The notes beneath the pieces are model-generated. The model was given only the letters and a program-made list of their open reading frames with translations, was not told where the DNA came from and did not search any database. From the NCBI GenBank assembly GCA_964468345.1, contig CAYXVZ010000023.1, forward strand, positions 4,147-68,146: a stretch of DNA of 64,000 nucleotides, given 5' to 3'. The stretch comes from an uncultured Heliobacteriaceae bacterium. GTDB taxonomy: Bacteria; Acidobacteriota; Blastocatellia; RBC074. The position numbers and the translations under genes are program-made. This document shows, in pieces, positions 1 to 64,000 of the stretch. Each line of letters opens with the position of its first letter. Within the stretch, counting starts at the first letter, position 1.

Positions 1-1
1 C

Positions 2-385
2 GGCGCGCTGCTGACCGATTTGAAACAGCGCGGCATGCTCGACGACACGCTGGTCATCTGGGGCGGCGAATTCGGCCGCACGCCGGTTGTCGAATTGACG
101 GGGGCGTCGGGCGGATCGGATCGCGCGACCTGGGGCCGCGATCACAATAATCATGGCTTCACGATGTGGCTGGCGGGCGGCGGCGTCAAAAAAGGCTATG
201 TCCACGGGGCCAGCGATGAGTTCGGCTTCGCCGCGGCTGAAAAACCGGTTCATGTGCACGACCTGCACGCGACGATATTGAAATTGATGGGCTTCGATCA
301 CGAGCGTTTGACGTACCGTTACGCCGGCCGCGATTTCCGCCTGACCGACGTGCACGGCCTCGTGGTCGATGAATTGTTGGCCTAA
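2..385 (+). CDS. DUF1501 family protein, C-terminal part (5' end outside window)
   Basis: Motifs [16 protein letters not shown] and [16 protein letters not shown]; frame open to the window edge. Confidence 0.85.
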
Positions 386-409
386 GTTGATCGCAGGTCT
401 CTCTTTCCC

Positions 410-754
410 GGTAGGACAGGTTCCCAACCTGTCCTTGCCCACATTTTCGCGCAAGTAGAGTTGTGGTCTTCTGCCCGGAACGGGCAGCGGAGCATAGCCG
501 GTGGTGGAGGCGAAGCCGGAACCACCGGTCAGCCGAATCGAACAATCGCGCCCTGGCAGGGGCGCCGGATGTACCTGAGAATTCAATGCATTCAAGATCA
601 CTCGCAGTCCGGCGCCCCTGCCGGGGCGCGATAAAATTGCAAACGTTACCGGTGGTTCCGGCTTCGCCTCCACCACCGGCTAAGCTCCGACGCGCTTTCA
701 GCGCGTAATTCGTGCGAAAATGTGGGCAAGGACAGGTTGGGAACCTGTCCTACC
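410..754. repeat. Three nested inverted-repeat pairs (REP/REPIN-like composite)
   Basis: 41-bp perfect IR 410-450/714-754; 35-bp perfect IR 495-529/648-682; 25-bp IR 545-569/608-632 (1 mismatch). Confidence 0.9.
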
Positions 755-823
755 TGAAAAATAGTCGACTCCCTCAATGCGTCACTCTCTCTGTTACGAA
801 AACTCTTCTTTGTAAAAATAAAA

Positions 824-3229
824 ATGAATTCCCTGTTTATCGTTCGCCGCATTTCGTTCGTTTTCTTCTGTCTGTTTCTCGCCGCCTGCAGCAATCCCGA
901 GAAGGAAAAGGCCCGTCATATCAGCAAGGGCAAGGAATATCTGGCTGCGAAAAAATATGCCGAGGCGCGCATCGAATTTCGCAGCGCCCTGCAGATCGAT
1001 CGGCGCAATCCGGCCGCGCAGTTCGGCCTGGGCGAAGCCGCCTTGTCGCTCGGCTATGTGCAAGAAGCCGCCGAGGCCTATTACGAAACGATGCGGCTCG
1101 ATGCGAACAACCTCGACGCCCGCATCCGCGTCGGCAGCCTCCTGGCGCAATACGACAGCAAGGACAGCATCAACGAAGCCGAGCGGCTGGCCAATGAGGT
1201 CCTGCAGAAAAAGTCCGACAGCATCGAAGGCCGCATCCTGCTCGCCAATGTGCGCATGGCCCAGAAAAAATGGGATGAAGCGAAGCAGGAATTCGATCGC
1301 GCCGTGCAGATGGATCCGAACCGAATCGAATCGCAAATCAGCCTGGCGCGCTATTTCGACGAACGCGCCAAGGCCGAGCCCGCGCTCGGCCCAAGTTACA
1401 AAACGCAGGCGGAAGCGATCTTCAAGCAAACCATCGAGAAGAATCCCGCGGTGGCGACGCTGCGCCTTTCCTACGGCGATTTTCTTTTCGCGAACAACCG
1501 CTCCTCGGAAGCCGAACAGGAATTGATCGCGGCGCACAAGGCCGATCCGCAGGAAAAACTCGTGCTGCTCGCGCTGCGGCGCTATTACGAATCCATCGAA
1601 CGCTACGACGAAGCGGAGAATTACACGAAGAAGCTGGCCGAGATGGATCCGGACAAAACCGCGGGCCGGGCGCAGATCATCGACCTGCACGCGCGCACGG
1701 GCCGTCTCTATCAGGCGATCGGCGAATACCAGCAATTGCTCAAAGACGATCCGAAATACCTGCGCGGTTATTCGCGGCTGGCGGAGCTACTGCTCGAAGT
1801 GGGCGATGCGACCGGCGCAACGCGCAACGTCGACGCGGCGCTCAAGCAAAATCAGCAGGACACGGATGCCTTGTTGATGCGCGGGCGGCTGAACACGCTC
1901 AATGGCCAGTATCGCGAAGCCGTGAGCGACCTCGACACGGTGCTGCGCGTCGAGCCGGCGATGCCGTCGGCGCTGTATTACGCCGCAGATGCGCATCTGG
2001 CCAACAACGATGCGACCCAGGCACGCCTGTACGTAAATCGCCTGTTGAATTTCTTTCCGAAAAATCCGATGGGATTGCTGATGCAGGTGCGCGTGCAGCT
2101 TCACGAAGGCAAGGCCGCGGACGCGGAAAAGACGGCGACCTCGATTCTCGACAATATCGCGCAATTGAAATCGAATACGGCGGCCTTGCAGGCGGCGCGC
2201 ATTCCGCAGGACAGTTTGCCGAACTGGGAAAGCAAGGCCTATATCTCGCGCGCCGTCGCGCGCATTCAACTGCGCAATTTCCCGGGCGCGAAATCGGACC
2301 TCGACCAGGCCTCGAAGATCGATCCGCGCAGCGCTGAGCCACACATTAATATGGCGGCGATCCTGCTGCTCGAAGGCGATCTGCAGAATGCTGCCACCGA
2401 AGCCGAACGCGCCGTCGATCTGCAGCCGAGCAATATTGCGGCCTCGACGACGCTGGTCAATGTCTATCTCCGGCAAAAGAATTTTCACGCCGCGCAGCTC
2501 AAGCTCGATCAATTGTTATCGGCGCAGCCCAAGCGCCTGCAACTGGTCGAACTCAAAGCCCGCGTCTATGTTGCGGCCGGCGACGCGCAGAATGCAGAGA
2601 AGACGCTGCAACAGATCATTCAAACCGATCCGAATTACCTGAGCGCCTATTTTCTGCTTAGCGATTTTTATCAATCCTCGCAATCGCGCACCGATCAGGC
2701 CATCCGGCAATTGCAGGACTTGATCCGCCTGCGGCCGGACAATATCCAGCAGGTCGCCAATGCTCATCTGTTTATCGGGATTCTGGAAGAGGGCCGCGGG
2801 AATATTCCGGAGGCGGTGCGAAACTACGAACAGATGCTCAGCTATGACAAGCGATCGATGGCGGCGGCCATCGCGATGAACAACCTCGCCTGGCTCTATG
2901 CGGATCGGGATCTCGGCAATCTCGACAAGGCCGCGGATCACGCCCGCAACGCCATCAACGTTTCGCCCGAAGCCAGCTTTTATGACACGCTGGGCTACGC
3001 CTACTACAAGAAGAAGCAATACGAAGTGGCCATCGAACAATTCGCCAAAGCCATCAGCCGCAATCCGGACAAGGCCGGCTATCACCTGCATCTGGCCCGC
3101 GCTTATCGCGACAACGGCGAGACGCAAAAAGCCCGCGCCGCATATGAAAAGGCGCTGCAGATCGGCGGAACGGTGTTCCCAGAGGCGGGAGCGGCAAGAG
3201 CGGAACTGGCTTCGCTGCGGAAAAGTTAA
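824..3229 (+). CDS. TPR-repeat lipoprotein (PrsT-like)
   Basis: Lipobox FLAAC, then many TPR-like helical repeats over 801 aa. Confidence 0.8.
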   Translation: MNSLFIVRRISFVFFCLFLAACSNPEKEKARHISKGKEYLAAKKYAEARIEFRSALQIDRRNPAAQFGLGEAALSLGYVQEAAEAYYETMRLDANNLDARIRVGSLLAQYDSKDSINEAERLANEVLQKKSDSIEGRILLANVRMAQKKWDEAKQEFDRAVQMDPNRIESQISLARYFDERAKAEPALGPSYKTQAEAIFKQTIEKNPAVATLRLSYGDFLFANNRSSEAEQELIAAHKADPQEKLVLLALRRYYESIERYDEAENYTKKLAEMDPDKTAGRAQIIDLHARTGRLYQAIGEYQQLLKDDPKYLRGYSRLAELLLEVGDATGATRNVDAALKQNQQDTDALLMRGRLNTLNGQYREAVSDLDTVLRVEPAMPSALYYAADAHLANNDATQARLYVNRLLNFFPKNPMGLLMQVRVQLHEGKAADAEKTATSILDNIAQLKSNTAALQAARIPQDSLPNWESKAYISRAVARIQLRNFPGAKSDLDQASKIDPRSAEPHINMAAILLLEGDLQNAATEAERAVDLQPSNIAASTTLVNVYLRQKNFHAAQLKLDQLLSAQPKRLQLVELKARVYVAAGDAQNAEKTLQQIIQTDPNYLSAYFLLSDFYQSSQSRTDQAIRQLQDLIRLRPDNIQQVANAHLFIGILEEGRGNIPEAVRNYEQMLSYDKRSMAAAIAMNNLAWLYADRDLGNLDKAADHARNAINVSPEASFYDTLGYAYYKKKQYEVAIEQFAKAISRNPDKAGYHLHLARAYRDNGETQKARAAYEKALQIGGTVFPEAGAARAELASLRKS

Positions 3230-3239
3230 TGGCGCTTTT

Positions 3240-3319
3240 GCCGCAGATCGAACAGAAAAACGCGGATCAAACCTGGCTTTCTTATCCGCGTTACTCTGCG
3301 TTTATCTGCGGCTTTTTTT
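3240..3319. repeat. Palindromic element (ccgcagat/aacgcggat family), probably acting as terminator
   Basis: Imperfect arms 3240-3267/3284-3312 followed by a T run, between convergent genes. Confidence 0.7.
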
Positions 3320-3332
3320 AAGGAACTCGGGA

Positions 3333-3803
3333 TCAGACTCGATCCAGGGAGCGGGTTGTGTGCTCTGCGACGCTGGAAATCGGTTCCTGCGATGATTCGG
3401 TGAGCATTTTATTTGTATCCGGCGGCGAGAGCGGAGGAGCGGAACGTGCTTTCTTACGCTCTTCCTTGATCTGCTGCAGTTCATTCCATTTCCCAATGAA
3501 GGCGATATACAGCGCAATCCAGGCAATCCCCCCGAGAATGCCGAGGCCGGTCCAGAAGTGTCCCTGGACCAACATCACCCAATACACAATGGCGGATGCC
3601 CCCGTGAGCAGCAGACTGGCCAGCAAGGCCTGGATTCCCCGCCCCACCATCCGTTCCGTTCGGCGTAACTCCACGGGCAGATCAGCGCCTTCCTCGGCAA
3701 GCTGTTCCTGAAAGACCTGCGTTAGCTTTTCGAGCCCGAAGCCACAGGCACGACAGAATTTCTGATTCTCGGCAGCGCGGGCGCCACAACTTGGACAATG
3801 CAT
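3333..3803 (-). CDS. Zinc-ribbon membrane protein
   Basis: MHCPSCG...FCRACG, two hydrophobic helices, GGAGGT SD before ATG 3803. Confidence 0.75.
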   Translation of the reverse strand: MHCPSCGARAAENQKFCRACGFGLEKLTQVFQEQLAEEGADLPVELRRTERMVGRGIQALLASLLLTGASAIVYWVMLVQGHFWTGLGILGGIAWIALYIAFIGKWNELQQIKEERKKARSAPPLSPPDTNKMLTESSQEPISSVAEHTTRSLDRV

Positions 3804-3967
3804 AAAAGACCTCCCATTGAATCCTATTGATGGAATACGCAACGAGAGCGGAAAGGTTCGACCAGGAAAGGAAACGATAAGAAAGAAAGTGTTACCATCC
3901 CCTTCTCATCGTTCCTTCCTGGCGCATCCGTCTAAATCAGTGCATACAACTTTGGGACAAAGCTCTT

Positions 3968-4051
3968 ACGACGAAGAAACGAAGAGCACGAAGAATAGTG
4001 AGAGAAGGCATTTTCGTTCGTCTTTCTTCGTGCTCTTCGTTTCTTCGTGGT
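3968..4051. repeat. Palindromic element (cacgaag family)
   Basis: Arms 3968-3995/4024-4051, 27/28 complementary; a related weaker hairpin lies at ~3863-3923. Confidence 0.8.
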
Positions 4052-4075
4052 TGTGCCTTTCTTCGTTGTCCTGAT

Positions 4076-4906
4076 TTAGTTAATCCCCAACAATTCCACT
4101 TCGAACACCAGCGTCGCATTCGGGGGAATGACGCCGCCCGCGCCGCGCGCGCCGTAGCCGAGTTGCGGCGGGATGACGAGTTTGCGTTTGCCGCCGACCT
4201 TCATGGACATGACGCCTTCGTCCCAGCCCTTGATGACCTGGCCGACGCCGATCTGAAAGGTGAAGGGTTGATTGCGATCGAGCGAGCTGTCGAATTTGCG
4301 GCCGTCATCGAGCGTGCCGGTGTAATGCACCGTCACGTTCTGTCCCGGCTTCGGGCTTTCGCCCGTGCCGACGACGAGGTCTTCATATTTCAATCCGGAT
4401 TCCGTAGTCATCGCTTTGGCTCCCAGCACAGAGGCTTTTAAAGGAACGGAAACCCACGAGACCGCCTGCCAACCGGTGGGACGACGCGCCCAGACTTCGG
4501 TGTGACTGGCGGCGCCGAGCGGTTTGCCGTTCCGAACATAGGTTGCGCGGCCGGTCACGACAGCGGTCGTGCCATACACGCGTAGCTTGAACTCATCGGT
4601 TCGTATTTCATCCAGTTGGACGGTGGTGGATTTGAGCATCTCGATCATCGCCGCCTTGTCGACGAAGCTGCCATCCGTATTGATTGCCGTAAAATCCGCC
4701 GCAAAAATGCGATTGAGCGTGGTTTCGTCTTTCTTGACCACTGCGTCGAACCATTCGCGCTCCAGCTTCCTGAGCTGCGCTTCGGTTGCCGTCGCCGCGG
4801 CGCCTCCTGTTTTCGCGGGCAGCGGCCGTTTTGCTTTGGTCTGGGCGAGAGCGAGCGAGGCTGTGACAAGAACCAACAAAAGGGTAAGAAAAAATCTCTT
4901 CTGCAA
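4076..4906 (-). CDS. Secreted DUF4440/SnoaL-like + FKBP-type peptidyl-prolyl isomerase fusion
   Basis: Signal peptide; NTF2-like middle domain; FKBP motifs VHYTGTL, FDSS, GQVIKGWDEG, YGARG, IPPNATLVFEVELL; TTG start with AAAGGAG SD. Confidence 0.85.
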   Translation of the reverse strand: MQKRFFLTLLLVLVTASLALAQTKAKRPLPAKTGGAAATATEAQLRKLEREWFDAVVKKDETTLNRIFAADFTAINTDGSFVDKAAMIEMLKSTTVQLDEIRTDEFKLRVYGTTAVVTGRATYVRNGKPLGAASHTEVWARRPTGWQAVSWVSVPLKASVLGAKAMTTESGLKYEDLVVGTGESPKPGQNVTVHYTGTLDDGRKFDSSLDRNQPFTFQIGVGQVIKGWDEGVMSMKVGGKRKLVIPPQLGYGARGAGGVIPPNATLVFEVELLGIN

Positions 4907-5016
4907 ACCTGACTCCTTTGCTCGCGATCTGGCGCGAGTCTTTCAGATGTGATAAGCCATCCCAGACAATACTCAATTTTCCCACGCGTTGTACAGCGGA
5001 CCTATCCCGGAGGCAT

Positions 5017-6776
<1,760 letters not shown>

Positions 6777-6780
<4 letters not shown>

Positions 6781-6919
6781 GCAGGAGGCAGCGGCAGGAG
6801 GCAGGCGATGACCGTGGAGAGACCAAAAGCAGTTGGCAGGAACAACTGATAGGAGAGCGCGCTGGCGCTCACGATGACAGTGGCTTGGATACTGCCGACT
6901 GCCGCTGCCTCCTGCCTCC
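6777..6919. repeat. Palindromic element (gtaggcaggaggcag family)
   Basis: Arms 6777-6805/6892-6919 between convergent genes. Confidence 0.8.
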
Positions 6920-6929
6920 TTCTTTCCGC

Positions 6930-8000
6930 CTATTTGTTTTCAGCAATATGACCGATCATCGCCAACGGTTCTCCCTTGTTGACGGGCGGCGTGGCGACGA
7001 CGTAGAGGACGGTGCCGGCAAAGGGCGCGCGCGATTCATAGATTCGCTTGCCGAAAAAGTCCGTGACATAGCCGATCAGCGTTCCCTTGGCGACGGATTG
7101 ATGCCGATCGACCAGGGAATAAAAAATGCCGGTGGCTTCGGTGGTCAGGACGACGCTGCGATCGATGAATTGCGGAGATTCGACAACGGCCGCGGTCCCG
7201 GGCAGGATTTTCAGATGCCGCATAATGTTGAGCAGGCCGTCTTCGATTTTTGCAATGGAGTCGTGATCGGTGCGGCCGAGGCCGCCGGATTCGATCGTGA
7301 TGGCGGGCTTGCCGCGCGTTGTCGCGGTCGTCGAGCAATATTTCGAATTGGCCGGATCGGTGGGCCGTTCGCTGTCCATCACGATGTGATCGAAGCCGAA
7401 GGCCAGCGCCATCTGCCTGGATTTTTCCACCACCTCGGGACCGCCCGCCTTTGTGTCCCAATAGGTGTAATAGCCGAGATTTTCATTCCCGTCGCCGCAG
7501 TGCAGATCCATCACATAATCGGCGCGCTCGATGACTTCTTTTGTGATCTGATAGGCGATCCGCTCTGAAATCGTCCCATCCGTCTTGCCCGGATAAACGC
7601 GATTGAGATTCTTGCCGTCGACGGGCGAATAATAAATGGTTCGTTTCAAAAACGAAGGCATATTCGCGACATGCACCAGAATCACCGTGCCCGCCATCTG
7701 CGCGGGATCGAGCCGGGGCAACAGCCGCTGCAACGCGAGAATCGGCGTGTATTCATAGCCATGATTTCCCGCAACCAGCGCGAGCACCGGCCCCGGCTTC
7801 GCCCCGTGAATCACGGAGACGGGAAGCGTCGTGGCCTCGTCTTTTCCGGCGGGAATTTCAATCGAACCCGACGCCTTCTCGCCGGGCTGTGCCGTGATCG
7901 GTCCCACGACAAAGCCGCGGCGGGGCTGCTGTGCGTTACTGCTGATACTGAAGAAAAGAAAAAATACTGCCAGAATCGTGGGGAGGTTCCGCCTGGTCAT
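6930..8000 (-). CDS. Succinylglutamate desuccinylase/aspartoacylase (M14-like) family protein
   Basis: AGNHGYE, NLNRVYPG, MDLHCG motifs; signal peptide; C-terminal biotinyl-like domain. Confidence 0.85.
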   Translation of the reverse strand: MTRRNLPTILAVFFLFFSISSNAQQPRRGFVVGPITAQPGEKASGSIEIPAGKDEATTLPVSVIHGAKPGPVLALVAGNHGYEYTPILALQRLLPRLDPAQMAGTVILVHVANMPSFLKRTIYYSPVDGKNLNRVYPGKTDGTISERIAYQITKEVIERADYVMDLHCGDGNENLGYYTYWDTKAGGPEVVEKSRQMALAFGFDHIVMDSERPTDPANSKYCSTTATTRGKPAITIESGGLGRTDHDSIAKIEDGLLNIMRHLKILPGTAAVVESPQFIDRSVVLTTEATGIFYSLVDRHQSVAKGTLIGYVTDFFGKRIYESRAPFAGTVLYVVATPPVNKGEPLAMIGHIAENK

Positions 8001-8018
8001 ATTTTTTTGTGTGTCCTT

Positions 8019-9314
8019 TCACTGTTCCGCCAGTTGCTTTTTCTTCAATTGAGGTCGTTCGTTCTCTTCAGTCGTGGCGGCGGCGGGACCTTCGGTCCGG
8101 GCCTTATAGCCGCTACGGGTGCGAACGACCATGCCTTCGTCCTTCACGCGGACTTTGACTTCGCGGAAGGTGCCGTCTTTTTTCGAATTCTTGGGGTAAT
8201 AGCTGATGCGATATTGATACCGAAGCTCTTCCGCAATCCGCGTGAATGCGGACGCGACATTCGAGAGCGTGTCGGCTTTATACAGGCGCCCGCCGCTGTG
8301 ATCGGCAAGTTGCTGCAGATAGCGCGCGCCGCGCTCGTATTCTTCCGGCGATCCCATGCCGCCGCCCTGCCCGCCGCGGCCCCCCGGCCATTGACCGCCG
8401 CCCGGCCATTGCGGCGTCCACTGAAAGACGAACGGCGCGAAAGGCCAGCGCCGGCCGCCGCGCGGCGACGGAATCGGAAACGGGCTGTAAACCGGCGGCT
8501 GCCGTTGTCCCGGGCCGTAAATGCCACCGCGCGTATCGTCCATCGTGTCGTACGCGATCGGAAAGATCAGCGTATCCATTTCATCGACCAGTTCGATCGT
8601 GTTGCGCGCATTGGCCCGGCGGCTGGACGTGTCCACGCCGTCCGTGAATACAACGATCGCCTTGCGGCCCTCGATCGGGCGCATTTTTTCATCCAGCGTC
8701 CGATACATCGCTTCGTATAACTTCGTGCTGCCGCCCGTTCGCGTGCGATAGATCGCGTCCCGCGCAATGCCGCGATCGGTTGAGAACTCCGACAGAAAAC
8801 GAACCTTGTCGTCGAACGCCGCGACCATGATCTGGTCGTCTTCGCGCAACTGATTGACGAACTTGTTGGCCGCGTCCTGAATGTCTTCGAGTTTGAATTT
8901 GGTGCTGTTCGAGGTGTCGAGCACCAGCGCGACGTGGAAGGGCGTGGAGACGGACTCCACGCTTTCGATGTCCTGTTCGATGCCGTTTTCGAACACGCGA
9001 AAATCGCTCTTTTTCAGGAAAGGAGCGTAGCGGCCATCGCGCCCGATGACCGAGACCGGAACGGTCACGAGAAAGGTATCCAGTTTGATGACGCCGTTAT
9101 CGTCGATCTCAACCGGCGTTGTCACGGACAATGGTTTGCTCGGTGCGTCCCGCTCTTTGGTCTTTTCGTCTTCCTCACTGACCACCCGGCCGCGCGATTC
9201 GGACTTCACCGGTTTGCGCCCCGACTGCGCGAAAGAAGCATGAATTGAAAACGCCAACATCCCCGCGAAGAGCGTGAACACGACGATTGCGCGAGCGTAT
9301 CTGAACTGCAGCAT
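8019..9314 (-). CDS. VWA domain protein (acidobacterial type)
   Basis: LVLDTSNS MIDAS, TKLYEA, IVVFTDGVD, ELRYQY.ISYYP. Confidence 0.85.
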   Translation of the reverse strand: MLQFRYARAIVVFTLFAGMLAFSIHASFAQSGRKPVKSESRGRVVSEEDEKTKERDAPSKPLSVTTPVEIDDNGVIKLDTFLVTVPVSVIGRDGRYAPFLKKSDFRVFENGIEQDIESVESVSTPFHVALVLDTSNSTKFKLEDIQDAANKFVNQLREDDQIMVAAFDDKVRFLSEFSTDRGIARDAIYRTRTGGSTKLYEAMYRTLDEKMRPIEGRKAIVVFTDGVDTSSRRANARNTIELVDEMDTLIFPIAYDTMDDTRGGIYGPGQRQPPVYSPFPIPSPRGGRRWPFAPFVFQWTPQWPGGGQWPGGRGGQGGGMGSPEEYERGARYLQQLADHSGGRLYKADTLSNVASAFTRIAEELRYQYRISYYPKNSKKDGTFREVKVRVKDEGMVVRTRSGYKARTEGPAAATTEENERPQLKKKQLAEQ

Positions 9315-9384
9315 ATGCGCCTCCAGTTTTCGTGTTGTTTACGACCAGCTCAAGCGGAAGGGGAACCGCTGAAACCCGATTATA

Positions 9385-9519
9385 CAGGAAGCAGGAGGCA
9401 GCGGCAGGAGGCAGGGTCTTTCGCCACTGCATAATCCATTTTTATTGTGCCTCCGGCAGAGTTCCTGCCTACTGCTGCTGCCGACTGCCTCCTGCTTCTT
9501 CTGCCACTGCCTCCTGCCT
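9385..9519. repeat. Palindromic element (gcaggaggcag family); right arm overlaps YihY 3' end
   Basis: Arms 9385-9415/9464-9498, with an extra unit to 9519. Confidence 0.75.
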
Positions 9520-10464
9520 TCGAAAAGGCAGATATCCCGTCATCGACTCAGGCAAGACCTTATGCGCGGAAAGATTGGCGCCCAGAATCAGGATAAACGA
9601 TGAAATGAAGATCCATGTAATGAGCGCCATCAGGGAAGAAAGTTTTTGATAGCTTTCCTTGAAATCGAACAGCGGCAGCGCAATGCGAAAGCCGATCGTC
9701 GCGATCAGCCATAACAGGGAGGTCGCCACCGCCGTGAAAAAGACCTGTCCCGCATTCACCTTTCCATTCGGCACGATGAAATAAATCAGGAAGAGAAGCA
9801 GGATGACAAAGGGAAATGCCACGCCATGCCCGATCAGGCCGAACAGGATTTTGCCGCCCAGGGAATTTCCATCAACCAGGAAATCGAGAAAGAAGGCATA
9901 AAAGCTGGCGATCGCGACGGGCATCAGCAGGACGACGGCGCAAAGAACGACCAGCGCCAGATACGTCAGATACTGCTTGATGAAGCTGCGCTCTTTGAAT
10001 CCCCATGCGCGATTGAGCGCCGCTTCCAGCGGTTGAAACACGCCGGAGGCCGAAAAAATCAGCAGGCCGAACGACATCAGCGTCGCCTTGCCGCCCGGGC
10101 CGCGCGTGACCGAATCCAGGCTTTCAAACAGCATCTTGGATTGGTCCGGGACCAGCGACATCATCAGGCGGAAACTGGTCTCATACCCGCGCCGCCAATT
10201 GAGCACGTTCACCAGAAAACTTCCGATCAGGACTACAAAGGAGAAAAAGGAAAGGAGGACATTGAATGCAATGGCTGAGGCATTCACATACGTTTCCGTG
10301 GTCGTCAGATCATAGATCGCCGGCCACATCTTTTTGAAGAAGACAAAGCCGCCGCGCAGATAAAAGCCCACACCCCGCCCAACCGGGCGCGTGGTGGCGG
10401 GCGTGGTCGCAACCACCGGGTCTATTTTGCGCGTCGCCGCGTCGATTCTGGAGGTTTCGGACAT
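9469..10464 (-). CDS. YihY/virulence factor BrkB family membrane protein
   Basis: ASAIAFNVLLSFF, SASGVF..LEAALNRAW, LITWIFISSFILILGA. Confidence 0.85.
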   Translation of the reverse strand: MSETSRIDAATRKIDPVVATTPATTRPVGRGVGFYLRGGFVFFKKMWPAIYDLTTTETYVNASAIAFNVLLSFFSFVVLIGSFLVNVLNWRRGYETSFRLMMSLVPDQSKMLFESLDSVTRGPGGKATLMSFGLLIFSASGVFQPLEAALNRAWGFKERSFIKQYLTYLALVVLCAVVLLMPVAIASFYAFFLDFLVDGNSLGGKILFGLIGHGVAFPFVILLLFLIYFIVPNGKVNAGQVFFTAVATSLLWLIATIGFRIALPLFDFKESYQKLSSLMALITWIFISSFILILGANLSAHKVLPESMTGYLPFRRQEAVAEEAGGSRQQQ

Positions 10465-10640
10465 GATCGCTCTCGCAAAGGCCGCCTTTTCAGGCCACAA
10501 AAGTGCTATGCCAGCAAAAAACAGGCGTTCCTGACGCAGGAAATCACTGACTCGCCCGGAAGCGGATGCTCTTCGTGGCTATAAACCAACGGTTCTGATT
10601 GGCGACTGCGGGAGCGACGAATCGTCGACGCGAACAGCGA

Positions 10641-10910
10641 TTAGTGCAACTGTTGTTCGAGCGTGCCGATTTCCGCTTCGATCGCCTGCAGTTGGTGATG
10701 CAGCATTTGCCGTTGCGTGACGGTGCGAGCCCGTTGCAACTGCTCATTGATCTGACTGCGCATCAACCGCAGGGAATCAACTTTTTGGCGTTGTTCGAAG
10801 CTCGGTGCAGACGCCTCTGGCTCAGCCTGTTTGTTGGTGGTGGATTGTTGCGCAACCGGTTGTTCCACTTGCGCCTCTGCTGCTGCTGTACTTTGCCAAC
10901 CTCTTGCCAT
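10641..10910 (-). CDS. Small helical/coiled-coil hypothetical protein
   Basis: 89 aa, MARGWQS start, Gln/Leu heptads; ATG lies 3 nt after the stop of the upstream read-through ORF. Confidence 0.7.
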   Translation of the reverse strand: MARGWQSTAAAEAQVEQPVAQQSTTNKQAEPEASAPSFEQRQKVDSLRLMRSQINEQLQRARTVTQRQMLHHQLQAIEAEIGTLEQQLH

Positions 10911-10913
10911 AAC

Positions 10914-11282
10914 TCAGTGTAGTAAGCATGCCGCGTGTCCAACGACCTTGTCCCCGGTGTTCAATCGACTCGGCGTCGGATGCCAACCTTCGGCAATCCG
11001 AACCTTCAGCAATTCGTCCGGACCTGGTCGGTGATCCCATACGGCGACCGCCGTAACTCCGCCAAGTCAGGTCGAGCCGAAGACCAGAACGAACTGGTCC
11101 CGAAAAGTTGCAATGACATCGTGCGTATATTCGTCGTGCGCGATAGTATCAACCAATAGAACGGGCGGCGTTTGAAAACGTCCCCATTCGATGACTTGTT
11201 GTAGAGTGTTGAAACCGGGTAGTTCGCGTTCCAGCGCGGCGTGGTTTTCGGGTGATAAGTTTGCACGATTAGCCAATTGCAC
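10914..11282 (-). CDS. Candidate selenoprotein (122 aa, in-frame TGA at codon 72)
   Basis: GTG 11282, ...VLVFGST-TGA(11069-11067)-LGGVTAVAVWDHRP...HAACLLH, TGA 10914; SECIS-like hairpin directly after the internal TGA. Confidence 0.7.
11021..11069 (-). promoter_or_regulatory. Bacterial SECIS-like stem-loop
   Basis: UACGGC-GGUC-GCCGUA (11055-11040), loop at +18..+21 after UGA; lower stem GACUUGG/CCAGGUC. Confidence 0.65.
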
Positions 11283-11346
11283 GATACTTAGTGTACCAAA
11301 CACTTTGCCCCGCGGAAATAGTTTGCTTGACCTGGAAGGATGAAAA

Positions 11347-13443
11347 TTGAGGAATTTTCTTCGTACGAAAATCTGGATTTTTCTAATCGCGGGGATGATC
11401 GGAGTGCTGATTGTCGTCGGATTGCTGTTCTGGTGGCGCGGCCGGCCTCCCAGGCCGTACGTTTCGGTCGTCACGGTGGCCGGCACGGGACTGCGGATTG
11501 AAAAAGGGGGGATTCCCGATTATTTCGGCGTGGCGGTCGATGCCGACCATCAAATTTATTATAGCGATGGATCGCGCGGAGCCCTGTGGAATCGGGACGA
11601 AAAGGGCAATCAGCGAATCGTGACGGACGGGCTGGACATGCCGTCGGGCATTGCGATGGCGCCGGACGGGTCGCTGGTGGTGGCCAACACGGGCGACCAT
11701 CGGATCGTGCGGGTGAATCCCGCCACGGGGCAGATTTCACCGGTCGCAGGCGTTGCGGGCAGCAGCGGCGAGGCGGATGGGCCCGCGGGACAGGCCACGT
11801 TCAACGGGCCGATCGGCGTCGCGGTCGGAAAGGACGGCGCGATTTATGTGGCGGACACCTATAACGACCGGATTCGCGAAATCAGCCCGAGCGGGAAGGT
11901 GCGCACGATTGCCGGGGGCCTGCAGGGCTTTCAGGACGGCGCCGGCGCTTCGGCCCGCTTTGACACGCCCTGCGGAATCACGGTCGATATAGATGGTTCC
12001 CTGCTGGTTGCGGACACGGCCAATCATCGGATTCGCCGCGTCACCACGGACGGGCAGGTCAGCACGCTGGCAGGCACGGGCGAACGCGGCCGGCGGGACG
12101 GATCGCTTCCGGATGTGGGGTTTGACGAGCCCATCGCGATCGCGGTCCGGCGCGACGGGCAGGTATTCATCGCGGATGCGGGCAGTTCGGCCTTTCGGAT
12201 GATCAATCGCGATCCGAAATCGACGCCGCAGCCGGTTCTGACGACGCTGGCGGGCGATTACGGATTCGGCCTGGAAGACGCCGAGCTGGCCAAAGCCCGA
12301 TTTCACCGTCCGTCGGGAATCGCCTTTGGCGCGGACGACGCCCTGATTTTCGCGGACAACGGCAATGGCCTCATTCGCGCCCTGCGCTCGCAGGATTTGG
12401 ACATCGGACGCATTGCGGGCCCCGGCGAAGCCATTGTCGCGGCGCAGGAGGTGCGGCAGGCCATCCCGCCTCGATGGCCGTTCGATCCACCAGAGGCCAA
12501 ACGCGATGTCGCGGGAACCTTCGGAGAAATCCGCGGTGAAATGCTGCCCGAGCATGATTCGTGGTTTCACAATGGACTGGATATTGCGGGCGCGTATGGC
12601 GAGGTGGCGCGGGCGATTTATGGCGAGCGGGTCACGCGTCCGCTGGCAGTCGAGGGCGCGGGAACGGGCCGGGAGAGATTGCGGCTGCCGCTGGTGGGGT
12701 ACATACACGTCTCGATCGGGCGCGACCGGAACGATCAACCGATCGGCAATCTCCCCGCGGGAGCGATCACGTTTCGGCGCGATGAAACCGGCGCCATCAT
12801 TGGCGTCCGCGTGCGGCGGGGCACGCGCTTCAATCCCGGCGATCCGATCGGGACATTAAATCGGTTGAACCACGTGCATCTCATCGCGGGTCCGGCCGGC
12901 AGCGAAATCAATGCCCTGGCGGCGCTCGGCTTTCCGGGCCTGATCGACACCATCGCGCCGGTGATTGAGGGTGTTCTGCTCACAAAGGAGCAAAACGAAA
13001 TTCTTTTTGACTCCGCCGCGAAAAAAGCGCCTGTCCCCGCAATCACGGGAAAGATCCGCATCTTCGTCCGCGCCTTCGATCAGGCGGACGGCAATCCGAA
13101 ATACCGCCGACTTGGGGCCTACAAACTAGGCTATGAAGTGCTGGCGCAAAACGGCTCGCCCGTCGTGCCGGTGCGCGAAACGCTGTCCTTCGATCGCCTT
13201 CCTTCTGATCCGGGCGCAGTCGCAATGATCTATGCCGGCGGCAGCCAATCCGGCTATGAAGGCGTGACGGTATTTAATTACGTGGTCACGAATACGCTGC
13301 GGGATGGCAAGGCAAGCGAGGGGTTCCTGGATTTCTCGAGCCTGCCGCCGGGAAACTATATTGTGCGCGTGTTTGCGGATGATTATTTCGGCAATCGAAC
13401 CTGGCGGGAAATCCCGGTACGTGTGCCGCCTGTGAATGGATAA
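11347..13443 (+). CDS. Membrane-anchored NHL-repeat protein with M23-like peptidase region
   Basis: N-terminal TM; about 6 NHL repeats (P.GIAV..DG.IYVADT.N.RIR); HNGLD and HVH motifs; TTG start after GGAAGGA. Confidence 0.75.
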   Translation: MRNFLRTKIWIFLIAGMIGVLIVVGLLFWWRGRPPRPYVSVVTVAGTGLRIEKGGIPDYFGVAVDADHQIYYSDGSRGALWNRDEKGNQRIVTDGLDMPSGIAMAPDGSLVVANTGDHRIVRVNPATGQISPVAGVAGSSGEADGPAGQATFNGPIGVAVGKDGAIYVADTYNDRIREISPSGKVRTIAGGLQGFQDGAGASARFDTPCGITVDIDGSLLVADTANHRIRRVTTDGQVSTLAGTGERGRRDGSLPDVGFDEPIAIAVRRDGQVFIADAGSSAFRMINRDPKSTPQPVLTTLAGDYGFGLEDAELAKARFHRPSGIAFGADDALIFADNGNGLIRALRSQDLDIGRIAGPGEAIVAAQEVRQAIPPRWPFDPPEAKRDVAGTFGEIRGEMLPEHDSWFHNGLDIAGAYGEVARAIYGERVTRPLAVEGAGTGRERLRLPLVGYIHVSIGRDRNDQPIGNLPAGAITFRRDETGAIIGVRVRRGTRFNPGDPIGTLNRLNHVHLIAGPAGSEINALAALGFPGLIDTIAPVIEGVLLTKEQNEILFDSAAKKAPVPAITGKIRIFVRAFDQADGNPKYRRLGAYKLGYEVLAQNGSPVVPVRETLSFDRLPSDPGAVAMIYAGGSQSGYEGVTVFNYVVTNTLRDGKASEGFLDFSSLPPGNYIVRVFADDYFGNRTWREIPVRVPPVNG

Positions 13444-13450
13444 CTCCCGA

Positions 13451-13555
13451 AACGAAAGAAAGAGAGTACGAAAAAAACGAACATAAGGATACGGACGAAT
13501 GCCATGTGAACTTTCGTCTGTTTCGTTATGTTCGTTTGTTTCGTGCTCTCTCTTC
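13451..13555. repeat. Palindromic element (acgaa variant)
   Basis: Core arms 13468-13486/13526-13544, 18/19 complementary. Confidence 0.65.
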
Positions 13556-13616
13556 AGTTCTTTGGCTGCGGCTTCGCCGCGCTGCGCGAACAGAGGTTTT
13601 CATCTGGATTGAAGCC

Positions 13617-16250
13617 ATGAAGCATTTACTTCTAGTCTCATTTTTGATTGCATTGCCTATGCTGACGAATGCACAAACAACAACGGACCAACTCGCCGTC
13701 GAAGGAGTCTCGCGGGAGCTGGCGCAGCAGCGGGCGCGAGTGATTTCGGACGTCCGCTATGAAATTCATCTGCAGTTCGAAGCAAACGCCCCACGGATAA
13801 AGGGCCGGGAGAAAATCACGCTCAATCTCGCGAATGCCGTGGAGGACTTGATCCTGGATTTTCGCGACCTCGATCCGGCCGGGAAAATCATCGAGGGCAC
13901 GATCGGCAACGTGAAGGTGAATTCGCAGTCAGCCGAAGGCTTAAGACAGGCAAACGGACATCTCATTTTCCCCGCAAAGCTTTTGAAGCCGGGCGAGAAC
14001 ACCATCACGCTCGATTTCGAAACCGGCGCCGCCCCCGCCAATCGTCCGTTGATTCGGTATAAAGATGCCGATGACGGCAGTGAATATCTGTACACGCTCT
14101 TTGTCCCGATGGACGCCAGCCTGGCCTTTCCCTGCTTCGATCAGCCGGATCTGAAAGCGCGCTTCAGCTTCAGCGCGACAAAGCCGGAAAGCTGGATCGT
14201 GATTGCAAACACGGAAACGAAAAGCGTTTCGCCTGCCCGCGTGGAATTCGCCGAGACGCATCCCATCAGCACCTACTTGTTCGCCTTCGCCGCCGGGCCG
14301 TTTCAAAAGCTGGAGGGCGAAACGGCGCCGCTGCCGATCAGCTTGTATGTTCGTCAATCGAAACTGGCCCGCGCGAAGGAAGAGTGGCCCGAGACCTTGA
14401 AGCTGACCAGCGACGGGATGAAGCATTTCGTATCCTATTTCGACCGCCCGTTTCCATTCACAAAATACGATCAGGTGCTGATCCCGGGGTTTGCCTACGG
14501 CGGAATGGAGCATGCGGGCGCAACCTTTCTGCGCGAAGATTCGATTCTCTTTCGCACCGTGCCGACGCGAAACGACAAGCTGGGACGGGCTTCGCTGGTG
14601 TTGCATGAACTGGCGCACCAGTGGTTCGGCGATCTGGTCACGATGAAATGGTTCGACGATCTGTGGCTCAAGGAAGGCTTCGCGAATTACATGGCCTATC
14701 ACGCGCTGGCCGCGATCTATCCGCCGGATGAAATGTGGAAGCGGTTTTATCAATCGCACAAACCGCTCGCCTATCAGATCGATTCGACCAAGGGCACAAC
14801 GCCGATTTACCAGGAAGTCCGGAATCTGAAGGACGCGAAATCGGCGTATGGGGCGATCGTCTATCAAAAAGCGCCCAGTCTGCTGCACGCGATGTCATTT
14901 TTGATCGGGGAGGACAAATTCCGCGACGGCGTGCGCAGCTTCCTGCGCGAGCATGCCTATGCGAACGCCGAATGGAACGATCTGATTCGCGCTTTTGAAA
15001 AAGCATCGAATCAAAAGCTGGCGGTGTGGGCCAATGCCTGGGTGAAGCGCCGCGGCATGCCGCAGGTGGATGTGACGTGGAGTTGCGACGGCCAGGGCGC
15101 AATCGATCGATTCGAGCTGCGACAATCCGATGTGCAGGGCGAAGGCCGCGCGTGGCCGGTCAAAACGCGCGTGCTGCTGGCCTATGACGATGCGGAGCCG
15201 ATACGATTCACGGCGGAACTGAACGGCAGCAAAGTGCAGTTCCCCGAAGCGATCGGAAAGAAATGCCCGGCATATATATTTGCGAACGAGCGGGATTACG
15301 GCTATGGCAGATTCATGCTCGACGCGCGCAGCCGCGAAGCCCTCACGACGCGCATCGGAGCCGTCAAGAATCCGTTTCTGCGCGCGATGCTTTGGGGCGC
15401 GCTCTGGGACGCGGTCCGCGAAGCGGAAATGAAACCGATGGCGTATCTGGACCTGGCGGCGCAATCGCTGCCGGACGAAATGGATGAAGAGCTGGTGCAA
15501 AGCCTGCTGACCCGCTCTGCGATGGCGTTTCAACGTTATCTGACTTCCGCGCAGCAGAAAGAGGTCGCGCCGCGCTGGGAGGCGCTGCTGTTTGACCGCA
15601 TGATGAATGCGACGGAGTTGGGCGCGCGCATCACCTATTTTCGCGCTTATCGGTCGCTGGCTTCGACGGCGGAGGCGCGCGGCCACCTGAAAGAAATTCT
15701 CGACGGCACGCGCAAGGTGCCGGGCATCGAGATCAAACCGCTCGACCGCTGGCAGATTCTGACGCGCCTGCTGGTTGCCGGCGATCCCGAAGCCCTGTCG
15801 CGCCTCGACGCCGAACGCAAGCGCGACCCGAGCGATGACGGCCGCAAACAGGCCTATATCGCCGAAGCGGCGCGCGCGGAAGCCGCCGTCAAGAAACGAT
15901 ATTTCGACGATTATCTCGGCCGCAGCGCGGAAGGGCGCGCCGTTCCCGAGGACTGGATCGAAGGCAGCCTCGGCTCTTTCAACGCCTGGAATCAATCGGA
16001 ACTGACGCTTCCCTATCTCCAACCGGCGCTCGATGCCCTGCCGCAGGTCAAACGCGAACGTAAAATCTTCTTCGTCCTCGCGTGGCTCAATGCCTTCATC
16101 GGGGGGCAACGCAGCGCCGATGCGCTCGGCCAGGTGCAGGAGTTTTTGCGAACCAGCAAACTCGACCGCGATCTGGAATTGAAGGTGCTGGAAGTGATGG
16201 ATGAGCTTGAACGGACTGTGCGCATCCGAGCTAAAGCGGTTGCGCCCTGA
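13617..16250 (+). CDS. M1 family aminopeptidase (PepN-like, ERAP1-like C-terminus)
   Basis: FPCFDQPDLKA, GGMEH, HELAHQWFGDLVT..W..LWLKEGFA, VYQKA; signal peptide. Confidence 0.92.
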   Translation: MKHLLLVSFLIALPMLTNAQTTTDQLAVEGVSRELAQQRARVISDVRYEIHLQFEANAPRIKGREKITLNLANAVEDLILDFRDLDPAGKIIEGTIGNVKVNSQSAEGLRQANGHLIFPAKLLKPGENTITLDFETGAAPANRPLIRYKDADDGSEYLYTLFVPMDASLAFPCFDQPDLKARFSFSATKPESWIVIANTETKSVSPARVEFAETHPISTYLFAFAAGPFQKLEGETAPLPISLYVRQSKLARAKEEWPETLKLTSDGMKHFVSYFDRPFPFTKYDQVLIPGFAYGGMEHAGATFLREDSILFRTVPTRNDKLGRASLVLHELAHQWFGDLVTMKWFDDLWLKEGFANYMAYHALAAIYPPDEMWKRFYQSHKPLAYQIDSTKGTTPIYQEVRNLKDAKSAYGAIVYQKAPSLLHAMSFLIGEDKFRDGVRSFLREHAYANAEWNDLIRAFEKASNQKLAVWANAWVKRRGMPQVDVTWSCDGQGAIDRFELRQSDVQGEGRAWPVKTRVLLAYDDAEPIRFTAELNGSKVQFPEAIGKKCPAYIFANERDYGYGRFMLDARSREALTTRIGAVKNPFLRAMLWGALWDAVREAEMKPMAYLDLAAQSLPDEMDEELVQSLLTRSAMAFQRYLTSAQQKEVAPRWEALLFDRMMNATELGARITYFRAYRSLASTAEARGHLKEILDGTRKVPGIEIKPLDRWQILTRLLVAGDPEALSRLDAERKRDPSDDGRKQAYIAEAARAEAAVKKRYFDDYLGRSAEGRAVPEDWIEGSLGSFNAWNQSELTLPYLQPALDALPQVKRERKIFFVLAWLNAFIGGQRSADALGQVQEFLRTSKLDRDLELKVLEVMDELERTVRIRAKAVAP

Positions 16251-16251
16251 T

Positions 16252-16325
16252 CAACGAAGAACACGAAGATCAGATCGAACAGATACCGCCTGCGTCTTTC
16301 TTCGTGCTCTTCGTATCTTCGTGGT
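16252..16325. repeat. Palindromic element (cacgaag family)
   Basis: caacgaagaacacgaaga / tcttcgtgctcttcgtatcttcgtggt. Confidence 0.7.
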
Positions 16326-16377
16326 AAAAACTTTGTCCCAAAGTTGTTTGTACTGATTGAGAAAAGATCCGCTTTCC

Positions 16378-16923
16378 ATGACCGAACTCAACAATGAACT
16401 GACGCTTTCGTTTCGTCCCGCCTCGGACGAGGATGCCGCTGTTGTCACACGGCTGATCAATGGCGCTTATCGAGGGGAATCAAGCAAGGCCGGCTGGACC
16501 ACCGAGGCCGACCTGATCGTCGGCGACCGCATACAGATTGACGGCTTGCGCGAGCTGATTGCGCAGCCCCATTCCGTAATCCTGCTTTGCGAATGGAATC
16601 GGGAAATCATTGGCTGCGTGCATTTGAAAAAAACGGAGGAAGACGCCGCGTACCTCGGTTTGTTCGTGATTCAGCCGACCCAGCAGGGCCAGGGAGCCGG
16701 CAAAATCTTTCTGCGGCGCGCCGAACAATATGCGCGCGATACATGGGACGTGAAGAAAATCTGGATGACGGTGATCGTCCTGCGCGAGGAATTGATTGCT
16801 TATTACGAGCGCCGCGGCTATCGACGGACCGGGGCAACCATTCCTTTTCCGACCGACGCGGGCACAAGCGTTCCCTTGATTGACAACCTGCAACTCGAAG
16901 TGATGGAAAAAGCGCTGGAATAG
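16378..16923 (+). CDS. GNAT family N-acetyltransferase
   Basis: AYRGESSKAGWTTEA, LGLFVIQPTQQGQGAGK, LIAYYERRGY. Confidence 0.88.
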   Translation: MTELNNELTLSFRPASDEDAAVVTRLINGAYRGESSKAGWTTEADLIVGDRIQIDGLRELIAQPHSVILLCEWNREIIGCVHLKKTEEDAAYLGLFVIQPTQQGQGAGKIFLRRAEQYARDTWDVKKIWMTVIVLREELIAYYERRGYRRTGATIPFPTDAGTSVPLIDNLQLEVMEKALE

Positions 16924-16927
16924 CGAT

Positions 16928-17689
16928 TCACACGTCGTAATCGATCACGACCGGCGCGTGATCGGAGAAGAATTGCTCCGTATAAATTCGCGGCGAATGC
17001 GCGGCCGCATTCAGGCCCGGCGTCGTGAAATGATAATCCAGCCGCCATCCGACGTTGTTTTCGCGCGCCCGGCCGCGATTGGACCACCAGGAATAATGCA
17101 CGGCCTCGGGCCCCACCAGATGCCGAAAGGTATCGTGATAGCCGGTCTCTAAAAAGGTCGTCAGCCAGGCGCGCTCTTCGGGCAGAAAGCCGCTGTTTTT
17201 CTGATTGCTGCGCCAGTTTTTCAAGTCGATCTGCTGGTGCGCGACGTTGAAATCGCCGCAGAAAATCAGATCTCGCTTCGATTTTCGAAGCTTGCGGCAA
17301 TGGGCCAGAAACTGATCCATGAAATCGAGCTTGATCTTCAATCGTTCTTCGCTGCTCGTGCCGGAAGGAATATAGGTCGAGATTACGCTGACATCCTTGA
17401 AATCGGCCTGCAGCACGCGCCCTTCGTGATCGTAACAACACTCGATGCCGCGCGTGACGCGTTTGGGTTTCGTTTTCGAAAGAATCGCGACGCCGCTGTA
17501 ACCGGGCTTTTCCGCCGGGTACCATTCCGCGTGATAACCGAGCGTCGCCCACTCCGCGGGCACCTGCGCGGGCAGGGCGCGGACCTCCTGCAAACAAATC
17601 ACATCCGCGCCGCTCTCCGCCAGATAAGGCACCACGCCCCGTGTCGTCGCCGATCGAATGCCATTCACATTCAAGGTAAGTATTCGCAT
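16928..17689 (-). CDS. xth: Exodeoxyribonuclease III
   Basis: LNVNGIRS, CLQE, GYSGVA, CGDFNVAH, GWRLDY, SDHAPV. Confidence 0.95.
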   Translation of the reverse strand: MRILTLNVNGIRSATTRGVVPYLAESGADVICLQEVRALPAQVPAEWATLGYHAEWYPAEKPGYSGVAILSKTKPKRVTRGIECCYDHEGRVLQADFKDVSVISTYIPSGTSSEERLKIKLDFMDQFLAHCRKLRKSKRDLIFCGDFNVAHQQIDLKNWRSNQKNSGFLPEERAWLTTFLETGYHDTFRHLVGPEAVHYSWWSNRGRARENNVGWRLDYHFTTPGLNAAAHSPRIYTEQFFSDHAPVVIDYDV

Positions 17690-17716
17690 TGGATTTTTTA
17701 TCTGTGAAATCGCTCA

Positions 17717-17786
17717 ACAGAAAAATTGCGGTCAGAAAGATTTTTCCTCCACTTAAGAATAATTTTTCTGACCGCAATTTTTCTGT
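17717..17786. repeat. Palindromic element (acagaaaaat family)
   Basis: Arms 17717-17742/17761-17786, 25/26 complementary. Confidence 0.85.
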
Positions 17787-17803
17787 ATGCTGCCTATAAA
17801 CGA

Positions 17804-20800
17804 TTACATCCTGATCGGAGGCAGATTGGCCTTCGTCAACTGCTCATTGAAGGCCTTCAGATCCGTGCTCTTCATCTCATTCCATTTCGCCAGCAAATCC
17901 TCCAACGCGCGGCGTTGATCGCCGACCGCTTTCAAGGCCTGTGTCGTCGGCGTGGCGTCAGCGCCTTCGATCAGGTTCATCAGCGAAAGGAATCCATTGC
18001 CGATGCCGGCGAGGCCCGGTTCGCGATTGCTGATGCCGAAAAAGTCCAGGCCCGCCGTGCTGCCGACGAGGCTCGCCAGCTTTTTATCCAGCGCAGCGGC
18101 CGCCGCGGCAACCGTCGTGTTGCCGGCCAAGGGTTTCAACTGCTCGCGAACCTTCTCCACATCGGCCTGCGCGGCGCGCACGCCGGCAATCCCGTTGTAA
18201 CACTGCATCGAAGCCTCGAACATTTTCGCCAGGCCCGCCGCCGGCGTCGTCACGCGCGGATCCATGCGCAGCGTCAGCGGTTGCGTGTAGCTTTTTCCAT
18301 CCACGGTCAGCTTCACCGTGTACTCGCCCGGCGCGGCCGTCGGCCCATCGGGCACGGTCGGCGTGTCGCGAAGGATGGCTTGCATGCCGTAGGAGCGCGG
18401 GAAGCCCGCGGGCGGCGCGTAATGCAGATCCCAGGCCCAGCGCTGCATGCCGGCTTTATTCGATACCGTTCGCCAGGGCCGCGCCCAATAGGTCGGATGC
18501 GGCAGCCGCTTTTCATCGACCTTTTCGGGCGGATCGGAGCTGGAATAGCGGCGCACAAGGTTGCCCCCGCGATCCTGAATCTCGATCGAGACTTCCTTCG
18601 CATCCGCCTTCAGCCAGTAATTCAGAATCGCGCCGTCGGGCGGGTTCTGTCCCATCGGCTCTTCGGGCGGGATCGGCGTATCGGTATTCAAACTGCGGCG
18701 GACGCGCGTGGCCAGTTGCGGTTTGAACAGATGGGCATCGGATTTCGCGACCTGCTCATTCAATTGCCGCAACGGCGTGATGTCATCCAGAATCCAGAAA
18801 CTGCGGCCGTGCGTGCCGACCACGATATCGTCATCCTTGATGACCAGATCGCGAATCGAACTCGGCGCCAGATTCGATCGCAGCGATTGCCAGTTCTCGC
18901 CGTCATCGAAACTCACAAACACGGTCTGTTCCGTGCCAGCAAAGAGCAGCCCCTTTCGCTGCGGATCTTCGCGAACGACATTGACGATCGTGCCGTTCGG
19001 AATGCCGTTGACGATTCGCTTCCATGTTTTGCCGCCATCGCGCGTGCGATAGATATGCGGCCGCAGATCGTCGAGGCGCAGCGTGTTAATGGCCGCGTAC
19101 GCCGTGTCGTCGTCGAAATGCCCCGCGTCCATCAGCGAGACTTTCATCCATGACTTCAGATCGGGCGGCGTGACATTCGACCAGTTTTCGCCGCCGTCCC
19201 GCGTCAAATGAATCAACCCGTCATCGGTCCCGGCCCAGATCGTGTTGAGCTGCTTGTGCGAGGGCGCGACCGTATAGATCACGCCGCGCCGCGGCATCGT
19301 CGCCATCTCGGGCTTGCGGTATTTGCCGATGCTCTCGGGCACATCGTATCTCTCGCGGCTCAGATCGGGGCTGATCTGCTCCCAGGAGTTTCCGCCGTCG
19401 AGCGTCTTCCACAAAACATTGGTCGCGAAATAGAGCGTCTTTTGATCGACCGGCGAAAAGATCACCGGCATCGTGCGCAGCGTGCGAAACTTGCCGCTGC
19501 GCAGCGCTTCAGGCGCGATGTTCTGCACCTGCCCGGTCTTCCAATCAAAGCGCGTGACACGGCCGCCATACGTGATATCGGGATTGAGCGGATCGGGCGC
19601 GACATAGCCATACTCATCGACGCCGACCGTGCGCCAGTCGCGCCAGGTGATCGCGCCGTAATCGCCGCGGCTTGCGACCGCGACCGAGCCGCTTTCCTGT
19701 TGCCCGCTATAGACCCAGTACGGCCAACGATTGTCCGTGATGACGTGATAGAGCTGCGCCGTCGGCTGGTTGTACCAACTGCTCCAGGTTTCGCCGCCGT
19801 TGACCGTGATCGTCGCGCCCTGGTCCGTCGCAAAGATCATCACATCCGGATAGAGCGGATTGATCCAGATGCGATGATAATCATCGCCGCCCGGCGCGCC
19901 CTTCAGGCTCGTCCACGTTTTGCCGCCATCGGTCGATTTATAAGACGCCGTGTTGCCGACAAAGAGAATGTCCGGATTTTTCGGATGAATGCGAATCTCG
20001 GCGAAATCCGATCCGCGGCCCCAGGTGCGCGCTTCGTTGCTGACCTTCTGCCACGACTGGCCGCCGTCTTTCGAGGTATAGATGCCGCCGAATTCCGGAT
20101 TCGCATCCACGGTTGCAAAGAGAATGTCGGGGTTGCTGCGCGAGATATCGAAGCCGATGCGGCCCAGGCCCTGTTCGAAGGTCGGCAGGCCCCTCGTCAA
20201 CGGCTTCCACGTCGTTCCGCCGTCGGTGGATTTATACAGCCCGCTGCCCGGCCCCTCCCAGGAAGCGTTTTCCCAGGGACCGTGGCGGACTTCGTATAAA
20301 TCGGCATACACGATCTGCGAATTCGTCGGATCGAACTGCACCTGAATCGCGCCGGTGTTCTCGTCTTTATACAAGACCTTCTGCCATGTCTCGCCGCCAT
20401 CGAGCGAACGAAAGACGCCGCGCTCCGCATTCGGGCCAAAGGGATGGCCGCAGACGGCAACGAAGACGCGCTTCGGATCTTTGGGATCCACGATCACCGA
20501 ACCGATCTGCTGCCCGTCGCCGAGGCCCATCTTGCGCCACGTCTTTCCGCCATCGGTCGATTTATAGACGCCGTCGCCGACCGACAGATCGGGCCGCAGG
20601 GGCAGGCCCTCGCCGCTGCCGACATAGATCACATTCGGATCCGATTCCGCCACCGCCAGATCGCCGATCGAGCCCGTCGGCTGCTCATCGAAAATCGGCT
20701 TCCAGGTGCGGCCGGCATCGGTCGTCTTCCAGACGCCGCCGTTATTGACGCCGATGAAAAACACGTTCGGCTGATTCGGAATGCCGACCGCGCCCACGGT

Positions 20801-20941
20801 GCGCCCCGCGCGAAACGGCCCGATACAGCGCCATTTCAAGGATTGGTATAGATTCTGGCCATATTGCTGCGCTGCACTGTCGAAGGAAAGCAGCAAGGCA
20901 GCGGCAAACACGAAAAGAATAAGACGGCAATATCGAATCAC
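17804..20941 (-). CDS. Secreted BNR/VPS10-repeat glycosyl hydrolase-like protein
   Basis: LKWRCIGPFRAGR; many S.DGG.TW Asp-box repeats; GTG 20941 after GGAGGT; signal peptide. Confidence 0.85.
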   Translation of the reverse strand: MIRYCRLILFVFAAALLLSFDSAAQQYGQNLYQSLKWRCIGPFRAGRTVGAVGIPNQPNVFFIGVNNGGVWKTTDAGRTWKPIFDEQPTGSIGDLAVAESDPNVIYVGSGEGLPLRPDLSVGDGVYKSTDGGKTWRKMGLGDGQQIGSVIVDPKDPKRVFVAVCGHPFGPNAERGVFRSLDGGETWQKVLYKDENTGAIQVQFDPTNSQIVYADLYEVRHGPWENASWEGPGSGLYKSTDGGTTWKPLTRGLPTFEQGLGRIGFDISRSNPDILFATVDANPEFGGIYTSKDGGQSWQKVSNEARTWGRGSDFAEIRIHPKNPDILFVGNTASYKSTDGGKTWTSLKGAPGGDDYHRIWINPLYPDVMIFATDQGATITVNGGETWSSWYNQPTAQLYHVITDNRWPYWVYSGQQESGSVAVASRGDYGAITWRDWRTVGVDEYGYVAPDPLNPDITYGGRVTRFDWKTGQVQNIAPEALRSGKFRTLRTMPVIFSPVDQKTLYFATNVLWKTLDGGNSWEQISPDLSRERYDVPESIGKYRKPEMATMPRRGVIYTVAPSHKQLNTIWAGTDDGLIHLTRDGGENWSNVTPPDLKSWMKVSLMDAGHFDDDTAYAAINTLRLDDLRPHIYRTRDGGKTWKRIVNGIPNGTIVNVVREDPQRKGLLFAGTEQTVFVSFDDGENWQSLRSNLAPSSIRDLVIKDDDIVVGTHGRSFWILDDITPLRQLNEQVAKSDAHLFKPQLATRVRRSLNTDTPIPPEEPMGQNPPDGAILNYWLKADAKEVSIEIQDRGGNLVRRYSSSDPPEKVDEKRLPHPTYWARPWRTVSNKAGMQRWAWDLHYAPPAGFPRSYGMQAILRDTPTVPDGPTAAPGEYTVKLTVDGKSYTQPLTLRMDPRVTTPAAGLAKMFEASMQCYNGIAGVRAAQADVEKVREQLKPLAGNTTVAAAAAALDKKLASLVGSTAGLDFFGISNREPGLAGIGNGFLSLMNLIEGADATPTTQALKAVGDQRRALEDLLAKWNEMKSTDLKAFNEQLTKANLPPIRM

Positions 20942-20983
20942 GGGCGACCTCCATCTAGCGATTGTGGACAGGCAAAAAGTTTG

Positions 20984-21118
20984 TTTCATCCACGAACTCA
21001 CACGAAGAGACACGAAGAAAGATTGCGTGAGCTGAGCATGGGAAAACATTTTGTCCCATTTCTGCAGCCCCGTGCTCGTCCCCTCTTCGTGTTCCTTCGT
21101 GTGACTTCGTGGATGAAA
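20984..21118. repeat. Palindromic element (cacgaag family)
   Basis: Arms 20984-21018/21084-21118 in a divergent intergenic region. Confidence 0.8.
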
Positions 21119-21223
21119 ACGCTTTTTGAAAATTCGCTGCATTCTACACACAAATCCTTGACATGAAGAAACGATCCAACAACACTGCCCCTTCTGAATT
21201 CTCATTATTTTCAAGGAACAAAC

Positions 21224-21994
21224 ATGACGGACGCGAAACGCGCGCCGCGGCTGCTGGCCGCGATGGCACATCCGGACGATGCGGAGATTCTGGTCGGCGG
21301 CACGCTCTTTCAACTCAAGGCGCGCGGCTGGGAGCTGGGCATTCTCACGATGACCAGCGGCGATTGCGGCTCGGCGACGCATACGCGGGAAGAAATTTCG
21401 CGCATTCGATATCAGGAAGCGGAGGAAGCCGCCGCGCTGCTCGGCGCGGACTATCAGTGCGCGGGGATGATGGATATCGAGGTCTTCGCGAATACCAACA
21501 GCGTGCGGCGCGTCGTCGAGGCATTGCGGCGCTTCGCGCCGGATGTGGTGCTGACGCATTCGCCGGTGGATTACATGGTCGATCACGAAGAGACCTCGCG
21601 CATCGTCCGGTCGGCGGTCTTCACGGCGTCGGTTCCGCTCTATCAGACGCACCAGATTGCGCCGGCGACGGCGATGGCGACCACGCCCGCGCTCTATTAC
21701 GCGGATCCGGTCGAAGGGGTCGACGCGATGGGACAGCGCATCCGGCCGCAGTTTTTCGTGAACATCGAAGACACAATGGAACAGAAACTGGCCATGCTGG
21801 CCTGTCATCGTTCGCAGCGGGACTGGCTGCGCGCGCATCACGGCATGGATGAATATCTGGAGCAGGTCCGCCGCTGGGGCGCGCGCTTCGGCGCGGACTG
21901 CGGCGCGGCCTTCGCCGAAGGCTTTCGGCAACATCTGGGGCACGGCTATCCGCATGAGCCGATTCTGCAACGGGCCTTGCCGGTGCTCGACTGA
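21224..21994 (+). CDS. PIG-L/LmbE family deacetylase
   Basis: [31 protein letters not shown]. Confidence 0.9.
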
Positions 21995-22004
21995 TCCATT
22001 CAAT

Positions 22005-22059
22005 ACGCGAAGCGTTTGTAGTGCGGCGTCAAACCCGCCGCACTACAAACGCTTCGCGT
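22005..22059. repeat. Perfect 24-bp REP-like hairpin
   Basis: acgcgaagcgtttgtagtgcggcg, 7-nt loop, exact reverse complement. Confidence 0.9.
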
Positions 22060-22108
22060 GTCATACGTTTTATTTGTACTAACATCCCTCTTCTGGAGAC
22101 GACTTCTT

Positions 22109-23146
22109 ATGAGTGACATCAATATTGGCATCGTGGGCCTTGGCTGGGTGGCGGGCGCGCACATTTCGGCGTTCAATAAAATTCCAGGGGCCAAAGTGAC
22201 GGCTGTCTGTTCGCGCCGCGAACTGGATGAAAAGGCGCTGGAACAACAGTACGGCACGCCGCTCAAGGCCTATCGCGATTTCGATGCGATGCTGAAAGAC
22301 CCGTCGATTCACGTGATCGACGTCTGCACGCCGCATCCGCTGCATGCCGAACAGACCATCGCCGCCGCGAAGGCCGGCAAACACCTGATCATCGAAAAGC
22401 CCCTGGCGCTGAAATACGAAGACACGGTTGCCATGAAAAATGCGATCGACGCGGCTGGCGTCAAAACCTGCGTCTGTTTCGAAGTCCGTTTCAGCCAGCA
22501 GGCCAGCGTCATTCGCGCGACAATCGACGAAGGCCTCGTCGGCGCGCTGCATTATGCCGAAGTCGATTATTATCACGGCATCGGCCCGTGGTACGGGCAG
22601 TTCGGCTGGAACATCAAAAAAGACATGGGCGGCAGCAGTCTGCTCACCGCCGGCTGTCACGCGCTCGATTTGCTGTTGATGTTTATGGGCGGCGAAGTCG
22701 AGGAAGTCACAAGTTATAGCAACCGCACGAAAAGCCCGATTTTCGCGCCGTATGAATACGACACGACCTCGGTCACGCTGCTCAAATTCAAGGACGGCCG
22801 CATCGGCAAGGTCGCTTCGGTGACGGATTGCCTGCAGCCGTATTATTTCCACATTCATCTCTGCGGCAGCGAAGGCAGCATCCTCGACAATCGGCTGTAT
22901 TCGGCCAAGCTCAAAGTCACCAAGGACCGCTGGAGCACGCTGGAAACCAACCTGATCGACTCCGGCGACGTCGCGCACCATCCCTACCTGCCGCAATTCC
23001 AGGCCTTCATCGACAGCCTGCAAAAGAACGAAACGATGCCCCTGACGGATTTCAACACCGCCTTCGAATCCCACCGCGTCGTCTTCGCCGCCGATCAGTC
23101 GGCCGCGGAAAAGCGGACGGTGAAGATGTCGGAATTGAAAGTGTAG
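22109..23146 (+). CDS. Gfo/Idh/MocA family oxidoreductase
   Basis: [37 protein letters not shown]. Confidence 0.92.
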
Positions 23147-23148
23147 GG

Positions 23149-23264
23149 AAGGCAGGGGCGAGAGATTAGGGGCGAGGGGCGAGAAGAAGGAGGCAGCGGC
23201 AGTCGGCAGGAAGCAGGTTCTTTGCCAGCAGGTCTTTTGCTCTTTACACTCGCCACTCGCCACT
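23149..23264. repeat. Left arm of ~116-bp inverted repeat (mosaic of ggggcga and gcaggaggcag families)
   Basis: About 89% identical by manual alignment to the reverse complement of 23644-23760. Confidence 0.85.
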
Positions 23265-23292
23265 GCTTTCTCGCCCCTCGCCCCTTTCTTAT

Positions 23293-23664
23293 ATGAAAAT
23301 TCTCAACTACATCATGGCTGCGATGTTTCTGTTTTCGGTGGTCGTGCAATATAACGATCCCGATCCGCTGGTATGGATGACGATCTATGGCGCGGCGCTC
23401 GCGGTGTGCGTGCTGGAGATTCTCGGGCGGAATCGATGGTATTTCCCCGCGATGGTGGGAGCGATCACGCTGGTCTGGGCCTTGATGCTCGTCTCCCAGG
23501 TGCTCGGCAAAGTGGCCTTCAGCGAACTCTTCGAAGCCTGGGAAATGAAGGACCAGCGCGTCGAAGTCGCCCGCGAAATGGGCGGCCTCTTGATCGTGGC
23601 TTTTTGGATGATGGTTTTGACGGGAATACAGTGGCGAGTGGCGAGGGGCGAGGGGCGAGAGTAA
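23293..23664 (+). CDS. Transmembrane 220 (TMEM220-like) family protein
   Basis: VQYNDPDP.VW..IY, E.AREMGGL.I; four TM helices. Confidence 0.85.
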   Translation: MKILNYIMAAMFLFSVVVQYNDPDPLVWMTIYGAALAVCVLEILGRNRWYFPAMVGAITLVWALMLVSQVLGKVAFSELFEAWEMKDQRVEVAREMGGLLIVAFWMMVLTGIQWRVARGEGRE

Positions 23665-23760
23665 AGGGTAAGAGACCTGCTGGCATCGAATCCTGCTTCC
23701 AGCCGACTGCCGCTGCCTCCTTCTTCTCGCCCCTCGCCCCTAATCCCTCGCCCCTGCCTT
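23644..23760. repeat. Right arm of ~116-bp inverted repeat, overlapping the TMEM220 3' end
   Basis: Reverse complement of 23149-23264; includes the gene's last codons and stop. Confidence 0.85.
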
Positions 23761-23762
23761 TC

Positions 23763-24974
23763 TCAATCCGCCACTTCCGCTTCAATATCATCTTTCCGCA
23801 GCACGTCGAGCAGTTGTTCGACGTGATCGCGGCCGCGGGTTTCGAGGATGAGGTCGATTTCGACGCCGCCGACGTCGAGGTCGGAGAAGGCGCGGTTGTG
23901 GGTGACTTCGAGAATGTTGGCGCCGATGTCGGCGGCGCGCTGGCAAATGCGGGCGAGTTCGCCGGGACGATCGCGGGCGATGACACGGACGCGGACGAGG
24001 CGGCCGTCTTTCGCGAGACCCCGCTCGATGATTTTTGAGAGCAGCGTCGGATCGATGTTGCCGCCGCTGACGATCACGGCGACCGTCTTGCCTTCAATGT
24101 CCGGAATCTTGCCGAACATCAGCGCGGCAAGGCCGACCGCGCCGCCGCCTTCGACGACGGTCTTTTCGATTTCGAGAAGCTTCAAAATCGCGCTGGCGAT
24201 TTCGTCTTCGTTGACGGTGACGATGTCGTCGACATAATGGCGGACGACTTCGCAGGTCCGCTCGCCGGAGCGCTTCACGGCCAGGCCGTCGGCGATCGTC
24301 TGGTGCGCGGGAACTTCGACGGGATGACCGGCTTCGACGGCGCGTTTCATCGAGGGGAAGGCATCGGGCTCAACGCCGATGATGCGGATGTTCGGGCGCG
24401 ATTCTTTCAGGGCTACCGCCACGCCGCTGACCATGCCGCCGCCGCCGATGGGGACGACCACCGCATCGAAGGCCGCTTCTTCTTCCAACAATTCAAGGCC
24501 GATGGTTCCCTGTCCGGCAATGATGGCTTCGTCGTCGAAGGCATGCACAAACGTCAGCCCCCGCTCCGCCGCAAGCTGTTTGGCATGCGCCAGCGCTTCG
24601 TCGTAATTCGCGCCGTGAAGAATGACTTCGCCGCCGAGGTCCCGCGTGTTCGTGACCTTGATCAGCGGCGTCGGGCGCGGCATGACGATGATCGATTGAA
24701 TGCCCAGCCGCGTCGCGTGATAGGCGACGCCCTGCGCGTGGTTGCCTGCACTGGCCGCGATCACGCCGGCCTTCCGCTCCCGTTCGGTCAACTGCAACAG
24801 CTTGTTGAGCGCGCCCCGCTCCTTGAAGCTGCCCGTCATCTGCAGGTTCTCGAGTTTGAAATAGATGCGGCATCCGCACAGCTTGCTCAGCGTCAGCGAT
24901 TGCGGGCATGGGGTGTGATAAATGGCGCGGCCCAACCGGGCGCGCGCGGCTTCGATGTCTTTAAGAGTTACCAT
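23763..24974 (-). CDS. ilvA: Threonine ammonia-lyase with C-terminal ACT domain
   Basis: [45 protein letters not shown] domain (TdcB/IlvA medium form). Confidence 0.92.
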
Positions 24975-25413
24975 GAATGCGCGTTTCCTTGATCAGCGTC
25001 CGTTTGATCAGTTCTCCGTTTTGAAACCAGTGCCAGGTGCGGGCCCGATGATTGCCGTCCGAACTGAGCTGAATCATCTCGTAGAGGTACGTTTCCGGAT
25101 CGGCCTTGTACCGCCAGGTCAGCACCATCGTGTTTTCATCGATCTCCCAGGCATGACCCTGCATACGTTCCGTATCGAACCAGATCTTTCCGTCCCTGAA
25201 CGCGGCCGGAAAATGATGCTCCTCCCGCCGGCCATCCGCCCACAGATAGCGATTGATCTGATGATAATCCGCCGGGGCATCGGGAGGAATCCGGCAGGTC
25301 AGATGCGACTCATGCCGGTCCAGGACGTTCCCCGAGGCATCGACGTGGATATAGGTGCCCTTCCATTCGCCCTCGTGCCGTCGCAGCAAAGGCATCTCTT
25401 CGCGTATTCCCAT
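24961..25413 (-). CDS. DUF3598-like beta-barrel protein
   Basis: [26 protein letters not shown]. Confidence 0.7.
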
Positions 25414-25432
25414 TGTTTTAGACCTATAGAGA

Positions 25433-25559
25433 AAGTAGGCAGGAGGCAGCGGCAGTCGGCAGGATGAATTGCCACGATCAACCTTCTAACCGACTTGTAT
25501 AATTTCCTGTATTCAACTTCGACTACTTCCTGCCGACTGCCGCTGCCTCCTGCCTACTT
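25433..25559. repeat. Palindromic element with perfect 32-bp arms (GTAG-initiated gcaggaggcag family)
   Basis: 25433-25464 is the exact reverse complement of 25528-25559. Confidence 0.9.
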
Positions 25560-25791
25560 GTGACAGCCGACCGCCGCTTGAATTGTCTCTACCTCGACAG
25601 CAACTTGCAAACAGAGATTTTTCTTTCCGTTCGCGGGAGGGGTATAGTATCTTGCCGAGGTCGGATATCGTGTACGCCCTGTCGCCGGGGCTAAAAAAAA
25701 GAACCAACCGCTTCGCCTGAAGAGACATCGAAGCCGCGCCGGTCCATCAGCCAGACCGGAAACCAGTGGTTCACTCAGCCAAAAGATTCAT

Positions 25792-28700
25792 ATGAAAAAT
25801 CGTGATTTCAGCTTTCTCCTGATCCCGTTCGCCGCGCTGCTTGCAGCCTACCTGCCTTTTTCATCCGGGGGACAACAGACCCCGAACCGGAATCCTCCAA
25901 TCGTCACAGAAAAAGGAGCCGCCGCCGAAGGAACGGCAACCACAGAAAAACAGGCACCGGCCGTTCCGCTGGCGAGCAAGGACAACAACGCTGTCCAACT
26001 GTTGTATCAGTTTTTATACGCGAATCCGGAAGCCTGCCAGGCGGGGACTGGCGATGTTCCGTCAAATGTGCGCGAGATGAAATCGCAGTACGTGCTCGAA
26101 TTCCTGATCGCCACCATGCCCGATCCGCGGGAATCGCGGTTGGATTATCTGTTCGATCGAAATCTAGATGCGGTGCAACGCGCCATCGAATCAGTCGGCT
26201 ATGTGCTGGATCGGTACGATTTTCCGAAGCACTGGCGGAACGAAGCGAACGGGAACGGCGATCGCGGCGGAAAAGAAGATTCCACGGCGGATCAGCCCGG
26301 ATTGATTTTATTTCGCAGCCGGACGCTCGATACGCCGCGCTATTGTCCCCGCGAAAACGATGAAAGCCGGCAAGCGCGCAATCCTTCCGGCCGTCTGCTG
26401 GTATTGTTTATCGTGGGCGAAACGCCGACGGCGGGCATCAATAAAACCGCGCTGAAAAATGCGCTCGATCAAATCACCTTGCTTTCGCTGTGGAACGAGG
26501 GCGCGCCGGAGGAATATGCCTGTCTGCCGCGGCCGGCGCGCGACGGTTGCAAATCTCCGATTCCGGATGTGTGTTGGCCTGATACCGGCGCGCCGCCCGA
26601 CCGTGAGATTCGAATCATGGGACCGACCTTTTCCGGCTCCGAAGATTCGCTGGAACTGGCCCTGCAAAGCTGGCTTGAAGAGAACAAGGGCGCCTTCCTC
26701 TCGCGAGACGACAACCCCACCATGCCGCCCGTGTTTTCCGTCTTATCGGGCAGCGCAACCTCGATCAGTCAGTGCAAGTTCTGCAATCGAATCAAGACCC
26801 ATGGACAGCCTGTCTTTCATTCCACGGTGCCGTCGAGTCAGGTGTCGATCGAAGCCTTCAAGGAAGATCTGGTAAGGAACGATCCGCTCGCCGCCCGCAA
26901 CAAGATCGCCATTTTCAAAGAGACGAATACGGTCTATGGCCAGTCCTCGATGTTTTCTTCCGCCGGCAGAAAACAGGAACAAACGGCGGCGTCAGGGATG
27001 ATGATCGATGGGCAATGGATTTCGAGTGAATCCCCGGCCTGCCCGGATCAAAAGCCGCGCGCGACGATCCGGACGATCGACATTCCCTTTCCCCTTCATA
27101 TCTCGCAGCTGCGCACCGCATCGGAAAAAGCGAAATCGTCCCGAGCGACGCCGGCCCTGGATCTGCGAAGCATCCGCCGGCCGATCCTGCCTCTGTTGAT
27201 GGACGATGAACGGACAACGCAGGATGTCATTCCGCTGTTTTCCCAGTTGGAACCGGCTTCGCTGGAACTGGTCCTCTCGAATCTGCTCAATGAAATGAAT
27301 CGGGAACAGATCCGTTACATCGGCATCGTTTCGACCGACGTCAAAGACTGCATTTTTCTGGTAAGCGAGATTCGCAAACATTGCCCGAATGCGATCGTGT
27401 TTCTATTCTTCGCGGATGTGCTGTACCTGCGCCCCGAGGTCAATCTGGACCTGCAGGGCGCGCTGGTGGTGACGCCGTATTCGCTGTATGGACCGAATCA
27501 ATTCTGGAGCTATCCCATCAGCGGGCAGCAGACGCGGTTTCAATTTTCCACGCATGTTTCGCAGGGAGCCTATAACGCAACCCTCGCCCTGATGGGCAAA
27601 AGCGAGTTGATCGAATACGGCAAGCCCTTCGACAATGTCTTCGTCAATCCGATGCAGGGGCGACTTCCCGATGAAACGCCGCGCAAACCCGCGCTCTGGG
27701 TCAGCGTTGTCGGGCGACAGGGCTTTATGCCGGTGAAGACGCTGGAATACGAGAAACTGCTGGGCGATGGTCCGGCTGTGCTCGACCGGTATCCATTGCC
27801 GATTCCGCGAACCGCAACGCCGCCGCCCGCGCCGATTCTGCATCTGGCGGGCGGCATCAATTCCAAAATGACGACGGCGGTCCTGGTGTTGCTGATCATG
27901 CTCGGGCTGCTGCCGGTGGCGATGCTCGTTCTGCTCATCGCCCGGACCTTTCACCTGCCCATCGATCGAATCGGCCCGTTGCAGCGCCTGCAAAACAGTT
28001 GGCTCGGCGAAATGATCAGCGATGCGGTCATCCCGGATTATTTCCTGCGTCGGCGCGTGTACCTGCTCGCCTGCTGCGCCGGCCTGCTGGTCATTTATCT
28101 TTCGCTGATGTGGGTCTTTCTGCTGCCGCTTCATGTGTTGTGGGATTCGGCCAGAGATGTCTCGGCTTTCGATACGCTCGCGTACTTCCTGTGGCCCGGG
28201 GCGACGTGGAAATCAGAGCGATTGTTGCCGGACGCGGGCAATTCCCTGCTGGTGGCACGCCTTGCCGTCGGCACGGTGATGGCCTTCTCCACATTGGCAA
28301 CACTCTGGCTGTGCGGCAGCGTGACGGAATTGTTTTATAGCCGGACGCGCAAAACTGAGTTGAAAGACGCGCCCGCCAAAGCGTCGGCCAAGCCCCGTTT
28401 CTATCCGTCCGCCGTGGCGGCGTTTTTCCTGGGCCTGGCCACGATCGTCGCGATCGGCACCTTCCTGATGCAAAGCCGCCCCTCGCCGCTGCACGTGTAC
28501 TTTTTCGTTCGCGCGACCGATCTGACCAGCGGCGTTTCTCCGCTGTTGCCGCTGTTGCTGATCGGCCTGGCGGCCTTTTTATGCGCGTTTTGCGCGCTGC
28601 GCCGGTGGAGTCTCGTCGAACGCGCTCATCTGACGAAGCATTGGGAACTGAAATTGAAATGGAACGAGTTTCCGCACACGCAATCGTTTTTGAATTTCGA

Positions 28701-29781
28701 AGGCGCCGGCAATAACGCACAATGTTCCCTGAGCGGCGTCAGCCGCATGGAAACCCGCGTGATGAAGCTGCTGGAAATGCCTTCCTATCGCCTGCCGGCG
28801 TCCTTCCTGGTGCTGGCCATCGTCCTCGGCGCAATGTTGTATGTTTTCTTTTACCGCTATATCCCGAGCATGGAAGGTATGTGGTATGACCGCGCCTTTC
28901 GGCTGGCCTTTTTCATCGTTTCGCTCGGACTCGGCCTGGACTTCCTGCGCTTCGTTTCCATCTGGATGGCGCTGCGCAAGCTGCTGCGAAGGCTGGCGAG
29001 CCATCCGCTGTTTATGCGGCAAATCGGCGAGAAGACAGTTTTCAACGAATTGCCGCAGATCAGCCTGACGTCGCCCGCGCCGAATTACACGCCGCTTTCG
29101 TTGTCGGTCACGCAGGCCGTCAAACTCTGCCGAATGATGGGATCCGCCGCCAAACAGGAAGGCCTGAGCGAACAGGTCGTCTTAGCGGAACAAAACCTGC
29201 AAAAGCTGTTGGAATTCAAAGCCCGGGATCAATGGCAGGAAGTGCAAAAGATGCGATGCGAGGTGCAGGCGCGCCTCGCCGATATTGCCGGAAAAGTCGC
29301 GCTTCTGCTCGAGCCGGGTTGGAGCCTGTCGTCGCCGGGATCCGCTTTCAAGGCCGCAGACCCGGCGTGGATCGCGCAGGCGGAGTTGTTTCTGGCCGGC
29401 CGCGTCTATTCGTTTCTGCAATACCTGTTGGCGCACCTGCAAAATCTGGTCGTTTTTGTCACGACGGGCATGTTGCTGGTGCTGCTTTCGATCACGTCCT
29501 ATCCCTTCCAACCGCGCGATCTGATGCTGCTTTTCGGCTGGTTGCTGATCCTGCTCGTGGTCGCGGCGACGCTGGTCGTCTTCACGCAGATGGATCGCGA
29601 CAAGGTGCTCAGCCTGCTCTCAGGCGGCGATCCGGGCAAGCTGAACTGGAACCGGGAATACATCTGGCGCGTCCTGATTCACGGCGTGGTCCCCATCCTG
29701 GCCCTGCTCAGTGCGCAGTTTCCCGAAGCCTTGCAACAGATCGCCACCTGGGTCAGCGCGTTGCAGGGCGGCGGACGGTAA
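25792..29781 (+). CDS. Large uncharacterised membrane protein (extracytoplasmic domain plus multi-TM C-terminal half)
   Basis: 1329-aa ORF; N-terminal signal/TM; ~650-aa soluble region; about 10 or more hydrophobic helices. Confidence 0.8.
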   Translation: MKNRDFSFLLIPFAALLAAYLPFSSGGQQTPNRNPPIVTEKGAAAEGTATTEKQAPAVPLASKDNNAVQLLYQFLYANPEACQAGTGDVPSNVREMKSQYVLEFLIATMPDPRESRLDYLFDRNLDAVQRAIESVGYVLDRYDFPKHWRNEANGNGDRGGKEDSTADQPGLILFRSRTLDTPRYCPRENDESRQARNPSGRLLVLFIVGETPTAGINKTALKNALDQITLLSLWNEGAPEEYACLPRPARDGCKSPIPDVCWPDTGAPPDREIRIMGPTFSGSEDSLELALQSWLEENKGAFLSRDDNPTMPPVFSVLSGSATSISQCKFCNRIKTHGQPVFHSTVPSSQVSIEAFKEDLVRNDPLAARNKIAIFKETNTVYGQSSMFSSAGRKQEQTAASGMMIDGQWISSESPACPDQKPRATIRTIDIPFPLHISQLRTASEKAKSSRATPALDLRSIRRPILPLLMDDERTTQDVIPLFSQLEPASLELVLSNLLNEMNREQIRYIGIVSTDVKDCIFLVSEIRKHCPNAIVFLFFADVLYLRPEVNLDLQGALVVTPYSLYGPNQFWSYPISGQQTRFQFSTHVSQGAYNATLALMGKSELIEYGKPFDNVFVNPMQGRLPDETPRKPALWVSVVGRQGFMPVKTLEYEKLLGDGPAVLDRYPLPIPRTATPPPAPILHLAGGINSKMTTAVLVLLIMLGLLPVAMLVLLIARTFHLPIDRIGPLQRLQNSWLGEMISDAVIPDYFLRRRVYLLACCAGLLVIYLSLMWVFLLPLHVLWDSARDVSAFDTLAYFLWPGATWKSERLLPDAGNSLLVARLAVGTVMAFSTLATLWLCGSVTELFYSRTRKTELKDAPAKASAKPRFYPSAVAAFFLGLATIVAIGTFLMQSRPSPLHVYFFVRATDLTSGVSPLLPLLLIGLAAFLCAFCALRRWSLVERAHLTKHWELKLKWNEFPHTQSFLNFEGAGNNAQCSLSGVSRMETRVMKLLEMPSYRLPASFLVLAIVLGAMLYVFFYRYIPSMEGMWYDRAFRLAFFIVSLGLGLDFLRFVSIWMALRKLLRRLASHPLFMRQIGEKTVFNELPQISLTSPAPNYTPLSLSVTQAVKLCRMMGSAAKQEGLSEQVVLAEQNLQKLLEFKARDQWQEVQKMRCEVQARLADIAGKVALLLEPGWSLSSPGSAFKAADPAWIAQAELFLAGRVYSFLQYLLAHLQNLVVFVTTGMLLVLLSITSYPFQPRDLMLLFGWLLILLVVAATLVVFTQMDRDKVLSLLSGGDPGKLNWNREYIWRVLIHGVVPILALLSAQFPEALQQIATWVSALQGGGR

Positions 29782-29789
29782 AGCTGAAG

Positions 29790-29998
29790 AAATCAAAAGG
29801 CGAAAGCCCAGGCCAGCGCTAGAAGCACTGGCCTGGTAGCCCTTCGGGAAAGCCCCGTGAAACGGGGCTAAGGATCGATTGGCGCGGGAGCCCAGCGCTA
29901 AAAGCACTGGGCTAGTAGCCCTTCGGGAAAGCTCCCTGGAACACGGGCAGTCTCAAATCGCAGTCGGTGTCTCGTTGTAGAAATTTGCCTTTTGATTT
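29790..29998. repeat. Tandem REP-like doublet enclosed by a 12-bp inverted repeat
   Basis: Units ~29808-29869 and ~29888-29948; outer aaatcaaaaggc/gccttttgattt. Confidence 0.75.
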
Positions 29999-30000
29999 TT

Positions 30001-31581
30001 TCAGTACCGATATTTCATCCGCGCCGCCATTTGCGTCAGCGTGCGCGCGAGGGAGCGGGCTTCTTCGAGAGGAAGGTTTTCGATGCGGGGGCCGCCTTCG
30101 GTATAGGCCTGGCCGGCCGTGTCGATGCGCAGCGAAGCGAGGCCGAGGCGGCGATCGAAGGGCGTTTGTTGCAGGCTCACGGCCTGCACCTTGCTGAGCG
30201 GAACGATGTGCGTCGAGCGGCCGAGCCAGCCGCGGCGCGTCTGAAAATAGCGGCCGCTGAGCGCATAGCCCAACCGCCTATAGCTGGCGACATTCATCCA
30301 CCAGACAAAAGGCAGAAGCGCTAGCGGCCAGACGGCGTGCAGGTTATGCCGGAAGAAAAAGAGGCCAACAGAGGCGAGCAGGCACAGCACGATCCAGGGC
30401 ACGATTCCGCGCCGAATCGCCAGCGGCGAAACCTGCCGCCATTCGGCTTGCTCTTCGTGAAAATCCGGCAGCAGTTCGGGCAGCAGGCTCGCAACGTCGC
30501 GCGTGCGAACGATCGGCAACAACACATCGCGGCCTTTATTGTCGTCTTCATTGTCGCGCTTCGCGCCGGCCGTGTCTGCGCGAAGCGTAGCGAGGCCGAA
30601 CAGACGGCGAAAGAGTTTCTCTTCGATTTCCAGCACCTGAATCCGGCGTCGCGGCAGGCTGCTGGCGCGTGTCGTCAACAAACCGTAGCGGCGTCTGAGA
30701 TCTTCGCCGCGCGATGAAATCGTGAATCCATAAAACAGCACGATGCTGCCGATCACAGAGAAAAACGAGCCGATGACGAAGACGGCGATCAAACCGCCGA
30801 TGACAACCAGAAACGCATATCTCGCCCCATACCCAAAAAAGCGGTCGGCATTTTTATAGAGATAATTCGCGGCGGTTTTATAGATTGTGTCGGGCAGCAG
30901 GTCATCCGCGAAATTCAAAGCGGCGCCGGCAAGAGCGAGCGCGGAGAGAAGGTGATTTGTCGTAATGCCGGCGAGCACCAGATCCATCCAGCTCAACCGG
31001 CGGATAACGCGGTCTTCAGGCTCGGCGACTTCTGACGAATCGACGCGCCCTCTGCCCATGGCGCCCGCGCGCACGGCGGTTCGCAAGCGATCGGCTTCGG
31101 CTCGCGACAGGACCGAAAGCTTCGCCTCCACGTCTTCGCCGCCGCCGGTTTCCACCGTGGCATCGACCACATCGAACAGGCGATGCACGATGCCCTGCTC
31201 GATTCGAATCTCCTGCACCCGTTCGAGGGGAATGCTGCGATGGCGGCGCTCGATCAGGCCGGACTCGATAATGAGCTCGCCTTTTTCGATGCGATAGCTG
31301 AAGGAAAAATACCGGATGAGCGCCGTGGCGATGGTGCTCAGCGAGGCAATGGCGATCACGACCCAGCCATAACCGCGGCCGCCGACCACCGCGACTGTTC
31401 CCACCGGAACCAGGCCCCGCGCCGCGCGCAAAAATGCGAAGACCAGCGTCAACGGATGCAACCGGCCGCGAAAGATTTCCTCCACCGTCGATGCTGTCGA
31501 TTCCGGCAGGCTTTCGGGAAGACTGGGCGGAAGATCGGGCGCGGGCTCAAGGTCAGACGGCATCGTCGCCTCCGATTTCAA
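30001..31581 (-). CDS. YdbT-like membrane protein with bacterial PH domains
   Basis: RLHPLTL, SIPLERVQEIRIEQ, GLATLRADTAG, IVPLSKVQAV.L.QTPFDRRLGLASL.IDTAG. Confidence 0.88.
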   Translation of the reverse strand: MKSEATMPSDLEPAPDLPPSLPESLPESTASTVEEIFRGRLHPLTLVFAFLRAARGLVPVGTVAVVGGRGYGWVVIAIASLSTIATALIRYFSFSYRIEKGELIIESGLIERRHRSIPLERVQEIRIEQGIVHRLFDVVDATVETGGGEDVEAKLSVLSRAEADRLRTAVRAGAMGRGRVDSSEVAEPEDRVIRRLSWMDLVLAGITTNHLLSALALAGAALNFADDLLPDTIYKTAANYLYKNADRFFGYGARYAFLVVIGGLIAVFVIGSFFSVIGSIVLFYGFTISSRGEDLRRRYGLLTTRASSLPRRRIQVLEIEEKLFRRLFGLATLRADTAGAKRDNEDDNKGRDVLLPIVRTRDVASLLPELLPDFHEEQAEWRQVSPLAIRRGIVPWIVLCLLASVGLFFFRHNLHAVWPLALLPFVWWMNVASYRRLGYALSGRYFQTRRGWLGRSTHIVPLSKVQAVSLQQTPFDRRLGLASLRIDTAGQAYTEGGPRIENLPLEEARSLARTLTQMAARMKYRY

Positions 31582-32080
31582 TCAAATGATCGCGCAGCCG
31601 AACCGCCTCGGCGTCTTCCAGGCCGGGAATGGTCATGCTCGCCTCATGCGTGCCGGCCGTGTGCAGAATCAGCGACGCCAGGCCGAACCGGCGTTCGAAG
31701 GGACCGCGCTCGATGTCGACATGTTGCAGGCGCGACAGGGGGAGCAGGCGGGTTCGCTGAAAGAGCAGGCCGTTGCGAATTTCCAACACGCGGTCATCGA
31801 TGCGATAGCTCCACGAACGATACACGCGCGGCGGACGAATCCAAGCCAGCCAGAAACAAATCAACGCCAGCACCATCCACCCGGCAATCGCCACCCAAAA
31901 ATACGAGCCTTTGAAGGGAATGAAAAACAGGGCAATCAGTTGGACCAGCAGCAGAACCCCATATCCAATGGCATTTGTCACGCGCCACAACGGCACGACT
32001 CGCGCATCGAGCGGTCGAAACACCGGCCCGGATTCAATGACTGGAAGGGACTCAATGGAGATCTCGTTTTCCGTTTGCAT
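31553..32080 (-). CDS. YdbS-like membrane protein with bacterial PH domain
   Basis: Y..WSYRI, LPLSRLQHVDIERGPFERRFGLASL..HTAGT. Confidence 0.88.
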   Translation of the reverse strand: MQTENEISIESLPVIESGPVFRPLDARVVPLWRVTNAIGYGVLLLVQLIALFFIPFKGSYFWVAIAGWMVLALICFWLAWIRPPRVYRSWSYRIDDRVLEIRNGLLFQRTRLLPLSRLQHVDIERGPFERRFGLASLILHTAGTHEASMTIPGLEDAEAVRLRDHLIEIGGDDAV

Positions 32081-32149
32081 GAAGCGTTATCTTGATTTCA
32101 TCGATTGCGACCGAAATCAAAGCATAACAGAAAACACCAGGGATCTCAT

Positions 32150-33022
32150 TTATTCATTGCCGTAGTTGATCTCGAACCGGCGGATGCGCCGGCCGGCCAG
32201 CCAGAGCACCGCAATGGTGAACAGCAACAGGCTCGGCACTGAAATCCAGGGAGAGGTCGTCGTGGCGACCGTCGCCAACGGCCCCTCGCTCATCGGCACG
32301 GGCGAGAGTGTGTGCAGATAATGAATGATGCTGATTTTCTTGAGCATCGGCGGCAGCAGGAAATTGGCCCACTCCCATCCATAGACCAGCAAGGCCGGAA
32401 TGATCGGATTGCGGAAAAACAGTCCGATGAACATAAACACCGCGCCATACCCGAGGCAGGCCAGGACGGTGATACCCATATAAGCCAGAATCTGGCCGAA
32501 GCCCGGTCCATCGAAGATGTAATTCACGTTCGCCGGATACCCGCGCATGGAATACAGAATGAAAAGCGATCCGCCGGTCGTCAGGCTGAAAAGCACCACT
32601 GTTGCCACGAGGCCCGAAATATATTTTCCCGCAACGAGCACTTCGCGCCGGACCGCCGCGAGAAAATAATAGTGCAGGCTTTTATCGACGAGTTCGCCGC
32701 GAAAGAGATTCATGAAAATCCATGCGCAGCCGAAAAAGATGACCGTGCGAAGAATCAATGCGCCGTAAATGTAGCCGAAGACTTCCTGCGCCGCCGCCCA
32801 GTGGCGACGGATATCATTCTCGGCATCGCGATCGACCATCGTCAGCAGGACCATGATCAACACCGGCAAGGCCGCCAGCAGATAGAGCAGCAAGGCGCGG
32901 CGTCCCCAGAAATTCTTGCGGACTTCGATGCGCAGAATCGCGCGGATCTGCCGCAGCCAGAGCGACCAGTCCCGAGAGGCGGTCATCGGTTTTACGGATT
33001 CCATTTCGACAGCAGAGTTCAT
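32150..33022 (-). CDS. ABC transporter permease
   Basis: Six TM helices; [15 protein letters not shown]...AGKY. Confidence 0.85.
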
Positions 33023-33075
33023 GTTTTTCCTCTTCGCAAGATTGCGACGGCGGAATTTAATTGGCCTTCGAATTT

Positions 33076-33123
33076 GCGGAGCTTTGGAGTGCGGCGACTT
33101 GTCGCCGCACTCCAAAGCTCCGC
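33076..33123. repeat. Perfect 23-bp palindrome (REP-like) inside the ABC operon
   Basis: gcggagctttggagtgcggcgac-tt-gtcgccgcactccaaagctccgc. Confidence 0.9.
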
Positions 33124-33133
33124 GTGTTGAAAA

Positions 33134-34090
33134 TCACCCCTGCCCGCCGCCACCGATCAGATAATGATAGACGGCGTTCAGATCATCATCGACGGGCGAG
33201 ACCGATTCGATCGTGAAATCGGGATCGCTCGCGAGGTGATTCAGCAGGCGATAAAAGGAATCGGCATTGCGCGTCTTAATGAACAATCCGCCGTGATCCG
33301 GATGCAGCGTCGCTTCAACGACCGAGTCGCTGTTGAAGACGCGGCTGGCGAACAGGGCCGGCTTGTCGCAACGAATCATGATCTGCATCGGATGCTCTTC
33401 CATCTTTTCTTCGCGCACGACGCCGACGCCGCCTTCCGCCAGGATATAGCCGTTATTGATCAGCACGACCGTGTCGGACATCTCATCGAGCTCATGCAGG
33501 ATGTGACTCGAGACGATCAAATGCAGCCCGTCTTCGGCCAATTGGCGAAACAGGCGAATGGTTTCGGCGCGGGCCATCGGATCGAGACCGTTCAAGGGTT
33601 CGTCCAGAATCATCACGACCGGGTCATGCGCAATCGACTGGGCGAGGCGAATGCGCTGGCGCATGCCCTTGCTATAGCCCGCGACCTTTTGATGCGCGGC
33701 CCCGACCAGATCGACCCGTTCGATGGCCCGCCAGGTGCGTCGCTCCGCTTCTTTATTGTCATAGCCGTGCACCTGCAAAAACGATTTCACGAATTCATAG
33801 CCGGTCATGCCGCGCGGGAACGAATCGAACTGGCTGCAATAGCCCATCTTGCGAAAGAGTTCCTCGGGATTGGACGGCGAAAGGCCGAGAATGCTGATGC
33901 GTCCCCGCGTGGGCTGGATCAGGCCGGTCATCAGATTCATCAGCGTCGTCTTGCCCGATCCGTTCGGCCCGACCAGGCTCGTGATGCCGGGAGCGATCGT
34001 CAGATTGACGCGATTTACGCCGAGAATCTCGCCGTAAAATTTCGAGACGTCCTCGAATATGATCAATTGTTCATTGGTCGCCATCGTCAT
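33134..34090 (-). CDS. ABC transporter ATP-binding protein
   Basis: [29 protein letters not shown]. Confidence 0.93.
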
Positions 34091-34130
34091 TTGTCATCCT
34101 TCTCTCAAATTTCCAATCTCAAATTCGAGA

Positions 34131-34994
34131 TTATGAAATGACTTCATAGGCGCGCACCTTGCGCCAGAGCATGTAAAAACAGATCAGCCCGAAGACCGCG
34201 AACATCGCCCAGGCCTCGCCGACCGAGAACGGCATGGTGTCTTCATTCACGCCGAACAGGTCCCAGGCAATCGTGCTCCAGGCCGCGCCGGGATTGAGCA
34301 GATGCCCTTTGGTGGTATTGAAAAGCCCCTGAATGATGAATCCGATCGGCGTCGGAATGATGAAGACGGCAAAGAGCGCGGCGCTCGCGGCCGTGCGCCA
34401 TTTGATCCAGGCTGACAATGCCATCGAGAGCAGCGACAGGCCGAAGATCGCGGTCAGGCTCGAGATCATGATCGCCGTCCCGATCCAGATATTGTCCCGA
34501 AACCATCCGCCGCCTTCCAGAAAAGCCTGAAAGACGAACAGGAACATGCCCGGCACCCAGGTGATCAGCGAAAGCAGAATCACCAGCACCAGCATCTTTC
34601 CGAAAATATAATCGAAGCGCGAAAGCGGCCGGCTCAGGTACAGCGGCAACGCATTGTTCGAAAGATCCCGCGAAATCAGCACCGGCCCGATGATCACGGT
34701 GAACAGAAAGGCGAGCTGCACCTGTATGCCGAGAAAGATCGAGAAGAAGGTATTGTTGATCGAGAGCAACTCCGCGGCCGAAAGCTGCATGACCTGCAAA
34801 GCGCCCGTATTGTGGTGCAGATAGATGAGGCTCATGAAAATCAGCGGAGCGACATAGCACACCACGAAAAGCGCCGTGAAGGCCTTGTACTTGAACAGAT
34901 CCTGATAGGCATAGCGGGGCATCACCAGCAGCCGCGACCAGCCCGGCGTCAACGCGCCTTCATAGGGTTTGTAACTGTGTTCGTAAACTGCCAT
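34131..34994 (-). CDS. ABC transporter permease
   Basis: [27 protein letters not shown]; six TM helices. Confidence 0.87.
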
Positions 34995-34997
34995 AGG

Positions 34998-35924
34998 TTA
35001 TTCCATTGCCTTGAGGAAAATGTCTTCCAGGGAATCCCGCTTGTAATTCAACCGGCGGATCTGCACATCGTTGGCCGCGGCCAGCTTGTACAGATCGCGA
35101 ACTTCGAGACCGTCCTGCATCACCAGCTTGATGCGGCCGCCCGCGCCGAGCGCATATTCGCAGCCCAGCGCGCCGATCGCTTCGACAAAGGCCGGTTTCG
35201 AATCGCGCGTTTCCATTTCGATGAACTTGCGATTGGCGCGGCGCTCCTCTTCGAGATTGCAGTTCGCGGCGATATTGCCGTTCTTGAGAATCAGAATTTC
35301 ATCGCAGCATTCTTCGACATCGCGCAGCAGATGCGAGGAAAGAACGATCTGCGACTGGCCCGAATCGCGAATTTCGCGGATGAGTTCGATCATGCGCTTG
35401 CGCGCCGGGGGATCGAGACCATTGGTCGGTTCATCGAGAAAGATCAACCGCGGCCCGTGAACGATCGCCTGCGCGAGTTTGGCGAGCTGTTTCATGCCCA
35501 GCGAATAGGTGCCGAGCTTGCGATAACGCGCTTCGCCGAGGCCCACATAAAACAGGGCTTCATGCGCGCGTTCGAGCGCGGCCTCCGACGGCAGGCCGGA
35601 AAGCTCCGCCATCAGCCGCACAAAATGCACGCAGGTCTGATTGGAAATGAAGGAATCGCGCTCGGGCATATAGCCGAGCTTTTCGCGAATGCGTTTGATC
35701 TCGGTGCGGACATCGAGGCCGAAAATTCGCGCCGTCCCCGCCGTCGGCGGATGAAAGCCGAGCAGCGTATGAATCAGCGTCGTCTTGCCCGCGCCGTTCG
35801 GCCCGAGCAGGCCGATGCAGCGGCCGCTGACCGCGCCGTTCAGATCGTTCAGAATTCGGCGCTTGCCGAATTCGATGCGCAGATTGTCGAGTTGAATGAC
35901 CGGAACATTGCCGTTGTTTTCCAT
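34998..35924 (-). CDS. ABC transporter ATP-binding protein
   Basis: [28 protein letters not shown]. Confidence 0.93.
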
Positions 35925-35928
35925 AAAA

Positions 35929-36168
35929 TCACTTCGCCGTTTCTTTCCTGATCGCGGCCCGCGCTTCCCGGATCGCCGCGCGAACGATGCTGTCGTACTG
36001 CCGTGTGATGGAGCCGCCGACAATCAAGCCGATGCCGACCCCATACAGCCAGTATCCGGCGGGCAGGCGGCTCTCGATCGCAACGGGCAGCCATCCCGGA
36101 ATCGAGAGCGCAAGCAAGACGAGACAGACGATTCCAATCAGCATTAACAGACGGCCGAAAAACTTCAT
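35929..36168 (-). CDS. Small two-TM hypothetical protein
   Basis: 79 aa, tightly packed in the operon (4-10 nt gaps). Confidence 0.65.
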
Positions 36169-36178
36169 GAGACCTCGT

Positions 36179-37123
36179 TTATTTCATGCCGACCGCAACG
36201 GGCGTGGGCGCGGCCTTGTCCGCTTTTGCCATGCGAATGTTGCCGTTGATGCCGTGAAGTTCGATTTTGGTGCCGCCCGTGCCGATGCGCGCATTGATCC
36301 GCCCGCGCCGCGGTTCTTTTTCATCGTGCGTGACATTGGGCAGATCGGCATCGACATTGCCGTTCACGCCCCAGGAGTTCACATCGGCGTTGACCTCGCC
36401 TTCAAATTGAAGATCGATGTTTCCATTCACGCCATTGATTTCGATCTTCTTCCCGACCAGCGGCGCATAGGTGACATAGACATTTCCGTTCACGCCGTTG
36501 ATATCGGTGCTGGCGCCCGCGCGCGCGATTTTGACCTCGCCGCTGACCCCGTTCAGATCGATGCTCCCGAGAATTTCGCCCGAGGTGAAGTTGCCGTTCA
36601 AACCGTTGACGTCAAGCTCGATTTTTTTCGGCAATCGCAGCAAAACGCGCTGGCGGCCTTCGGGAATCGTGCCGAGCGAGGAGAAGATGCTCTTGCGATC
36701 GTTCTCGACGCGAATCGTCAATTCCTTGGGACTGCGCTCGATCATAACTTTTCGAAACTGAAGGTCCTCGCGTTTATTGGCCGACCGGATAATCAGGACT
36801 TCCGCGGTTGCGACGTCCGCGGTTTCGATTTTTATGCCGCCGTTGATGCCGCGCAGGTTGATTTCCGTTTCCGGCGTCACCGCATAACTGCGCCGGATTT
36901 CTTCTTTCTCCGCATAATCGATCTTCTCCGGGTCCGAGGTATCGAATTTGACTTCGTTCTTCGGATCGGGCGTCGCGTCGCTCGGCGCAACGTTATCGCT
37001 GGTCAGCGAAGCGGTCGTGCCGGATGCTTCTGTTCCGCTGTTGCTCTGCGATACACGGGGCCGGCAGCCCGCGATCAATATCAATGCGCTGATTGCCATC
37101 ACGAGTGGGATTGTGCGTTTCAT
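36179..37123 (-). CDS. DUF4097 beta-strand-repeat lipoprotein
   Basis: Lipobox LIAGC; repeated INGVNGNI/V units; GGAGAG SD. Confidence 0.85.
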   Translation of the reverse strand: MKRTIPLVMAISALILIAGCRPRVSQSNSGTEASGTTASLTSDNVAPSDATPDPKNEVKFDTSDPEKIDYAEKEEIRRSYAVTPETEINLRGINGGIKIETADVATAEVLIIRSANKREDLQFRKVMIERSPKELTIRVENDRKSIFSSLGTIPEGRQRVLLRLPKKIELDVNGLNGNFTSGEILGSIDLNGVSGEVKIARAGASTDINGVNGNVYVTYAPLVGKKIEINGVNGNIDLQFEGEVNADVNSWGVNGNVDADLPNVTHDEKEPRRGRINARIGTGGTKIELHGINGNIRMAKADKAAPTPVAVGMK

Positions 37124-37160
37124 CCTGCTTCTCTCCTTGGCTAGTGTTCCTGCGTTGTCG

Positions 37161-37188
37161 GTTACGCCTCGTTTGTAACCCAGGTTCC
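37161..37188 (-). promoter_or_regulatory. Putative ECF sigma promoter GGAAC-N17-CGTAAC
   Basis: On the minus strand 38 nt upstream of the DUF4097 ATG; matches the general ECF consensus. Confidence 0.55.
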
Positions 37189-37253
37189 AAACGATTCGAT
37201 TTTCACCCAATAAAAATGCACCTTTTCGCAAAGAAAGGGAATGGCAGGGCAAC

Positions 37254-37302
37254 AAAAAAGACACGCCGGGCTATCGCAGAAATCTGCGGCAGCCCGGCGT
37301 GT
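37254..37302 (-). terminator. Rho-independent terminator after the ECF/anti-sigma pair
   Basis: 12-bp stem acacgccgggct/agcccggcgtgt followed by a T tract on the minus strand. Confidence 0.7.
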
Positions 37303-37316
37303 GATTTGAGTTTGTT

Positions 37317-37358
37317 TTTATAAGACCTATAGGTCTTATAGGTCTTATAAGTCTTATT
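37317..37358. repeat. 9-bp-period tandem repeat (cttatagg/cctatagg family)
   Basis: ataagacct ataggtctt ataggtctt ataagtctt. Confidence 0.8.
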
Positions 37359-37361
37359 CTT

Positions 37362-40037
37362 TTACTTTGCCTGCAAAATCGCCCCCAGCCCAGAGCCCGG
37401 CAATCCCAGGAAGTCCGAGGCCGAGATGCCCAGCGGGCCATCTTCCGTGTTGACCGAGAAGACCATCCGATCATTCAGCGCATAGACATAGGCCAGGCCG
37501 GCTTTCTTTCCGAGGAACTGCTTCAACACCTGATTCGGTCCCTTGGGCATGCTTCCCGCCATCTTCTGCATCGGTCCGGTCAACGAAGCGAGGTTTTGAT
37601 AAACCATCGCGGAGAAGTTGGCCTGTCGATCTTCGGGCAGGGTCGCTTTGAATTTGGCCGCCTGCAGCAGCGTGTAACCGGATTCTTTGTACTTGATCGC
37701 ATTCTCGACCAGCGAGCGGCTGGGCGCGGCGATGAAATACCCGTATGCGTAGGCATAGTTGACTTCGACCAGCGCCACATCGAGCGATTTGATCGTGTAA
37801 TAGGTCCGGCCGCCGGATTCGGCGCGCGTGGCGACGAATCCCTTCTTGCCGTGCTTGGCCGCCTCGACGTTGATTTTTTCGATCGTGCGGTCGAGCGTCT
37901 GCTGCAGATGTTGTTGATCGTCGACCTGCACGACGGCCTTCCACGAAGGCATCGGCAGCACCGGCCCGTCGAGCGCGAAGGCATACTCGCCGCCGAGCGG
38001 CGCGGCGAAATCATTGCGCAGGTCGATGCCCTGCTCCTGCTGGAACTTCATCAGGTCGTCCCAGGCTTTCGGGTCGGCCGTCTTGAGCGTCGCGAACAGA
38101 TCGTCGACCAGCGCCGTCGGTTCTTTCACGACGAAGGCCGCAACCACGTTGGCATCGGGCGAGATGAATTCCAGCGCGCCCATCGGGTTCGGCGTCGCCA
38201 GCCACGAGGTGAAGCCGTGCTGATCTTCCTTGAAGCTCACGACCGCGCGGTTATAAGGCTTGCCGTCTTTTTCCTTGATCTCCACGATGAAGTGGCGCAA
38301 ATTCGCCAGGCCCAGTTGGCTCATCACAGCAACGTCGTTGTCTTTCCCAGACTCGGGCTTCGATTCGGACTTGAGCGACGTCGTGACGATCTTTTCCAGA
38401 TCCGCCGCGATCAGGAAGCCCGCGCCTTCGCGATAGACTTCGGCGAGGCGCGCGTGGAAAGGATTGGCGCCAAAGCCTCCATTGCCCTTCTGGGCCAGCG
38501 CCTGCAGCGTGGACAGTTCCGTCGAGGCCGCCAGCAGGTCGCCCTGCAGCCAGACCAGCAACGATTCGGCCTTCTTGCCATCTTTCGCCGCGGAGTTGGC
38601 GGCGATGTTCGCCGTCATCGGATCGTCGATGATCGTGATCGGCAATTGACGATTGGCTTTCGCGGTCAGGCCTTCGAGCTGCTGATCGAGCTGCGCGCGG
38701 AAGCCCGCAGCGTCATTGACTTCGGCCAGCGCGAGAATCGCATCCGGCCCGCCGCCGATCACGATCTCGTTGCCGAGATACTTGCCGAATCCGCTGACCT
38801 GCTTGATCACGCCGGAAATGCCTTGTTGTCCTTTGGCCTGCGCCTGTTCCTTCTGCCACCATTCGCGCAGTTCGCCGTTCTGCTGGATGTTTTCCTGCAG
38901 AATCTGATCGGCGCGCGCCAGCGTCTCGCTGATATTCGGGATCGCGACATAAAAGGCCGTGTCCGCCGGCATCAGGTCGAGCAGCCGCGTCGAATAGCGA
39001 TTGCCGGGCATTGCGACTTCGGAATCGATCTTCGCGCGAATCTCATCGAGCATCTGGTTGTATTTCGTCGCATTCTGGCTCCAGGCAATTTCGTCCTTCA
39101 CCGGAATGCGCTCAATGCTCTCGTGCGTCGCGACCTGCTCGCCCGGATGCAATGCGAGATCCTTGCCCGCCGTGTCGACGTGGACTTCGCCCTCGATCAC
39201 GGTGACGCGCGAGCCCTTGGTTCCGCCGTTGACCGAGAAGATCGTGCCGACGACCGAAACCAGCGAATCGTCGGTTTGAACGAACAGCTTGCGGTCGCGC
39301 TGCTTGGCGGCTTCGACGATGACCTGCCCGCGTTCGAGATTGATCGTCACGCCCGCGGGATTGTCGGTCACCGAAACTTCGGCCCGTTCCCGCATCTCGA
39401 CGCGGGTGCCGTCGGGCAACTTGACCACGGCGCTTGCGCCTTTCGCGGTGCGGATGTGCTCGCCCTTCTGCAGCCGATCGCCCAGGCGCACAGTCTGCGT
39501 CTTATCGTTCGTGACCTTATAAACATTGCCGTTCGCGGCCTCGACGACAGCATTGAGCGTCGAGAAGGAATTCATCAATCGCTGCGCCCAGGGCCAGGCG
39601 AACATGCCGAGTCCCGCGATCAGCATCGCGGCCACGCCCCAGCGCAACACCGTCATCCGATGATCCATCGCGGCCGCGCGGGCTTTCTGGGCCTGCAACT
39701 GGCGCGGCGCCTGATTGCCGTAGCGCGCTTCTTTGAGCGCCTTGCGGCAGGGCACGCATTCGCGCGTGTGATCTTCGAGCAGCATCGTGCGGGCGCTCGA
39801 AAGCGCGCCGGCCAGATACGCCGGAATCAGCGCCTGAAAGTCTTCACAGCCGCGAAGCTGGCCGACCATCAGTTCGCTCGTTTCCACGCCGGCCGCCGCC
39901 GCGGCCTGCTCGCCCGACAAACGCCCCCAGACACGCTGTGCGGCGCCCTGCACCACCGCCGGATCCAGTTTTTCATCGCGGATCGCTGCGCCGGTGTCTT
40001 CCAACATGTTGTTCAATTCTCGATTCGTGTATTTCAT
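37362..40037 (-). CDS. Anti-sigma factor: zf-HC2 + TM + FecR + DUF3352-like domain
   Basis: [12 protein letters not shown]...[10 protein letters not shown] (HxxxCxxC); one TM; FecR motif [18 protein letters not shown]. Confidence 0.85.
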
Positions 40038-40038
40038 A

Positions 40039-40611
40039 TCAGTAATTGCCTCCCTCCAGAAAATCTCCCATCTCTTTTTTGACCCGTGTTCGCGCCCGGT
40101 GCAGCAGGACGCCGACGACCATCGCCGAGGTGCCCATCAATTCCGCGATCTCTTTATTTTCAAAACCCTCGAAATATTTCAGCACGAACATCTCGCCGCT
40201 TTTTTCCCCCAGCGTTGCAATCGCCCGGCGAAGCGAGGATCGCAGTTCGCTGTCCCGGCTCTGCAGTTCAGGATTTAGCCGGGGATTGGCGGCCAACGCC
40301 GGGGCAACGTCATCGATCGAAACCGAATCGGTTCGCGCCCGCTGGCGCATCAGGTCCAGCGAGGCGTTGATCGCCGCCCGGTGCAGATAACTGCCCGGAT
40401 TCGGTTCGAGATTCAGATTTTCCGCGCGTCGTGATAACCGTAAAAAGACCGTTTGTAAGACATCTTCCGCATCCACCACACTTCCCGTAATCCGATAGGC
40501 CGCGCGAAAAACGCGGTCATGATGTTCCCGGAACAACTGTTCCAGGTCCGTCGGGGGCGGATCAGGCTGTTTTCCTTCAATTACTTTGAATTGCGTTGCA
40601 TTTAGCGCCAC
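40039..40611 (-). CDS. ECF RNA polymerase sigma factor
   Basis: [25 protein letters not shown]...V...LHRAR; GTG 40611 after AAGGAGGT. Confidence 0.92.
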
Positions 40612-40693
40612 TTCAGGGACCTCCTTGTTGGGTCGTTTTCTCGCTCTGCATGAGGTAAAACGGCAACTGTGGCATGGCATTAACATGCAAAAT

Positions 40694-40732
40694 AAAAAAG
40701 CCGCAAGGCCTGTTGGCGTTGCGGCTTTTTTT
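40694..40732. terminator. Bidirectional Rho-independent terminator (dinB end)
   Basis: aaaaaagccgcaa...ttgcggctttttt. Confidence 0.8.
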
Positions 40733-40740
40733 GTTGGTTT

Positions 40741-40783
40741 TATTGGACTTATAAGTCCTATAGGACCTATAGGACTTATAAAT
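40741..40783. repeat. 9-bp-period tandem repeat (cttatagg family)
   Basis: Near reverse complement of 37317-37358. Confidence 0.8.
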
Positions 40784-40785
40784 CT

Positions 40786-41298
40786 CTATGCTGGTGAATT
40801 CTCATAGTCATACAGCATCGGCGGCTCTTTCCCGATCAATCGCAGATAGGTATACAACTGACCGCGATGATGCCAGTGTTCGTCATAGGCGAACGAAAAA
40901 AACTGCCAGCCCGCAAAGCTGCCAAAGGGCGATTCAACTTGCGCGGCCAGTTGGGCGTCGCTCAGCGCCGCCAGGCCATCTTCCACAATCTGAAAGCTTT
41001 CTCGGGCATAAGCCTGACAATCCGCGACGGTTTTCAACCGCTGCATCGCCGCTTTTCCCTGCTCGGTCTCAGGAATGGCCGGATTCTCGAGCTCCTGGGT
41101 CAACACCCCCTTTGCCACCCCGACCGGGAAGGTCCGCAGCATCCCGTAAATATGCAAGATCAACTCGCGGGCCGATCGCATGTCCGCTTTCGGGCGATAG
41201 TCGAGTTCGGCATCTGAAAAGCTGCCGATCAACCGAACCGTCACGCCATGCACCATCTTGAAATAAGCGTACTGCCCCAACAGAGCTTCTTTATTCAT
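40786..41298 (-). CDS. DinB family protein
   Basis: ELILHI, HWHHRGQLYTYLRL.G.EPP.LY. Confidence 0.9.
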   Translation of the reverse strand: MNKEALLGQYAYFKMVHGVTVRLIGSFSDAELDYRPKADMRSARELILHIYGMLRTFPVGVAKGVLTQELENPAIPETEQGKAAMQRLKTVADCQAYARESFQIVEDGLAALSDAQLAAQVESPFGSFAGWQFFSFAYDEHWHHRGQLYTYLRLIGKEPPMLYDYENSPA

Positions 41299-41324
41299 GG
41301 GTTCTCCTTGAAAAGAAAAAAACT

Positions 41325-41399
41325 CAACACGGCAGAGCGAAGGCGTCCGGCACAATTTCGTCGGAGGCAAAACTGCATTGCCGGGGCTCTGCCGTGTTG
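41325..41399. repeat. 14-bp inverted repeat in the dinB leader
   Basis: caacacggcagagc/gctctgccgtgttg. Confidence 0.7.
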
Positions 41400-41442
41400 C
41401 AAAGTAGGCATTCAGAACACTTTGGAGTCTATATCAGGCGAG

Positions 41443-41458
41443 TGACAACAGTATGTCA
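41443..41458. promoter_or_regulatory. Putative WYL-regulator operator TGACA-N6-TGTCA
   Basis: Perfect 5-bp dyad upstream of dinB, overlapping the -35 position of a TAGACT -10 box (41431-41426, minus). Confidence 0.55.
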
Positions 41459-41466
41459 GCAGGAAA

Positions 41467-42420
41467 TCAGTCCGGAAAATATTTTTTGAAGATTTTCTGC
41501 GCCTCGTCCGCCAGTCGAGTTCGCAGGGAAATGGGTTCCAGAATCTCGACTTCGGCCCCCCAGCTGAGCAGCCAGTTGAAAACCTCATCTTCCACGTGGG
41601 CTTGCATGGTGACGAGCAGGCCTTCGGGACGGTCGTCCATTTCAGTGACGTAATAAGAGCGGGATTCGCGGACCCATGGCGCAACCCGATGGCTGAACAG
41701 GACGCGGACCGTCAGATCGCGGCGGTCTTCATGCTCGATCCGTTCCATACGGAATTCGGCGGGGCGCTGAAAAGCACGGTCGAGCAGCGCAACATCACCC
41801 ATGCGGGCGACCTTGAAATTGCGAATGCCCTGCCGCAGGTGGCAGTGCGCGATCAGATACCATGAATCGCCCCAGTGGGCGATGCCATAAGGATCGACTT
41901 CGCGAAGGTTTTGCGCGGGTTGTCCTTCTTTGGCGTAGCGGGTGTGGTAATCGAATTGTACCGTCCGCCGCTCGATGATCGCCCGGCGAAGCTGGGCGAG
42001 CGTTTTTGCCGTGGAATCTTTGGCCAGCGTATCGGGCGCAACGAGCACGATGCTTTCGCGAAGGTAGGCGACTTCGCCGCGAATCTTTTCGGCCAGCACG
42101 GCCTCGATCTTATTGGCGCCGGACCGCGCGGCCTCGGAATATTGCGCGTCGAAATGATCGGCGACGAACTGGCTGCCGAGCAGCAGCATCGTGGCTTCGT
42201 CAGAGCTGAAACTGACCGGCGGCAGAAAATAGCCTTCGATCAGCGAATAGCCCACGCCGGCCTCGCCGATCACGGGCACGCCGGATTCGCACAACGCCTG
42301 AATATCGCGATAAATGGTGCGCTTGCTGGTCTCGAACGTCGCGGCCAGATCCTCGGCCCGCTGCCGCCCCTTGCGCTGCAACTCAAGCACGATGGCCAGC
42401 AATCGATCGGTTCGATTCAT
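41467..42420 (-). CDS. HTH-WYL-WCX transcriptional regulator (YafY family)
   Basis: MNRTDRLLAIV, SKRTIYRDI..L, R.VDPY, WYLIAHC.LR..IRNFK..R. Confidence 0.93.
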   Translation of the reverse strand: MNRTDRLLAIVLELQRKGRQRAEDLAATFETSKRTIYRDIQALCESGVPVIGEAGVGYSLIEGYFLPPVSFSSDEATMLLLGSQFVADHFDAQYSEAARSGANKIEAVLAEKIRGEVAYLRESIVLVAPDTLAKDSTAKTLAQLRRAIIERRTVQFDYHTRYAKEGQPAQNLREVDPYGIAHWGDSWYLIAHCHLRQGIRNFKVARMGDVALLDRAFQRPAEFRMERIEHEDRRDLTVRVLFSHRVAPWVRESRSYYVTEMDDRPEGLLVTMQAHVEDEVFNWLLSWGAEVEILEPISLRTRLADEAQKIFKKYFPD

Positions 42421-42438
42421 ATCCTGCTATTAAGATTA

Positions 42439-42646
42439 GCCACAGAGACACGGAGTCACAGAGAGATAAAGAAGCACTTGGGCAATGACTTTTACGGCAT
42501 TTGTCATTTGTCATTTGTCATTGGCCGAAAGTTGATGGGGCAATGACAAATGACAAATGACAAATGACAAATGACAAATGATTACCCCTCAGAATTTATC
42601 CCTTTGTCCCCACCTTATTTCCTCTGTGTCTCCGTGTCTCTGTGGC
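42439..42646. repeat. Nested palindromic elements: ccacagagacac arms enclosing tgacaaa heptamer arms
   Basis: Outer 42439-42463/42622-42646 (24/25); inner 42498-42523/42541-42566 perfect, heptamer array continues to 42580. Confidence 0.9.
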
Positions 42647-42651
42647 GATCC

Positions 42652-43290
42652 CTATTCGGAAGCAAAAAAATCCGCCGGGATTTCATCCAGACGCGCGAAG
42701 ACCCAGTCCGCTTCGAGGTGCGGGTGCGTCGTCCGCACGCCGACCGAGCGCATGCCGGCGCGGCGCGCGGCTTCGATGCCGGCCGGGGCATCTTCGATGA
42801 CGATGCATTCCGCGGGCGGGGATTCCAGTTTTCGCGCCGCGGCGAGAAAGACGTCCGGCGCGGGTTTGCCGGCCGGAACTTCTTCGGCGGACATCACCGC
42901 GGCGAAGTATTTCGCGATGTCGAGCGCGGCGAAGACCGCATCGATATTGCCTCGCGGCGCCGAAGTGCCCAGCGCCTGCGGCACGCCGTCGGTTTTTAGT
43001 TTCGCCAGCCAGTGCGACGCGCCGGGCAATAATTCCAGCCCCTTGGTTCGCACCAGATGCCGATAGGCTTCTTCTTTTGCCAGCGAAAGGCGGGCGATTT
43101 CGCTCTCGGACAGATGCAATCCCACGCGTCCGCGCAGAATCTCATCGTTCCGCTTGCCGAAATCGGCCACATATTCTTCATACGTGATCGTGAATTTCTC
43201 GACCGCCATGATCTCCTGCCACGCTTCCCAGTGATACGCGGACGAGTCGATCAAGGTCCCATCCAAATCCCAAATGACCGCTTTTTTCAA
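42652..43290 (-). CDS. HAD family phosphatase (beta-PGM-like)
   Basis: [29 protein letters not shown]. Confidence 0.92.
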
Positions 43291-43323
43291 TCAATGCCCT
43301 CTCAAAAGAATTCAAAATATTCA

Positions 43324-43404
43324 TCCACGAAGTCACACGAAGAGGCACGAAGAAGAAGAGAGCGCGTTCCGACTCCTTCGTGTCTCTTCATGTGACTTCG
43401 TGGA
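43324..43404. repeat. Palindromic element (cacgaag family)
   Basis: Arms 43324-43352/43376-43404, 27/29 complementary. Confidence 0.85.
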
Positions 43405-43421
43405 GGAGTTCTCTTCCGTCC

Positions 43422-44204
43422 CTATTTAATTGCAATCATAGGATGCCCGTTTACGGCTTGAATGAAAAGGCCGGTCATCACCGCGAAATATAGTGCGGCG
43501 AAGCTGATCGTCAGCAACACCGGCTGCTTTCCGATCCAATCGAAAAATGCGCCGGCGATCGGGAGCGCCTGCAGGGCGTGCAGGCCGATCGCGTGCGCGA
43601 TGCGCAGGTCGCCGCCCTGCGTGCTCCAGTTGGTCAGCGGCAAGCCGGGACCGCCATCCGGCACGCCGACGCTGTGCCTGAAAGAGGACGCCATATAACC
43701 GCCCTCGATGCTGCCGAACAGAAAAATCAGAAATCCCAGTCGAATGCCCCACAGCAATGCAGGCGAGGCATCGACCGGCGCGGAGAAAAAGAGATAGCCC
43801 ACATAGGCTGTCATGAGCGTGCTGAGGCCGATCAGCATTCCCATCAACGCAAAGATCATCCCATTCAAGGGCGTCGAGATGTTGAAATGCGAAGTCGTCC
43901 CGCGCGCTGACTGCACGAGGATCAAAACGATTTCGAGAAGCATGACCGCGACGCTTCCCCAGGCAATCCATGGAAGCTTTCCATGCTGTCCCTTGAGATA
44001 ACCGAACAGCCAGGCCAGCGTCCAGTGATAGATGGCGATCGAAACCGCGAATTTCATCGGCTTGATCCACCGGTTGATGCCGAGAACCTGCGTCGAATCC
44101 ACCATGGCCAAACCGCCAAGAATCGCGACCAGGATCAGATTCGCCAGGCCCGCCCAGGCCAGCAATGAATTTCTGCGCACCAGCTCGTGGCACAACTCGG
44201 TCAT
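43422..44204 (-). CDS. Uncharacterised membrane protein (ABA4/DUF4281-associated type)
   Basis: WIKPMKFA.S, SARGTTSHFN, GDLRIAH.IGLHALQ; ATG overlaps the ABA4 stop. Confidence 0.8.
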   Translation of the reverse strand: MTELCHELVRRNSLLAWAGLANLILVAILGGLAMVDSTQVLGINRWIKPMKFAVSIAIYHWTLAWLFGYLKGQHGKLPWIAWGSVAVMLLEIVLILVQSARGTTSHFNISTPLNGMIFALMGMLIGLSTLMTAYVGYLFFSAPVDASPALLWGIRLGFLIFLFGSIEGGYMASSFRHSVGVPDGGPGLPLTNWSTQGGDLRIAHAIGLHALQALPIAGAFFDWIGKQPVLLTISFAALYFAVMTGLFIQAVNGHPMIAIK

Positions 44205-44632
44205 GATTCCCTCGCCTCCGTTATTCGATGTTTCAGGCTTACAAGGTTGTATAGAAGAAAACCGATCGGCCCGAATAGAAAGGTCAGCAGCAGACACGGA
44301 ATCACCAGCCAATGCGAAAGCCCGTTCCGTTGCGCATCGCGCAGTTCCCAACTGCCCACGAAAAGATCGAACACCAGGTAATGCACCCAGCCCGCCAGCA
44401 GCACCCAGTCGTTGCGAAAGAGCTTCGCCACCTCGGCCAGCGAGCCGAATCCTCCTTCGGTCCGCCCGAAGGTCGTCACAATCAGGACGAGATAGACAAG
44501 GGACAGGAGCAGCGGAATCAATCCCGACAGCACGATGCGCGCCGTCCATCGCCACCGCGGAAGCACGATCATCAAAATCCAGCCGAGCATCGCCGTGAGA
44601 TTCGCAATCGAAAACAGTTGTTCAGGGGTCAT
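44201..44632 (-). CDS. ABA4-like (DUF4281) membrane protein
   Basis: GW.LMI.LPRW, LAGWVHYLVFDLFVG, CL.LTFLFGP.G.LLY. Confidence 0.9.
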   Translation of the reverse strand: MTPEQLFSIANLTAMLGWILMIVLPRWRWTARIVLSGLIPLLLSLVYLVLIVTTFGRTEGGFGSLAEVAKLFRNDWVLLAGWVHYLVFDLFVGSWELRDAQRNGLSHWLVIPCLLLTFLFGPIGFLLYNLVSLKHRITEARES

Positions 44633-44650
44633 TGGGTTTCCTTTCGTTTT

Positions 44651-44725
44651 GCCACTGAGGCACAGAGGCACAGAGATAAAGACAAGTTCTGCCAGCCTTT
44701 CTCCGTGTCTCTGTGCCTCTGTGGC
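44651..44725. repeat. Palindromic element (ccacagag family) inside an operon
   Basis: Arms 44651-44675/44701-44725. Confidence 0.8.
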
Positions 44726-44728
44726 CTA

Positions 44729-45799
44729 TCATCTGTTTCTCGCCTCATCAAGCGCGATATACGCATTGACGCGCAGGCCGAGCGGCAGCAAATTGCCCGC
44801 GTCGAGTTCGATCAATGTTTCGAGAATTTTGGTATCGACCTTTTCCGCCGGATCGTCCGTGCGGACATTTTTCTTGCCGAGCACCTGTCCGATGCGAACG
44901 ACCTTGCCCGCAAAGCGCCGGTCGCCGAAAGCGTCGGCCGTGACATAGGCCGCCTGGCCGACCTGCAGCCGGGCGACATCGACTTCATCGACATCGACGC
45001 GCACGCGCAGCACGGAGCTATCCGCCAGGGTAACGATCGGCTGGCTGGCCCCGACCTGCGAACTCATCGCGCTCTCGCCCGTTTTCAAATGCTTGCGCAG
45101 AATCACGCCATCCAGGGGCGAGCGCACGACGGTTTTGTCGAGCATCGCGCGCGCCTCGGCAATCTGGGCGCGGGCGAGTTCGATTTCGGCCTGGGCGCGG
45201 GCGACGTCCTCTTCGCGCGCGGCGGCATCGACAAAGGAATGCCGCTGGCGGGCGGCTTCATAACGCGCCGTTGCAACCTCGAATTGCCTTTCGGCGCGCT
45301 CGACTTCTTCGCGGGCGATGTCGCCCGTTCGGTGCAGCGAGCGGCGGCGCTCCATTTCGTTTTTCGCATTGAGCATCGTCGCTTCCGATTCGCGAATCGC
45401 GGCGAAGGCTTCGCGGCGTTCCTGGTCGCGCGCGCCGTTCACCGTGCGGCGGAGTTCGGCTTCTTTCTGCTGCAATCGCGCTTCGGCCGAGGCGAGGCGC
45501 GCGCGAAAATCCGCGTCTTCGAGGACGGCAATGATCTGTCCGCGGCGGATGCGATCGCCTTCTTCGACCGGCACCGATTTCAGTTTTCCCGTGATCTCGG
45601 CATTGATGCGGATCTCTTCGGACACCGGCTCCACCCGGCCGGGCGCGGTGATGACTTTTTTGGCGGTGTCCGCCGGCGCCACGGCCTGTGTTGCACTCGC
45701 CGTTTCCTTCGGCCGCTTTCGTTCGGCGGAGATTCCCCAGAATACGGCGGTCGATAAAAGAACAAGAATCACACCTGCATAAACGATTCTCTTTTTCAT
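44729..45799 (-). CDS. HlyD-family membrane fusion protein (DevB-like)
   Basis: N-terminal TM, APGRVEP, V.EGD.I..GQ, coiled coil, VRSPLDGVI. Confidence 0.88.
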   Translation of the reverse strand: MKKRIVYAGVILVLLSTAVFWGISAERKRPKETASATQAVAPADTAKKVITAPGRVEPVSEEIRINAEITGKLKSVPVEEGDRIRRGQIIAVLEDADFRARLASAEARLQQKEAELRRTVNGARDQERREAFAAIRESEATMLNAKNEMERRRSLHRTGDIAREEVERAERQFEVATARYEAARQRHSFVDAAAREEDVARAQAEIELARAQIAEARAMLDKTVVRSPLDGVILRKHLKTGESAMSSQVGASQPIVTLADSSVLRVRVDVDEVDVARLQVGQAAYVTADAFGDRRFAGKVVRIGQVLGKKNVRTDDPAEKVDTKILETLIELDAGNLLPLGLRVNAYIALDEARNR

Positions 45800-46485
45800 A
45801 TTTCTCCCTCTTTCTCCCTGATCTTTCCATCTTCGATATGAACGATTCGATCGGCGTAACTCAATGCGCGGTTGTCGTGCGTCACGATCACGACGGCGCG
45901 ATTCCGCTCGTGCGCAAGCTCGCGCAGCAGTTCGAGCACGGTGCGCCCGCTGTGCGAATCGAGCGCGGCCGTGGGCTCATCGGCCAGAATGATCTGCGGA
46001 TCGCCCGCCAGCGCGCGGGCAATCGCCACGCGCTGTTTCTGTCCGCCGCTCAGGTTTTCGGGCAGTTGCCGCACTTTCTCTTTCAGGCCGACCCGATCGA
46101 GCAGCGCGACCGCCTGCCGGCCGGCTTCGCGGCCGCGAATGCCTTTGAGGTCGAGCGCGATCTCGACGTTTTCCTGCACGGTCAGCGCGGGAAACAGATT
46201 GAAGCCTTGAAAGATAAAGCCGATACGATCGAGCCGCACGCGCGGCAATTGCGTTTCGCGCAATTGTTCGACCGGCTCGCCCTGAATTTTGATCTTCCCC
46301 GACGACGGCCGCAGGATGCAGCCCATAATCGAAAGCAGCGTGGTTTTGCCGCTGCCCGACGGCCCCATCAGAAAAACGACTTCGCCGGGATGCGCCTTGA
46401 AATTCACGCGATCGAGCGCATGCACGGCCGCCGCGCCTGTGGCATAGGTCTTGGTGACGTTGTTGACTTCGATTGCTGCGTTCAT
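45796..46485 (-). CDS. ABC transporter ATP-binding protein (DevA/MacB-like)
   Basis: GPSGSGKT, LSGGQKQRVAIARAL, ILADEPTAALDS, VTHD. Confidence 0.93.
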   Translation of the reverse strand: MNAAIEVNNVTKTYATGAAAVHALDRVNFKAHPGEVVFLMGPSGSGKTTLLSIMGCILRPSSGKIKIQGEPVEQLRETQLPRVRLDRIGFIFQGFNLFPALTVQENVEIALDLKGIRGREAGRQAVALLDRVGLKEKVRQLPENLSGGQKQRVAIARALAGDPQIILADEPTAALDSHSGRTVLELLRELAHERNRAVVIVTHDNRALSYADRIVHIEDGKIREKEGEI

Positions 46486-46493
46486 ACTTTCTT

Positions 46494-47618
46494 TTATCCT
46501 TTGAACACCATCGCCGGATCGATCCGCGTGATCTTGTTGATCGACACCATCGAGGCGCCAATGCACATCAGCATCGTCAAGCCGAGCAGGCCGGCGATCG
46601 CCGCTCCCGGCAGGATGATCGCCGTCGTTCCCTGCAGGCTGCCCTGTGAGACGACCAGGCTCACGCTCATCCCGATGGCGTATCCGATCAATCCGCTGAT
46701 CGTGGCCTGCTTGATAATGACGCGATAGATGTAACCGTTCGACGCGCCCATCGCCTTGAGCGTTCCGTATTCGCGGATGTGATCCATCGTCGAGGCATAA
46801 ATCGTCTGCGCCACGACCACGATGCCGACCAGCAGGCCCAGGCCCGCCGCAATCAACACCGTCACGCCCGCGCCCGTCCCGAACAGCCAATAGGCCGCCT
46901 GCTTCCGGCTGAATTCGGCCGCGGTATACACATCGACTTCCTGCACGCGGGATTCGATCTCGCGCTTGACCGCCTGCAGATCCGCGCCGGGCGCGGCTTT
47001 CACCAGCAGATACATCGTCTGGTCTTCGCGAAGCCCCGCATAATTCTGTGAGTTTTTGAAAGAGGTGAACACGGCCGGCGAAGTCGTGAACGTGCGAATG
47101 CCGTTCGTGAAGCCGACGACCCGCGCGCGATAGCCGCGGATCTCCACGACCTGGCCGAGTTGCGTCACGCCGAGTTTCTTTTGATAGAGCCGATCGATGA
47201 TCACGGCGTCGGGCTCTTTCAGTTCGGCGAGATTCCCTTCGACCAGATTCCATGGGGCTCCCATTTCACTGTCGAGGTTGTAACCGACCAGCAGAATCCC
47301 TTCCTGCGCGCCATTGGGCTTTTTCCATTGGCCGAAACCGGCCATATGCTTTTCGACCCGCGCCACGCCGGGCGCGGCCATCACCTGATAGTATTTCGTC
47401 TCTGAAAAGGGCACGGCCGTTTCGAGATGCGTCACGCCTTTCGAGAGCACCCACAGATCGGCATTCGAATGATCGATCAGATCCGATGTCGCCCGCATAA
47501 AGCCGAAAAACAATCCGAGCTGCACCGAGGTCAGCACCACCGAAAACACGATGCCGACGAGCGTCACGGTCAGCCGCACCCGGTCATGCAATAAATTCCG
47601 AATCGCGAGAGATGCCAT
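46494..47618 (-). CDS. ABC transporter permease (DevC/FtsX-like)
   Basis: A.RNLLHD..R, NADLWV, EYGTLKAMGA, RIDPA.VF. Confidence 0.9.
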   Translation of the reverse strand: MASLAIRNLLHDRVRLTVTLVGIVFSVVLTSVQLGLFFGFMRATSDLIDHSNADLWVLSKGVTHLETAVPFSETKYYQVMAAPGVARVEKHMAGFGQWKKPNGAQEGILLVGYNLDSEMGAPWNLVEGNLAELKEPDAVIIDRLYQKKLGVTQLGQVVEIRGYRARVVGFTNGIRTFTTSPAVFTSFKNSQNYAGLREDQTMYLLVKAAPGADLQAVKREIESRVQEVDVYTAAEFSRKQAAYWLFGTGAGVTVLIAAGLGLLVGIVVVAQTIYASTMDHIREYGTLKAMGASNGYIYRVIIKQATISGLIGYAIGMSVSLVVSQGSLQGTTAIILPGAAIAGLLGLTMLMCIGASMVSINKITRIDPAMVFKG

Positions 47619-47648
47619 GTTTGCCTTTCCAGGATGAATCCGACGGCA

Positions 47649-47694
47649 ACAGAAAAATTGCGGACAGAAAAATGAGGTTCATTTTTCTGTCCGC
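47649..47694. repeat. Palindromic element (acagaaaaat family)
   Basis: Perfect 16-bp arms 47660-47675/47679-47694. Confidence 0.8.
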
Positions 47695-47698
47695 CTTC

Positions 47699-48742
47699 TC
47701 ACGCAGCCCGCTCAGCATGCGCAGGCAATCCCGTCCCCGCCCGCGGCAGCATTTCCATTTGGCGGAACCAGGCAATCTCATCGCGCAGGGTTTCCGACAG
47801 CGGCCGGAAGCTCGCGCCGAGTTCGCGAATGGCCTTGCGGGAATCGAGGTCGAGTTTGGCCAGGATGATTTCGACGCCTGCTTTCGGCGCAAGCGGCGGC
47901 TGGCCCGTAAAGCGGCTGACCAGCTCCGAGCCGAAAGAGACCATGCGCATCATCGCTGCCGGCGCGGGAAGCCTGGGCGCAGGAACGCCGGAGACGTTTT
48001 CGAGAAGCCCGAAGACCTCGGCCATCGAATGATATTTTCCCCCGACGATGTAGCGTTCTCCGCTGCGCCCTTTTTCGACCGCGGCGATCATGGCCTGCGC
48101 CACATCGCGCGCATCGACAATGGCGCTGCCGCCCGCGAGCACGCCCGGCAGTTTGCGCTTCATAAAATCGAGAATCAGTTGCCCCGCACTGGTCGGCGCG
48201 GCATCCCATGGCCCATAAATCCAGCCGGGCAGAATCAGAACCACGGGCAATTTGTGTCCCGCGAGAAAGCGCTGCACCGCCTCTTCAGAAAGCCGCTTGC
48301 TCTTGACATACAAATTCGATTCGCTGACGCGGCTGGCCGGCGCGTTTTCGTTGCCCGGCGAACCGTCCGGCATCCGCCCGATGAAGCCCGACGAACTGAC
48401 ATAGATCGCCTTTTTCACTCCCTGCCACTCGGCCTGGGTCAGTAACTGAATCGTGCCGTCGATATTGATTGCCTGCAATTGCTGCCAGTGATCGCGCGGC
48501 TGGAAATACTCGCGAAAGTACGCCGCCGTATGAAAGAGCGCGTCGCAGCCTTCCATCGCGGGAGCGAACTCTCCGACCGCCGTCATATCGCCCTCGACCA
48601 GTTCGACATTCACGCCTGCGAGCACGCGCGCCGCCTTTTCTTTCGAGCGCACCAGGGCCTTGATCTCCCATCCCCGCGCCGCCAGCGCCCGAATCAGGTT
48701 GTTGCCGAGCATGCCGGTCGCGCCGGTTACAAATGCCTTCAT
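47699..48742 (-). CDS. Extended SDR / NAD-dependent epimerase (dihydroflavonol reductase/HpnA-like)
   Basis: VTGATGMLG, FHTAA, YVKSK, PGWIYGP. Confidence 0.88.
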   Translation of the reverse strand: MKAFVTGATGMLGNNLIRALAARGWEIKALVRSKEKAARVLAGVNVELVEGDMTAVGEFAPAMEGCDALFHTAAYFREYFQPRDHWQQLQAINIDGTIQLLTQAEWQGVKKAIYVSSSGFIGRMPDGSPGNENAPASRVSESNLYVKSKRLSEEAVQRFLAGHKLPVVLILPGWIYGPWDAAPTSAGQLILDFMKRKLPGVLAGGSAIVDARDVAQAMIAAVEKGRSGERYIVGGKYHSMAEVFGLLENVSGVPAPRLPAPAAMMRMVSFGSELVSRFTGQPPLAPKAGVEIILAKLDLDSRKAIRELGASFRPLSETLRDEIAWFRQMEMLPRAGTGLPAHAERAA

Positions 48743-48758
48743 GATTTCTCCCTCCTCT

Positions 48759-49214
48759 TTAGTTATTCATCTTGATTTCGATCGTCATCGCATCTTCCGT
48801 GAGCTGAAACTTCGCTTCGTCGAAACGCGGCGCCCGCAAGCGAGCCTTCGGATTCATCGACGCTCCAAAGCCCTCTTTCGGAATGCCCAGGAAATTCGTG
48901 TCCAGCTTCTGGTTCCCGTTCTCGTCGTGCAGCACCGAGACGGCGTACGTACCCGGCGCAAGCTTGTTGAACACCACCGTCGCCGTGCCGTTTTTGATTT
49001 CGACTTCATCGCGCCGAAAGGCCTTGTCATCCTCCGACGGAAAACCCGCCGGCGCCTGAAACAACGCCGCGCGCAGCTTTCCCTGGTCGCTGCGAATCCC
49101 CGTCACCTTCACCGTCAGCTTCTTCGTCCCCGCGCTCTGTCCCTTCGTCACGGCCGGCGCCATCACCATTGCGGCCAGCAAAACCACCACAGCTTTCATC
49201 ATCGTTTTCTTCAT
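48759..49214 (-). CDS. DUF2141 family secreted protein
   Basis: PGTYAVSVLHDENGN.KLD.NFLGIPKEGFGAS.N. Confidence 0.9.
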   Translation of the reverse strand: MKKTMMKAVVVLLAAMVMAPAVTKGQSAGTKKLTVKVTGIRSDQGKLRAALFQAPAGFPSEDDKAFRRDEVEIKNGTATVVFNKLAPGTYAVSVLHDENGNQKLDTNFLGIPKEGFGASMNPKARLRAPRFDEAKFQLTEDAMTIEIKMNN

Positions 49215-49257
49215 TGTTTTTCTCCTGTTTGATTTCCCCTTAACACTCATTAGCTAG

Positions 49258-49270
49258 TTAACACTGTAAA
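49258..49270. promoter_or_regulatory. Putative TetR operator (TTAACACTGTAAA)
   Basis: Near match to the perfect dyad at 49916-49930; lies upstream of the DUF2141 operon. Confidence 0.55.
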
Positions 49271-49289
49271 GCATGAAGGCAAAAAATTT

Positions 49290-49904
49290 TCAGGCTTTCA
49301 GGCCTGCAATCAAAGTATCGACGAGATGTTCGATGAGCATTTCCTTCGGCGCCCATGGAAAATCCTTGTTCGTAATCAGCAGCGATGTGATGCCGTGCAA
49401 CGTGGCCCATAAAGCCTGTGCAGTCATCTCAACGCTTGGGGTGCGAATCAGTCCGTGGGTGGCGCATTCGGCCACGATCTCCACGAGAAAAGCGAAGGCG
49501 CGCTCGCCCATCGAGCCTTCAAAACCGTGCTCGCTGTCCTCCGGGATCAAATGATCGAGCGGCAGAATAAAAGTGACGCGATAATGATCGGGATGTTTCA
49601 ATCCGAAATGAATATACGCCAGGCATCCCTGCCGCATGCATTCCATCGGATTGCCGCCCTTTTCTTTGATCTGTTCCAGCCGCTGCACCAGTTTCGCAAA
49701 GGTTTCTTCCGTCAACTGGTGAAGCAATTCCGCCTTGTCCTTGAAATACAGATAAATCGTCGTCGGCGAATATTCGATCTTCTCGGCGATCTTTCGCATC
49801 GAGACGCTCTCATAGCCCTCATTGACAAACAACTCGCGCGCCGCGTCCAGAATCTCCTGCCGCAGATTTTCCTTTTCCCGCTTTCGGCGCTCTTTGACTC
49901 CCAT
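49290..49904 (-). CDS. TetR/AcrR family regulator
   Basis: ILDAARELF..EGYE.VSMRKIA.KIEYSPTTIYLYFKDK; C-terminal WxxLHG. Confidence 0.93.
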   Translation of the reverse strand: MGVKERRKREKENLRQEILDAARELFVNEGYESVSMRKIAEKIEYSPTTIYLYFKDKAELLHQLTEETFAKLVQRLEQIKEKGGNPMECMRQGCLAYIHFGLKHPDHYRVTFILPLDHLIPEDSEHGFEGSMGERAFAFLVEIVAECATHGLIRTPSVEMTAQALWATLHGITSLLITNKDFPWAPKEMLIEHLVDTLIAGLKA

Positions 49905-49915
49905 CGCTCTTTTCG

Positions 49916-49930
49916 CTTAACACCGTTAAG
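49916..49930. promoter_or_regulatory. Putative TetR auto-operator CTTAAC-ACC-GTTAAG
   Basis: Perfect 6-bp dyad 11 nt upstream of the tetR ATG. Confidence 0.6.
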
Positions 49931-50021
49931 TATATGCACGATCGAAGACGCGTCAAGCGGAAATTTTCGAAAATTGACAGGTTTGAATGCAGCGTGCTAG
50001 CTTCGCCGCGTTCTAAACGCA

Positions 50022-50972
50022 ATGATGACAGCAGTAGAAAACATTGAAGAGTCGATCCGGCAGCGGGGCGCGGTGCGAACCTATGTGGAATATGGCATCG
50101 CGTGGGTGATCCTGCATACGGTGAGTCTGTTGCCGCGATCGCTGGCGATTCGCGCGGGCTATGCGGTGGGAAGCCTTGCGCGTCGCGTCCTGCCGCACCT
50201 GGACGAGCACGCCGAAATCAACCTGCGGATCGCGCTGCCGGAGCTGGAGGCGGAGGAGCGGGCGCGGATCAAGCGAAACGTCTTTCGAAACCTGGGCCGG
50301 CTGCTCGGCGAGATCAGCCAGTTCCCGCGCTTGAATCGCGAGAAGATCGCGTCGATCGTCGTGTATGAAGGGCTGGAGAATTACAAACAGGCCGTGGCGT
50401 CGGGGCGGGGCGTGATTTTATTGACCGGCCATATCGGCGCCTGGGAGCTGTCGGTCTTCGCGCATTCGATCTATGGCTATCCGATGTCCTTTCTCAAACG
50501 CAATGTCGATAATCCGCTGGTCGAAGCGCTGGCGGAAAGCTATCGTTCGCGTTTCGGCAATCGCAGCATCGACAAGAAAAACTCCATTCGCGAAGTATTG
50601 AAAACTCTCAAAGCGGGCGGCGTGGTCGGCATTCTGGCGGATCTGAACGCTTCGCGCGAAGAAGGCGTCTTCGTGGATTTCTTCGGCCGGCCGGCCTGCA
50701 CGACCGCGGGCGTGGCGACGCTGGCCCTGCGAACCGGCGCGGTGGTCCTGCCCGGTTATCTGCTCTGGGATGAAAAGGCGCAGATTCACCGGCTGCATTT
50801 CGAAGCGCCCGTCGAGACGATCGACACCGGAAATCAAAAAGAAGACGTCATCACGAACACGGCCCGCTACGCGAAAGTCCTCGAATCCATCATTCGCCGC
50901 CATCCCGATCAATGGCTCTGGATCCATCGCCGCTGGAAAACCCGGCCGGAAGGGGAAGCGGACCTGTATTGA
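50022..50972 (+). CDS. Lipid A acyltransferase (LpxL/HtrB family)
   Basis: GHIGAWE (HxxxxE/D), ILADLN, DFFG.PA, PDQWLW.HRRWK; upstream of lpxB. Confidence 0.85.
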   Translation: MMTAVENIEESIRQRGAVRTYVEYGIAWVILHTVSLLPRSLAIRAGYAVGSLARRVLPHLDEHAEINLRIALPELEAEERARIKRNVFRNLGRLLGEISQFPRLNREKIASIVVYEGLENYKQAVASGRGVILLTGHIGAWELSVFAHSIYGYPMSFLKRNVDNPLVEALAESYRSRFGNRSIDKKNSIREVLKTLKAGGVVGILADLNASREEGVFVDFFGRPACTTAGVATLALRTGAVVLPGYLLWDEKAQIHRLHFEAPVETIDTGNQKEDVITNTARYAKVLESIIRRHPDQWLWIHRRWKTRPEGEADLY

Positions 50973-51113
50973 TTGCGGATTGCGGAATCTTTGATTGCGG
51001 ACTGCGGATTGCGGATTTTCTTGCCCAGATCTGTAACAAAAACCGACTTTTCAACCTTTACCAGCGGCTTATCAATGACGAATTCCGCAATCCGCAATCC
51101 GCAATCCGCAATT
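50969..51113. repeat. ttgcgga/atccgca heptamer hairpin element spanning the lpxL stop and lpxB start
   Basis: Left arms 50969-51016; right arm 51081-51113. Confidence 0.88.
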
Positions 51114-52235
51114 CCACTCTTGCTCGTGGCCGGCGAAGCCTCCGGCGACAAGCACGGCGCGAAATTGGTTTCGGCCTTGCGGGCCTTGCGCCCCGAGTGG
51201 TCCTTTGAGTTTTTCGGCGCGGGCGGGGACGAGATGCGCGCGGTCGGCGTCGAGACGCTGGTCGATTCGCGCGAAGTCGCCATTATGGGCGCGCTCGAAG
51301 TCGCCAAGGCATTGCCCAAATTCCTGCGCGTGTTCAAACGCCTGCGCGAATCGGCGAACGAGCGAAAGCCCGCGCTGGTCGTGCTGATCGACTGGCCCGA
51401 ATTCAATCTGCGCCTCGCGAAAAAGCTGCATCGCGACGGGCATCGCGTGGTCTATTACATCAGCCCGCAGCTCTGGGCCTGGCGAAGCTATCGCGTCAAC
51501 ATCGTCAAGCGCTTCATCGAGCGGATGCTCGTCATTCTTCCCTTCGAAAAAGAATATTACGAGGGCCACGGCGTCGAGGTGGACTATGTGGGCCATCCGC
51601 TGCTCGACAGCGTGCGGGTCACGAAGTCGAAAGAAGCGTTCTGCGCGGAATACGGATTGGACGCGGGGCGGCCGATGGTGGCGCTGTTGCCGGGCAGCCG
51701 GCATACGGAATTGAAATACATTTTGCCGCCGCTGCTCGATGCGGCGCGATTGCTGGAAGCGAGCGCGCCCGAAGTGCAATGCATTCTGCCGCTCGCCGGC
51801 ACCTTTCATCGCGAAGAAGTCGCGGGCGCGCCGGCCGGCTTGCGGATCGTCGAGCGCGATACGTACAACGCCGTCGCCGCGGCGGATCTGGCCGCGGTCG
51901 CAAGCGGAACGGCGACGCTGGAAACGGCGATCCTCGGCACGCCGCTGATCGTCGTCTATCGCGCGTCTTCGCTGAACTGGCGGATCTTTCATCCCATGAT
52001 CAACGTGCCGTATGTCGGGATGCCCAATCTGATCGCGGGCCGCGAAATCGCGCCGGAACTCCTGCAGGACGCCCTGACCGGCGAACAGCTCAGCCGGACG
52101 ATTCTCGCCTTCCTTCGCAATCCCGCCCGCCTCGCACAGGCCCGCGCCGATATGCAGGAAGTGAAAGCCAAACTCGGCCGCGCACAGGCCTCTCAGCGCG
52201 CGGCCGAGCGGATTGTTGGCTTGATTGAAAAGTAG
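51075..52235 (+). CDS. lpxB: Lipid-A-disaccharide synthase
   Basis: VAGEASGD.HG, IDWPEFN, YYISPQLWAWR, YVGHPL, LLPGSR, SGTATLE. Confidence 0.95.
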   Translation: MTNSAIRNPQSAIPLLLVAGEASGDKHGAKLVSALRALRPEWSFEFFGAGGDEMRAVGVETLVDSREVAIMGALEVAKALPKFLRVFKRLRESANERKPALVVLIDWPEFNLRLAKKLHRDGHRVVYYISPQLWAWRSYRVNIVKRFIERMLVILPFEKEYYEGHGVEVDYVGHPLLDSVRVTKSKEAFCAEYGLDAGRPMVALLPGSRHTELKYILPPLLDAARLLEASAPEVQCILPLAGTFHREEVAGAPAGLRIVERDTYNAVAAADLAAVASGTATLETAILGTPLIVVYRASSLNWRIFHPMINVPYVGMPNLIAGREIAPELLQDALTGEQLSRTILAFLRNPARLAQARADMQEVKAKLGRAQASQRAAERIVGLIEK

Positions 52236-52250
52236 CGGCTGAAAAGCGGC

Positions 52251-52331
52251 GAGGGGCGAGGGGCGAGTGAAAAGCTCCATAGAAAGCGAGCGTTGTAATA
52301 CGCGAAGCGTTTCACTCGCCCCTCGCCCCTC
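52251..52331. repeat. Palindromic element with perfect 22-bp arms (ggggcga family)
   Basis: 52251-52272/52310-52331 between convergent genes. Confidence 0.88.
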
Positions 52332-52343
52332 ACCTCTCCCCCC

Positions 52344-53321
52344 TCATCCTTCAAAGGATTTTCGAATCTGCTCAATCGTCCAGCCCGCGCCGAGGGCGAG
52401 CATGAGTTTGATGCGGGCTTTGTGGGCGGGCAGCATGCCGCCGAGGACCGCGCCGAGGGCCGTCAATTGCTTGCCCGCGCCTTCATAGGCATAGGTGTCG
52501 AGCACGCGGCCGCGCGGGCAGCGCGAAGTGATCACGACCGGCAGGCCGGCGCGAATCGCGCGTTCGATGGCGGCGAGCGCCGGCGGCGTGACGTTGCCGC
52601 GGCCGAGGCCCTCGATCACGAGGCCTTTTGCGCCGTCCGCAACGGCAAAGTCGATGAAGCGCCCGTCCGCGCCGACATACATTTTGAGGCAATCGACGCG
52701 GGCTTCGATTCTTTCAGCCGGAATATGCTCGCGATCGAAAGGCCGCCGCATCACGATCACGCGGTCTTTATCCACAAAGCCGATCGGCCCGAAATCGCGG
52801 CTCTGAAAAGTATCAGTCGATTCCGTATGCGTTTTCACGGCTTCTGATGCCGCGATCATCTGTTCGTTCATCGCGACGATGACGCCCAGATTCCGCGCCT
52901 GCGGATCGATCGCGACGCGCACGGCCGAGCGTAGATTTTCCGGCCCGTCCCAACTCAGTTCCGAACTATTTCGCATCGCGCCGACAAAGACGATCGGCTT
53001 TTCTTCATTGAGCACGAGATCGAGCAGGTAGGCCGTCTCTTCGAGCGTGTCCGTGCCGTGGGTCACGACCGCGCCCGCAACGGCCGGTTCCGCCAGTTTC
53101 GCGCGAACCGCAGCGGCAAGCTCCATCATCCGCTCCGGCGTCCAGTGCGGGCCGGGCAGCCGCGCGAAGTCGATCACTTCGAAGGCCGCAATTTCATCGA
53201 GGCGCGGAACCTGCGCGAGGATTTCATGCCCGGAGAGCGCCGGAATCGCGCCGCCCGTCGTCGGGTCGATGCGCATCGAGATCGTTCCGCCGGTAAAAAA
53301 TGTCGCCAGATGTGGTTTCAA
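52344..53321 (-). CDS. L-asparaginase/glutaminase family protein
   Basis: TGGTISM, VTHGTDTLEETAY, GAMR, EGLGRGN. Confidence 0.93.
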   Translation of the reverse strand: MKPHLATFFTGGTISMRIDPTTGGAIPALSGHEILAQVPRLDEIAAFEVIDFARLPGPHWTPERMMELAAAVRAKLAEPAVAGAVVTHGTDTLEETAYLLDLVLNEEKPIVFVGAMRNSSELSWDGPENLRSAVRVAIDPQARNLGVIVAMNEQMIAASEAVKTHTESTDTFQSRDFGPIGFVDKDRVIVMRRPFDREHIPAERIEARVDCLKMYVGADGRFIDFAVADGAKGLVIEGLGRGNVTPPALAAIERAIRAGLPVVITSRCPRGRVLDTYAYEGAGKQLTALGAVLGGMLPAHKARIKLMLALGAGWTIEQIRKSFEG

Positions 53322-53488
53322 ACGGGGTCTCCTTGCATAACTCCGGGACCGTGTGTGGTGCCCATATATTTCTCTCTCCGAATATAAATCAGAGCAGGAA
53401 ACTTTGGCAGAGGGCCGGAGAAATCAAAAGGCAAATGTTGAATCCTGTCTTCTAGATCAATTTTCAACTGCGTATATCGCTTCTTGCG

Positions 53489-53572
53489 AAAGCGGACAGG
53501 AAAATAAACGACAGGAAAATAGTTGATAGATATTGTTTTTATTTTCCTGTCGTTTATTTTCCTGTCCGCTTT
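53489..53572. repeat. Palindromic element with perfect 33-bp arms (gacaggaaaat family)
   Basis: 53489-53521 is the exact reverse complement of 53540-53572. Confidence 0.9.
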
Positions 53573-53671
53573 CTCATCTCTTCATAATGCAATTGAAAAC
53601 CGCTTTAAATCGGCTTCGCGCCGCCACCCTTTTACCTTTTGGCTTCTTCCGTTTTTGCCCGATTTCTTTTC

Positions 53672-56600
53672 TCAGCGTTTCGAAGCGCCCGGCAAGGGAA
53701 CGCGCAGCAGATGGCCCTCGTAAATGAACCATGCTTTGCCCGCCGCTTCCTCCACCCAGAGTCGATTCTCTTTGATTTCGATCCCAGGCAGTTCGAGAAC
53801 CGGCGTGAAGGTGAAACTCATGACGTCATATCGGCCGATCTTGTTTCTCATCGCAGCCCAGAATTCATGCGGCTTGCCGGTGGGCTGCAGGTCTTTCAAT
53901 ATTATGTCGCGTAAAGGCGCGAACTCTCCTTTCACCCATTTCCCAGTTCCTGTTTCAGGATCGAGCAGATACGCCTGATTTCCGAAAGAGGACTCGCCGT
54001 GATAACCGACGTCGGTGAGAAGAATTTCCTTGCGGGAGGGGATCGGTCCGAATGCCATCAGGTTCTTGTCACCGATTTTTCCGATGTTCCACTGCTGCCC
54101 GGTTTGCAGATTACGCCGAATCAGTTCGTAGCTGGTGTTCTCACCCTCCGTTTTCCGCTCGTCCGCGATCAGCCAGATCCCGTCATTGGAAAGGACGGGT
54201 CGCAGGTAATTGCCTTCCACAATCCGGACCGGCGCGGCATCGCCGTCGAATTTCCAGACGCCTGGATTCTTTGAGGTGCCGCCCTGAATCAGCGCGGCGC
54301 CACGCCGCCCGGGAACACCCTGCAATGGGTATATTCCAAACATTCCATTTCTATGAACAAAGTTCGCGATCATGTGGAGCATCGGACACGCCGGCGGTTC
54401 TTCGACCTCGCGGCCGATTCCATTGGCATCGACAACATGCCAACGGCCTATATCTTCCGCTAGACGCGAATAATCAAGTCCCATGCCACTTGCGTTAATC
54501 AATGCGCGGAGTTCCCCACCATCGCCACAAACCTGCAGGACGGGATGTCGATCGTCCGAGGCAAGCACTTCAACGCCGGGCATCTTGTCCTGCAGGTCAT
54601 AACGAAGCTGCATCTCGCCCGTGCGAATAAGCTGATAAAAAAATCCCGCGAGTTGCCGATGCAAGGTGGGATTGTTTTTCGGCGCCTTGCTAAGTTGCCG
54701 AAGCGTGACCCGGCGGCCGCCTTCGCGCGTCAGGCGAACGTATTCATAAATATGCTGATTGCCTTCTTCCGGAACGGGCTCGGGCCCCAAATTCTCGATC
54801 TCATCGCGAAGCAGGAAATTCCGCAGATCCGCCAGTTCGCGCGGGGATAAGCGGCGGATTTTGCGGCGGCCGGCGACCTGATAAAGGCTGAGTTCCGCGC
54901 TTTCGGCTCGGACGCGAACGACAATGCTGGTCGAAAGGCGATTATCTTCAGGCATCACGAGGGCATAAATTTCCTGCGGCCCGGCGGCGGAACGAATCTC
55001 TTTTTGCAGCTTTTCTTCCCAGGGCTGAAAAATTGGGACCATCGAGTCAGGCGATTCGGTAATCACTTCCCCCAGGATATAACCCTGATTCGGATGAAGG
55101 CCAAGCACAAGTTTTCGGGCCGGCAGCGAGTCTTCGCTTTCGAGATATTTTTCCGCCGCTCGGGCCAGCGAGCGATTCGGCGATTTAAGCCATGGCCCGA
55201 TGGCATCGACCGGCAAAGGATCGCGCAGATATCGCGCCGCGGCCAGGAGGGCCATGTGGGAATGCGCGTCTTTGCTGTTCAAGACCTCTTCCTTCAATTT
55301 GGCATCGTTGAGCAAAACCGCGACAAGCCCCGCCGTATAGCCGCCCGCGGCGAACAGCGCCTGCAATCGATCGCCCGCCGCTTTCCGCATCTTTTCGCGC
55401 TCATCAAGCGCAATCTGTATCGAATCCAGATCCGCCCAGCCTTCGCCGATCCGCTCCGCCAGGTCGGCATAGACGACAGGGAGCCCCGTGTTTTCAATCG
55501 TCGCCAGCAATTGCCGCGAGATCTCTGGCTGCGCACGGCGCAGCGCCCTTGCTCGCTCAATTAATCGCGCAGCCACGCCCGGCGGGGCGGGGATTTCATC
55601 GCTGTCTCGCAAAATGCGGCCAATCGTAGCTGGCAAAGGAAGTTCCTCGTCCTCTCCATTGAGAATGGAATTCCGGATCCGGCGTTTGCTTTCTTCAGAA
55701 AAAGTGAGCCGGATATAAGTCTCAATATCCGCCGCCATTTCATCATCAGAAAAACCTCCACTGAGTGCGATGGCGGTGACGACGCTGCCCAGTGCCTCTT
55801 CATTTAGATCAAGATCGCGCTTTTCGAGCACCAGCCGAAGCGCGGGGACTGCCCGCGCATCCCGGTATCGGGCCAGCGTCGCGGCAACGACGCCATAGAA
55901 TTGCGCCTCAGATTCCTTCGTCAATATCTGCAACAGGCCGGGCACCGCCTCGGGAATCTGCAGATCTCCAAGAATCAGAATATATTGATTTCTATCCGAT
56001 TCAGCCCAAGTTTCATCCTGCAACCATGGCAGCAGCCGCTGAATGATCTCCTCTTTTTGCCTGCGTTCCGTGAAAGAATCGAAAGATTCCAGCAGCCAGC
56101 CGACCGCCGCATTCCGCGTGGCTCGATTCTCTCCCTCAACCAATCGAAGAATCAGCGGACACCACTTTTCCTTGTTCTCGAATTGAAAATTGGTCAGCAG
56201 ATTGACATCGACTCGCACGGTCCCGCCATCTCCCGCAACCGGGAAATCCTTCTTTGTCAGAGCAGGATTTGAAAACAGCGAAAGCACATACTCCTGCTGT
56301 CCTTCCCACTCTGTATTGACCAGCGACCTGAGCGCTTCTACGGCTTCGCCGCCGCCGGTGACTCCTCGATCGACGAATGCCTTGAGAATCGTGCGGTATT
56401 TTTCAGTTAGAGCGGAATCAGAGGAATCGATCGCGTTCTGATACAGAAGACCAATGGCTGCCGCCTGAGCCTGCGCATTGGAAGAGGTTGCCAGTCGCTC
56501 CACAATTGGCCGCGCCGCATCCCAATCGAGGCGGGCGAGGGCGCGCAGATCGTCAAGCGCCTCCGGGCTGCGATCGGCCTGCCGGGCCGATCGCAGCAGC

Positions 56601-57130
56601 TCATCGCGATAATAGGAGCTACGCTGGCGGAGCCAGTCCCGAAGATTCGGTTTATAAATCGGATCGAGATGATCGAGCGCGTCGCTTTCCAGAAGCTTGT
56701 ACAAACGATCGTGTGTATCCGGCCTGTCAGGCAACTGCGGCAGAAAATGGAACGCAAGCGTGGGATCATCCTCCACGGCATCGAGCAGCCGAGCCGCGAC
56801 CTTTTCAGAAGGCCGCTGGGTCATCGCCGACGGAATGCTGCCCCGGTCTTTCCAGTACGAAATCAACGCTGCGATGGGCGCATCATCGGCCGGCGGTTTC
56901 GCTTCTTCGGCGGATGTTGTATCTTCGCCCTCCTTGCCGGACAACGAAAAATCCCGCGGCGGCGGCGCAAGATCGAGCAGTTCCTGGATGACGCTGGCAG
57001 GCGTATCAACCTGCCGGCGCGGCGCCGGGCGCTTGCGAGACGCTTTGCCGGAGGAAGGCGTCTGTGCAGGGAATCGAACGTCCGCGCCGGCCAGCAGGAC
57101 GATCAAGACGATGTTGAGAAATTGCTTCAT
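53672..57130 (-). CDS. Large secreted HEAT/armadillo-like repeat protein
   Basis: Signal-like N-terminus; HEAT-like units (AVPGLLQIL, DARAVPALRLVL); C-terminal beta-rich region. Confidence 0.7.
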   Translation of the reverse strand: MKQFLNIVLIVLLAGADVRFPAQTPSSGKASRKRPAPRRQVDTPASVIQELLDLAPPPRDFSLSGKEGEDTTSAEEAKPPADDAPIAALISYWKDRGSIPSAMTQRPSEKVAARLLDAVEDDPTLAFHFLPQLPDRPDTHDRLYKLLESDALDHLDPIYKPNLRDWLRQRSSYYRDELLRSARQADRSPEALDDLRALARLDWDAARPIVERLATSSNAQAQAAAIGLLYQNAIDSSDSALTEKYRTILKAFVDRGVTGGGEAVEALRSLVNTEWEGQQEYVLSLFSNPALTKKDFPVAGDGGTVRVDVNLLTNFQFENKEKWCPLILRLVEGENRATRNAAVGWLLESFDSFTERRQKEEIIQRLLPWLQDETWAESDRNQYILILGDLQIPEAVPGLLQILTKESEAQFYGVVAATLARYRDARAVPALRLVLEKRDLDLNEEALGSVVTAIALSGGFSDDEMAADIETYIRLTFSEESKRRIRNSILNGEDEELPLPATIGRILRDSDEIPAPPGVAARLIERARALRRAQPEISRQLLATIENTGLPVVYADLAERIGEGWADLDSIQIALDEREKMRKAAGDRLQALFAAGGYTAGLVAVLLNDAKLKEEVLNSKDAHSHMALLAAARYLRDPLPVDAIGPWLKSPNRSLARAAEKYLESEDSLPARKLVLGLHPNQGYILGEVITESPDSMVPIFQPWEEKLQKEIRSAAGPQEIYALVMPEDNRLSTSIVVRVRAESAELSLYQVAGRRKIRRLSPRELADLRNFLLRDEIENLGPEPVPEEGNQHIYEYVRLTREGGRRVTLRQLSKAPKNNPTLHRQLAGFFYQLIRTGEMQLRYDLQDKMPGVEVLASDDRHPVLQVCGDGGELRALINASGMGLDYSRLAEDIGRWHVVDANGIGREVEEPPACPMLHMIANFVHRNGMFGIYPLQGVPGRRGAALIQGGTSKNPGVWKFDGDAAPVRIVEGNYLRPVLSNDGIWLIADERKTEGENTSYELIRRNLQTGQQWNIGKIGDKNLMAFGPIPSRKEILLTDVGYHGESSFGNQAYLLDPETGTGKWVKGEFAPLRDIILKDLQPTGKPHEFWAAMRNKIGRYDVMSFTFTPVLELPGIEIKENRLWVEEAAGKAWFIYEGHLLRVPLPGASKR

Positions 57131-57201
57131 GAAAATACCTTTTGGCTGATCGTTCGTGGGCAATGGAAGCCGAAAGCCGAATCGAAGTGTACCTTGCTGG
57201 A

Positions 57202-60123
<2,922 letters not shown>

Positions 60124-60125
60124 TA

Positions 60126-60183
60126 GTTATGAGTCTTATAGGACCTATAAGACTTATAGGTCCTATAAGACTTATAAGAACTA
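60126..60183. repeat. 9-bp-period tandem repeat (cttatagg family), about 6 units
   Basis: ttatgagtc ttataggac ctataagac ttataggtc ctataagac ttataagaa, between convergent stops. Confidence 0.85.
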
Positions 60184-61509
60184 TTTCTCAAACGCCTCAG
60201 GATGCAAAAATTTCCCTCGCGCTTCCTGCGGTTTCATTTCCTCGACCTGAATGCGGTATTTCTCGGCATAGGCGTCTTTGCGAACGCCGGTCAACTGCCA
60301 TGAAATTTCCATCCCGGGTTTGCCGCCCGCGATATTGAACCGGTTGCCCTGCACCTTTTTGGCGACGAACACCGGCGCATAATCGCCGATCGGCGTCAGT
60401 TGATAACGGAATTCGCGATTGAGCGCCTCGAACCAGTCCGGCAGCGTGACTTCGGCCGAGCCGTCTTTGCCGAGCGTGACGATGCCGTTATAGATATTCA
60501 TCATATCCGGCGATTCGACGAAGGAATGCGAGAGATATTTGTTTTCCGGATCGAGCGGATGATCGATCTTGAATGCGCCGCCCGCCTTCGACAAAAATCC
60601 CGCCACGTGAACGCGGCCGATGAAATAACCGGCGAAGCCATTCGGACTGTCGGTGCGGCCGACCACGCCGTAATTGACGCCCGTCGTATTCGTCGCATAG
60701 CCGAGGACGCCGCGGCCGTTCAAACCGGCATTGAGGCCTTTGACGCCGAAGGTCAGGCCGGTCTCGGCATTGATTTCGCCGAGCACGCCGACGCCCGTGT
60801 TGCTTTTGCTCTCGCCGCGAACGCCGATGTTATCGCCGGTCGTCGAAACGCCGATGCCCTCGACGCCGATGCCGTTCCTGCTCAGAGACGTGCCTTTCAC
60901 GCCGATGCCCTCGCTCTTTTCATTCGGATCAGTCGATTCATGCAGTCCCTGCCCGAACACGCCGATGCCGATGTTGCTGAACGATCCGGCATGAACGCCG
61001 AAATTCGAACCCTTTTTCCCCTGCGACAAAGCATACACGGCGCTGCCGGTCGTCACCTCGTCCGGATCTTTCGAAGGCTGCAAAACGGCTTGAATCGTAT
61101 TGGCGCTGTTTCTGTCTTCGGGCATGTAATACACGCGGAGCCGGATGTTCGCTCCCGGCGTTGTGCCGATCGCGACGTTGCCGCCGTCCTCCACAATCAC
61201 ATCTTCCAGATCGAGTCTTCCCCGCTTGACGCTGGCCGCGGCCGCGCCCGGCTCCTTGATCGTCAGCGTCCAGTCATATACCCCCTCTTTTTGCGCCGGC
61301 CAGAGAATCTCGTTCTTCGCAACCGTTCCGCTGTCATAAATGGCCGCGCCGGTGTGATCGTGAATCTGCAATCGCAGCGTTTCGACCGGTCGCAGACTAG
61401 AAAAGCGCAGTTGCCGCGCGCCGGCCGCCGGTGCGCTCTGCGCAAGGCTGACGGAAGAAAGCAGCAGCGTCAGCAGCAGGCTGAAAAATATTTTTGAAAT
61501 CGTCGACAT
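60181..61509 (-). CDS. Secreted fibre/adhesin-like protein with Gly-rich beta repeats and an S74-like chaperone-type C-terminus
   Basis: Signal peptide; repeated GVxG units; FKIDHPLDPENKYLSHSFVESP...LPDWFEALN; GGAGGT SD. Confidence 0.7.
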   Translation of the reverse strand: MSTISKIFFSLLLTLLLSSVSLAQSAPAAGARQLRFSSLRPVETLRLQIHDHTGAAIYDSGTVAKNEILWPAQKEGVYDWTLTIKEPGAAAASVKRGRLDLEDVIVEDGGNVAIGTTPGANIRLRVYYMPEDRNSANTIQAVLQPSKDPDEVTTGSAVYALSQGKKGSNFGVHAGSFSNIGIGVFGQGLHESTDPNEKSEGIGVKGTSLSRNGIGVEGIGVSTTGDNIGVRGESKSNTGVGVLGEINAETGLTFGVKGLNAGLNGRGVLGYATNTTGVNYGVVGRTDSPNGFAGYFIGRVHVAGFLSKAGGAFKIDHPLDPENKYLSHSFVESPDMMNIYNGIVTLGKDGSAEVTLPDWFEALNREFRYQLTPIGDYAPVFVAKKVQGNRFNIAGGKPGMEISWQLTGVRKDAYAEKYRIQVEEMKPQEARGKFLHPEAFEK

Positions 61510-61695
61510 GAAATTTACCTCCAAATCAGTATTTAGCGAGATCTCCCGATCTGCGGGCAGACCTTCGTCGTTGCGCATGGACCGTAAGACGGCCCACGCT
61601 ACACGTTCCGATGGACTTCAAACGAGCATCGCCGCGTTTGATTGGCGTTTCGACCTAGAAGACGGAGAGCGAGATTCAGACCGGCCATTGCCGCG

Positions 61696-61738
61696 AAAAA
61701 AATAAGGGAGATCCAATTGAGAAAATCGAATCTCCCTT
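61696..61738 (-). terminator. Rho-independent terminator after the small peptide gene
   Basis: aagggagat/atctccctt stem followed by a T tract on the minus strand. Confidence 0.65.
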
Positions 61739-61769
61739 CCGAGTGCGATGGAGCAATTCCCTGGAGAGC

Positions 61770-61964
61770 TTATGAGAGAAGACGCTGCACGAGCCCGATC
61801 AGAATCGCGATGATCCCGGACGGTCCGGGCGGCACTGGCGCCGGCGCCGGTTGCGGCGGAATGCCCGTCCCCGTCGAAGCCAACGAGTTCGCGGCAAAGA
61901 CGAGGCAAAGAGCGAAGGCAATGGCGACTTTCGCCACAGTCGATGTGGATAACACGTTTTTCAT
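61770..61964 (-). CDS. 64-aa secreted Pro-rich peptide
   Basis: AAAGGA SD, signal peptide ending ANSLA, PPQPAPAPVPPGP linker, hydrophobic C-terminal helix, own terminator. Confidence 0.65.
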   Translation of the reverse strand: MKNVLSTSTVAKVAIAFALCLVFAANSLASTGTGIPPQPAPAPVPPGPSGIIAILIGLVQRLLS

Positions 61965-62216
61965 ATGCAACAGATCCTTTCAAATTTCGAAATTGAAATC
62001 GATCGGGGCGCAAACTGCCGGGGCGGCATGCCCCGGCACTGTCACATGACGGAATCCGGGTTCCCATCCGGCCATGGCAAAAATTTTTTCCGCCTGCAGG
62101 TACGCCTGGGCGCTCTTATCTTCAGTTCTCAGGATGTAAGGGGAACGAAGCGCTGATCCGATCAAGGAGTTGCTTCGCTTCGAAAAAATATCAGCCAATT
62201 GCGTGAGGTTTTATTG

Positions 62217-62792
62217 ATGACGCAATCATCCGCACAGCAAATCACACATCTGTTACTCGCATGGAGAGAAGGCGATCAGGTCGCATTGCAGCGCCTGATG
62301 CCGCTGGTCTATGAAGAACTGCGCCGCATCGCAAGACATTTCATGCATGGCCAGCGCCCGGGCCATGCCCTGCAAACAACCGATCTCGTCAACGAAGCCT
62401 ATCTGCGGTTGATCGATTCCAGCCGCGTCAACTGGCAAAGCCGAACCCATTTTTTCGCCGTTGCGGCGCAACTGATGCGGCGCATCCTGGTGGATATTGC
62501 CCGGCGGCAGGCCAGCCTGAAACGGGGCGAAGGAGCGCGGCAGGTTTCGCTGGAGCGGGCGATGGATTTTTCAGCCGCGCCGGCAACGGACCTTGTCGCG
62601 CTGGATGACGCGCTCAATACGCTGGCGACGATGAACCCGCGGCAAAGCCAGATTGTTGAACTGCGGTATTTCGGCGGGCTGAGCGAAGCCGAAACGGCCG
62701 AAGCCCTCGGCATCTCGGAACGAACGGTTCGGCGGGACTGGAATCTGGCGCGCGCCTGGCTCTATCGGGAACTATCCCAAGCAACCGCGTGA
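62217..62792 (+). CDS. ECF sigma factor, kinase-associated type (TIGR02999-like)
   Basis: ITHLL.AW.EGD..AL..L.PLVYEELRRIA, LQTTDLVNEAYLRL, VELRYFGGL, RDW..ARAWL. Confidence 0.92.
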   Translation: MTQSSAQQITHLLLAWREGDQVALQRLMPLVYEELRRIARHFMHGQRPGHALQTTDLVNEAYLRLIDSSRVNWQSRTHFFAVAAQLMRRILVDIARRQASLKRGEGARQVSLERAMDFSAAPATDLVALDDALNTLATMNPRQSQIVELRYFGGLSEAETAEALGISERTVRRDWNLARAWLYRELSQATA

Positions 62793-62826
62793 ACGCATCC
62801 CTCATCAAGTGTTCGGTTCAATAAAC

Positions 62827-64000
62827 ATGATGACTCCGGAACGATGGGAACAAGTCGCCGATCTGTTTCACGAAGCGCTCGCGCGGCCGCGCGAACAGCG
62901 CGCCTGCCTGTTGCAACTGGCCTGCAAGGGAGACGAGGCGTTGCGCGTCGAGGTCGAATCGCTGCTCGCCGCCGATGCCGAAGCCGAGGGGTTCATTGCC
63001 GATCCCGCCGTCAAAGAGGCGGCCCGGATGCTTGTCCGGCAACCGGAATCGCAGGAGATCAGCAAAACAACATTGCCCGACGGATCACGACTCGGCCCCT
63101 ACGATATTCTCTCGCTGGTGGGCGCAGGCGGCATGGGCGAAGTCTATCTGGCGAACGATCCGCGCCTGCATCGCCCGGTCGCGCTCAAATTGCTGCCCGC
63201 CGCCTTTGCAAACGATGACGCCCGCGTGCGGCGCTTTGACCGGGAAGCCCGCGCCGTTTCCGCGCTCAATCATCCGAATATCCTGACGGTGTATGAAATC
63301 GGCGAAGCGGAAGGACGCCGCTTCATTGCGACGGAATTTGTCGCGGGCCAGACGCTGCGGGAGCTTCTCTCGCAGGGGCGAATCCCGCTGGGCTCCGTGC
63401 TCGACATCGCGATTCAGATCGCGAGCGCCCTGCAGTTCGCGCACGAAGCGGGCATCATTCATAGAGATATCAAGCCCGAAAACATCATGTTGCGGCCGGA
63501 TGGTCTGGTGAAAGTGCTGGATTTCGGACTCGCCAAAATCCAGGAATTGCGGAATGCGGATTTCGGAATGTGGATTGAAGACAGTGACGGCGTAAACAGC
63601 ACCAATCCGCATTCCGCAATCCGCAATCCGCAATTAACGCCCCCCGGCCTCGTGATGGGCACCGTTACCTATATGTCGCCGGAGCAGATCCAGGGTGATC
63701 CCGTCGATGCGCGCAGCGATCTGTTCAGCCTCGGCGTGATGATCTATGAAATGCTGGCCGGCGAGCGCCCTTTCCAGGCGCAATACACCAGTCATCTGAT
63801 TCTGGCCATTCTCGACCAGCCGCCCACGCCGCTTTCAAAGCCCGCGCCGGATCTGCCGCCTGAACTCGATGCCCTGCTGATAAAAGCGCTGCAGAAAGAT
63901 CCCTCGCAGCGATACCAAACCGCCGCGGAGTTGATCGCCGCCTTGAAAGCCTTCCGGCGGACGGCGGAGGTGCCGACCGATCGACTTTCGATTTCCCGCC
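62827..64000 (+). CDS. Hanks-type Ser/Thr protein kinase (3' end outside window; absent from ORF track)
   Basis: MMTPERWEQV..LF; GAGGMGEVY, VALKLL, HRDIKPEN, KVLDFGLAK, GTVTYMSPEQ, DLFSLG. Confidence 0.93.
   Translation, partial: MMTPERWEQVADLFHEALARPREQRACLLQLACKGDEALRVEVESLLAADAEAEGFIADPAVKEAARMLVRQPESQEISKTTLPDGSRLGPYDILSLVGAGGMGEVYLANDPRLHRPVALKLLPAAFANDDARVRRFDREARAVSALNHPNILTVYEIGEAEGRRFIATEFVAGQTLRELLSQGRIPLGSVLDIAIQIASALQFAHEAGIIHRDIKPENIMLRPDGLVKVLDFGLAKIQELRNADFGMWIEDSDGVNSTNPHSAIRNPQLTPPGLVMGTVTYMSPEQIQGDPVDARSDLFSLGVMIYEMLAGERPFQAQYTSHLILAILDQPPTPLSKPAPDLPPELDALLIKALQKDPSQRYQTAAELIAALKAFRRTAEVPTDRLSISR
63545..63635. repeat. ttgcgga/atccgca hairpin element in frame inside the kinase activation segment
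   Basis: 32-nt arms 63545-63576/63604-63635, 29/32 complementary, 27-nt spacer. Confidence 0.9.

What the first reader, a model, noticed from the sequence alone, without database searches (positions are those of the whole stretch)
3240..63635. Window-wide ecosystem of at least 10 short-tandem-repeat palindrome families
Seen: more than 25 elements share one architecture, two inverted arms of 7-11-nt tandem units around a variable spacer. The families are atccgca, tgacaaa, ggggcga, gcaggaggcag, cacgaag, ccacagag, gacaggaaaat/acagaaaaat, ccgcagat, cttatagg and the GTAG REPs. Several arm pairs are perfect over 22-33 bp (25433, 52251, 53489), which implies recent origin or homogenisation. They occur between convergent, divergent and co-directional genes, so they are not just terminators. 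No transposase is in the window. Inference: a poorly characterised family of non-autonomous mobile elements. My recollection, not verified here, is that similar arms flank small genes such as four-helix-bundle and GxxExxY proteins in related phyla.
Basis: partly seen in the sequence, partly recalled or inferred. Interest (0 to 1): 0.65.

Follow-up and report, generated by a model that had tools for sequence, protein, structure and literature searches.

The report
Dispersed hairpin repeats with tandem-unit arms
The spaces between genes of this soil-type acidobacterium hold over a thousand short hairpin repeats that come and go between strains, and they are gene-less copies of small cassettes that elsewhere in the genome carry a four-helix-bundle or a GxxExxY nuclease-like gene.

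Summary
The window holds 24 hairpin elements with arms of 7-11-nt units, in about 10 sequence families, plus two classical REP-type palindromes.

Genome-wide (10.35 Mb, Blastocatellia by its relatives) there are at least 940-1000 paired elements, 1.1% of the DNA.

They are not plain tandem-repeat palindromes. Each family has a fixed 25-45-nt terminal inverted repeat made of imperfect units, with non-repeat end caps. Polarity is invariant (A..rc(A)), and the purine-rich arm comes first in 35 of 37 families.

Evidence for spread and turnover:
- One 25-nt arm occurs 860 times here and 0-41 times in 40 relatives.
- Close strains differ by whole elements, a nested insertion and single-unit indels.
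- One codon position of PEP carboxylase is empty, or filled by different families, across relatives.
- Two copies are translated in frame (PEP carboxylase and a Ser/Thr kinase).

The same arms enclose 8 of 9 four-helix-bundle genes and the 4 GxxExxY loci of this genome. None flank the 9 RAYT genes, which have their own REPs.

No target duplication and no transposase partner were found.

Best reading: non-autonomous copies of cassettes built like rRNA intervening sequences (IVS), with an unknown trans-acting mobility factor. This is a new variant of a known kind.

The parts
404..760 (.). Cluster of GC-rich REP-type palindromes. This is a different class from the tandem-unit hairpins; it is the REP family that flanks the RAYT gene at C67.
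   Evidence: Inverted repeats I1, I2 and I19. The same sequence flanks the Y1 transposase gene at C67:13862, with up to 62 copies genome-wide.
3240..3320 (.). Hairpin with CGCAGAT-type units followed by a T-run, lying between convergent genes. The arms resemble those upstream of the GxxExxY gene at C127.
   Evidence: dG -32.9.
3932..4079 (.). About 150-nt MITE-like carrier (CTAAATCAG..CTGATTTAG) containing the ACCACGAAG-family hairpin at 3966-4052.
   Evidence: (I14). At least 67 full copies have the same ends. The arm occurs 860 times in the genome.
6771..6925 (.). GGCAGGAGGCAGCGGCAG-family hairpin between convergent genes (amidase and an AstE/AspA-like gene).
   Evidence: I10; dG -80.
9385..9519 (.). 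GGCAGGA-family hairpin between two minus-strand genes.
13461..13551 (.). ACGAA(A)C-unit hairpin between two plus-strand genes (an NHL-repeat protein and an M1 peptidase).
   Evidence: (I4).
16295..16345 (.). Solo right arm of the ACCACGAAG family plus a carrier flank; a half element.
   Evidence: Solo arms are common genome-wide (429 forward and 431 reverse arms against 348 pairs).
17717..17786 (.). ACAGAAAAAT-type hairpin.
   Evidence: (I12).
20984..21118 (.). TCCACGAAGTCACACGAAG-family hairpin. It is the gene-less counterpart of the GxxExxY cassettes at C43 and C292.
   Evidence: (I6).
22005..22059 (.). Perfect 24-nt palindrome containing GTAG. It is REP-like and not a tandem-unit element.
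   Evidence: I20.
23154..23285 (.). Composite element: AGGGGCG outer arms with a heptad-phased loop that carries one GGAGGCAGCGGCAGTCGGCAGG arm.
   Evidence: (I8). About 8 copies with a conserved interior at 80-90% identity.
23629..23756 (.). Inverted copy (91% identity) of the 23154 element. The two bracket an ordinary TMEM220-family membrane protein gene (23293-23664).
25433..25559 (.). GGCAGGA-family hairpin with 32/32 perfect arms, in a divergent spacer.
   Evidence: I5; dG -73.9.
37320..37360 (.). TATAGGTCT self-complementary 9-mer array. The same unit flanks the four-helix-bundle gene at C1:387768.
40735..40785 (.). TTATAGGAC 9-mer array.
42439..42646 (.). GCCACAGAG-family hairpin acting as host, with the same termini as the GxxExxY cassette at C15. 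Absent from strain X7 except for a 12-nt footprint.
   Evidence: (I23).
42498..42581 (.). GTCATTT-family hairpin nested in the loop of the 42439 element. Absent in strain X13, which has a 23-nt loop instead.
   Evidence: (I13, I17, I18).
43321..43407 (.). TCCACGAAGTCACACGAAG-family hairpin.
   Evidence: (I7).
44650..44725 (.). GCCACAGAG-family hairpin.
50969..51115 (.). ATTGCGG-family hairpin between the lipid A acyltransferase gene and lpxB. Unit number differs between strains (-7, +7 and +22 nt).
   Evidence: (I9).
52245..52345 (.). AGGGGCG-family hairpin between convergent genes (lpxB and asparaginase). Strains X7 and X9 have one unit fewer.
   Evidence: (I11).
53485..53576 (.). GACAGGAAAATAAAC-unit hairpin with 36/37 arm complementarity.
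   Evidence: (I3).
58872..58942 (+). ATTGCGG-family hairpin translated in frame inside PEP carboxylase, read as NCGSRIADFGLDESAIRNPHSAI just before the conserved VVPLFETIDDL.
60127..60184 (.). TATAGGACC 9-mer self-complementary array directly after the PEP carboxylase stop codon.
   Evidence: I22.
63543..63635 (+). ATTGCGG-family hairpin translated in frame in the activation loop of a Ser/Thr kinase, between DFGLAKI and GTVTYMSPE.

Best explanation
The elements are gene-less (non-autonomous) copies of small hairpin cassettes built like the intervening sequences of 23S rRNA.

Structure. Each family has a 25-45-nt terminal inverted repeat written in 3-5 imperfect units of 7-10 nt, with the purine-rich arm first. 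The arms enclose either a short loop or, in the full form, a ~120-aa four-helix-bundle gene (PF05635/TIGR02436, Avd-like) or a GxxExxY gene (TIGR04256, PD-(D/E)XK-like).

Shown here:
- Families are copied to hundreds of sites within one lineage.
- Copies are gained and lost between close strains.
- Copies sit inside each other's loops.
- Unit number changes by slippage.
- Some copies ride on another MITE.
- Copies that lack stop codons survive inside permissive protein loops.

Inferred:
- Copying needs a trans-acting factor that recognises the hairpin or its arms and leaves no target duplication. The cassette-encoded GxxExxY nuclease-like protein and the four-helix-bundle protein are the leading candidates.
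- Copies persist mainly just downstream of genes because insertions there are harmless. They may even be useful as RNA 3'-end hairpins or RNase III sites.
For: 1. Dispersal of fixed arms. ACCACGAAGAAACGAAGAGCACGAAG, GCCACAGAGACACAGAG and GAAGAGAGAGTACGGAACAAACGG have non-repeat caps that are identical at tens to hundreds of loci with unrelated flanks. Their loops occur in both orientations.
2. Burst. One 25-nt arm has 860 hits in this genome, 0-11 in three genomes of the same genus and 41 or fewer in 37 other relatives.
3. Strict polarity within families, and purine-rich arm first in 35 of 37 families.
4. Cargo link. Eight of 9 TIGR02436 genes and the 4 TIGR04256 loci sit between arms of families that are also abundant without a gene, and the termini match those of the gene-less families, exactly for part of them (the ACGGAAC arm) and closely for the rest. 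In other Blastocatellia, 26 of 29 GxxExxY loci have such arms, against 2.7% in a cross-locus control. Protein identity and arm similarity co-vary (Mantel r = 0.25, p = 0.001).
5. Turnover between species. The PEP carboxylase codon site is empty (24 nt) in 9 relatives and filled by ATTGCGG-like, GGAGACGG/CCCTCAAT, GGGGCGAC or other hairpins in others. The tree needs at least 3 changes for the ATTGCGG-like state and at least 5 for the empty state. The unit variant at the site follows each genome's own dominant variant. The genome with an empty site has almost none of the family.
6. Turnover between strains that differ at a few per cent of positions or less in the flanking DNA. A 205-nt element is missing in X7. 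A nested element is missing in X13. Indels of -7, +7, +22 and -7 nt lie in arms. The GxxExxY gene at C43 has depth 0 in X7 while its flanks are at 127x.
7. The two arms of a copy are 2-6 times more alike than arms of different copies.
8. The 9 RAYT genes are not associated with these elements.
Against: - No mobility enzyme has been tied to the elements. The cargo proteins have no demonstrated activity.
- GxxExxY gene number (5 here, 8 in G012) does not track the size of the burst.
- There is no target-site duplication.
- No clean empty/filled junction was obtained. The X7 allele keeps a 12-nt arm footprint, so it is a deletion rather than an untouched empty site.
- About two thirds of loops of 30 nt or more have no detectable relative. 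That is unusual for copy-and-paste of whole elements.
- The largest family lacks a cargo gene with exactly its arm in this 96.5%-complete assembly.
- Part of its copy number is explained by hitch-hiking on a separate MITE.
- The co-variation of gene and arms shows linkage, not recognition.
Confidence: 0.6

Rival explanations
1. Host-selected RNA or DNA structural signals. On this view the hairpins exist because they work, for example as mRNA 3'-end protectors, U-tract-independent terminators, RNase III processing sites or protein-binding sites. Their spread and their arm complementarity would be kept by selection rather than by selfish copying.
For: - Strong bias towards gene 3' ends: 24% of convergent, 13% of co-directional and 5.6% of divergent spacers are occupied, at a median of 24 nt after a stop codon.
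- The two arms of a copy stay complementary while copies diverge.
- Very stable predicted stems.
- The IVS hairpins of 23S rRNA are RNase III substrates (PMC4990558).
Against: - Copies are dispensable between near-identical strains.
- The same family occurs in divergent spacers, between operon genes and inside coding sequence.
- The 860-versus-41-or-fewer burst is lineage-specific, so the elements are not part of a conserved regulatory design.
- Only 15% have a T-tract.
- A 3'-end bias is also what purifying selection on random insertions would produce.
- This reading is not exclusive of the main one. It describes what the elements may do after they land.
Confidence: 0.2
2. Ordinary MITEs moved by a DDE transposase, for example of the IS630/Tc1-mariner type. 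The tandem-unit hairpin would be internal cargo of the MITE.
For: At least 67 copies of the ACCACGAAG hairpin lie inside a ~150-nt element of constant length, with a 9-nt terminal inverted repeat CTAAATCAG..CTGATTTAG. That is what insertion into CTAG with TA duplication would give. From my own knowledge, this is the IS630 target.
Against: - About 190 further paired copies of the same hairpin, and all other families tested, lack this carrier and show no target duplication.
- The one good DDE_3 gene in the assembly (C47) has no matching ends.
- The cargo-bearing cassettes have no transposase.
Confidence: 0.1
3. Arms arise in place. Either local slippage expands pre-existing terminator stems, or a template-directed activity adds units to both 3' ends of a break (telomerase-like, perhaps a reverse transcriptase with the Avd-like four-helix-bundle protein). 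The second route would automatically give A..rc(A) polarity and variable spacers.
For: - Unit-number polymorphism between strains.
- Invariant polarity with the purine-rich arm first.
- Mostly unrelated loops.
- In L051 and L057 the two arms at the PEP carboxylase site carry different units, as if each arm had been rewritten separately.
Against: - Arms have conserved non-repeat caps and a fixed order of non-identical units, shared by hundreds of loci. Independent local growth cannot produce this.
- Loops and flanks of sub-families are conserved and flip together.
- No reverse transcriptase link was examined or seen.
Confidence: 0.05
4. REP/REPIN elements mobilised by RAYT (Y1) transposases.
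For: The genome has 9 Y1_Tnp genes. Hairpin doublets are the REPIN form. Some arms begin with AGTAGG.
Against: None of the 9 Y1 genes has tandem-unit arrays nearby. Seven of the nine (not the copies at C19 and C31) are flanked by their own GC-rich multi-copy REP family, one of which is the 404-760 cluster of the window.
Confidence: 0.03

Closest known systems
ORF-bearing intervening sequences (IVS) of 23S rRNA (Coxiella burnetii, Leptospira; PMC4990558)
   Same: A long stem made from terminal inverted repeats. Tandem heptamers in the arm whose number varies between strains. A four-helix-bundle (S23p/PF05635) ORF in the loop. Long suspected to be mobile, with no known mechanism.
   Different: Here the elements lie between and inside protein-coding genes, not in rRNA. 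Most copies have lost the gene or never had it. GxxExxY is a second type of cargo. Copy number exceeds a thousand per genome. RNase III processing was not tested.
Convergent heptamer arrays of Xanthomonas (GGGAATC) and Nostoc, and STRR repeats of cyanobacteria (PMC4692102)
   Same: Intergenic tandem heptamers, often about 4 units. Seventy to 75 pairs per genome in convergent orientation, with the G-rich strand first on each strand. This matches the polarity rule found here.
   Different: Those studies treat them as simple-sequence or G-quadruplex repeats of one unit type. Here there are more than 35 unit families with fixed caps, gene-bearing counterparts, nesting and in-frame copies.
REP/BIME/REPIN elements with RAYT transposases
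   Same: Short, abundant extragenic palindromes, often as inverted doublets that form hairpins, biased to gene 3' ends, with no target duplication.
   Different: The defining RAYT association was tested and not met for the tandem-unit families. Genuine REP-RAYT systems coexist in the same genome, with different GC-rich sequences.
Rickettsia palindromic elements (RPE)
   Same: Palindromic repeats tolerated as in-frame insertions in conserved proteins, in surface loops.
   Different: No sequence relation. Here the same protein site is hit or rewritten repeatedly by different families in related genomes, and only stop-free families (ATTGCGG) are found in mid-gene positions.
MITEs such as Correia or IS630-derived elements
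   Same: Terminal inverted repeats, constant length, high copy number and lineage-specific bursts. One carrier element here has CTAG/TA-like ends.
   Different: No target duplication and no transposase partner for the hairpins themselves. The arms are internally periodic and change length by slippage.

Membership tests
REP/REPIN-RAYT system | Copies of the repeat flank a single-copy RAYT (Y1 transposase) gene | tested here: not met
   Nine PF01797 genes. There are no tandem-unit arrays within 500 nt that match the families. Seven of the nine are flanked by their own GC-rich multi-copy REPs; none were found at C19 and C31. The feature is met only for the 404-760 cluster, which is a different class.
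REP/REPIN-RAYT system | Short imperfect palindromes occurring as inverted doublets, extragenic, at high copy number | tested here: met
MITE (non-autonomous DDE transposon) | Terminal inverted repeats with conserved ends | tested here: met
   Conserved caps in each family.
MITE (non-autonomous DDE transposon) | Target-site duplication flanking each copy | tested here: not met
   Abutting direct repeats of 3 nt or more occur in 0-9.5% of copies, against 0-6.3% in the shuffled-partner null, across six families. For the CTAAATCAG carrier a TA within CTAG is possible, but it cannot be told apart from the inverted repeat itself.
MITE (non-autonomous DDE transposon) | A related autonomous element encoding a transposase with the same ends | tested here: not met
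   No transposase in the window. The DDE_3 gene at C47 has no matching ends. The assembly is a draft, so absence is not proof.
23S rRNA IVS-type cassette | Long stem from inverted terminal repeats containing tandem heptamers of strain-variable number | tested here: met
   Compare PMC4990558.
23S rRNA IVS-type cassette | PF05635/TIGR02436 four-helix-bundle ORF in the loop | tested here: met
   Met for 8 of the genome's 9 such genes. None lies in the window, where all copies are gene-less.
23S rRNA IVS-type cassette | Inserted in helix 25 or 45 of 23S rRNA and excised by RNase III | not tested
   There is no rRNA gene in the window and no RNA data for this organism. The RNA runs found are oligo-dT libraries of a host.
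Rickettsia-type palindromic elements in coding sequence | In-frame insertion of a dispersed palindromic repeat in a conserved protein, absent from orthologues | tested here: met
   PEP carboxylase and a Ser/Thr kinase.
Intrinsic (Rho-independent) terminators | GC-rich stem followed by a U-tract | tested here: not met
   TTTT lies at the 3' edge in 134 of 888 elements (15%), and the counts vary by family. The element at 3240-3320 does fit.
Curated RNA families (Rfam 15) | Match above the gathering score | tested here: not met
   Only sub-threshold matches to miRNA-precursor models, which reflect generic long hairpins.

The most novel reading that the evidence does not exclude
The four-helix-bundle (Avd-like) and GxxExxY (PD-(D/E)XK-like) proteins may be the trans-acting factors of one widespread superfamily of hairpin elements that leave no target duplication. 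Each protein lineage would recognise its own periodic arms: 7-nt units for the four-helix-bundle type and 8-10-nt CRCRRAG-type units for GxxExxY. It would then copy or maintain both its own cassette and hundreds of gene-less hairpins. If so, this one system would account for 23S rRNA intervening sequences, for the unexplained excess of heptamer repeats in bacterial genomes, and for in-frame palindromes in proteins.
Probability: 0.3. Interest if true: 0.85.

Novelty: new variant of a known kind. Interest (0 to 1): 0.6.

Why it matters
Heptamer and other 7-10-nt repeats are the most over-represented simple repeats in many bacterial genomes. The intervening sequences of rRNA and the small four-helix-bundle and GxxExxY proteins have been unexplained for decades.

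This genome is an extreme case that can be worked on:
- More than 35 arm families, with one 860-arm burst.
- Gene-bearing and gene-less forms side by side.
- Several public metagenomes holding strains that differ by single elements.

It gives concrete protein-DNA pairs to test, for example the C43 GxxExxY protein with TCCACGAAGTCACACGAAG arms, or the C231 four-helix-bundle protein with AGGGGCG arms. It also gives natural filled, empty and nested alleles.

If the cargo proteins prove to be the mobility factors, that would define a new class of mobile DNA. If they do not, the elements are still a major source of indels, of assembly breaks and of new peptide loops in enzymes such as PEP carboxylase.

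Tried and rejected
- Neighbour clustering of families. Adjacent elements share a unit in 25 of 380 cases against 17 expected (maximum of shuffles 32). This is too weak to build on.
- Apex-centred nesting. Among 26 nested cases, those with room to vary sit at a mean relative offset of 0.44, where a uniform spread gives 0.5. Insertion exactly at the hairpin tip is therefore not supported. A weaker signal remains: 14-20% of copies have at least 4 nt of extra complementarity specific to their own flanks, against 3.5% in the null.
- Target-site duplication: none.
- RAYT partner: rejected.
- IS630-type partner for the CTAAATCAG carrier: not found in this draft assembly.
- Rfam: nothing above threshold.
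- The small ORF 23293-23664 between two elements is not cargo. It is an ordinary TMEM220-family membrane protein.
- 'Cargo' ORFs between more distant arm pairs are mostly normal genes that have an element in each flank.
- De novo telomerase-like synthesis of the arms: considered because of the polarity rule. Rejected as the general origin because of the shared caps and the fixed order of units.
The four-helix-bundle cassette at C130 is present in all strains examined.
- One call was made by mistake and gave nothing.

Full report
**What is there**

The window is C23:4147-68146 of a 10.35-Mb, 57% G+C draft genome. Its PEP carboxylase is closest to Blastocatellia (Acidobacteriota) MAGs, at 73% identity at most in tblastn (75% to L001 in the alignment).

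Tandem Repeats Finder lists 73 short arrays in the window. The inverted-repeat search lists 55 arm pairs. By hand I count 24 hairpin elements whose arms are periodic in 7-11 nt, belonging to about 10 sequence families. Folding energies are -14 to -100 kcal/mol, apart from -5.0 for the solo half-element at 16295-16345. No transposase domain occurs in any window ORF scanned.

**Scale**

- Genome-wide, periods 7-9 dominate the tandem arrays.
- Of 6981 merged arrays, 2681 have a reverse-complement partner within 500 nt.
- Strict pairing gives 992 pairs, or 940 without overlaps.
- These cover 113 kb, which is 1.1% of the genome.
- This is an undercount. The 25-nt arm of the largest family alone has 429 forward and 431 reverse hits, forming 348 pairs.

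**Anatomy: not free tandem arrays**

Aligning copies at their outer ends shows that each family has a fixed arm. Examples are ACCACGAAG-AAACGAAG-AGCACGAAG, GCCACAGAG-ACACAGAG-GCACAGAG and GAAGAGAGAGT-ACGGAACAA-ACGGAAATA-ACGGAAC. The caps and the order of units are conserved at tens to hundreds of loci.

Loops are 9-187 nt, with a median of 30. About two thirds of the longer loops are unique. Sub-families, however, share loops that occur in both orientations, together with their flanks.

Polarity is invariant within families: 114:0, 98:0, 73:1, 71:0, 40:0. In 35 of 37 families the first arm is purine-rich. The exceptions are GTCATTT and CTCATTT. The same 'convergent, G-rich first' arrangement is reported for Xanthomonas GGGAATC arrays (PMC4692102).

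The two arms of a copy differ by 2-6% where arms of different copies differ by 13-25%. So stems are kept, or were made, as pairs.

**Where they sit**

| Spacer type | Occupied | Share |
|---|---|---|
| Convergent | 219 of 910 | 24% |
| Co-directional | about 250 of about 1940 per orientation | 13% |
| Divergent | 49 of 879 | 5.6% |

The median distance from a stop codon is 24 nt. Only 15% of elements have a T-tract. The gene calls behind these figures come from a crude home-made caller, so the percentages are approximate.

True mid-gene copies are nearly all of the ATTGCGG family, which has no stop codon in any frame. Two are in the window:
- 58872-58942 lies in PEP carboxylase, within a full-length PF00311 match.
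- 63543-63635 lies in the activation loop of a Ser/Thr kinase.

**Two other repeat systems are mixed in**

The nine Y1 (RAYT) genes have no tandem-unit arrays nearby. Seven of them are flanked by their own GC-rich multi-copy REP family, with none found at C19 and C31. The window's 404-760 cluster belongs to the family at C67.

Also, at least 67 copies of the ACCACGAAG hairpin lie inside a constant-length carrier of about 150 nt. The carrier is bounded by CTAAATCAG..CTGATTTAG, ends that fit a CTAG/TA target. The window copy is 3932-4079. I found no matching transposase.

**Cargo-bearing counterparts**

Eight of 9 four-helix-bundle genes (TIGR02436) and the four GxxExxY loci (TIGR04256) of this genome lie between inverted arms with the same polarity. 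Their units are AGGGGCG, GGCAGGA, GTGCTGA, AGTCT.G.GA, GGGGACAA, GATTTGA, TATAGGTCT, CACAGAG, CCACGAAGTCACACGAAG and CGCAGAT. These are the families that abound without a gene.

Several window elements are gene-less forms of GxxExxY-type cassettes:
- 20984 and 43321 correspond to the C43 and C292 cassettes.
- 42439 and 44650 correspond to the C15 cassette.
- 3240 corresponds to the C127 cassette.

In 40 relatives, 32 genomes have GxxExxY genes (33 of 41 counting this genome). Of 29 loci examined, 26 have flanking inverted arms of periodic CRCRRAG-type units, against 2.7% in a cross-locus control. One of them, L106, carries the exact ACGGAAC-family arm of this genome.

Protein identity and arm similarity co-vary. 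Pairs at 60% identity or more share 33% of arm 5-mers, against about 7% for pairs below 50% (Mantel p = 0.001). Gene and arms therefore travel as a unit. Recognition of the arms by the protein is not shown.

**Turnover between species**

At one codon position of PEP carboxylase, 9 relatives have the short 24-nt form. Others carry, at exactly that place, arrays of GATTGCG, GAGTGCG, GAATGCG, GATTGCA, GGAGACGG/CCCTCAAT, GGGGCGAC or TCTCCCAG, or an unrelated palindrome. All of them are in frame.

On the protein tree:
- The ATTGCGG-like state needs at least 3 changes and the empty state at least 5.
- L011 (empty) is sister to L013 (filled).
- L016 (empty) is sister to L018 (another palindrome).
- The window's filled copy is nested among empty ones.

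The unit variant at the site matches the genome's own dominant variant. G006 has GATTGCA. G003 has GAATGCG and GATTGCG. G008, with an empty site, has only 3 hits.

In L051 and L057 the two arms carry different units. AATCTCA, one of those units, is also the arm of this genome's C90 four-helix-bundle cassette.

**Turnover between strains**

Several independent metagenomes hold close strains.

- X7 and X9 lack 42430-42634 (205 nt) and keep a 12-nt arm footprint.
- X13 has the CACAGAG hairpin with a 23-nt loop and no nested GTCATTT element.
- Indels of -7, +7, +22 and -7 nt lie in arms at 50971, 51002, 51081 and 52248.
- The interior of the C43 GxxExxY cassette has depth 0 in X7 while the flanks stand at 127x.
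- The C130 four-helix-bundle cassette is present in all strains.

**Mechanism**

Copying of whole arms to new sites, lineage-specific bursts, loss, nesting and slippage are shown. No target duplication is seen. Between 14% and 20% of copies sit inside longer palindromes specific to that copy, against 3.5% in the null. Nested copies are not centred in the host loop.

The most economical reading is a non-autonomous hairpin element copied without target duplication by a trans-acting factor. The PD-(D/E)XK-like GxxExxY protein and the Avd-like four-helix-bundle protein are candidates by association only. Retention near gene 3' ends may reflect tolerance, or use as RNA hairpins.

I considered origin in place and telomerase-like synthesis. 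The shared caps argue against both.

**Comparison with the known, and novelty**

The closest described things are:
- ORF-bearing 23S rRNA intervening sequences (PMC4990558).
- Convergent heptamer arrays of Xanthomonas and Nostoc (PMC4692102).
- Heptanucleotide elements of Geobacter (PMC2700814) and Beggiatoa (PMC4679880).
- REP/REPIN elements, Rickettsia palindromic elements and MITEs.

None of the papers found links the gene-less arrays to the two cargo gene families. Earlier notes of this scan report the same theme in many genomes. I used them as leads and re-tested their claims here.

Verdict: real, abundant and dynamic, and a new variant of a known kind. The mechanism is unresolved.

Noticed in passing
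window 47624-48759: The NAD-dependent epimerase/dehydratase gene (47699-48742, minus strand) is absent from strains X7, X9 and X13. Their contigs have about 132 other letters in its place, so this is a single-gene presence/absence polymorphism.
   Followed up: partly
window 7929-8016: Strains X7 and X13 carry 1939 extra letters between the AstE/AspA-like gene and the VWA-domain gene, where this genome has 86 nt.
   Followed up: no
G000 C10:59186-59645 and C11:68433-68912: Two near-identical inserts of about 415 nt lie between GTCATTT arms. Their only ORF (82 aa, low complexity) looks spurious. This may be a non-coding cargo or a third type of cassette.
   Followed up: no
G000, e.g. C16:62033, C270:6809, C49:40917: The ACGGAAC-family hairpin occurs in at least 15 copies of constant length (122 nt between anchors). 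Conserved asymmetric flanks of 25 nt or more (TTCTTGTTTTTTGAGCAAGAAATTT.. and ..TTGCGGCTTCGCTGCTCTGTG) surround it, so it is part of a larger repeat of unknown nature.
   Followed up: partly
window 53597-53653: A 55-nt stretch just downstream of the 53485 hairpin is replaced by a single C in strains X7 and X9.
   Followed up: no
window 45796-47618: The ABC ATPase ORF (45796-47253) and the MacB-like permease ORF (46494-47618) overlap by about 760 nt on the same strand. The start of the ATPase ORF is probably called too far upstream, since its ATPase domain only begins at residue 280.
   Followed up: no
runs X13-X19: Close strains of this bacterium turn up both in biofilter, biofilm and freshwater metagenomes and in runs labelled with a single host organism ('organism A'). 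That suggests an association with that host or its culture water.
   Followed up: no
window 12961-13952: In strain X7 the 992 nt around the 13461 hairpin correspond to about 2620 nt of contig. This points to a larger insertion or replacement at this element site.
   Followed up: no

Follow-up and report, generated by a model that had tools for sequence, protein, structure and literature searches.

The gene and its surroundings

On the minus strand of the window, which is the whole stretch of 64,000 nucleotides that was analysed, a reading frame opens with a GTG at 11282..11280 and is interrupted by one internal TGA, after which 50 further codons lead to a TGA at 10916..10914 (ORF listing and translation). 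The preliminary description had extended this ORF through the internal TGA without meeting another stop, and when the same frame was re-read the quoted peptide was returned exactly. It had also placed the stop of the annotation track at 11067; the internal TGA is real, but the codon occupies 11069..11067 and 11067 is only its last base. Taken as one gene, the coding sequence of the putative selenoprotein comprises 122 residues (10917..11282, minus strand), with the UGA at 11067..11069 (minus) as codon 72, the proposed selenocysteine (Sec, U72), and with the true stop, as given by translation of the frame, at 10914..10916 (minus). A naive scan of the window for further TGA read-through candidates gave noise only, and a stricter scan for a UGA combined with a GGUC hairpin had this gene as its sole match.

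The packing with the next gene is as tight as had been described, since GTT (3 nt) separates the stop from the ATG (10910) of the following ORF. This ORF (10641..10910, minus strand) starts 3 nt past the selenoprotein stop and encodes 89 aa with a predicted coiled-coil, without a significant Pfam match and assigned to no family. By tblastn it was found directly downstream of the gene in L001-L005, the five closest relatives, and in L044 only, and it is probably co-transcribed with the selenoprotein gene in the acidobacterial clade to which the window belongs. Next downstream lies a gene for a BrkB/YihY-family membrane protein (9469..10500, minus strand; PF03631, 1.2e-34), a neighbour that is present in 6 loci and is clade-specific, the order in the window's acidobacterial clade being the gene, the conserved 89-aa ORF, the BrkB/YihY membrane protein and a VWA protein. 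At most 8 of 81 loci have any one neighbour in common, and the recurrent ones are functionally unrelated (ADP-forming acyl-CoA synthetase, HEAT-cyclophilin, S9 peptidase, VWA and BrkB proteins); the neighbourhood is thus unconserved across the family and gives no clue to function. The largest neighbour 'cluster', from 43 loci, was discarded as merely an antisense shadow ORF of the selenoprotein gene.

Upstream of the gene, the -10-like box TACACT pointed out earlier is present at 11290..11295 (minus strand, read from 11295 to 11290), 7 nt before the GTG, and the possible leaderless transcript that it had been taken to hint at is partly supported. In the window and in L001-L005, CTCTACACT/CTCTAAACT is conserved 7-8 nt before the GTG, and a TANNNT whose last base lies 4-9 nt upstream of the start is seen in 22 of 79 loci, where the background is 2%. 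A sigma-70 consensus scan found no full promoter.

Conservation of the UGA codon across the family

A scan of 185,579 species, one genome each, gave 110 relatives, from which 80 loci were taken for comparison. Divided by the phylum in their record titles, these are 49 Gemmatimonadota, 19 Acidobacteriota (Blastocatellia, Pyrinomonadaceae and Chloracidobacterium), 11 Myxococcota and one unclassified, the Myxococcota being represented by Nannocystis exedens DSM 71 (L062), N. punicea, N. radixulma, N. bainbridge and Polyangia MAGs, with all four Nannocystis species in culture. TGA occupies the aligned codon in 80/80 loci from the three phyla, as the preliminary description would have it, and the C-terminal half is strongly conserved in an alignment of 79 sequences; the contrary outcome that it had named, homologs that end at the TGA with nothing conserved downstream, was looked at and this conservation of the downstream half is what was found. 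Codon 72 is TGA only, never TAA or TAG, in the 80 loci, while the terminal stops of 81 family genes use all three (TGA 43, TAA 21, TAG 17). As TGA terminates 43 of the 81 genes it is an ordinary stop in these organisms, and a reassigned genetic code was ruled out on these grounds. The base that follows the UGA is C in 68 of 75 distinct sequences.

In protein databases the family appears mostly in pieces. A word-indexed search returned eleven proteins whose last residues are precisely ...GST (residue 71), a single one that begins just past the UGA and two that are full-length with Cys at the site (P0003 and P0008, both with the codon TGC). An exhaustive profile search gave 908 clusters at 50% identity, most of them N-halves whose last profile position is 72 or C-halves whose first is 74-82, a pattern that is the signature of genes split by gene callers. 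Full-length representatives number about 25 and carry Cys (12 or more), Trp (4), Ser (4), Arg (2), Gly or Pro at the site, so that Cys homologs of the kind anticipated earlier exist in P0003, P0008 and about 12 representatives and make up a minority of full-length homologs. Because Trp, Ser, Arg, Pro or Gly is accepted in a few distant homologs, residue 72 appears dispensable for the fold.

A conserved hairpin downstream of the UGA

After the UGA the mRNA of the window reads CUUGGCGGAGU-UACGGC-GGUC-GCCGUA, and a hairpin begins 13 nt past the UGA. With the U of UGA counted as 1, nucleotides 15-20 pair with 25-30 around the loop G21 G22 U23 C24. This is the 6-bp stem with a GGUC loop that had been reported at +18..+21, and it lies at 11040..11055 (minus strand; stem 11055..11050 with 11045..11040, loop 11049..11046) on the codons for V-T-A-V-A-V. 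The bacterial SECIS model has an apical loop of 3-9 nt with a G in the first two loop positions, an upper stem of 4-16 bp, a UGA-to-loop spacing of 16-37 nt and an MFE of at most -7.5 kcal/mol (PMC13188914), and the hairpin lies within it in every respect, with a loop of 4 nt (GGUC), a stem of 6 bp, a spacing of 17 nt and an MFE of -8.0 to -8.8 kcal/mol for the hairpin alone. RNAfold of the window region gave the 6-bp hairpin together with an enclosing lower stem at -28.1 kcal/mol, an energy that is ordinary for the composition (z = -0.57), so the single sequence proves nothing and the weight comes from the relatives.

Among 78 distinct sequences the hairpin has the family-wide form N-ACGGC-GGUC-GCCGU-N' with 98.4% of cells paired, and invariant unpaired U14 and U31 flank the 6-bp stem. 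The outer pair 15-30, formed by two third codon positions, is G-C in 51, C-G in 17, A-U in 2 and U-A in 1, the last being the window itself; C15 is accompanied by G30 in 17 of 18 cases (Fisher 6e-16, from statistics that ignore phylogeny) and the C15/G30 variant is present in all three phyla. In the loop, the third codon positions 21 and 24 are occupied by G...C in 71 sequences and by A...U in the other 7, with no mixed combination. In L066 both bases of a C-G pair have changed to give G-C, even though this replaces two amino acids (T to R, V to L). The covariation of the hairpin, which had been proposed as a check, is accordingly seen at two third-position pairs and in this double change.

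The codons that overlap the hairpin are constrained beyond what they encode. Their third positions (18, 21, 24 and 27) are almost invariant and those outside (6, 9, 12, 36, 39, 42 and 45) are free, and ACG GCG GTC GCC is used in 64 of the 69 sequences encoding T-A-V-A against 2.8% predicted when the long ORFs of these loci set the codon frequencies. The invariance of G22 and U23 follows from their place as first and second bases of a Val codon, which gives the loop its G-U, and constraints on RNA and protein are therefore superimposed here. The lower stem GACUUGG/CCAGGUC, which had been described as including the UGA, is present in the window, where nt 2-11 pair with nt 39-49 from the U of UGA and enclose the hairpin (11021..11068, minus strand), but at least 6 of its 7 pairs can form in 2 of 78 distinct relatives only, and it thus falls outside the conserved element. 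A second candidate lower helix was 50% paired across relatives and unconserved. An Rfam scan of the window returned nothing at the gathering threshold and no match to a SECIS model, with only a chance snoRNA match (E 2.8) near the hairpin.

Homologs without selenocysteine

The DNA of seven homologs was compared as non-Sec controls. Two TGC forms that lie among Sec forms retain the hairpin, with 6/6 and 5/6 pairs, and in the tree P0003 (TGC) nests within a well-supported Gemmatimonadaceae Sec clade. The hairpin-keeping TGC forms are read, from their sequences, as recent replacements of Sec by Cys with a relic SECIS. Five more diverged forms (TGT, TGC, TGT and two genuine TGG, with P0017 a TGT form) have 2-4 of the 6 pairs, and their peptide at the hairpin is relaxed to TAIAI, TGVVA, TAVSI, TSVSV and QRVSV. 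The loss of both hairpin and TAVAV in these diverged forms indicates that the protein itself requires neither ACG-GCG-GUC-GCC nor strictly TAVAV, and the decay of the hairpin in them indicates that the constraint vanishes with the UGA. Non-Sec forms are scattered among Sec forms in the tree, in which the Cys label takes 11 changes, the starred branches forcing at least 2, and basal resolution is poor. This scatter suggests that Sec is the prevailing, perhaps ancestral, state and that the Cys, Trp, Ser and Arg forms are scattered secondary variants.

Signs of possible selenocysteine decoding in carriers

No sel genes had been seen in the window, and this agrees with the present scans, in which no tRNA gene was found and SelA, SelB and SelD domains were absent from the 20 ORFs of suitable size. 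A search of the window and of the gene's flanks in the first 60 loci gave no tRNA-Sec, and SelA and SelB motif scans of flanks and window found nothing. In a Gemmatimonadales MAG (L054), a selD that itself contains Sec (SHGAG-U-ACK; TIGR00476, 377 bits) ends 300 nt upstream of the family gene on the same strand, the only selD in 80 flanks. The contig of L075 (Gemmatimonadaceae) carries a second gene with a UGA and a GGUC hairpin, in the context C-L-F-U-I-G-S-H, which scores 96.4 bits against the model TIGR01926 of AhpD-like CxxU selenoproteins (cut-off 81.8). Its hairpin, CGCCGC-GGUC-GCGGCG, has another stem with an identical loop at an identical distance from the UGA.

Predicted fold and conserved residues

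AlphaFold2 with the 79-sequence alignment predicted a single domain (pLDDT 95.4, pTM 0.88) of beta-alpha-alpha-beta4-alpha-beta2-alpha topology, made up of a strand (3-5), two helices (11-20 and 27-35), a four-strand meander (43-48, 53-60, 64-71 and 75-82), a helix (88-97), a short hairpin (105-112) and a last helix (116-120). In the model U72 is the first residue of a tight turn, T-U-L-G, between meander strands 3 and 4, and the motif around Sec is (S/T)-T-U-L-G with no nearby Cys. The stretch D50-E51-Y52-T53-H54-D55, encoded at 11118..11135 (minus strand) and invariant in 79/79 Sec forms, reaches from the turn that joins strands 1 and 2 into the beginning of strand 2, and from the meander topology this turn would be on the same sheet edge as the Sec turn. 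Invariant residues of the alignment are L27, D50, E51, Y52, T53, H54, D55, U72, G74, A78, V79, P86, L92, W100, G110, G115, A117 and C119, and D50 and D55 are at least 90% conserved even in diverged non-Sec forms.

The C-terminal Cys remarked on earlier is Cys119 of the motif G-H/Y-A-A-C (codon at 10926..10928, minus strand), a candidate partner of Sec72 that all 79 of 79 Sec forms have. Among full-length homologs without Sec only some half retain it, and these include forms with neither Cys nor Sec at position 72, which weakens the idea of a selenenylsulfide. Direct reading of the sequence revealed neither a signal peptide nor a hydrophobic segment, and the 122-residue protein is therefore probably cytoplasmic. 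Against the PDB, Foldseek gave nothing significant (best E 0.18, TM at most 0.33), nor did it against BFVD, and a profile search of PDB sequences gave no match. Thioredoxin-like structures were absent among the Foldseek matches and a CxxU, UxxC or TxxU motif is absent from the protein.

A probable selenoprotein gene and the alternatives

The aligned TGA, the Cys homologs, the conserved downstream half and the covarying hairpin support what the preliminary description had proposed, a 122-aa protein containing Sec, and we regard the locus as very probably a true gene for a Sec protein whose family is uncatalogued. The UGA at codon 72 would be recoded as selenocysteine during translation of one intact 122-residue gene, and the hairpin 13 nt downstream would act as a bacterial SECIS, bringing SelB with its Sec-tRNA(Sec) to the ribosome in the manner of E. 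coli fdhF; SelB-dependent Sec insertion at codon 72 is in our view highly likely. The gene founds or belongs to a large soil-bacterial family from Gemmatimonadota, Acidobacteriota and Myxococcota, most members of which are predicted from their UGA codons to contain Sec. The recoding mechanism is wholly conventional, and the novelty is the family itself, which is large, mostly Sec, from soil phyla and of no recognisable fold.

A genuine selenoprotein could belong to a family that has already been described, in a subscription paper, a supplementary table or an InterPro or CDD entry, and we allow this a small but real chance. New bacterial selenoprotein families appear regularly, nine of them for example in deep-Sep 2025, and the literature check covered open-access full text. 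The 119 families in a 2026 inventory of prokaryotic selenoproteins are, with few exceptions, keyed to a model from Pfam, TIGRFAM or NCBIfam (PMC13188914, Table 1). The window protein and two Cys homologs had nothing at E<=1 in Pfam-A (2025; 24,736 models) or NCBIfam 20.0 (June 2026; 18,950 models), although nearly all of the 119 families are so keyed; neither the read-through protein nor either half alone matched Pfam or NCBIfam. There was no match to the Pfam, NCBIfam or TIGRFAM models of the inventory families, a comparison that covers all but the handful of entries with a CDD or PANTHER identifier alone. Both the family and its motif (S/T)-T-U-L-G are absent from the inventory, and the absence of the motif bears out the earlier remark that it is not one of the classic selenoprotein motifs. 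Searches of the open-access full-text literature with the motif strings, with Nannocystis and selenocysteine, and for soil selenoproteomes returned nothing relevant, and the motif strings occur in no searchable paper. The RefSeq and UniProt copies from Nannocystis (WP_096326161.1, WP_269039686.1, WP_267680353.1 and A0A1I1WJK2) are still 67-68-aa truncated 'hypothetical proteins', as had been expected of standard annotation. According to a 2022 review, metagenomic selenoproteome surveys outside marine settings are very rare, which likewise speaks against a family that is already known.

It is quite improbable that the UGA is read by a near-cognate tRNA (Trp or Cys), stimulated by the hairpin and the weak UGA-C context, to give an ordinary residue at position 72. 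The prevalence of C after the UGA and the existence of true TGG (Trp) forms would suit such reading, but the hairpin has SelB-type features, namely the GGUC loop with invariant G22 and U23 at a fixed spacing, and the bona fide AhpD-type CxxU gene on a carrier contig (L075) shows the same ones. The common replacement, moreover, is Cys and not Trp, the hairpin is gone from the Trp forms, P0016 having lost Cys119 as well, and a Sec-selD adjoins the gene in L054.

We consider it highly improbable that translation stops at the UGA to release a 71-residue N-terminal product, followed by a separate C-terminal product, with the hairpin serving transcript stability or translational coupling. Gene callers do annotate the halves separately and GTG codons occur shortly past the UGA, but the full-length Cys forms are single polypeptides, the UGA falls in a tight beta-hairpin turn of one confidently predicted domain, no frame shift or spacer separates the halves in 80 loci, and the site has TGA only, while the terminal stops of the family include all three codons. 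A recent nonsense mutation or sequencing error in a pseudogene is hardly credible, having nothing in its favour beyond the stop codon itself and facing the same TGA in 80/80 loci of three phyla with purifying selection on both halves. The pseudogene and split-gene readings were both rejected on the 80/80 TGA, the conservation of both halves and the single-polypeptide Cys forms.

Possible function and significance

For the selenoprotein so predicted, the model would place Sec72 on a beta-hairpin turn as part of a redox or metal/selenium-binding active site with the DEYTHD loop and Cys119, possibly through a selenenylsulfide, a proposal that we hold tentatively and at somewhat less than an even chance. 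Cys119 may be the resolving partner of Sec72. A more far-reaching reading, rather doubtful when all of its parts are taken jointly, would have the gene as a founding member of a Sec-ancestral family with an unseen fold, in which a selenol on a hairpin turn, the invariant Asp/Glu/Tyr/His loop (DEYTHD) and a C-terminal Cys perform chemistry that is not of the thioredoxin type. The site would then handle selenium or metal, perhaps tied to selenophosphate synthesis as hinted by the selD of L054, the family would be among the main reasons for which the Sec machinery persists in soil Gemmatimonadota, Blastocatellia and Nannocystaceae, largely aerobic groups, and the TAVAV peptide would be dictated by the SECIS RNA and not by the protein.

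Hundreds of public genomes and metagenomes hold the gene as one or two fragments, and a profile made from the alignment would repair their annotation. If the prediction holds, the prokaryotic selenoproteome gains a large, mostly-Sec family from aerobic soil phyla that have hardly figured in surveys of selenium utilisation. With Sec dominant, and probably ancestral, outside the classical redox folds, the family would offer a test case for the preference of selenium over Cys. It would also be a case where a short SECIS visibly constrains the overlapping protein sequence, since TAVAV relaxes once the UGA is replaced. The prediction can be tested directly, since carriers such as N. exedens DSM 71 are in culture.

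Comparison with known systems

The SECIS of E. coli fdhF has its GGUC loop at nt 22-25, of which G23 and U24 contact SelB. The family hairpin resembles it in lying directly 3' of the UGA within the coding sequence and in its GGUC tetraloop with invariant G-U, of which the outermost bases covary as a pair (G-C to A-U), the loop standing at nt 21-24 from the U of UGA here and at nt 22-25 in fdhF. Unlike the fdhF SECIS, the family has an upper stem of 6 uninterrupted bp with no clear counterpart of the bulged U of fdhF, and conservation is limited to an element of 16 nt that lacks a lower helix.

The AhpD-like CxxU selenoproteins (TIGR01926) are likewise small and cytoplasmic and have a 6-bp stem with a GGUC loop at an identical distance, and gene callers routinely split their genes in the same soil lineages too. 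In fold and family they have nothing in common with the present protein, AhpD-like proteins having a CxxU redox motif and Pfam/TIGRFAM models. Thioredoxin-fold selenoproteins differ from the present family, which has neither CxxU nor UxxC and no significant Foldseek or profile match, yet it shares with SelW-like, Prx, Grx and Trx proteins a probably reactive selenol, a possible resolving Cys and a small soluble single domain.

Also comparable are catalogued families of hypothetical proteins without known function, such as Hypothetical protein DG (GUxG, NF049953), GOS_B, GOS_C and TsoA (LULAxC), which are likewise small, computationally predicted and marked by a conserved Sec and by Sec/Cys pairs. 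The present family has another motif and matches none of their NCBIfam models at E<=1, and it is mostly Sec and from aerobic soil phyla, in contrast to the anaerobes or marine samples that are the sources of the catalogued hypothetical families.

Constraint and decay around the UGA

The strong conservation of the peptide V-T-A-V-A-V (codons 76-81; window 11040-11057, minus strand) appears, from comparison of the sequences, to be due to the SECIS RNA and not to the protein. In the UGA-less forms (L083-L087, fetched DNA of non-Sec homologs) the same codons read TAIAI, TGVVA, TSVSV, QRVSV or TAVSI. Two of these, on metagenome contigs, carry Trp at the Sec position (L083:185-574 and L086:143-463). 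An artefact of translation with table 4 was ruled out, the codon being a genuine TGG. The hairpin is gone from both, and in L083 the C-terminal Cys119 is replaced by Ser. Single-base escapes from UGA to UGG evidently survive in nature.

The UGA and hairpin are intact in a partial second gene copy on the Gemmatimonadales chromosome OZ252244.1 (L029:7113-7340, compared with L029:6182-6409), which lies about 930 nt downstream of the first gene, shares 83% identity with it and spans from just upstream of the UGA to the gene end. Indels break its reading frame, and the copy most likely represents a tandem duplicate in decay.

Start region and neighbouring genes

The sequence CTCTACACT (or CTCTAAACT) is kept 7-8 nt upstream of the GTG in the window (region 11283-11295, minus strand) and in its five closest relatives (L001-L005), and no Shine-Dalgarno sequence was found upstream of the start in any of the six. 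Across the family, TANNNT ending 4-9 nt ahead of the start occurs in 22 of 79 loci, against a 2% background. Together these features suggest that the gene's transcripts are leaderless, which would be unusual in that the start codon in the window's clade is GTG.

Downstream on the minus strand follow an 89-aa coiled-coil-like ORF (window 10641-10910), whose conservation is limited to L001-L005 and one further family locus (L044), a BrkB/YihY membrane protein (9469-10500) and a VWA-domain protein (8019-9314); with the selenoprotein gene they look like a clade-specific operon.

Seven long window ORFs (325-481 aa) had no Pfam match at E<=1e-5, among them 44312-45757, 34812-37144 and 33164-34141 on the plus strand and 60181-61578, 22079-23263 and 43422-44555 on the minus strand. 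Some of them overlap adjacent ORFs and, at a window GC content of 58.6%, may be shadow frames. ORF clustering gave as top conserved neighbour an antisense ORF of about 220 aa, minus strand, overlapping the selenoprotein gene in 43 of 81 loci. This ORF was rejected because it only shadows the coding strand, which is conserved and rich in GC; gene callers could be misled by it.

Linkage to other selenium genes

A Sec-containing selD (L054:4618-5676, plus strand; TIGR00476, 377 bits; motif SHGAG-U-ACK) ends 300 nt upstream of the family gene, on the same strand, in the Gemmatimonadales MAG contig JBFXBG010000025.1. No other selD occurs among the 80 flanks of family loci, so the proximity could be coincidental or could point to a role in selenium metabolism.

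Another family contig, L075, also carries an AhpD-like CxxU selenoprotein gene (11060-11740, plus strand, TGA at 11318; TIGR01926). Its hairpin reads CGCCGC-GGUC-GCGGCG and, counting from the U of UGA, places the loop at nt 21-24; in geometry it matches the hairpin of the new family, from which its stem differs in sequence.

Follow-up and report, generated by a model that had tools for sequence, protein, structure and literature searches.

Is a gene that stands between the arms of a long inverted repeat the cargo of a mobile element, the moving part of a genetic switch, or an older resident around which the repeats were built? The question is raised by the stretch of 64,000 nucleotides analysed here (hereafter the window), in which a gene for a small membrane protein of the TMEM220 family is enclosed by two arms of more than 100 nt. 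The explanation that we consider likely as a whole is that a composite hairpin came to lie in two inverted copies around an ancestral gene, and that the pair then became the substrate of a flip.

The locus and its paired hairpins

The features on which the analysis is based are as follows.

21224-21994, plus strand: PIG-L gene (Pfam)
22109-23146, plus strand: gene for a Gfo/Idh/MocA-type oxidoreductase (Gfo), the left flank (Pfam PF01408/PF22725/PF02894)
23149-23285, no strand assigned: left arm, a composite nested hairpin (repeat finding, alignment, folding)
23164-23207, partner 23702-23745, no strand assigned: 44-nt perfect inverted core, within which the rearrangement breakpoints of the sister lineage L001 fall
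23222-23250, plus strand: putative promoter TTGCCA-17-TACACT in the inner half of the left arm (consensus match 9/12)
23293-23664, plus strand: gene for a TMEM220-family (PF15071) small membrane protein of 123 aa (Pfam E 5.9e-21, residues 12-109)
23629-23760, no strand assigned: right arm, the inverted copy of the left arm (repeat finding, alignment, folding)
23763-24974, minus strand: ilvA, threonine ammonia-lyase (PALP and ACT domains), the right flank (Pfam)
24961-25413, minus strand: DUF3598 gene (Pfam)
25433-25559, no strand assigned: simple GCAGG-family hairpin with 32-nt perfect arms, 24-26 nt in common with the arm core
52245-52337, no strand assigned: simple GGGGCGA-heptamer hairpin, filling the spacer between the convergent lpxB and asparaginase genes

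The Gfo stop codon (TAG) is at 23144-23146, and ilvA is convergent with both the Gfo gene and TMEM220. The source organism is an uncultured acidobacterium of soil type belonging to the class Blastocatellia, and the closest named relatives of the window proteins are Blastocatellia MAGs. The first-pass annotation of the window, made from the sequence alone, had described a single 123-aa membrane gene between convergent genes, bracketed by two reverse-complementary arms of about 116 bp and about 89% identity. This description was borne out: the enclosed gene is TMEM220, the flanking genes do converge (Gfo on the plus strand, ilvA on the minus strand), and both the coordinates and the identity of the arms are right, since 23149-23261 aligns with 23760-23647 in inverted orientation over 114 nt with 91.2% identity (blastn-short, E 1e-35 to 1e-37). 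A repeat finder reported the inverted repeat as two stretches, one of 88 nt with 88% and one of 61 nt with 77% identity, and gapped local alignment of 23149-23285 with 23629-23760 gave 86% over 138 columns; the longest perfect inverted stretch is the 44-nt core. The inverted repeat is real and far above chance.

The arms had also been described as a mosaic of two repeat families, in agreement with the GGGGCGA heptamers that we find around a GAAGGAGGCAGCGGCAGTCGGCAGGA core. In the left arm, GGGGCGA heptamers (23155-23182) are followed by the GCAGG-type core (23183-23218), a decayed complement with the loop (23219-23248) and CTCGCCA/CTCGCCC heptamers (23249-23285). The right arm runs from GTGGCGA/GGGGCGA heptamers (23631-23658), which overlap the 3' end of TMEM220, through a decayed inner part (23659-23691) and the complement of the core (23692-23726) to TCGCCCC heptamers (23727-23752). 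Each arm is a nest, with GGGGCGA heptamers on the outside pairing with CTCGCCA/CTCGCCC, and with the GAAGGAGGCAGCGGCAGTCGGCAGGA core and then its decayed complement on the inside. The opposed arrays comprise three GGGGCGA against four CTCGCCx units in the left arm, and four GTGGCGA/GGGGCGA against three TCGCCCC units in the right arm.

The left arm starts 2 nt past the Gfo stop (TAG-GG-AAGGCAGG) and the right arm 2 nt past the ilvA stop (TGA-GA-AAGGCAGG). Both arms have the same polarity relative to their outward flanking gene and, since Gfo and ilvA are convergent, the arms are mutually inverted. The outer junctions read TAG-GG/AAGG... and ...CCTT/TC-TCA, and no direct repeat that could represent a target-site duplication was seen at 23147-8 and 23761-2, the arm ends being somewhat fuzzy. 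An apparent extension of the inverted repeat into the coding ends of the flanking genes (23130-23146 and 23763-23779) was rejected as chance, the codons concerned being ancestral in arm-less relatives.

The first-pass annotation had further treated the arm pair as one element with two halves, and the smaller hairpins as empty versions of gene-carrying cassettes. Neither view is supported, because each arm of about 137 nt folds on its own into a whole hairpin (-67 to -82 kcal/mol, with z from -4.7 to -6.2) and is already a full small hairpin. One very large hairpin that received the gene as an insertion into its loop was rejected as well, since complementary heptamer arrays are present within each arm and the arms are younger than the gene. 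Read inward from Gfo on the plus strand, the left arm folds at about -77 kcal/mol (-76.7 to -77.8, z -4.7), against -67.1 kcal/mol on the other strand (seven G-U pairs on the plus strand and one on the minus strand). Read inward from ilvA on the minus strand, the right arm folds at -81.0 to -82.3 kcal/mol (z -6.2), against -71.5 kcal/mol on the other strand. The better folding of both arms when read inward from the flanking gene is compatible with a role as 3'-end RNA structure, and the arms may form RNA hairpins at the 3' ends of the transcripts of Gfo and ilvA. No Rfam family exceeded its threshold in the arms, in which generic hairpin (miRNA-precursor) matches reached 11-34 bits against thresholds of 40-137 bits, and no intrinsic terminators were found at a loop limit of 8 nt or less.

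The arms fall within a class of tandem-heptamer-armed hairpins characterized by at least two tandem 7-nt units, inverted arrays, placement past a stop codon and multiple copies. The hairpin at 52245-52337 is a plain form of their outer family, and a further hairpin of the component families lies near 9381-9500. The hairpins of this genome typically adjoin the stop codons of convergent genes, and the one at 6771-6925, like that at 52245-52337, fills the spacer between such genes.

The right arm also reaches into the protein, as the first-pass annotation had it: approximately the last 11 residues of TMEM220 (QWRVARGEGRE) and its stop codon are read from the right-arm heptamers. In the strains of runs X8, X10 and X15, one 7-nt heptamer of this arm (23630-23636) is missing, which shifts the reading frame from QWRVARGEGRE-stop to QWRGARGESKG-stop, the stop following soon in both frames. 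The repeat-encoded tail of TMEM220 therefore varies by slippage. In the metatranscriptome run X26, from a strain of about 95% identity, ...CGCCACTG is joined straight to 23286, which points to a strain devoid of the CTTTCTCGCCCCTCGCCCC stretch of the left arm (23265-23285), as in L001.

The putative promoter motif is conserved in all four arms of the window and L001, and it sits in the gene-linked arm half. Two low-depth metatranscriptome contigs (23242-23488 and 23286-23462) extend over the 5' half of TMEM220 and do not include its neighbours. The starts of these contigs, at 23242 and 23286, do not confirm the transcription start of the putative promoter, and we do not regard the RNA contigs and the promoter-like motif as strong evidence.

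Ancestry of TMEM220 at the Gfo/ilvA junction

The order Gfo>TMEM220><ilvA, with short arm-less spacers and with TMEM220 in the same orientation as in the window, was found in at least eight Blastocatellia lineages. These spacers measure 7-77 nt on some sides and 18-30 nt where they adjoin ilvA, and PIG-L precedes the order shared by the arm-less relatives. The lineages concerned are the following.

L004-6: arm-less, with spacers of 64 and 30 nt
L027-30: arm-less, with 18-27 nt adjoining ilvA
L039: arm-less, with spacers of 7 and 20 nt
L054, L115 and L116/117: TMEM220 at the locus without arms
L002: the TMEM220 order without arms, ilvA side

The Gfo gene is syntenic in L004-6, L029, L038, L054 and L116. 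A search for TMEM220 yielded 344 homologs, and the gene keeps to the neighbourhood of ilvA across lineages. In the maximum-likelihood tree of ilvA, the window and L001 together are sister to all the arm-less gene-bearing lineages. The junctions of L033 and L034, in which Gfo and ilvA adjoin without TMEM220, are nested in the same tree beside the gene-bearing L039, and empty junctions nested among gene-bearing lineages correspond to secondary losses. TMEM220 is ancestral at this locus, has been vertically inherited there and is not mobile cargo. Comparison of synteny in relatives had been proposed by the first-pass annotation, which named an ancestral gene at the Gfo/ilvA locus in relatives lacking the arms as the finding that would speak against a gene shuttle, and this is the situation that was found.

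The genes beyond ilvA are arranged differently in the window and in some relatives. In L004, L027 and L028, bPH_2/DUF7642 genes directly adjoin ilvA. In the window (25792-29781 being the segment compared with L004, L027 and L028) these genes are 5 kb away, at 30001-32080, separated from ilvA by the DUF3598 gene and by an orphan membrane protein of 1329 aa.

A flipped gene in the sister lineage L001

L001, known from one 3.4-kb JGI metagenome contig (sample 3300038379), is the sole close relative in the collections searched: it was the only relative above 83% identity in the ilvA homolog search, and the metagenome contigs scanned with TMEM220 gave only relatives at 60% identity or less. Its proteins share 99% (Gfo), 95% (ilvA) and 88% (TMEM220) of their amino acids with those of the window. 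L001 has the same arms, and the gene between them is in the opposite orientation, the order being ilvA>, arm, TMEM220>, arm, <Gfo. Positions 127-1904 of the contig correspond to window 25464-23648 and positions 2422-3419 to window 23217-22227, both on the minus strand, whereas the middle of about 0.55 kb (1829-2388) corresponds to window 23185-23724 on the plus strand. The change-over of the alignment strand falls within the shared arm core, such that the gene-proximal arm halves go with the gene and the halves proximal to the stop codons remain with the flanks. The core at 23164-23207 is the likely crossover zone of the flip.

Identity to L001 at third codon positions is 0.83 for TMEM220 (0.945 at positions 1 and 2), 0.80 for ilvA, 0.80 for DUF3598 and 0.84 for Gfo. 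This uniformity indicates that the middle is as old as the flanks, and hence that it was turned round where it lay and had not been replaced. No exact inverted match within L001 is longer than 28 nt, which makes an orientation error of the assembler unlikely; a match of 28 nt is shorter than usual assembly k-mers and reads. Judged by comparison with outgroups, the orientation in the window is the ancestral one: none of the arm-less lineages is flipped, and both orientations occur only among the arm-bearing lineages. After the flip, TMEM220 is co-directional with ilvA and lies behind a much weaker hairpin (-23.9 kcal/mol). The alternative offered by the first-pass annotation, an invertible segment, stands in so far as the gene of L001 was flipped in place between the same arms, that is, as one evolutionary inversion between lineages.

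The arms themselves differ between the two lineages. The Gfo-side arm of L001 (2356-2460) contains three tandem 33-nt units (CCTGCCTCCTGCCGACTGCCGCTGCCTCCTACT), and its ilvA-side arm has no outer heptamers at all. These differences suggest that the arms grow and shrink fast.

All public runs containing the organism, among them biofilter, biofilm and freshwater metagenomes (X1-X20), are represented by Logan contigs of k=31 whose ends fall within the 44-nt core, and searches with Gfo and ilvA, by cluster and by exact match, gave nothing but short Logan contigs that break off at the arms. One joint of 23185 to 23724 ("skips 538", with AAGAA between) was considered as an excision product and rejected, as its sides are only 29 nt and it belongs to a different short hairpin of GGGGCGA units at another site of the genome.

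Families of recombinases or transposases were found neither among the neighbouring genes nor among the 43 window ORFs scanned (3+40), a set that is not exhaustive and includes about 10 crude ORF calls without a Pfam match, possibly in wrong frames. The scanned ORFs of the window likewise contained no RAYT gene.

Origin of the arms and competing explanations

The two halves of the arms differ in copy number. In two whole metagenomes in which the organism is present at about 9x and about 190x, the inner half (23196-23262) was found on one contig only, whereas words of the outer half were found on 42-60 contigs, at 25-57 times the single-copy depth. The inner arm half and the gene occur once per genome, and a pattern scan with the inner half gave no match in a genome-contig collection from which the species itself is absent. 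The two arms of the window and the two of L001 have one core in common, together with the decayed inner half TGCCAGCAGGTCT...CTTTAC, and the Gfo-side arms of the window and L001 start identically after the stop codon. As the inner half is common to the four arms and was found nowhere else, the arms are each other's closest relatives, which speaks for inverted copying, or homogenisation, at the locus itself and against two insertions that have nothing to do with each other; we infer that the arms arose by local copying.

A second case of bracketing was found in L038, another Blastocatellia lineage, in which TMEM220 lies between the copies of a 51-nt inverted repeat (3347-3397 and 3812-3862) with 94% complementarity, 39 nt of it perfect. 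This bracket consists of ACGGAA-type units, a family unrelated to that of the window, and each copy lies within a local hairpin. No such bracketing was found in 22 other TMEM220 loci.

The preferred explanation would run as follows. The arms would be two inverted copies of one composite hairpin repeat of the tandem-heptamer-armed, intergenic class of acidobacteria, and the copies would have come into the two short spacers flanking the ancestral TMEM220 in the common ancestor of the organism and L001. The pair may have been formed by local inverted copying or homogenisation, for example by template switching during replication or by gene conversion. It would then have acted as a substrate of intramolecular exchange, through which a segment of about 0.5 kb, consisting of the gene and the inner arm halves, was flipped in L001. 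Host homologous recombination or template switching, not a dedicated invertase, would have produced the flip. Inverted-repeat-mediated inversion of a spacer by homologous recombination or template switching was reportedly described by Bi and Liu in PNAS in 1996. The abstracts of two further sources (PMC8604942, PMC13100816) describe template switching between imperfect inverted repeats as homogenising or expanding the arms and inverting the spacer.

Two alternatives concern the way in which the gene and its arms came together. The arms could be two independent insertions from a composite family spread over the genome, each targeted just past a stop codon, with no local copying. The same heptamer/GCAGG junction does occur on contigs elsewhere in the genome, the placement of both arms exactly 2 nt past a stop would fit such targeting, and so would the habit of the hairpins of this genome to adjoin the stops of convergent genes. 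However, the decayed inner half occurs in the four arms and nowhere else in the two metagenomes and the genome-contig collection, and L038 also has matched arms around TMEM220, from a different family. We therefore consider independent insertion unlikely, while leaving it some weight. The REPIN- or MITE-like shuttle of the first-pass annotation, in which the arms are the ends of an element carrying TMEM220 between sites, would account for the architecture bounded by inverted repeats, for the presence of the outer arm half in a multicopy family, and for the empty Gfo/ilvA junction in two relatives. Nevertheless, many lineages have the gene in synteny but no arms, the nested position of the empty sites within the tree marks them as losses, the inner segment occurs in a single copy, the outer junctions show no target-site duplication, and TMEM220 has diverged in step with its flanks. 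A cargo cassette is extremely improbable on these grounds.

The other two alternatives concern the flip. In a programmed inverton, the arms would be recognised by a site-specific invertase whose gene lies elsewhere, and reversible flips within a population would, as a form of phase variation, toggle TMEM220 between positions downstream of the Gfo operon and of ilvA. The restriction of the two orientations to arm-bearing lineages, and the co-directionality of the flipped gene with ilvA behind a weaker hairpin, would be in keeping with such a switch. However, imperfect repeats of 114-138 nt that belong to a multicopy structural class are unlike the short specific sites typical of invertons; no recombinase was found beside the locus or among the scanned ORFs; and the divergence of about 18% at synonymous sites between the two orientations fits one old event. 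Moreover, the putative promoter is within the moving part, and since it moves with the gene, a flip would not obviously switch expression. We regard a programmed inverton as very unlikely. A similarly low probability is assigned to the possibility that there was no inversion, the orientation in L001 being an assembly error or a chimera and the two hairpins flanking the gene by chance. The flip is indeed known from one contig of one sample, and inverted repeats are a classic cause of mis-orientation in assemblies. Against this, exact inverted matches in L001 do not go beyond 28 nt, the gene-proximal arm halves move with the gene, as a real inversion predicts, and divergence is uniform over the three segments, which argues that the contig is not a mix of strains of different ages.

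The locus resembles several known systems in part. Rehm et al. 2015 (PMC4692102) reported heptamer simple-sequence repeats, GGGAATC in Xanthomonas and GGGGAYT in Nostoc, and the repeats described here resemble them in being G-rich tandem 7-nt units that are mostly non-coding, variable in number and within about 50 bp of stop codons. They differ from the repeats described there in forming nested hairpins with the heptamer outside and the GCAGG type inside, and the abstract of PMC4692102 does not include a composite duplicated in inverted orientation around a gene, or a gene flipped in a relative. REP and REPIN elements, which are mobilised by RAYT transposases (Bertels & Rainey 2011, PMC3116915; PMC3337134), are also multicopy extragenic palindromes, a REPIN consisting of two inverted REPs and a spacer that form a hairpin. 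However, REPIN spacers are short and gene-free, whereas here arrays of tandem units surround an ancestral gene. Each arm alone has the shape of a REPIN, with a multicopy outer half, and the pair of left and right arms encloses the gene and is single-copy. For a cargo MITE or composite transposon, the arm pair occupies one site only, the gene is present without arms, and there is no target-site duplication.

Invertons (PMC11892184; bioRxiv 10.1101/2023.03.11.532203) share with this locus a segment between inverted repeats that occurs in two orientations. They have dedicated invertases, short inverted repeats and mixed orientations in one population, and it is usually a promoter that is moved. 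Here, by contrast, the repeats are long, imperfect and structural, no invertase is nearby, a whole gene has moved, and the orientations were seen only between lineages. With the inversion of spacers between inverted repeats (PMC8604942, PMC13100816), the mechanism favoured here, the locus shares imperfect arms, an inverted spacer, and arms that are homogenised or expanded. That process is known mainly from short repeats and spacers in yeast or on plasmids, whereas the spacer here is a complete gene of 372 nt on a bacterial chromosome.

The locus is a new variant of known phenomena, namely REP-like palindromic repeats and inversion mediated by inverted repeats, and not a new kind of system; it is specialist in scope and of moderate interest overall. 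It provides a clear counter-example to the assumption that any gene lying in a large palindrome's loop has to be mobile cargo, as here the gene was the earlier of the two and the repeats were built around it. It also offers a concrete and dated case in which the poorly understood hairpin repeats of acidobacteria have remodelled a chromosome, through the inversion of one gene, a repeat-encoded tail that changes frame with the number of heptamers and perhaps also the loss of genes. Brackets of this design arose twice around TMEM220, from unrelated repeat families, which suggests a process of local copying or homogenisation. A bolder generalization, which we think distinctly doubtful, is that acidobacterial hairpins with tandem units multiply through templated copying, local and in inverted orientation, that their pairs flip or delete what lies between them independently of a recombinase, and that TMEM220 is toggled within the population. 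If this were true, such pairs would be a general and ongoing driver of strand inversions of single genes and of losses such as the empty Gfo/ilvA junctions, and the flip might be frequent enough here to toggle TMEM220 between two transcription contexts.

Other hairpin families occupy the same spacers in relatives, made of GGGGCTG units in L002 and, in L029, L033 and L034, of GACAGGATT units. The spacer between TMEM220 and ilvA in L002 (5460-5577) is a GGGGCTG-type heptamer-armed hairpin (-88.6 kcal/mol), in the position of the right arm of the window and of another sequence family. In L033 (3713-3803) and L034 (1430-1509), which have no TMEM220, a lone 80-91-nt hairpin of GACAGGATT units parts the stops of Gfo and ilvA. 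It is of the same family as the L029 hairpin (1519-1598) that lies just upstream of TMEM220, and it could be the scar of a repeat-mediated deletion. Within the window, near-perfect GC-rich stem-loops with GTGCGGCG were observed in the spacer between PIG-L and Gfo (21995-22060, about 25 bp) and at 33081-33118 (about 17 bp), and these look like a separate REP-like family.
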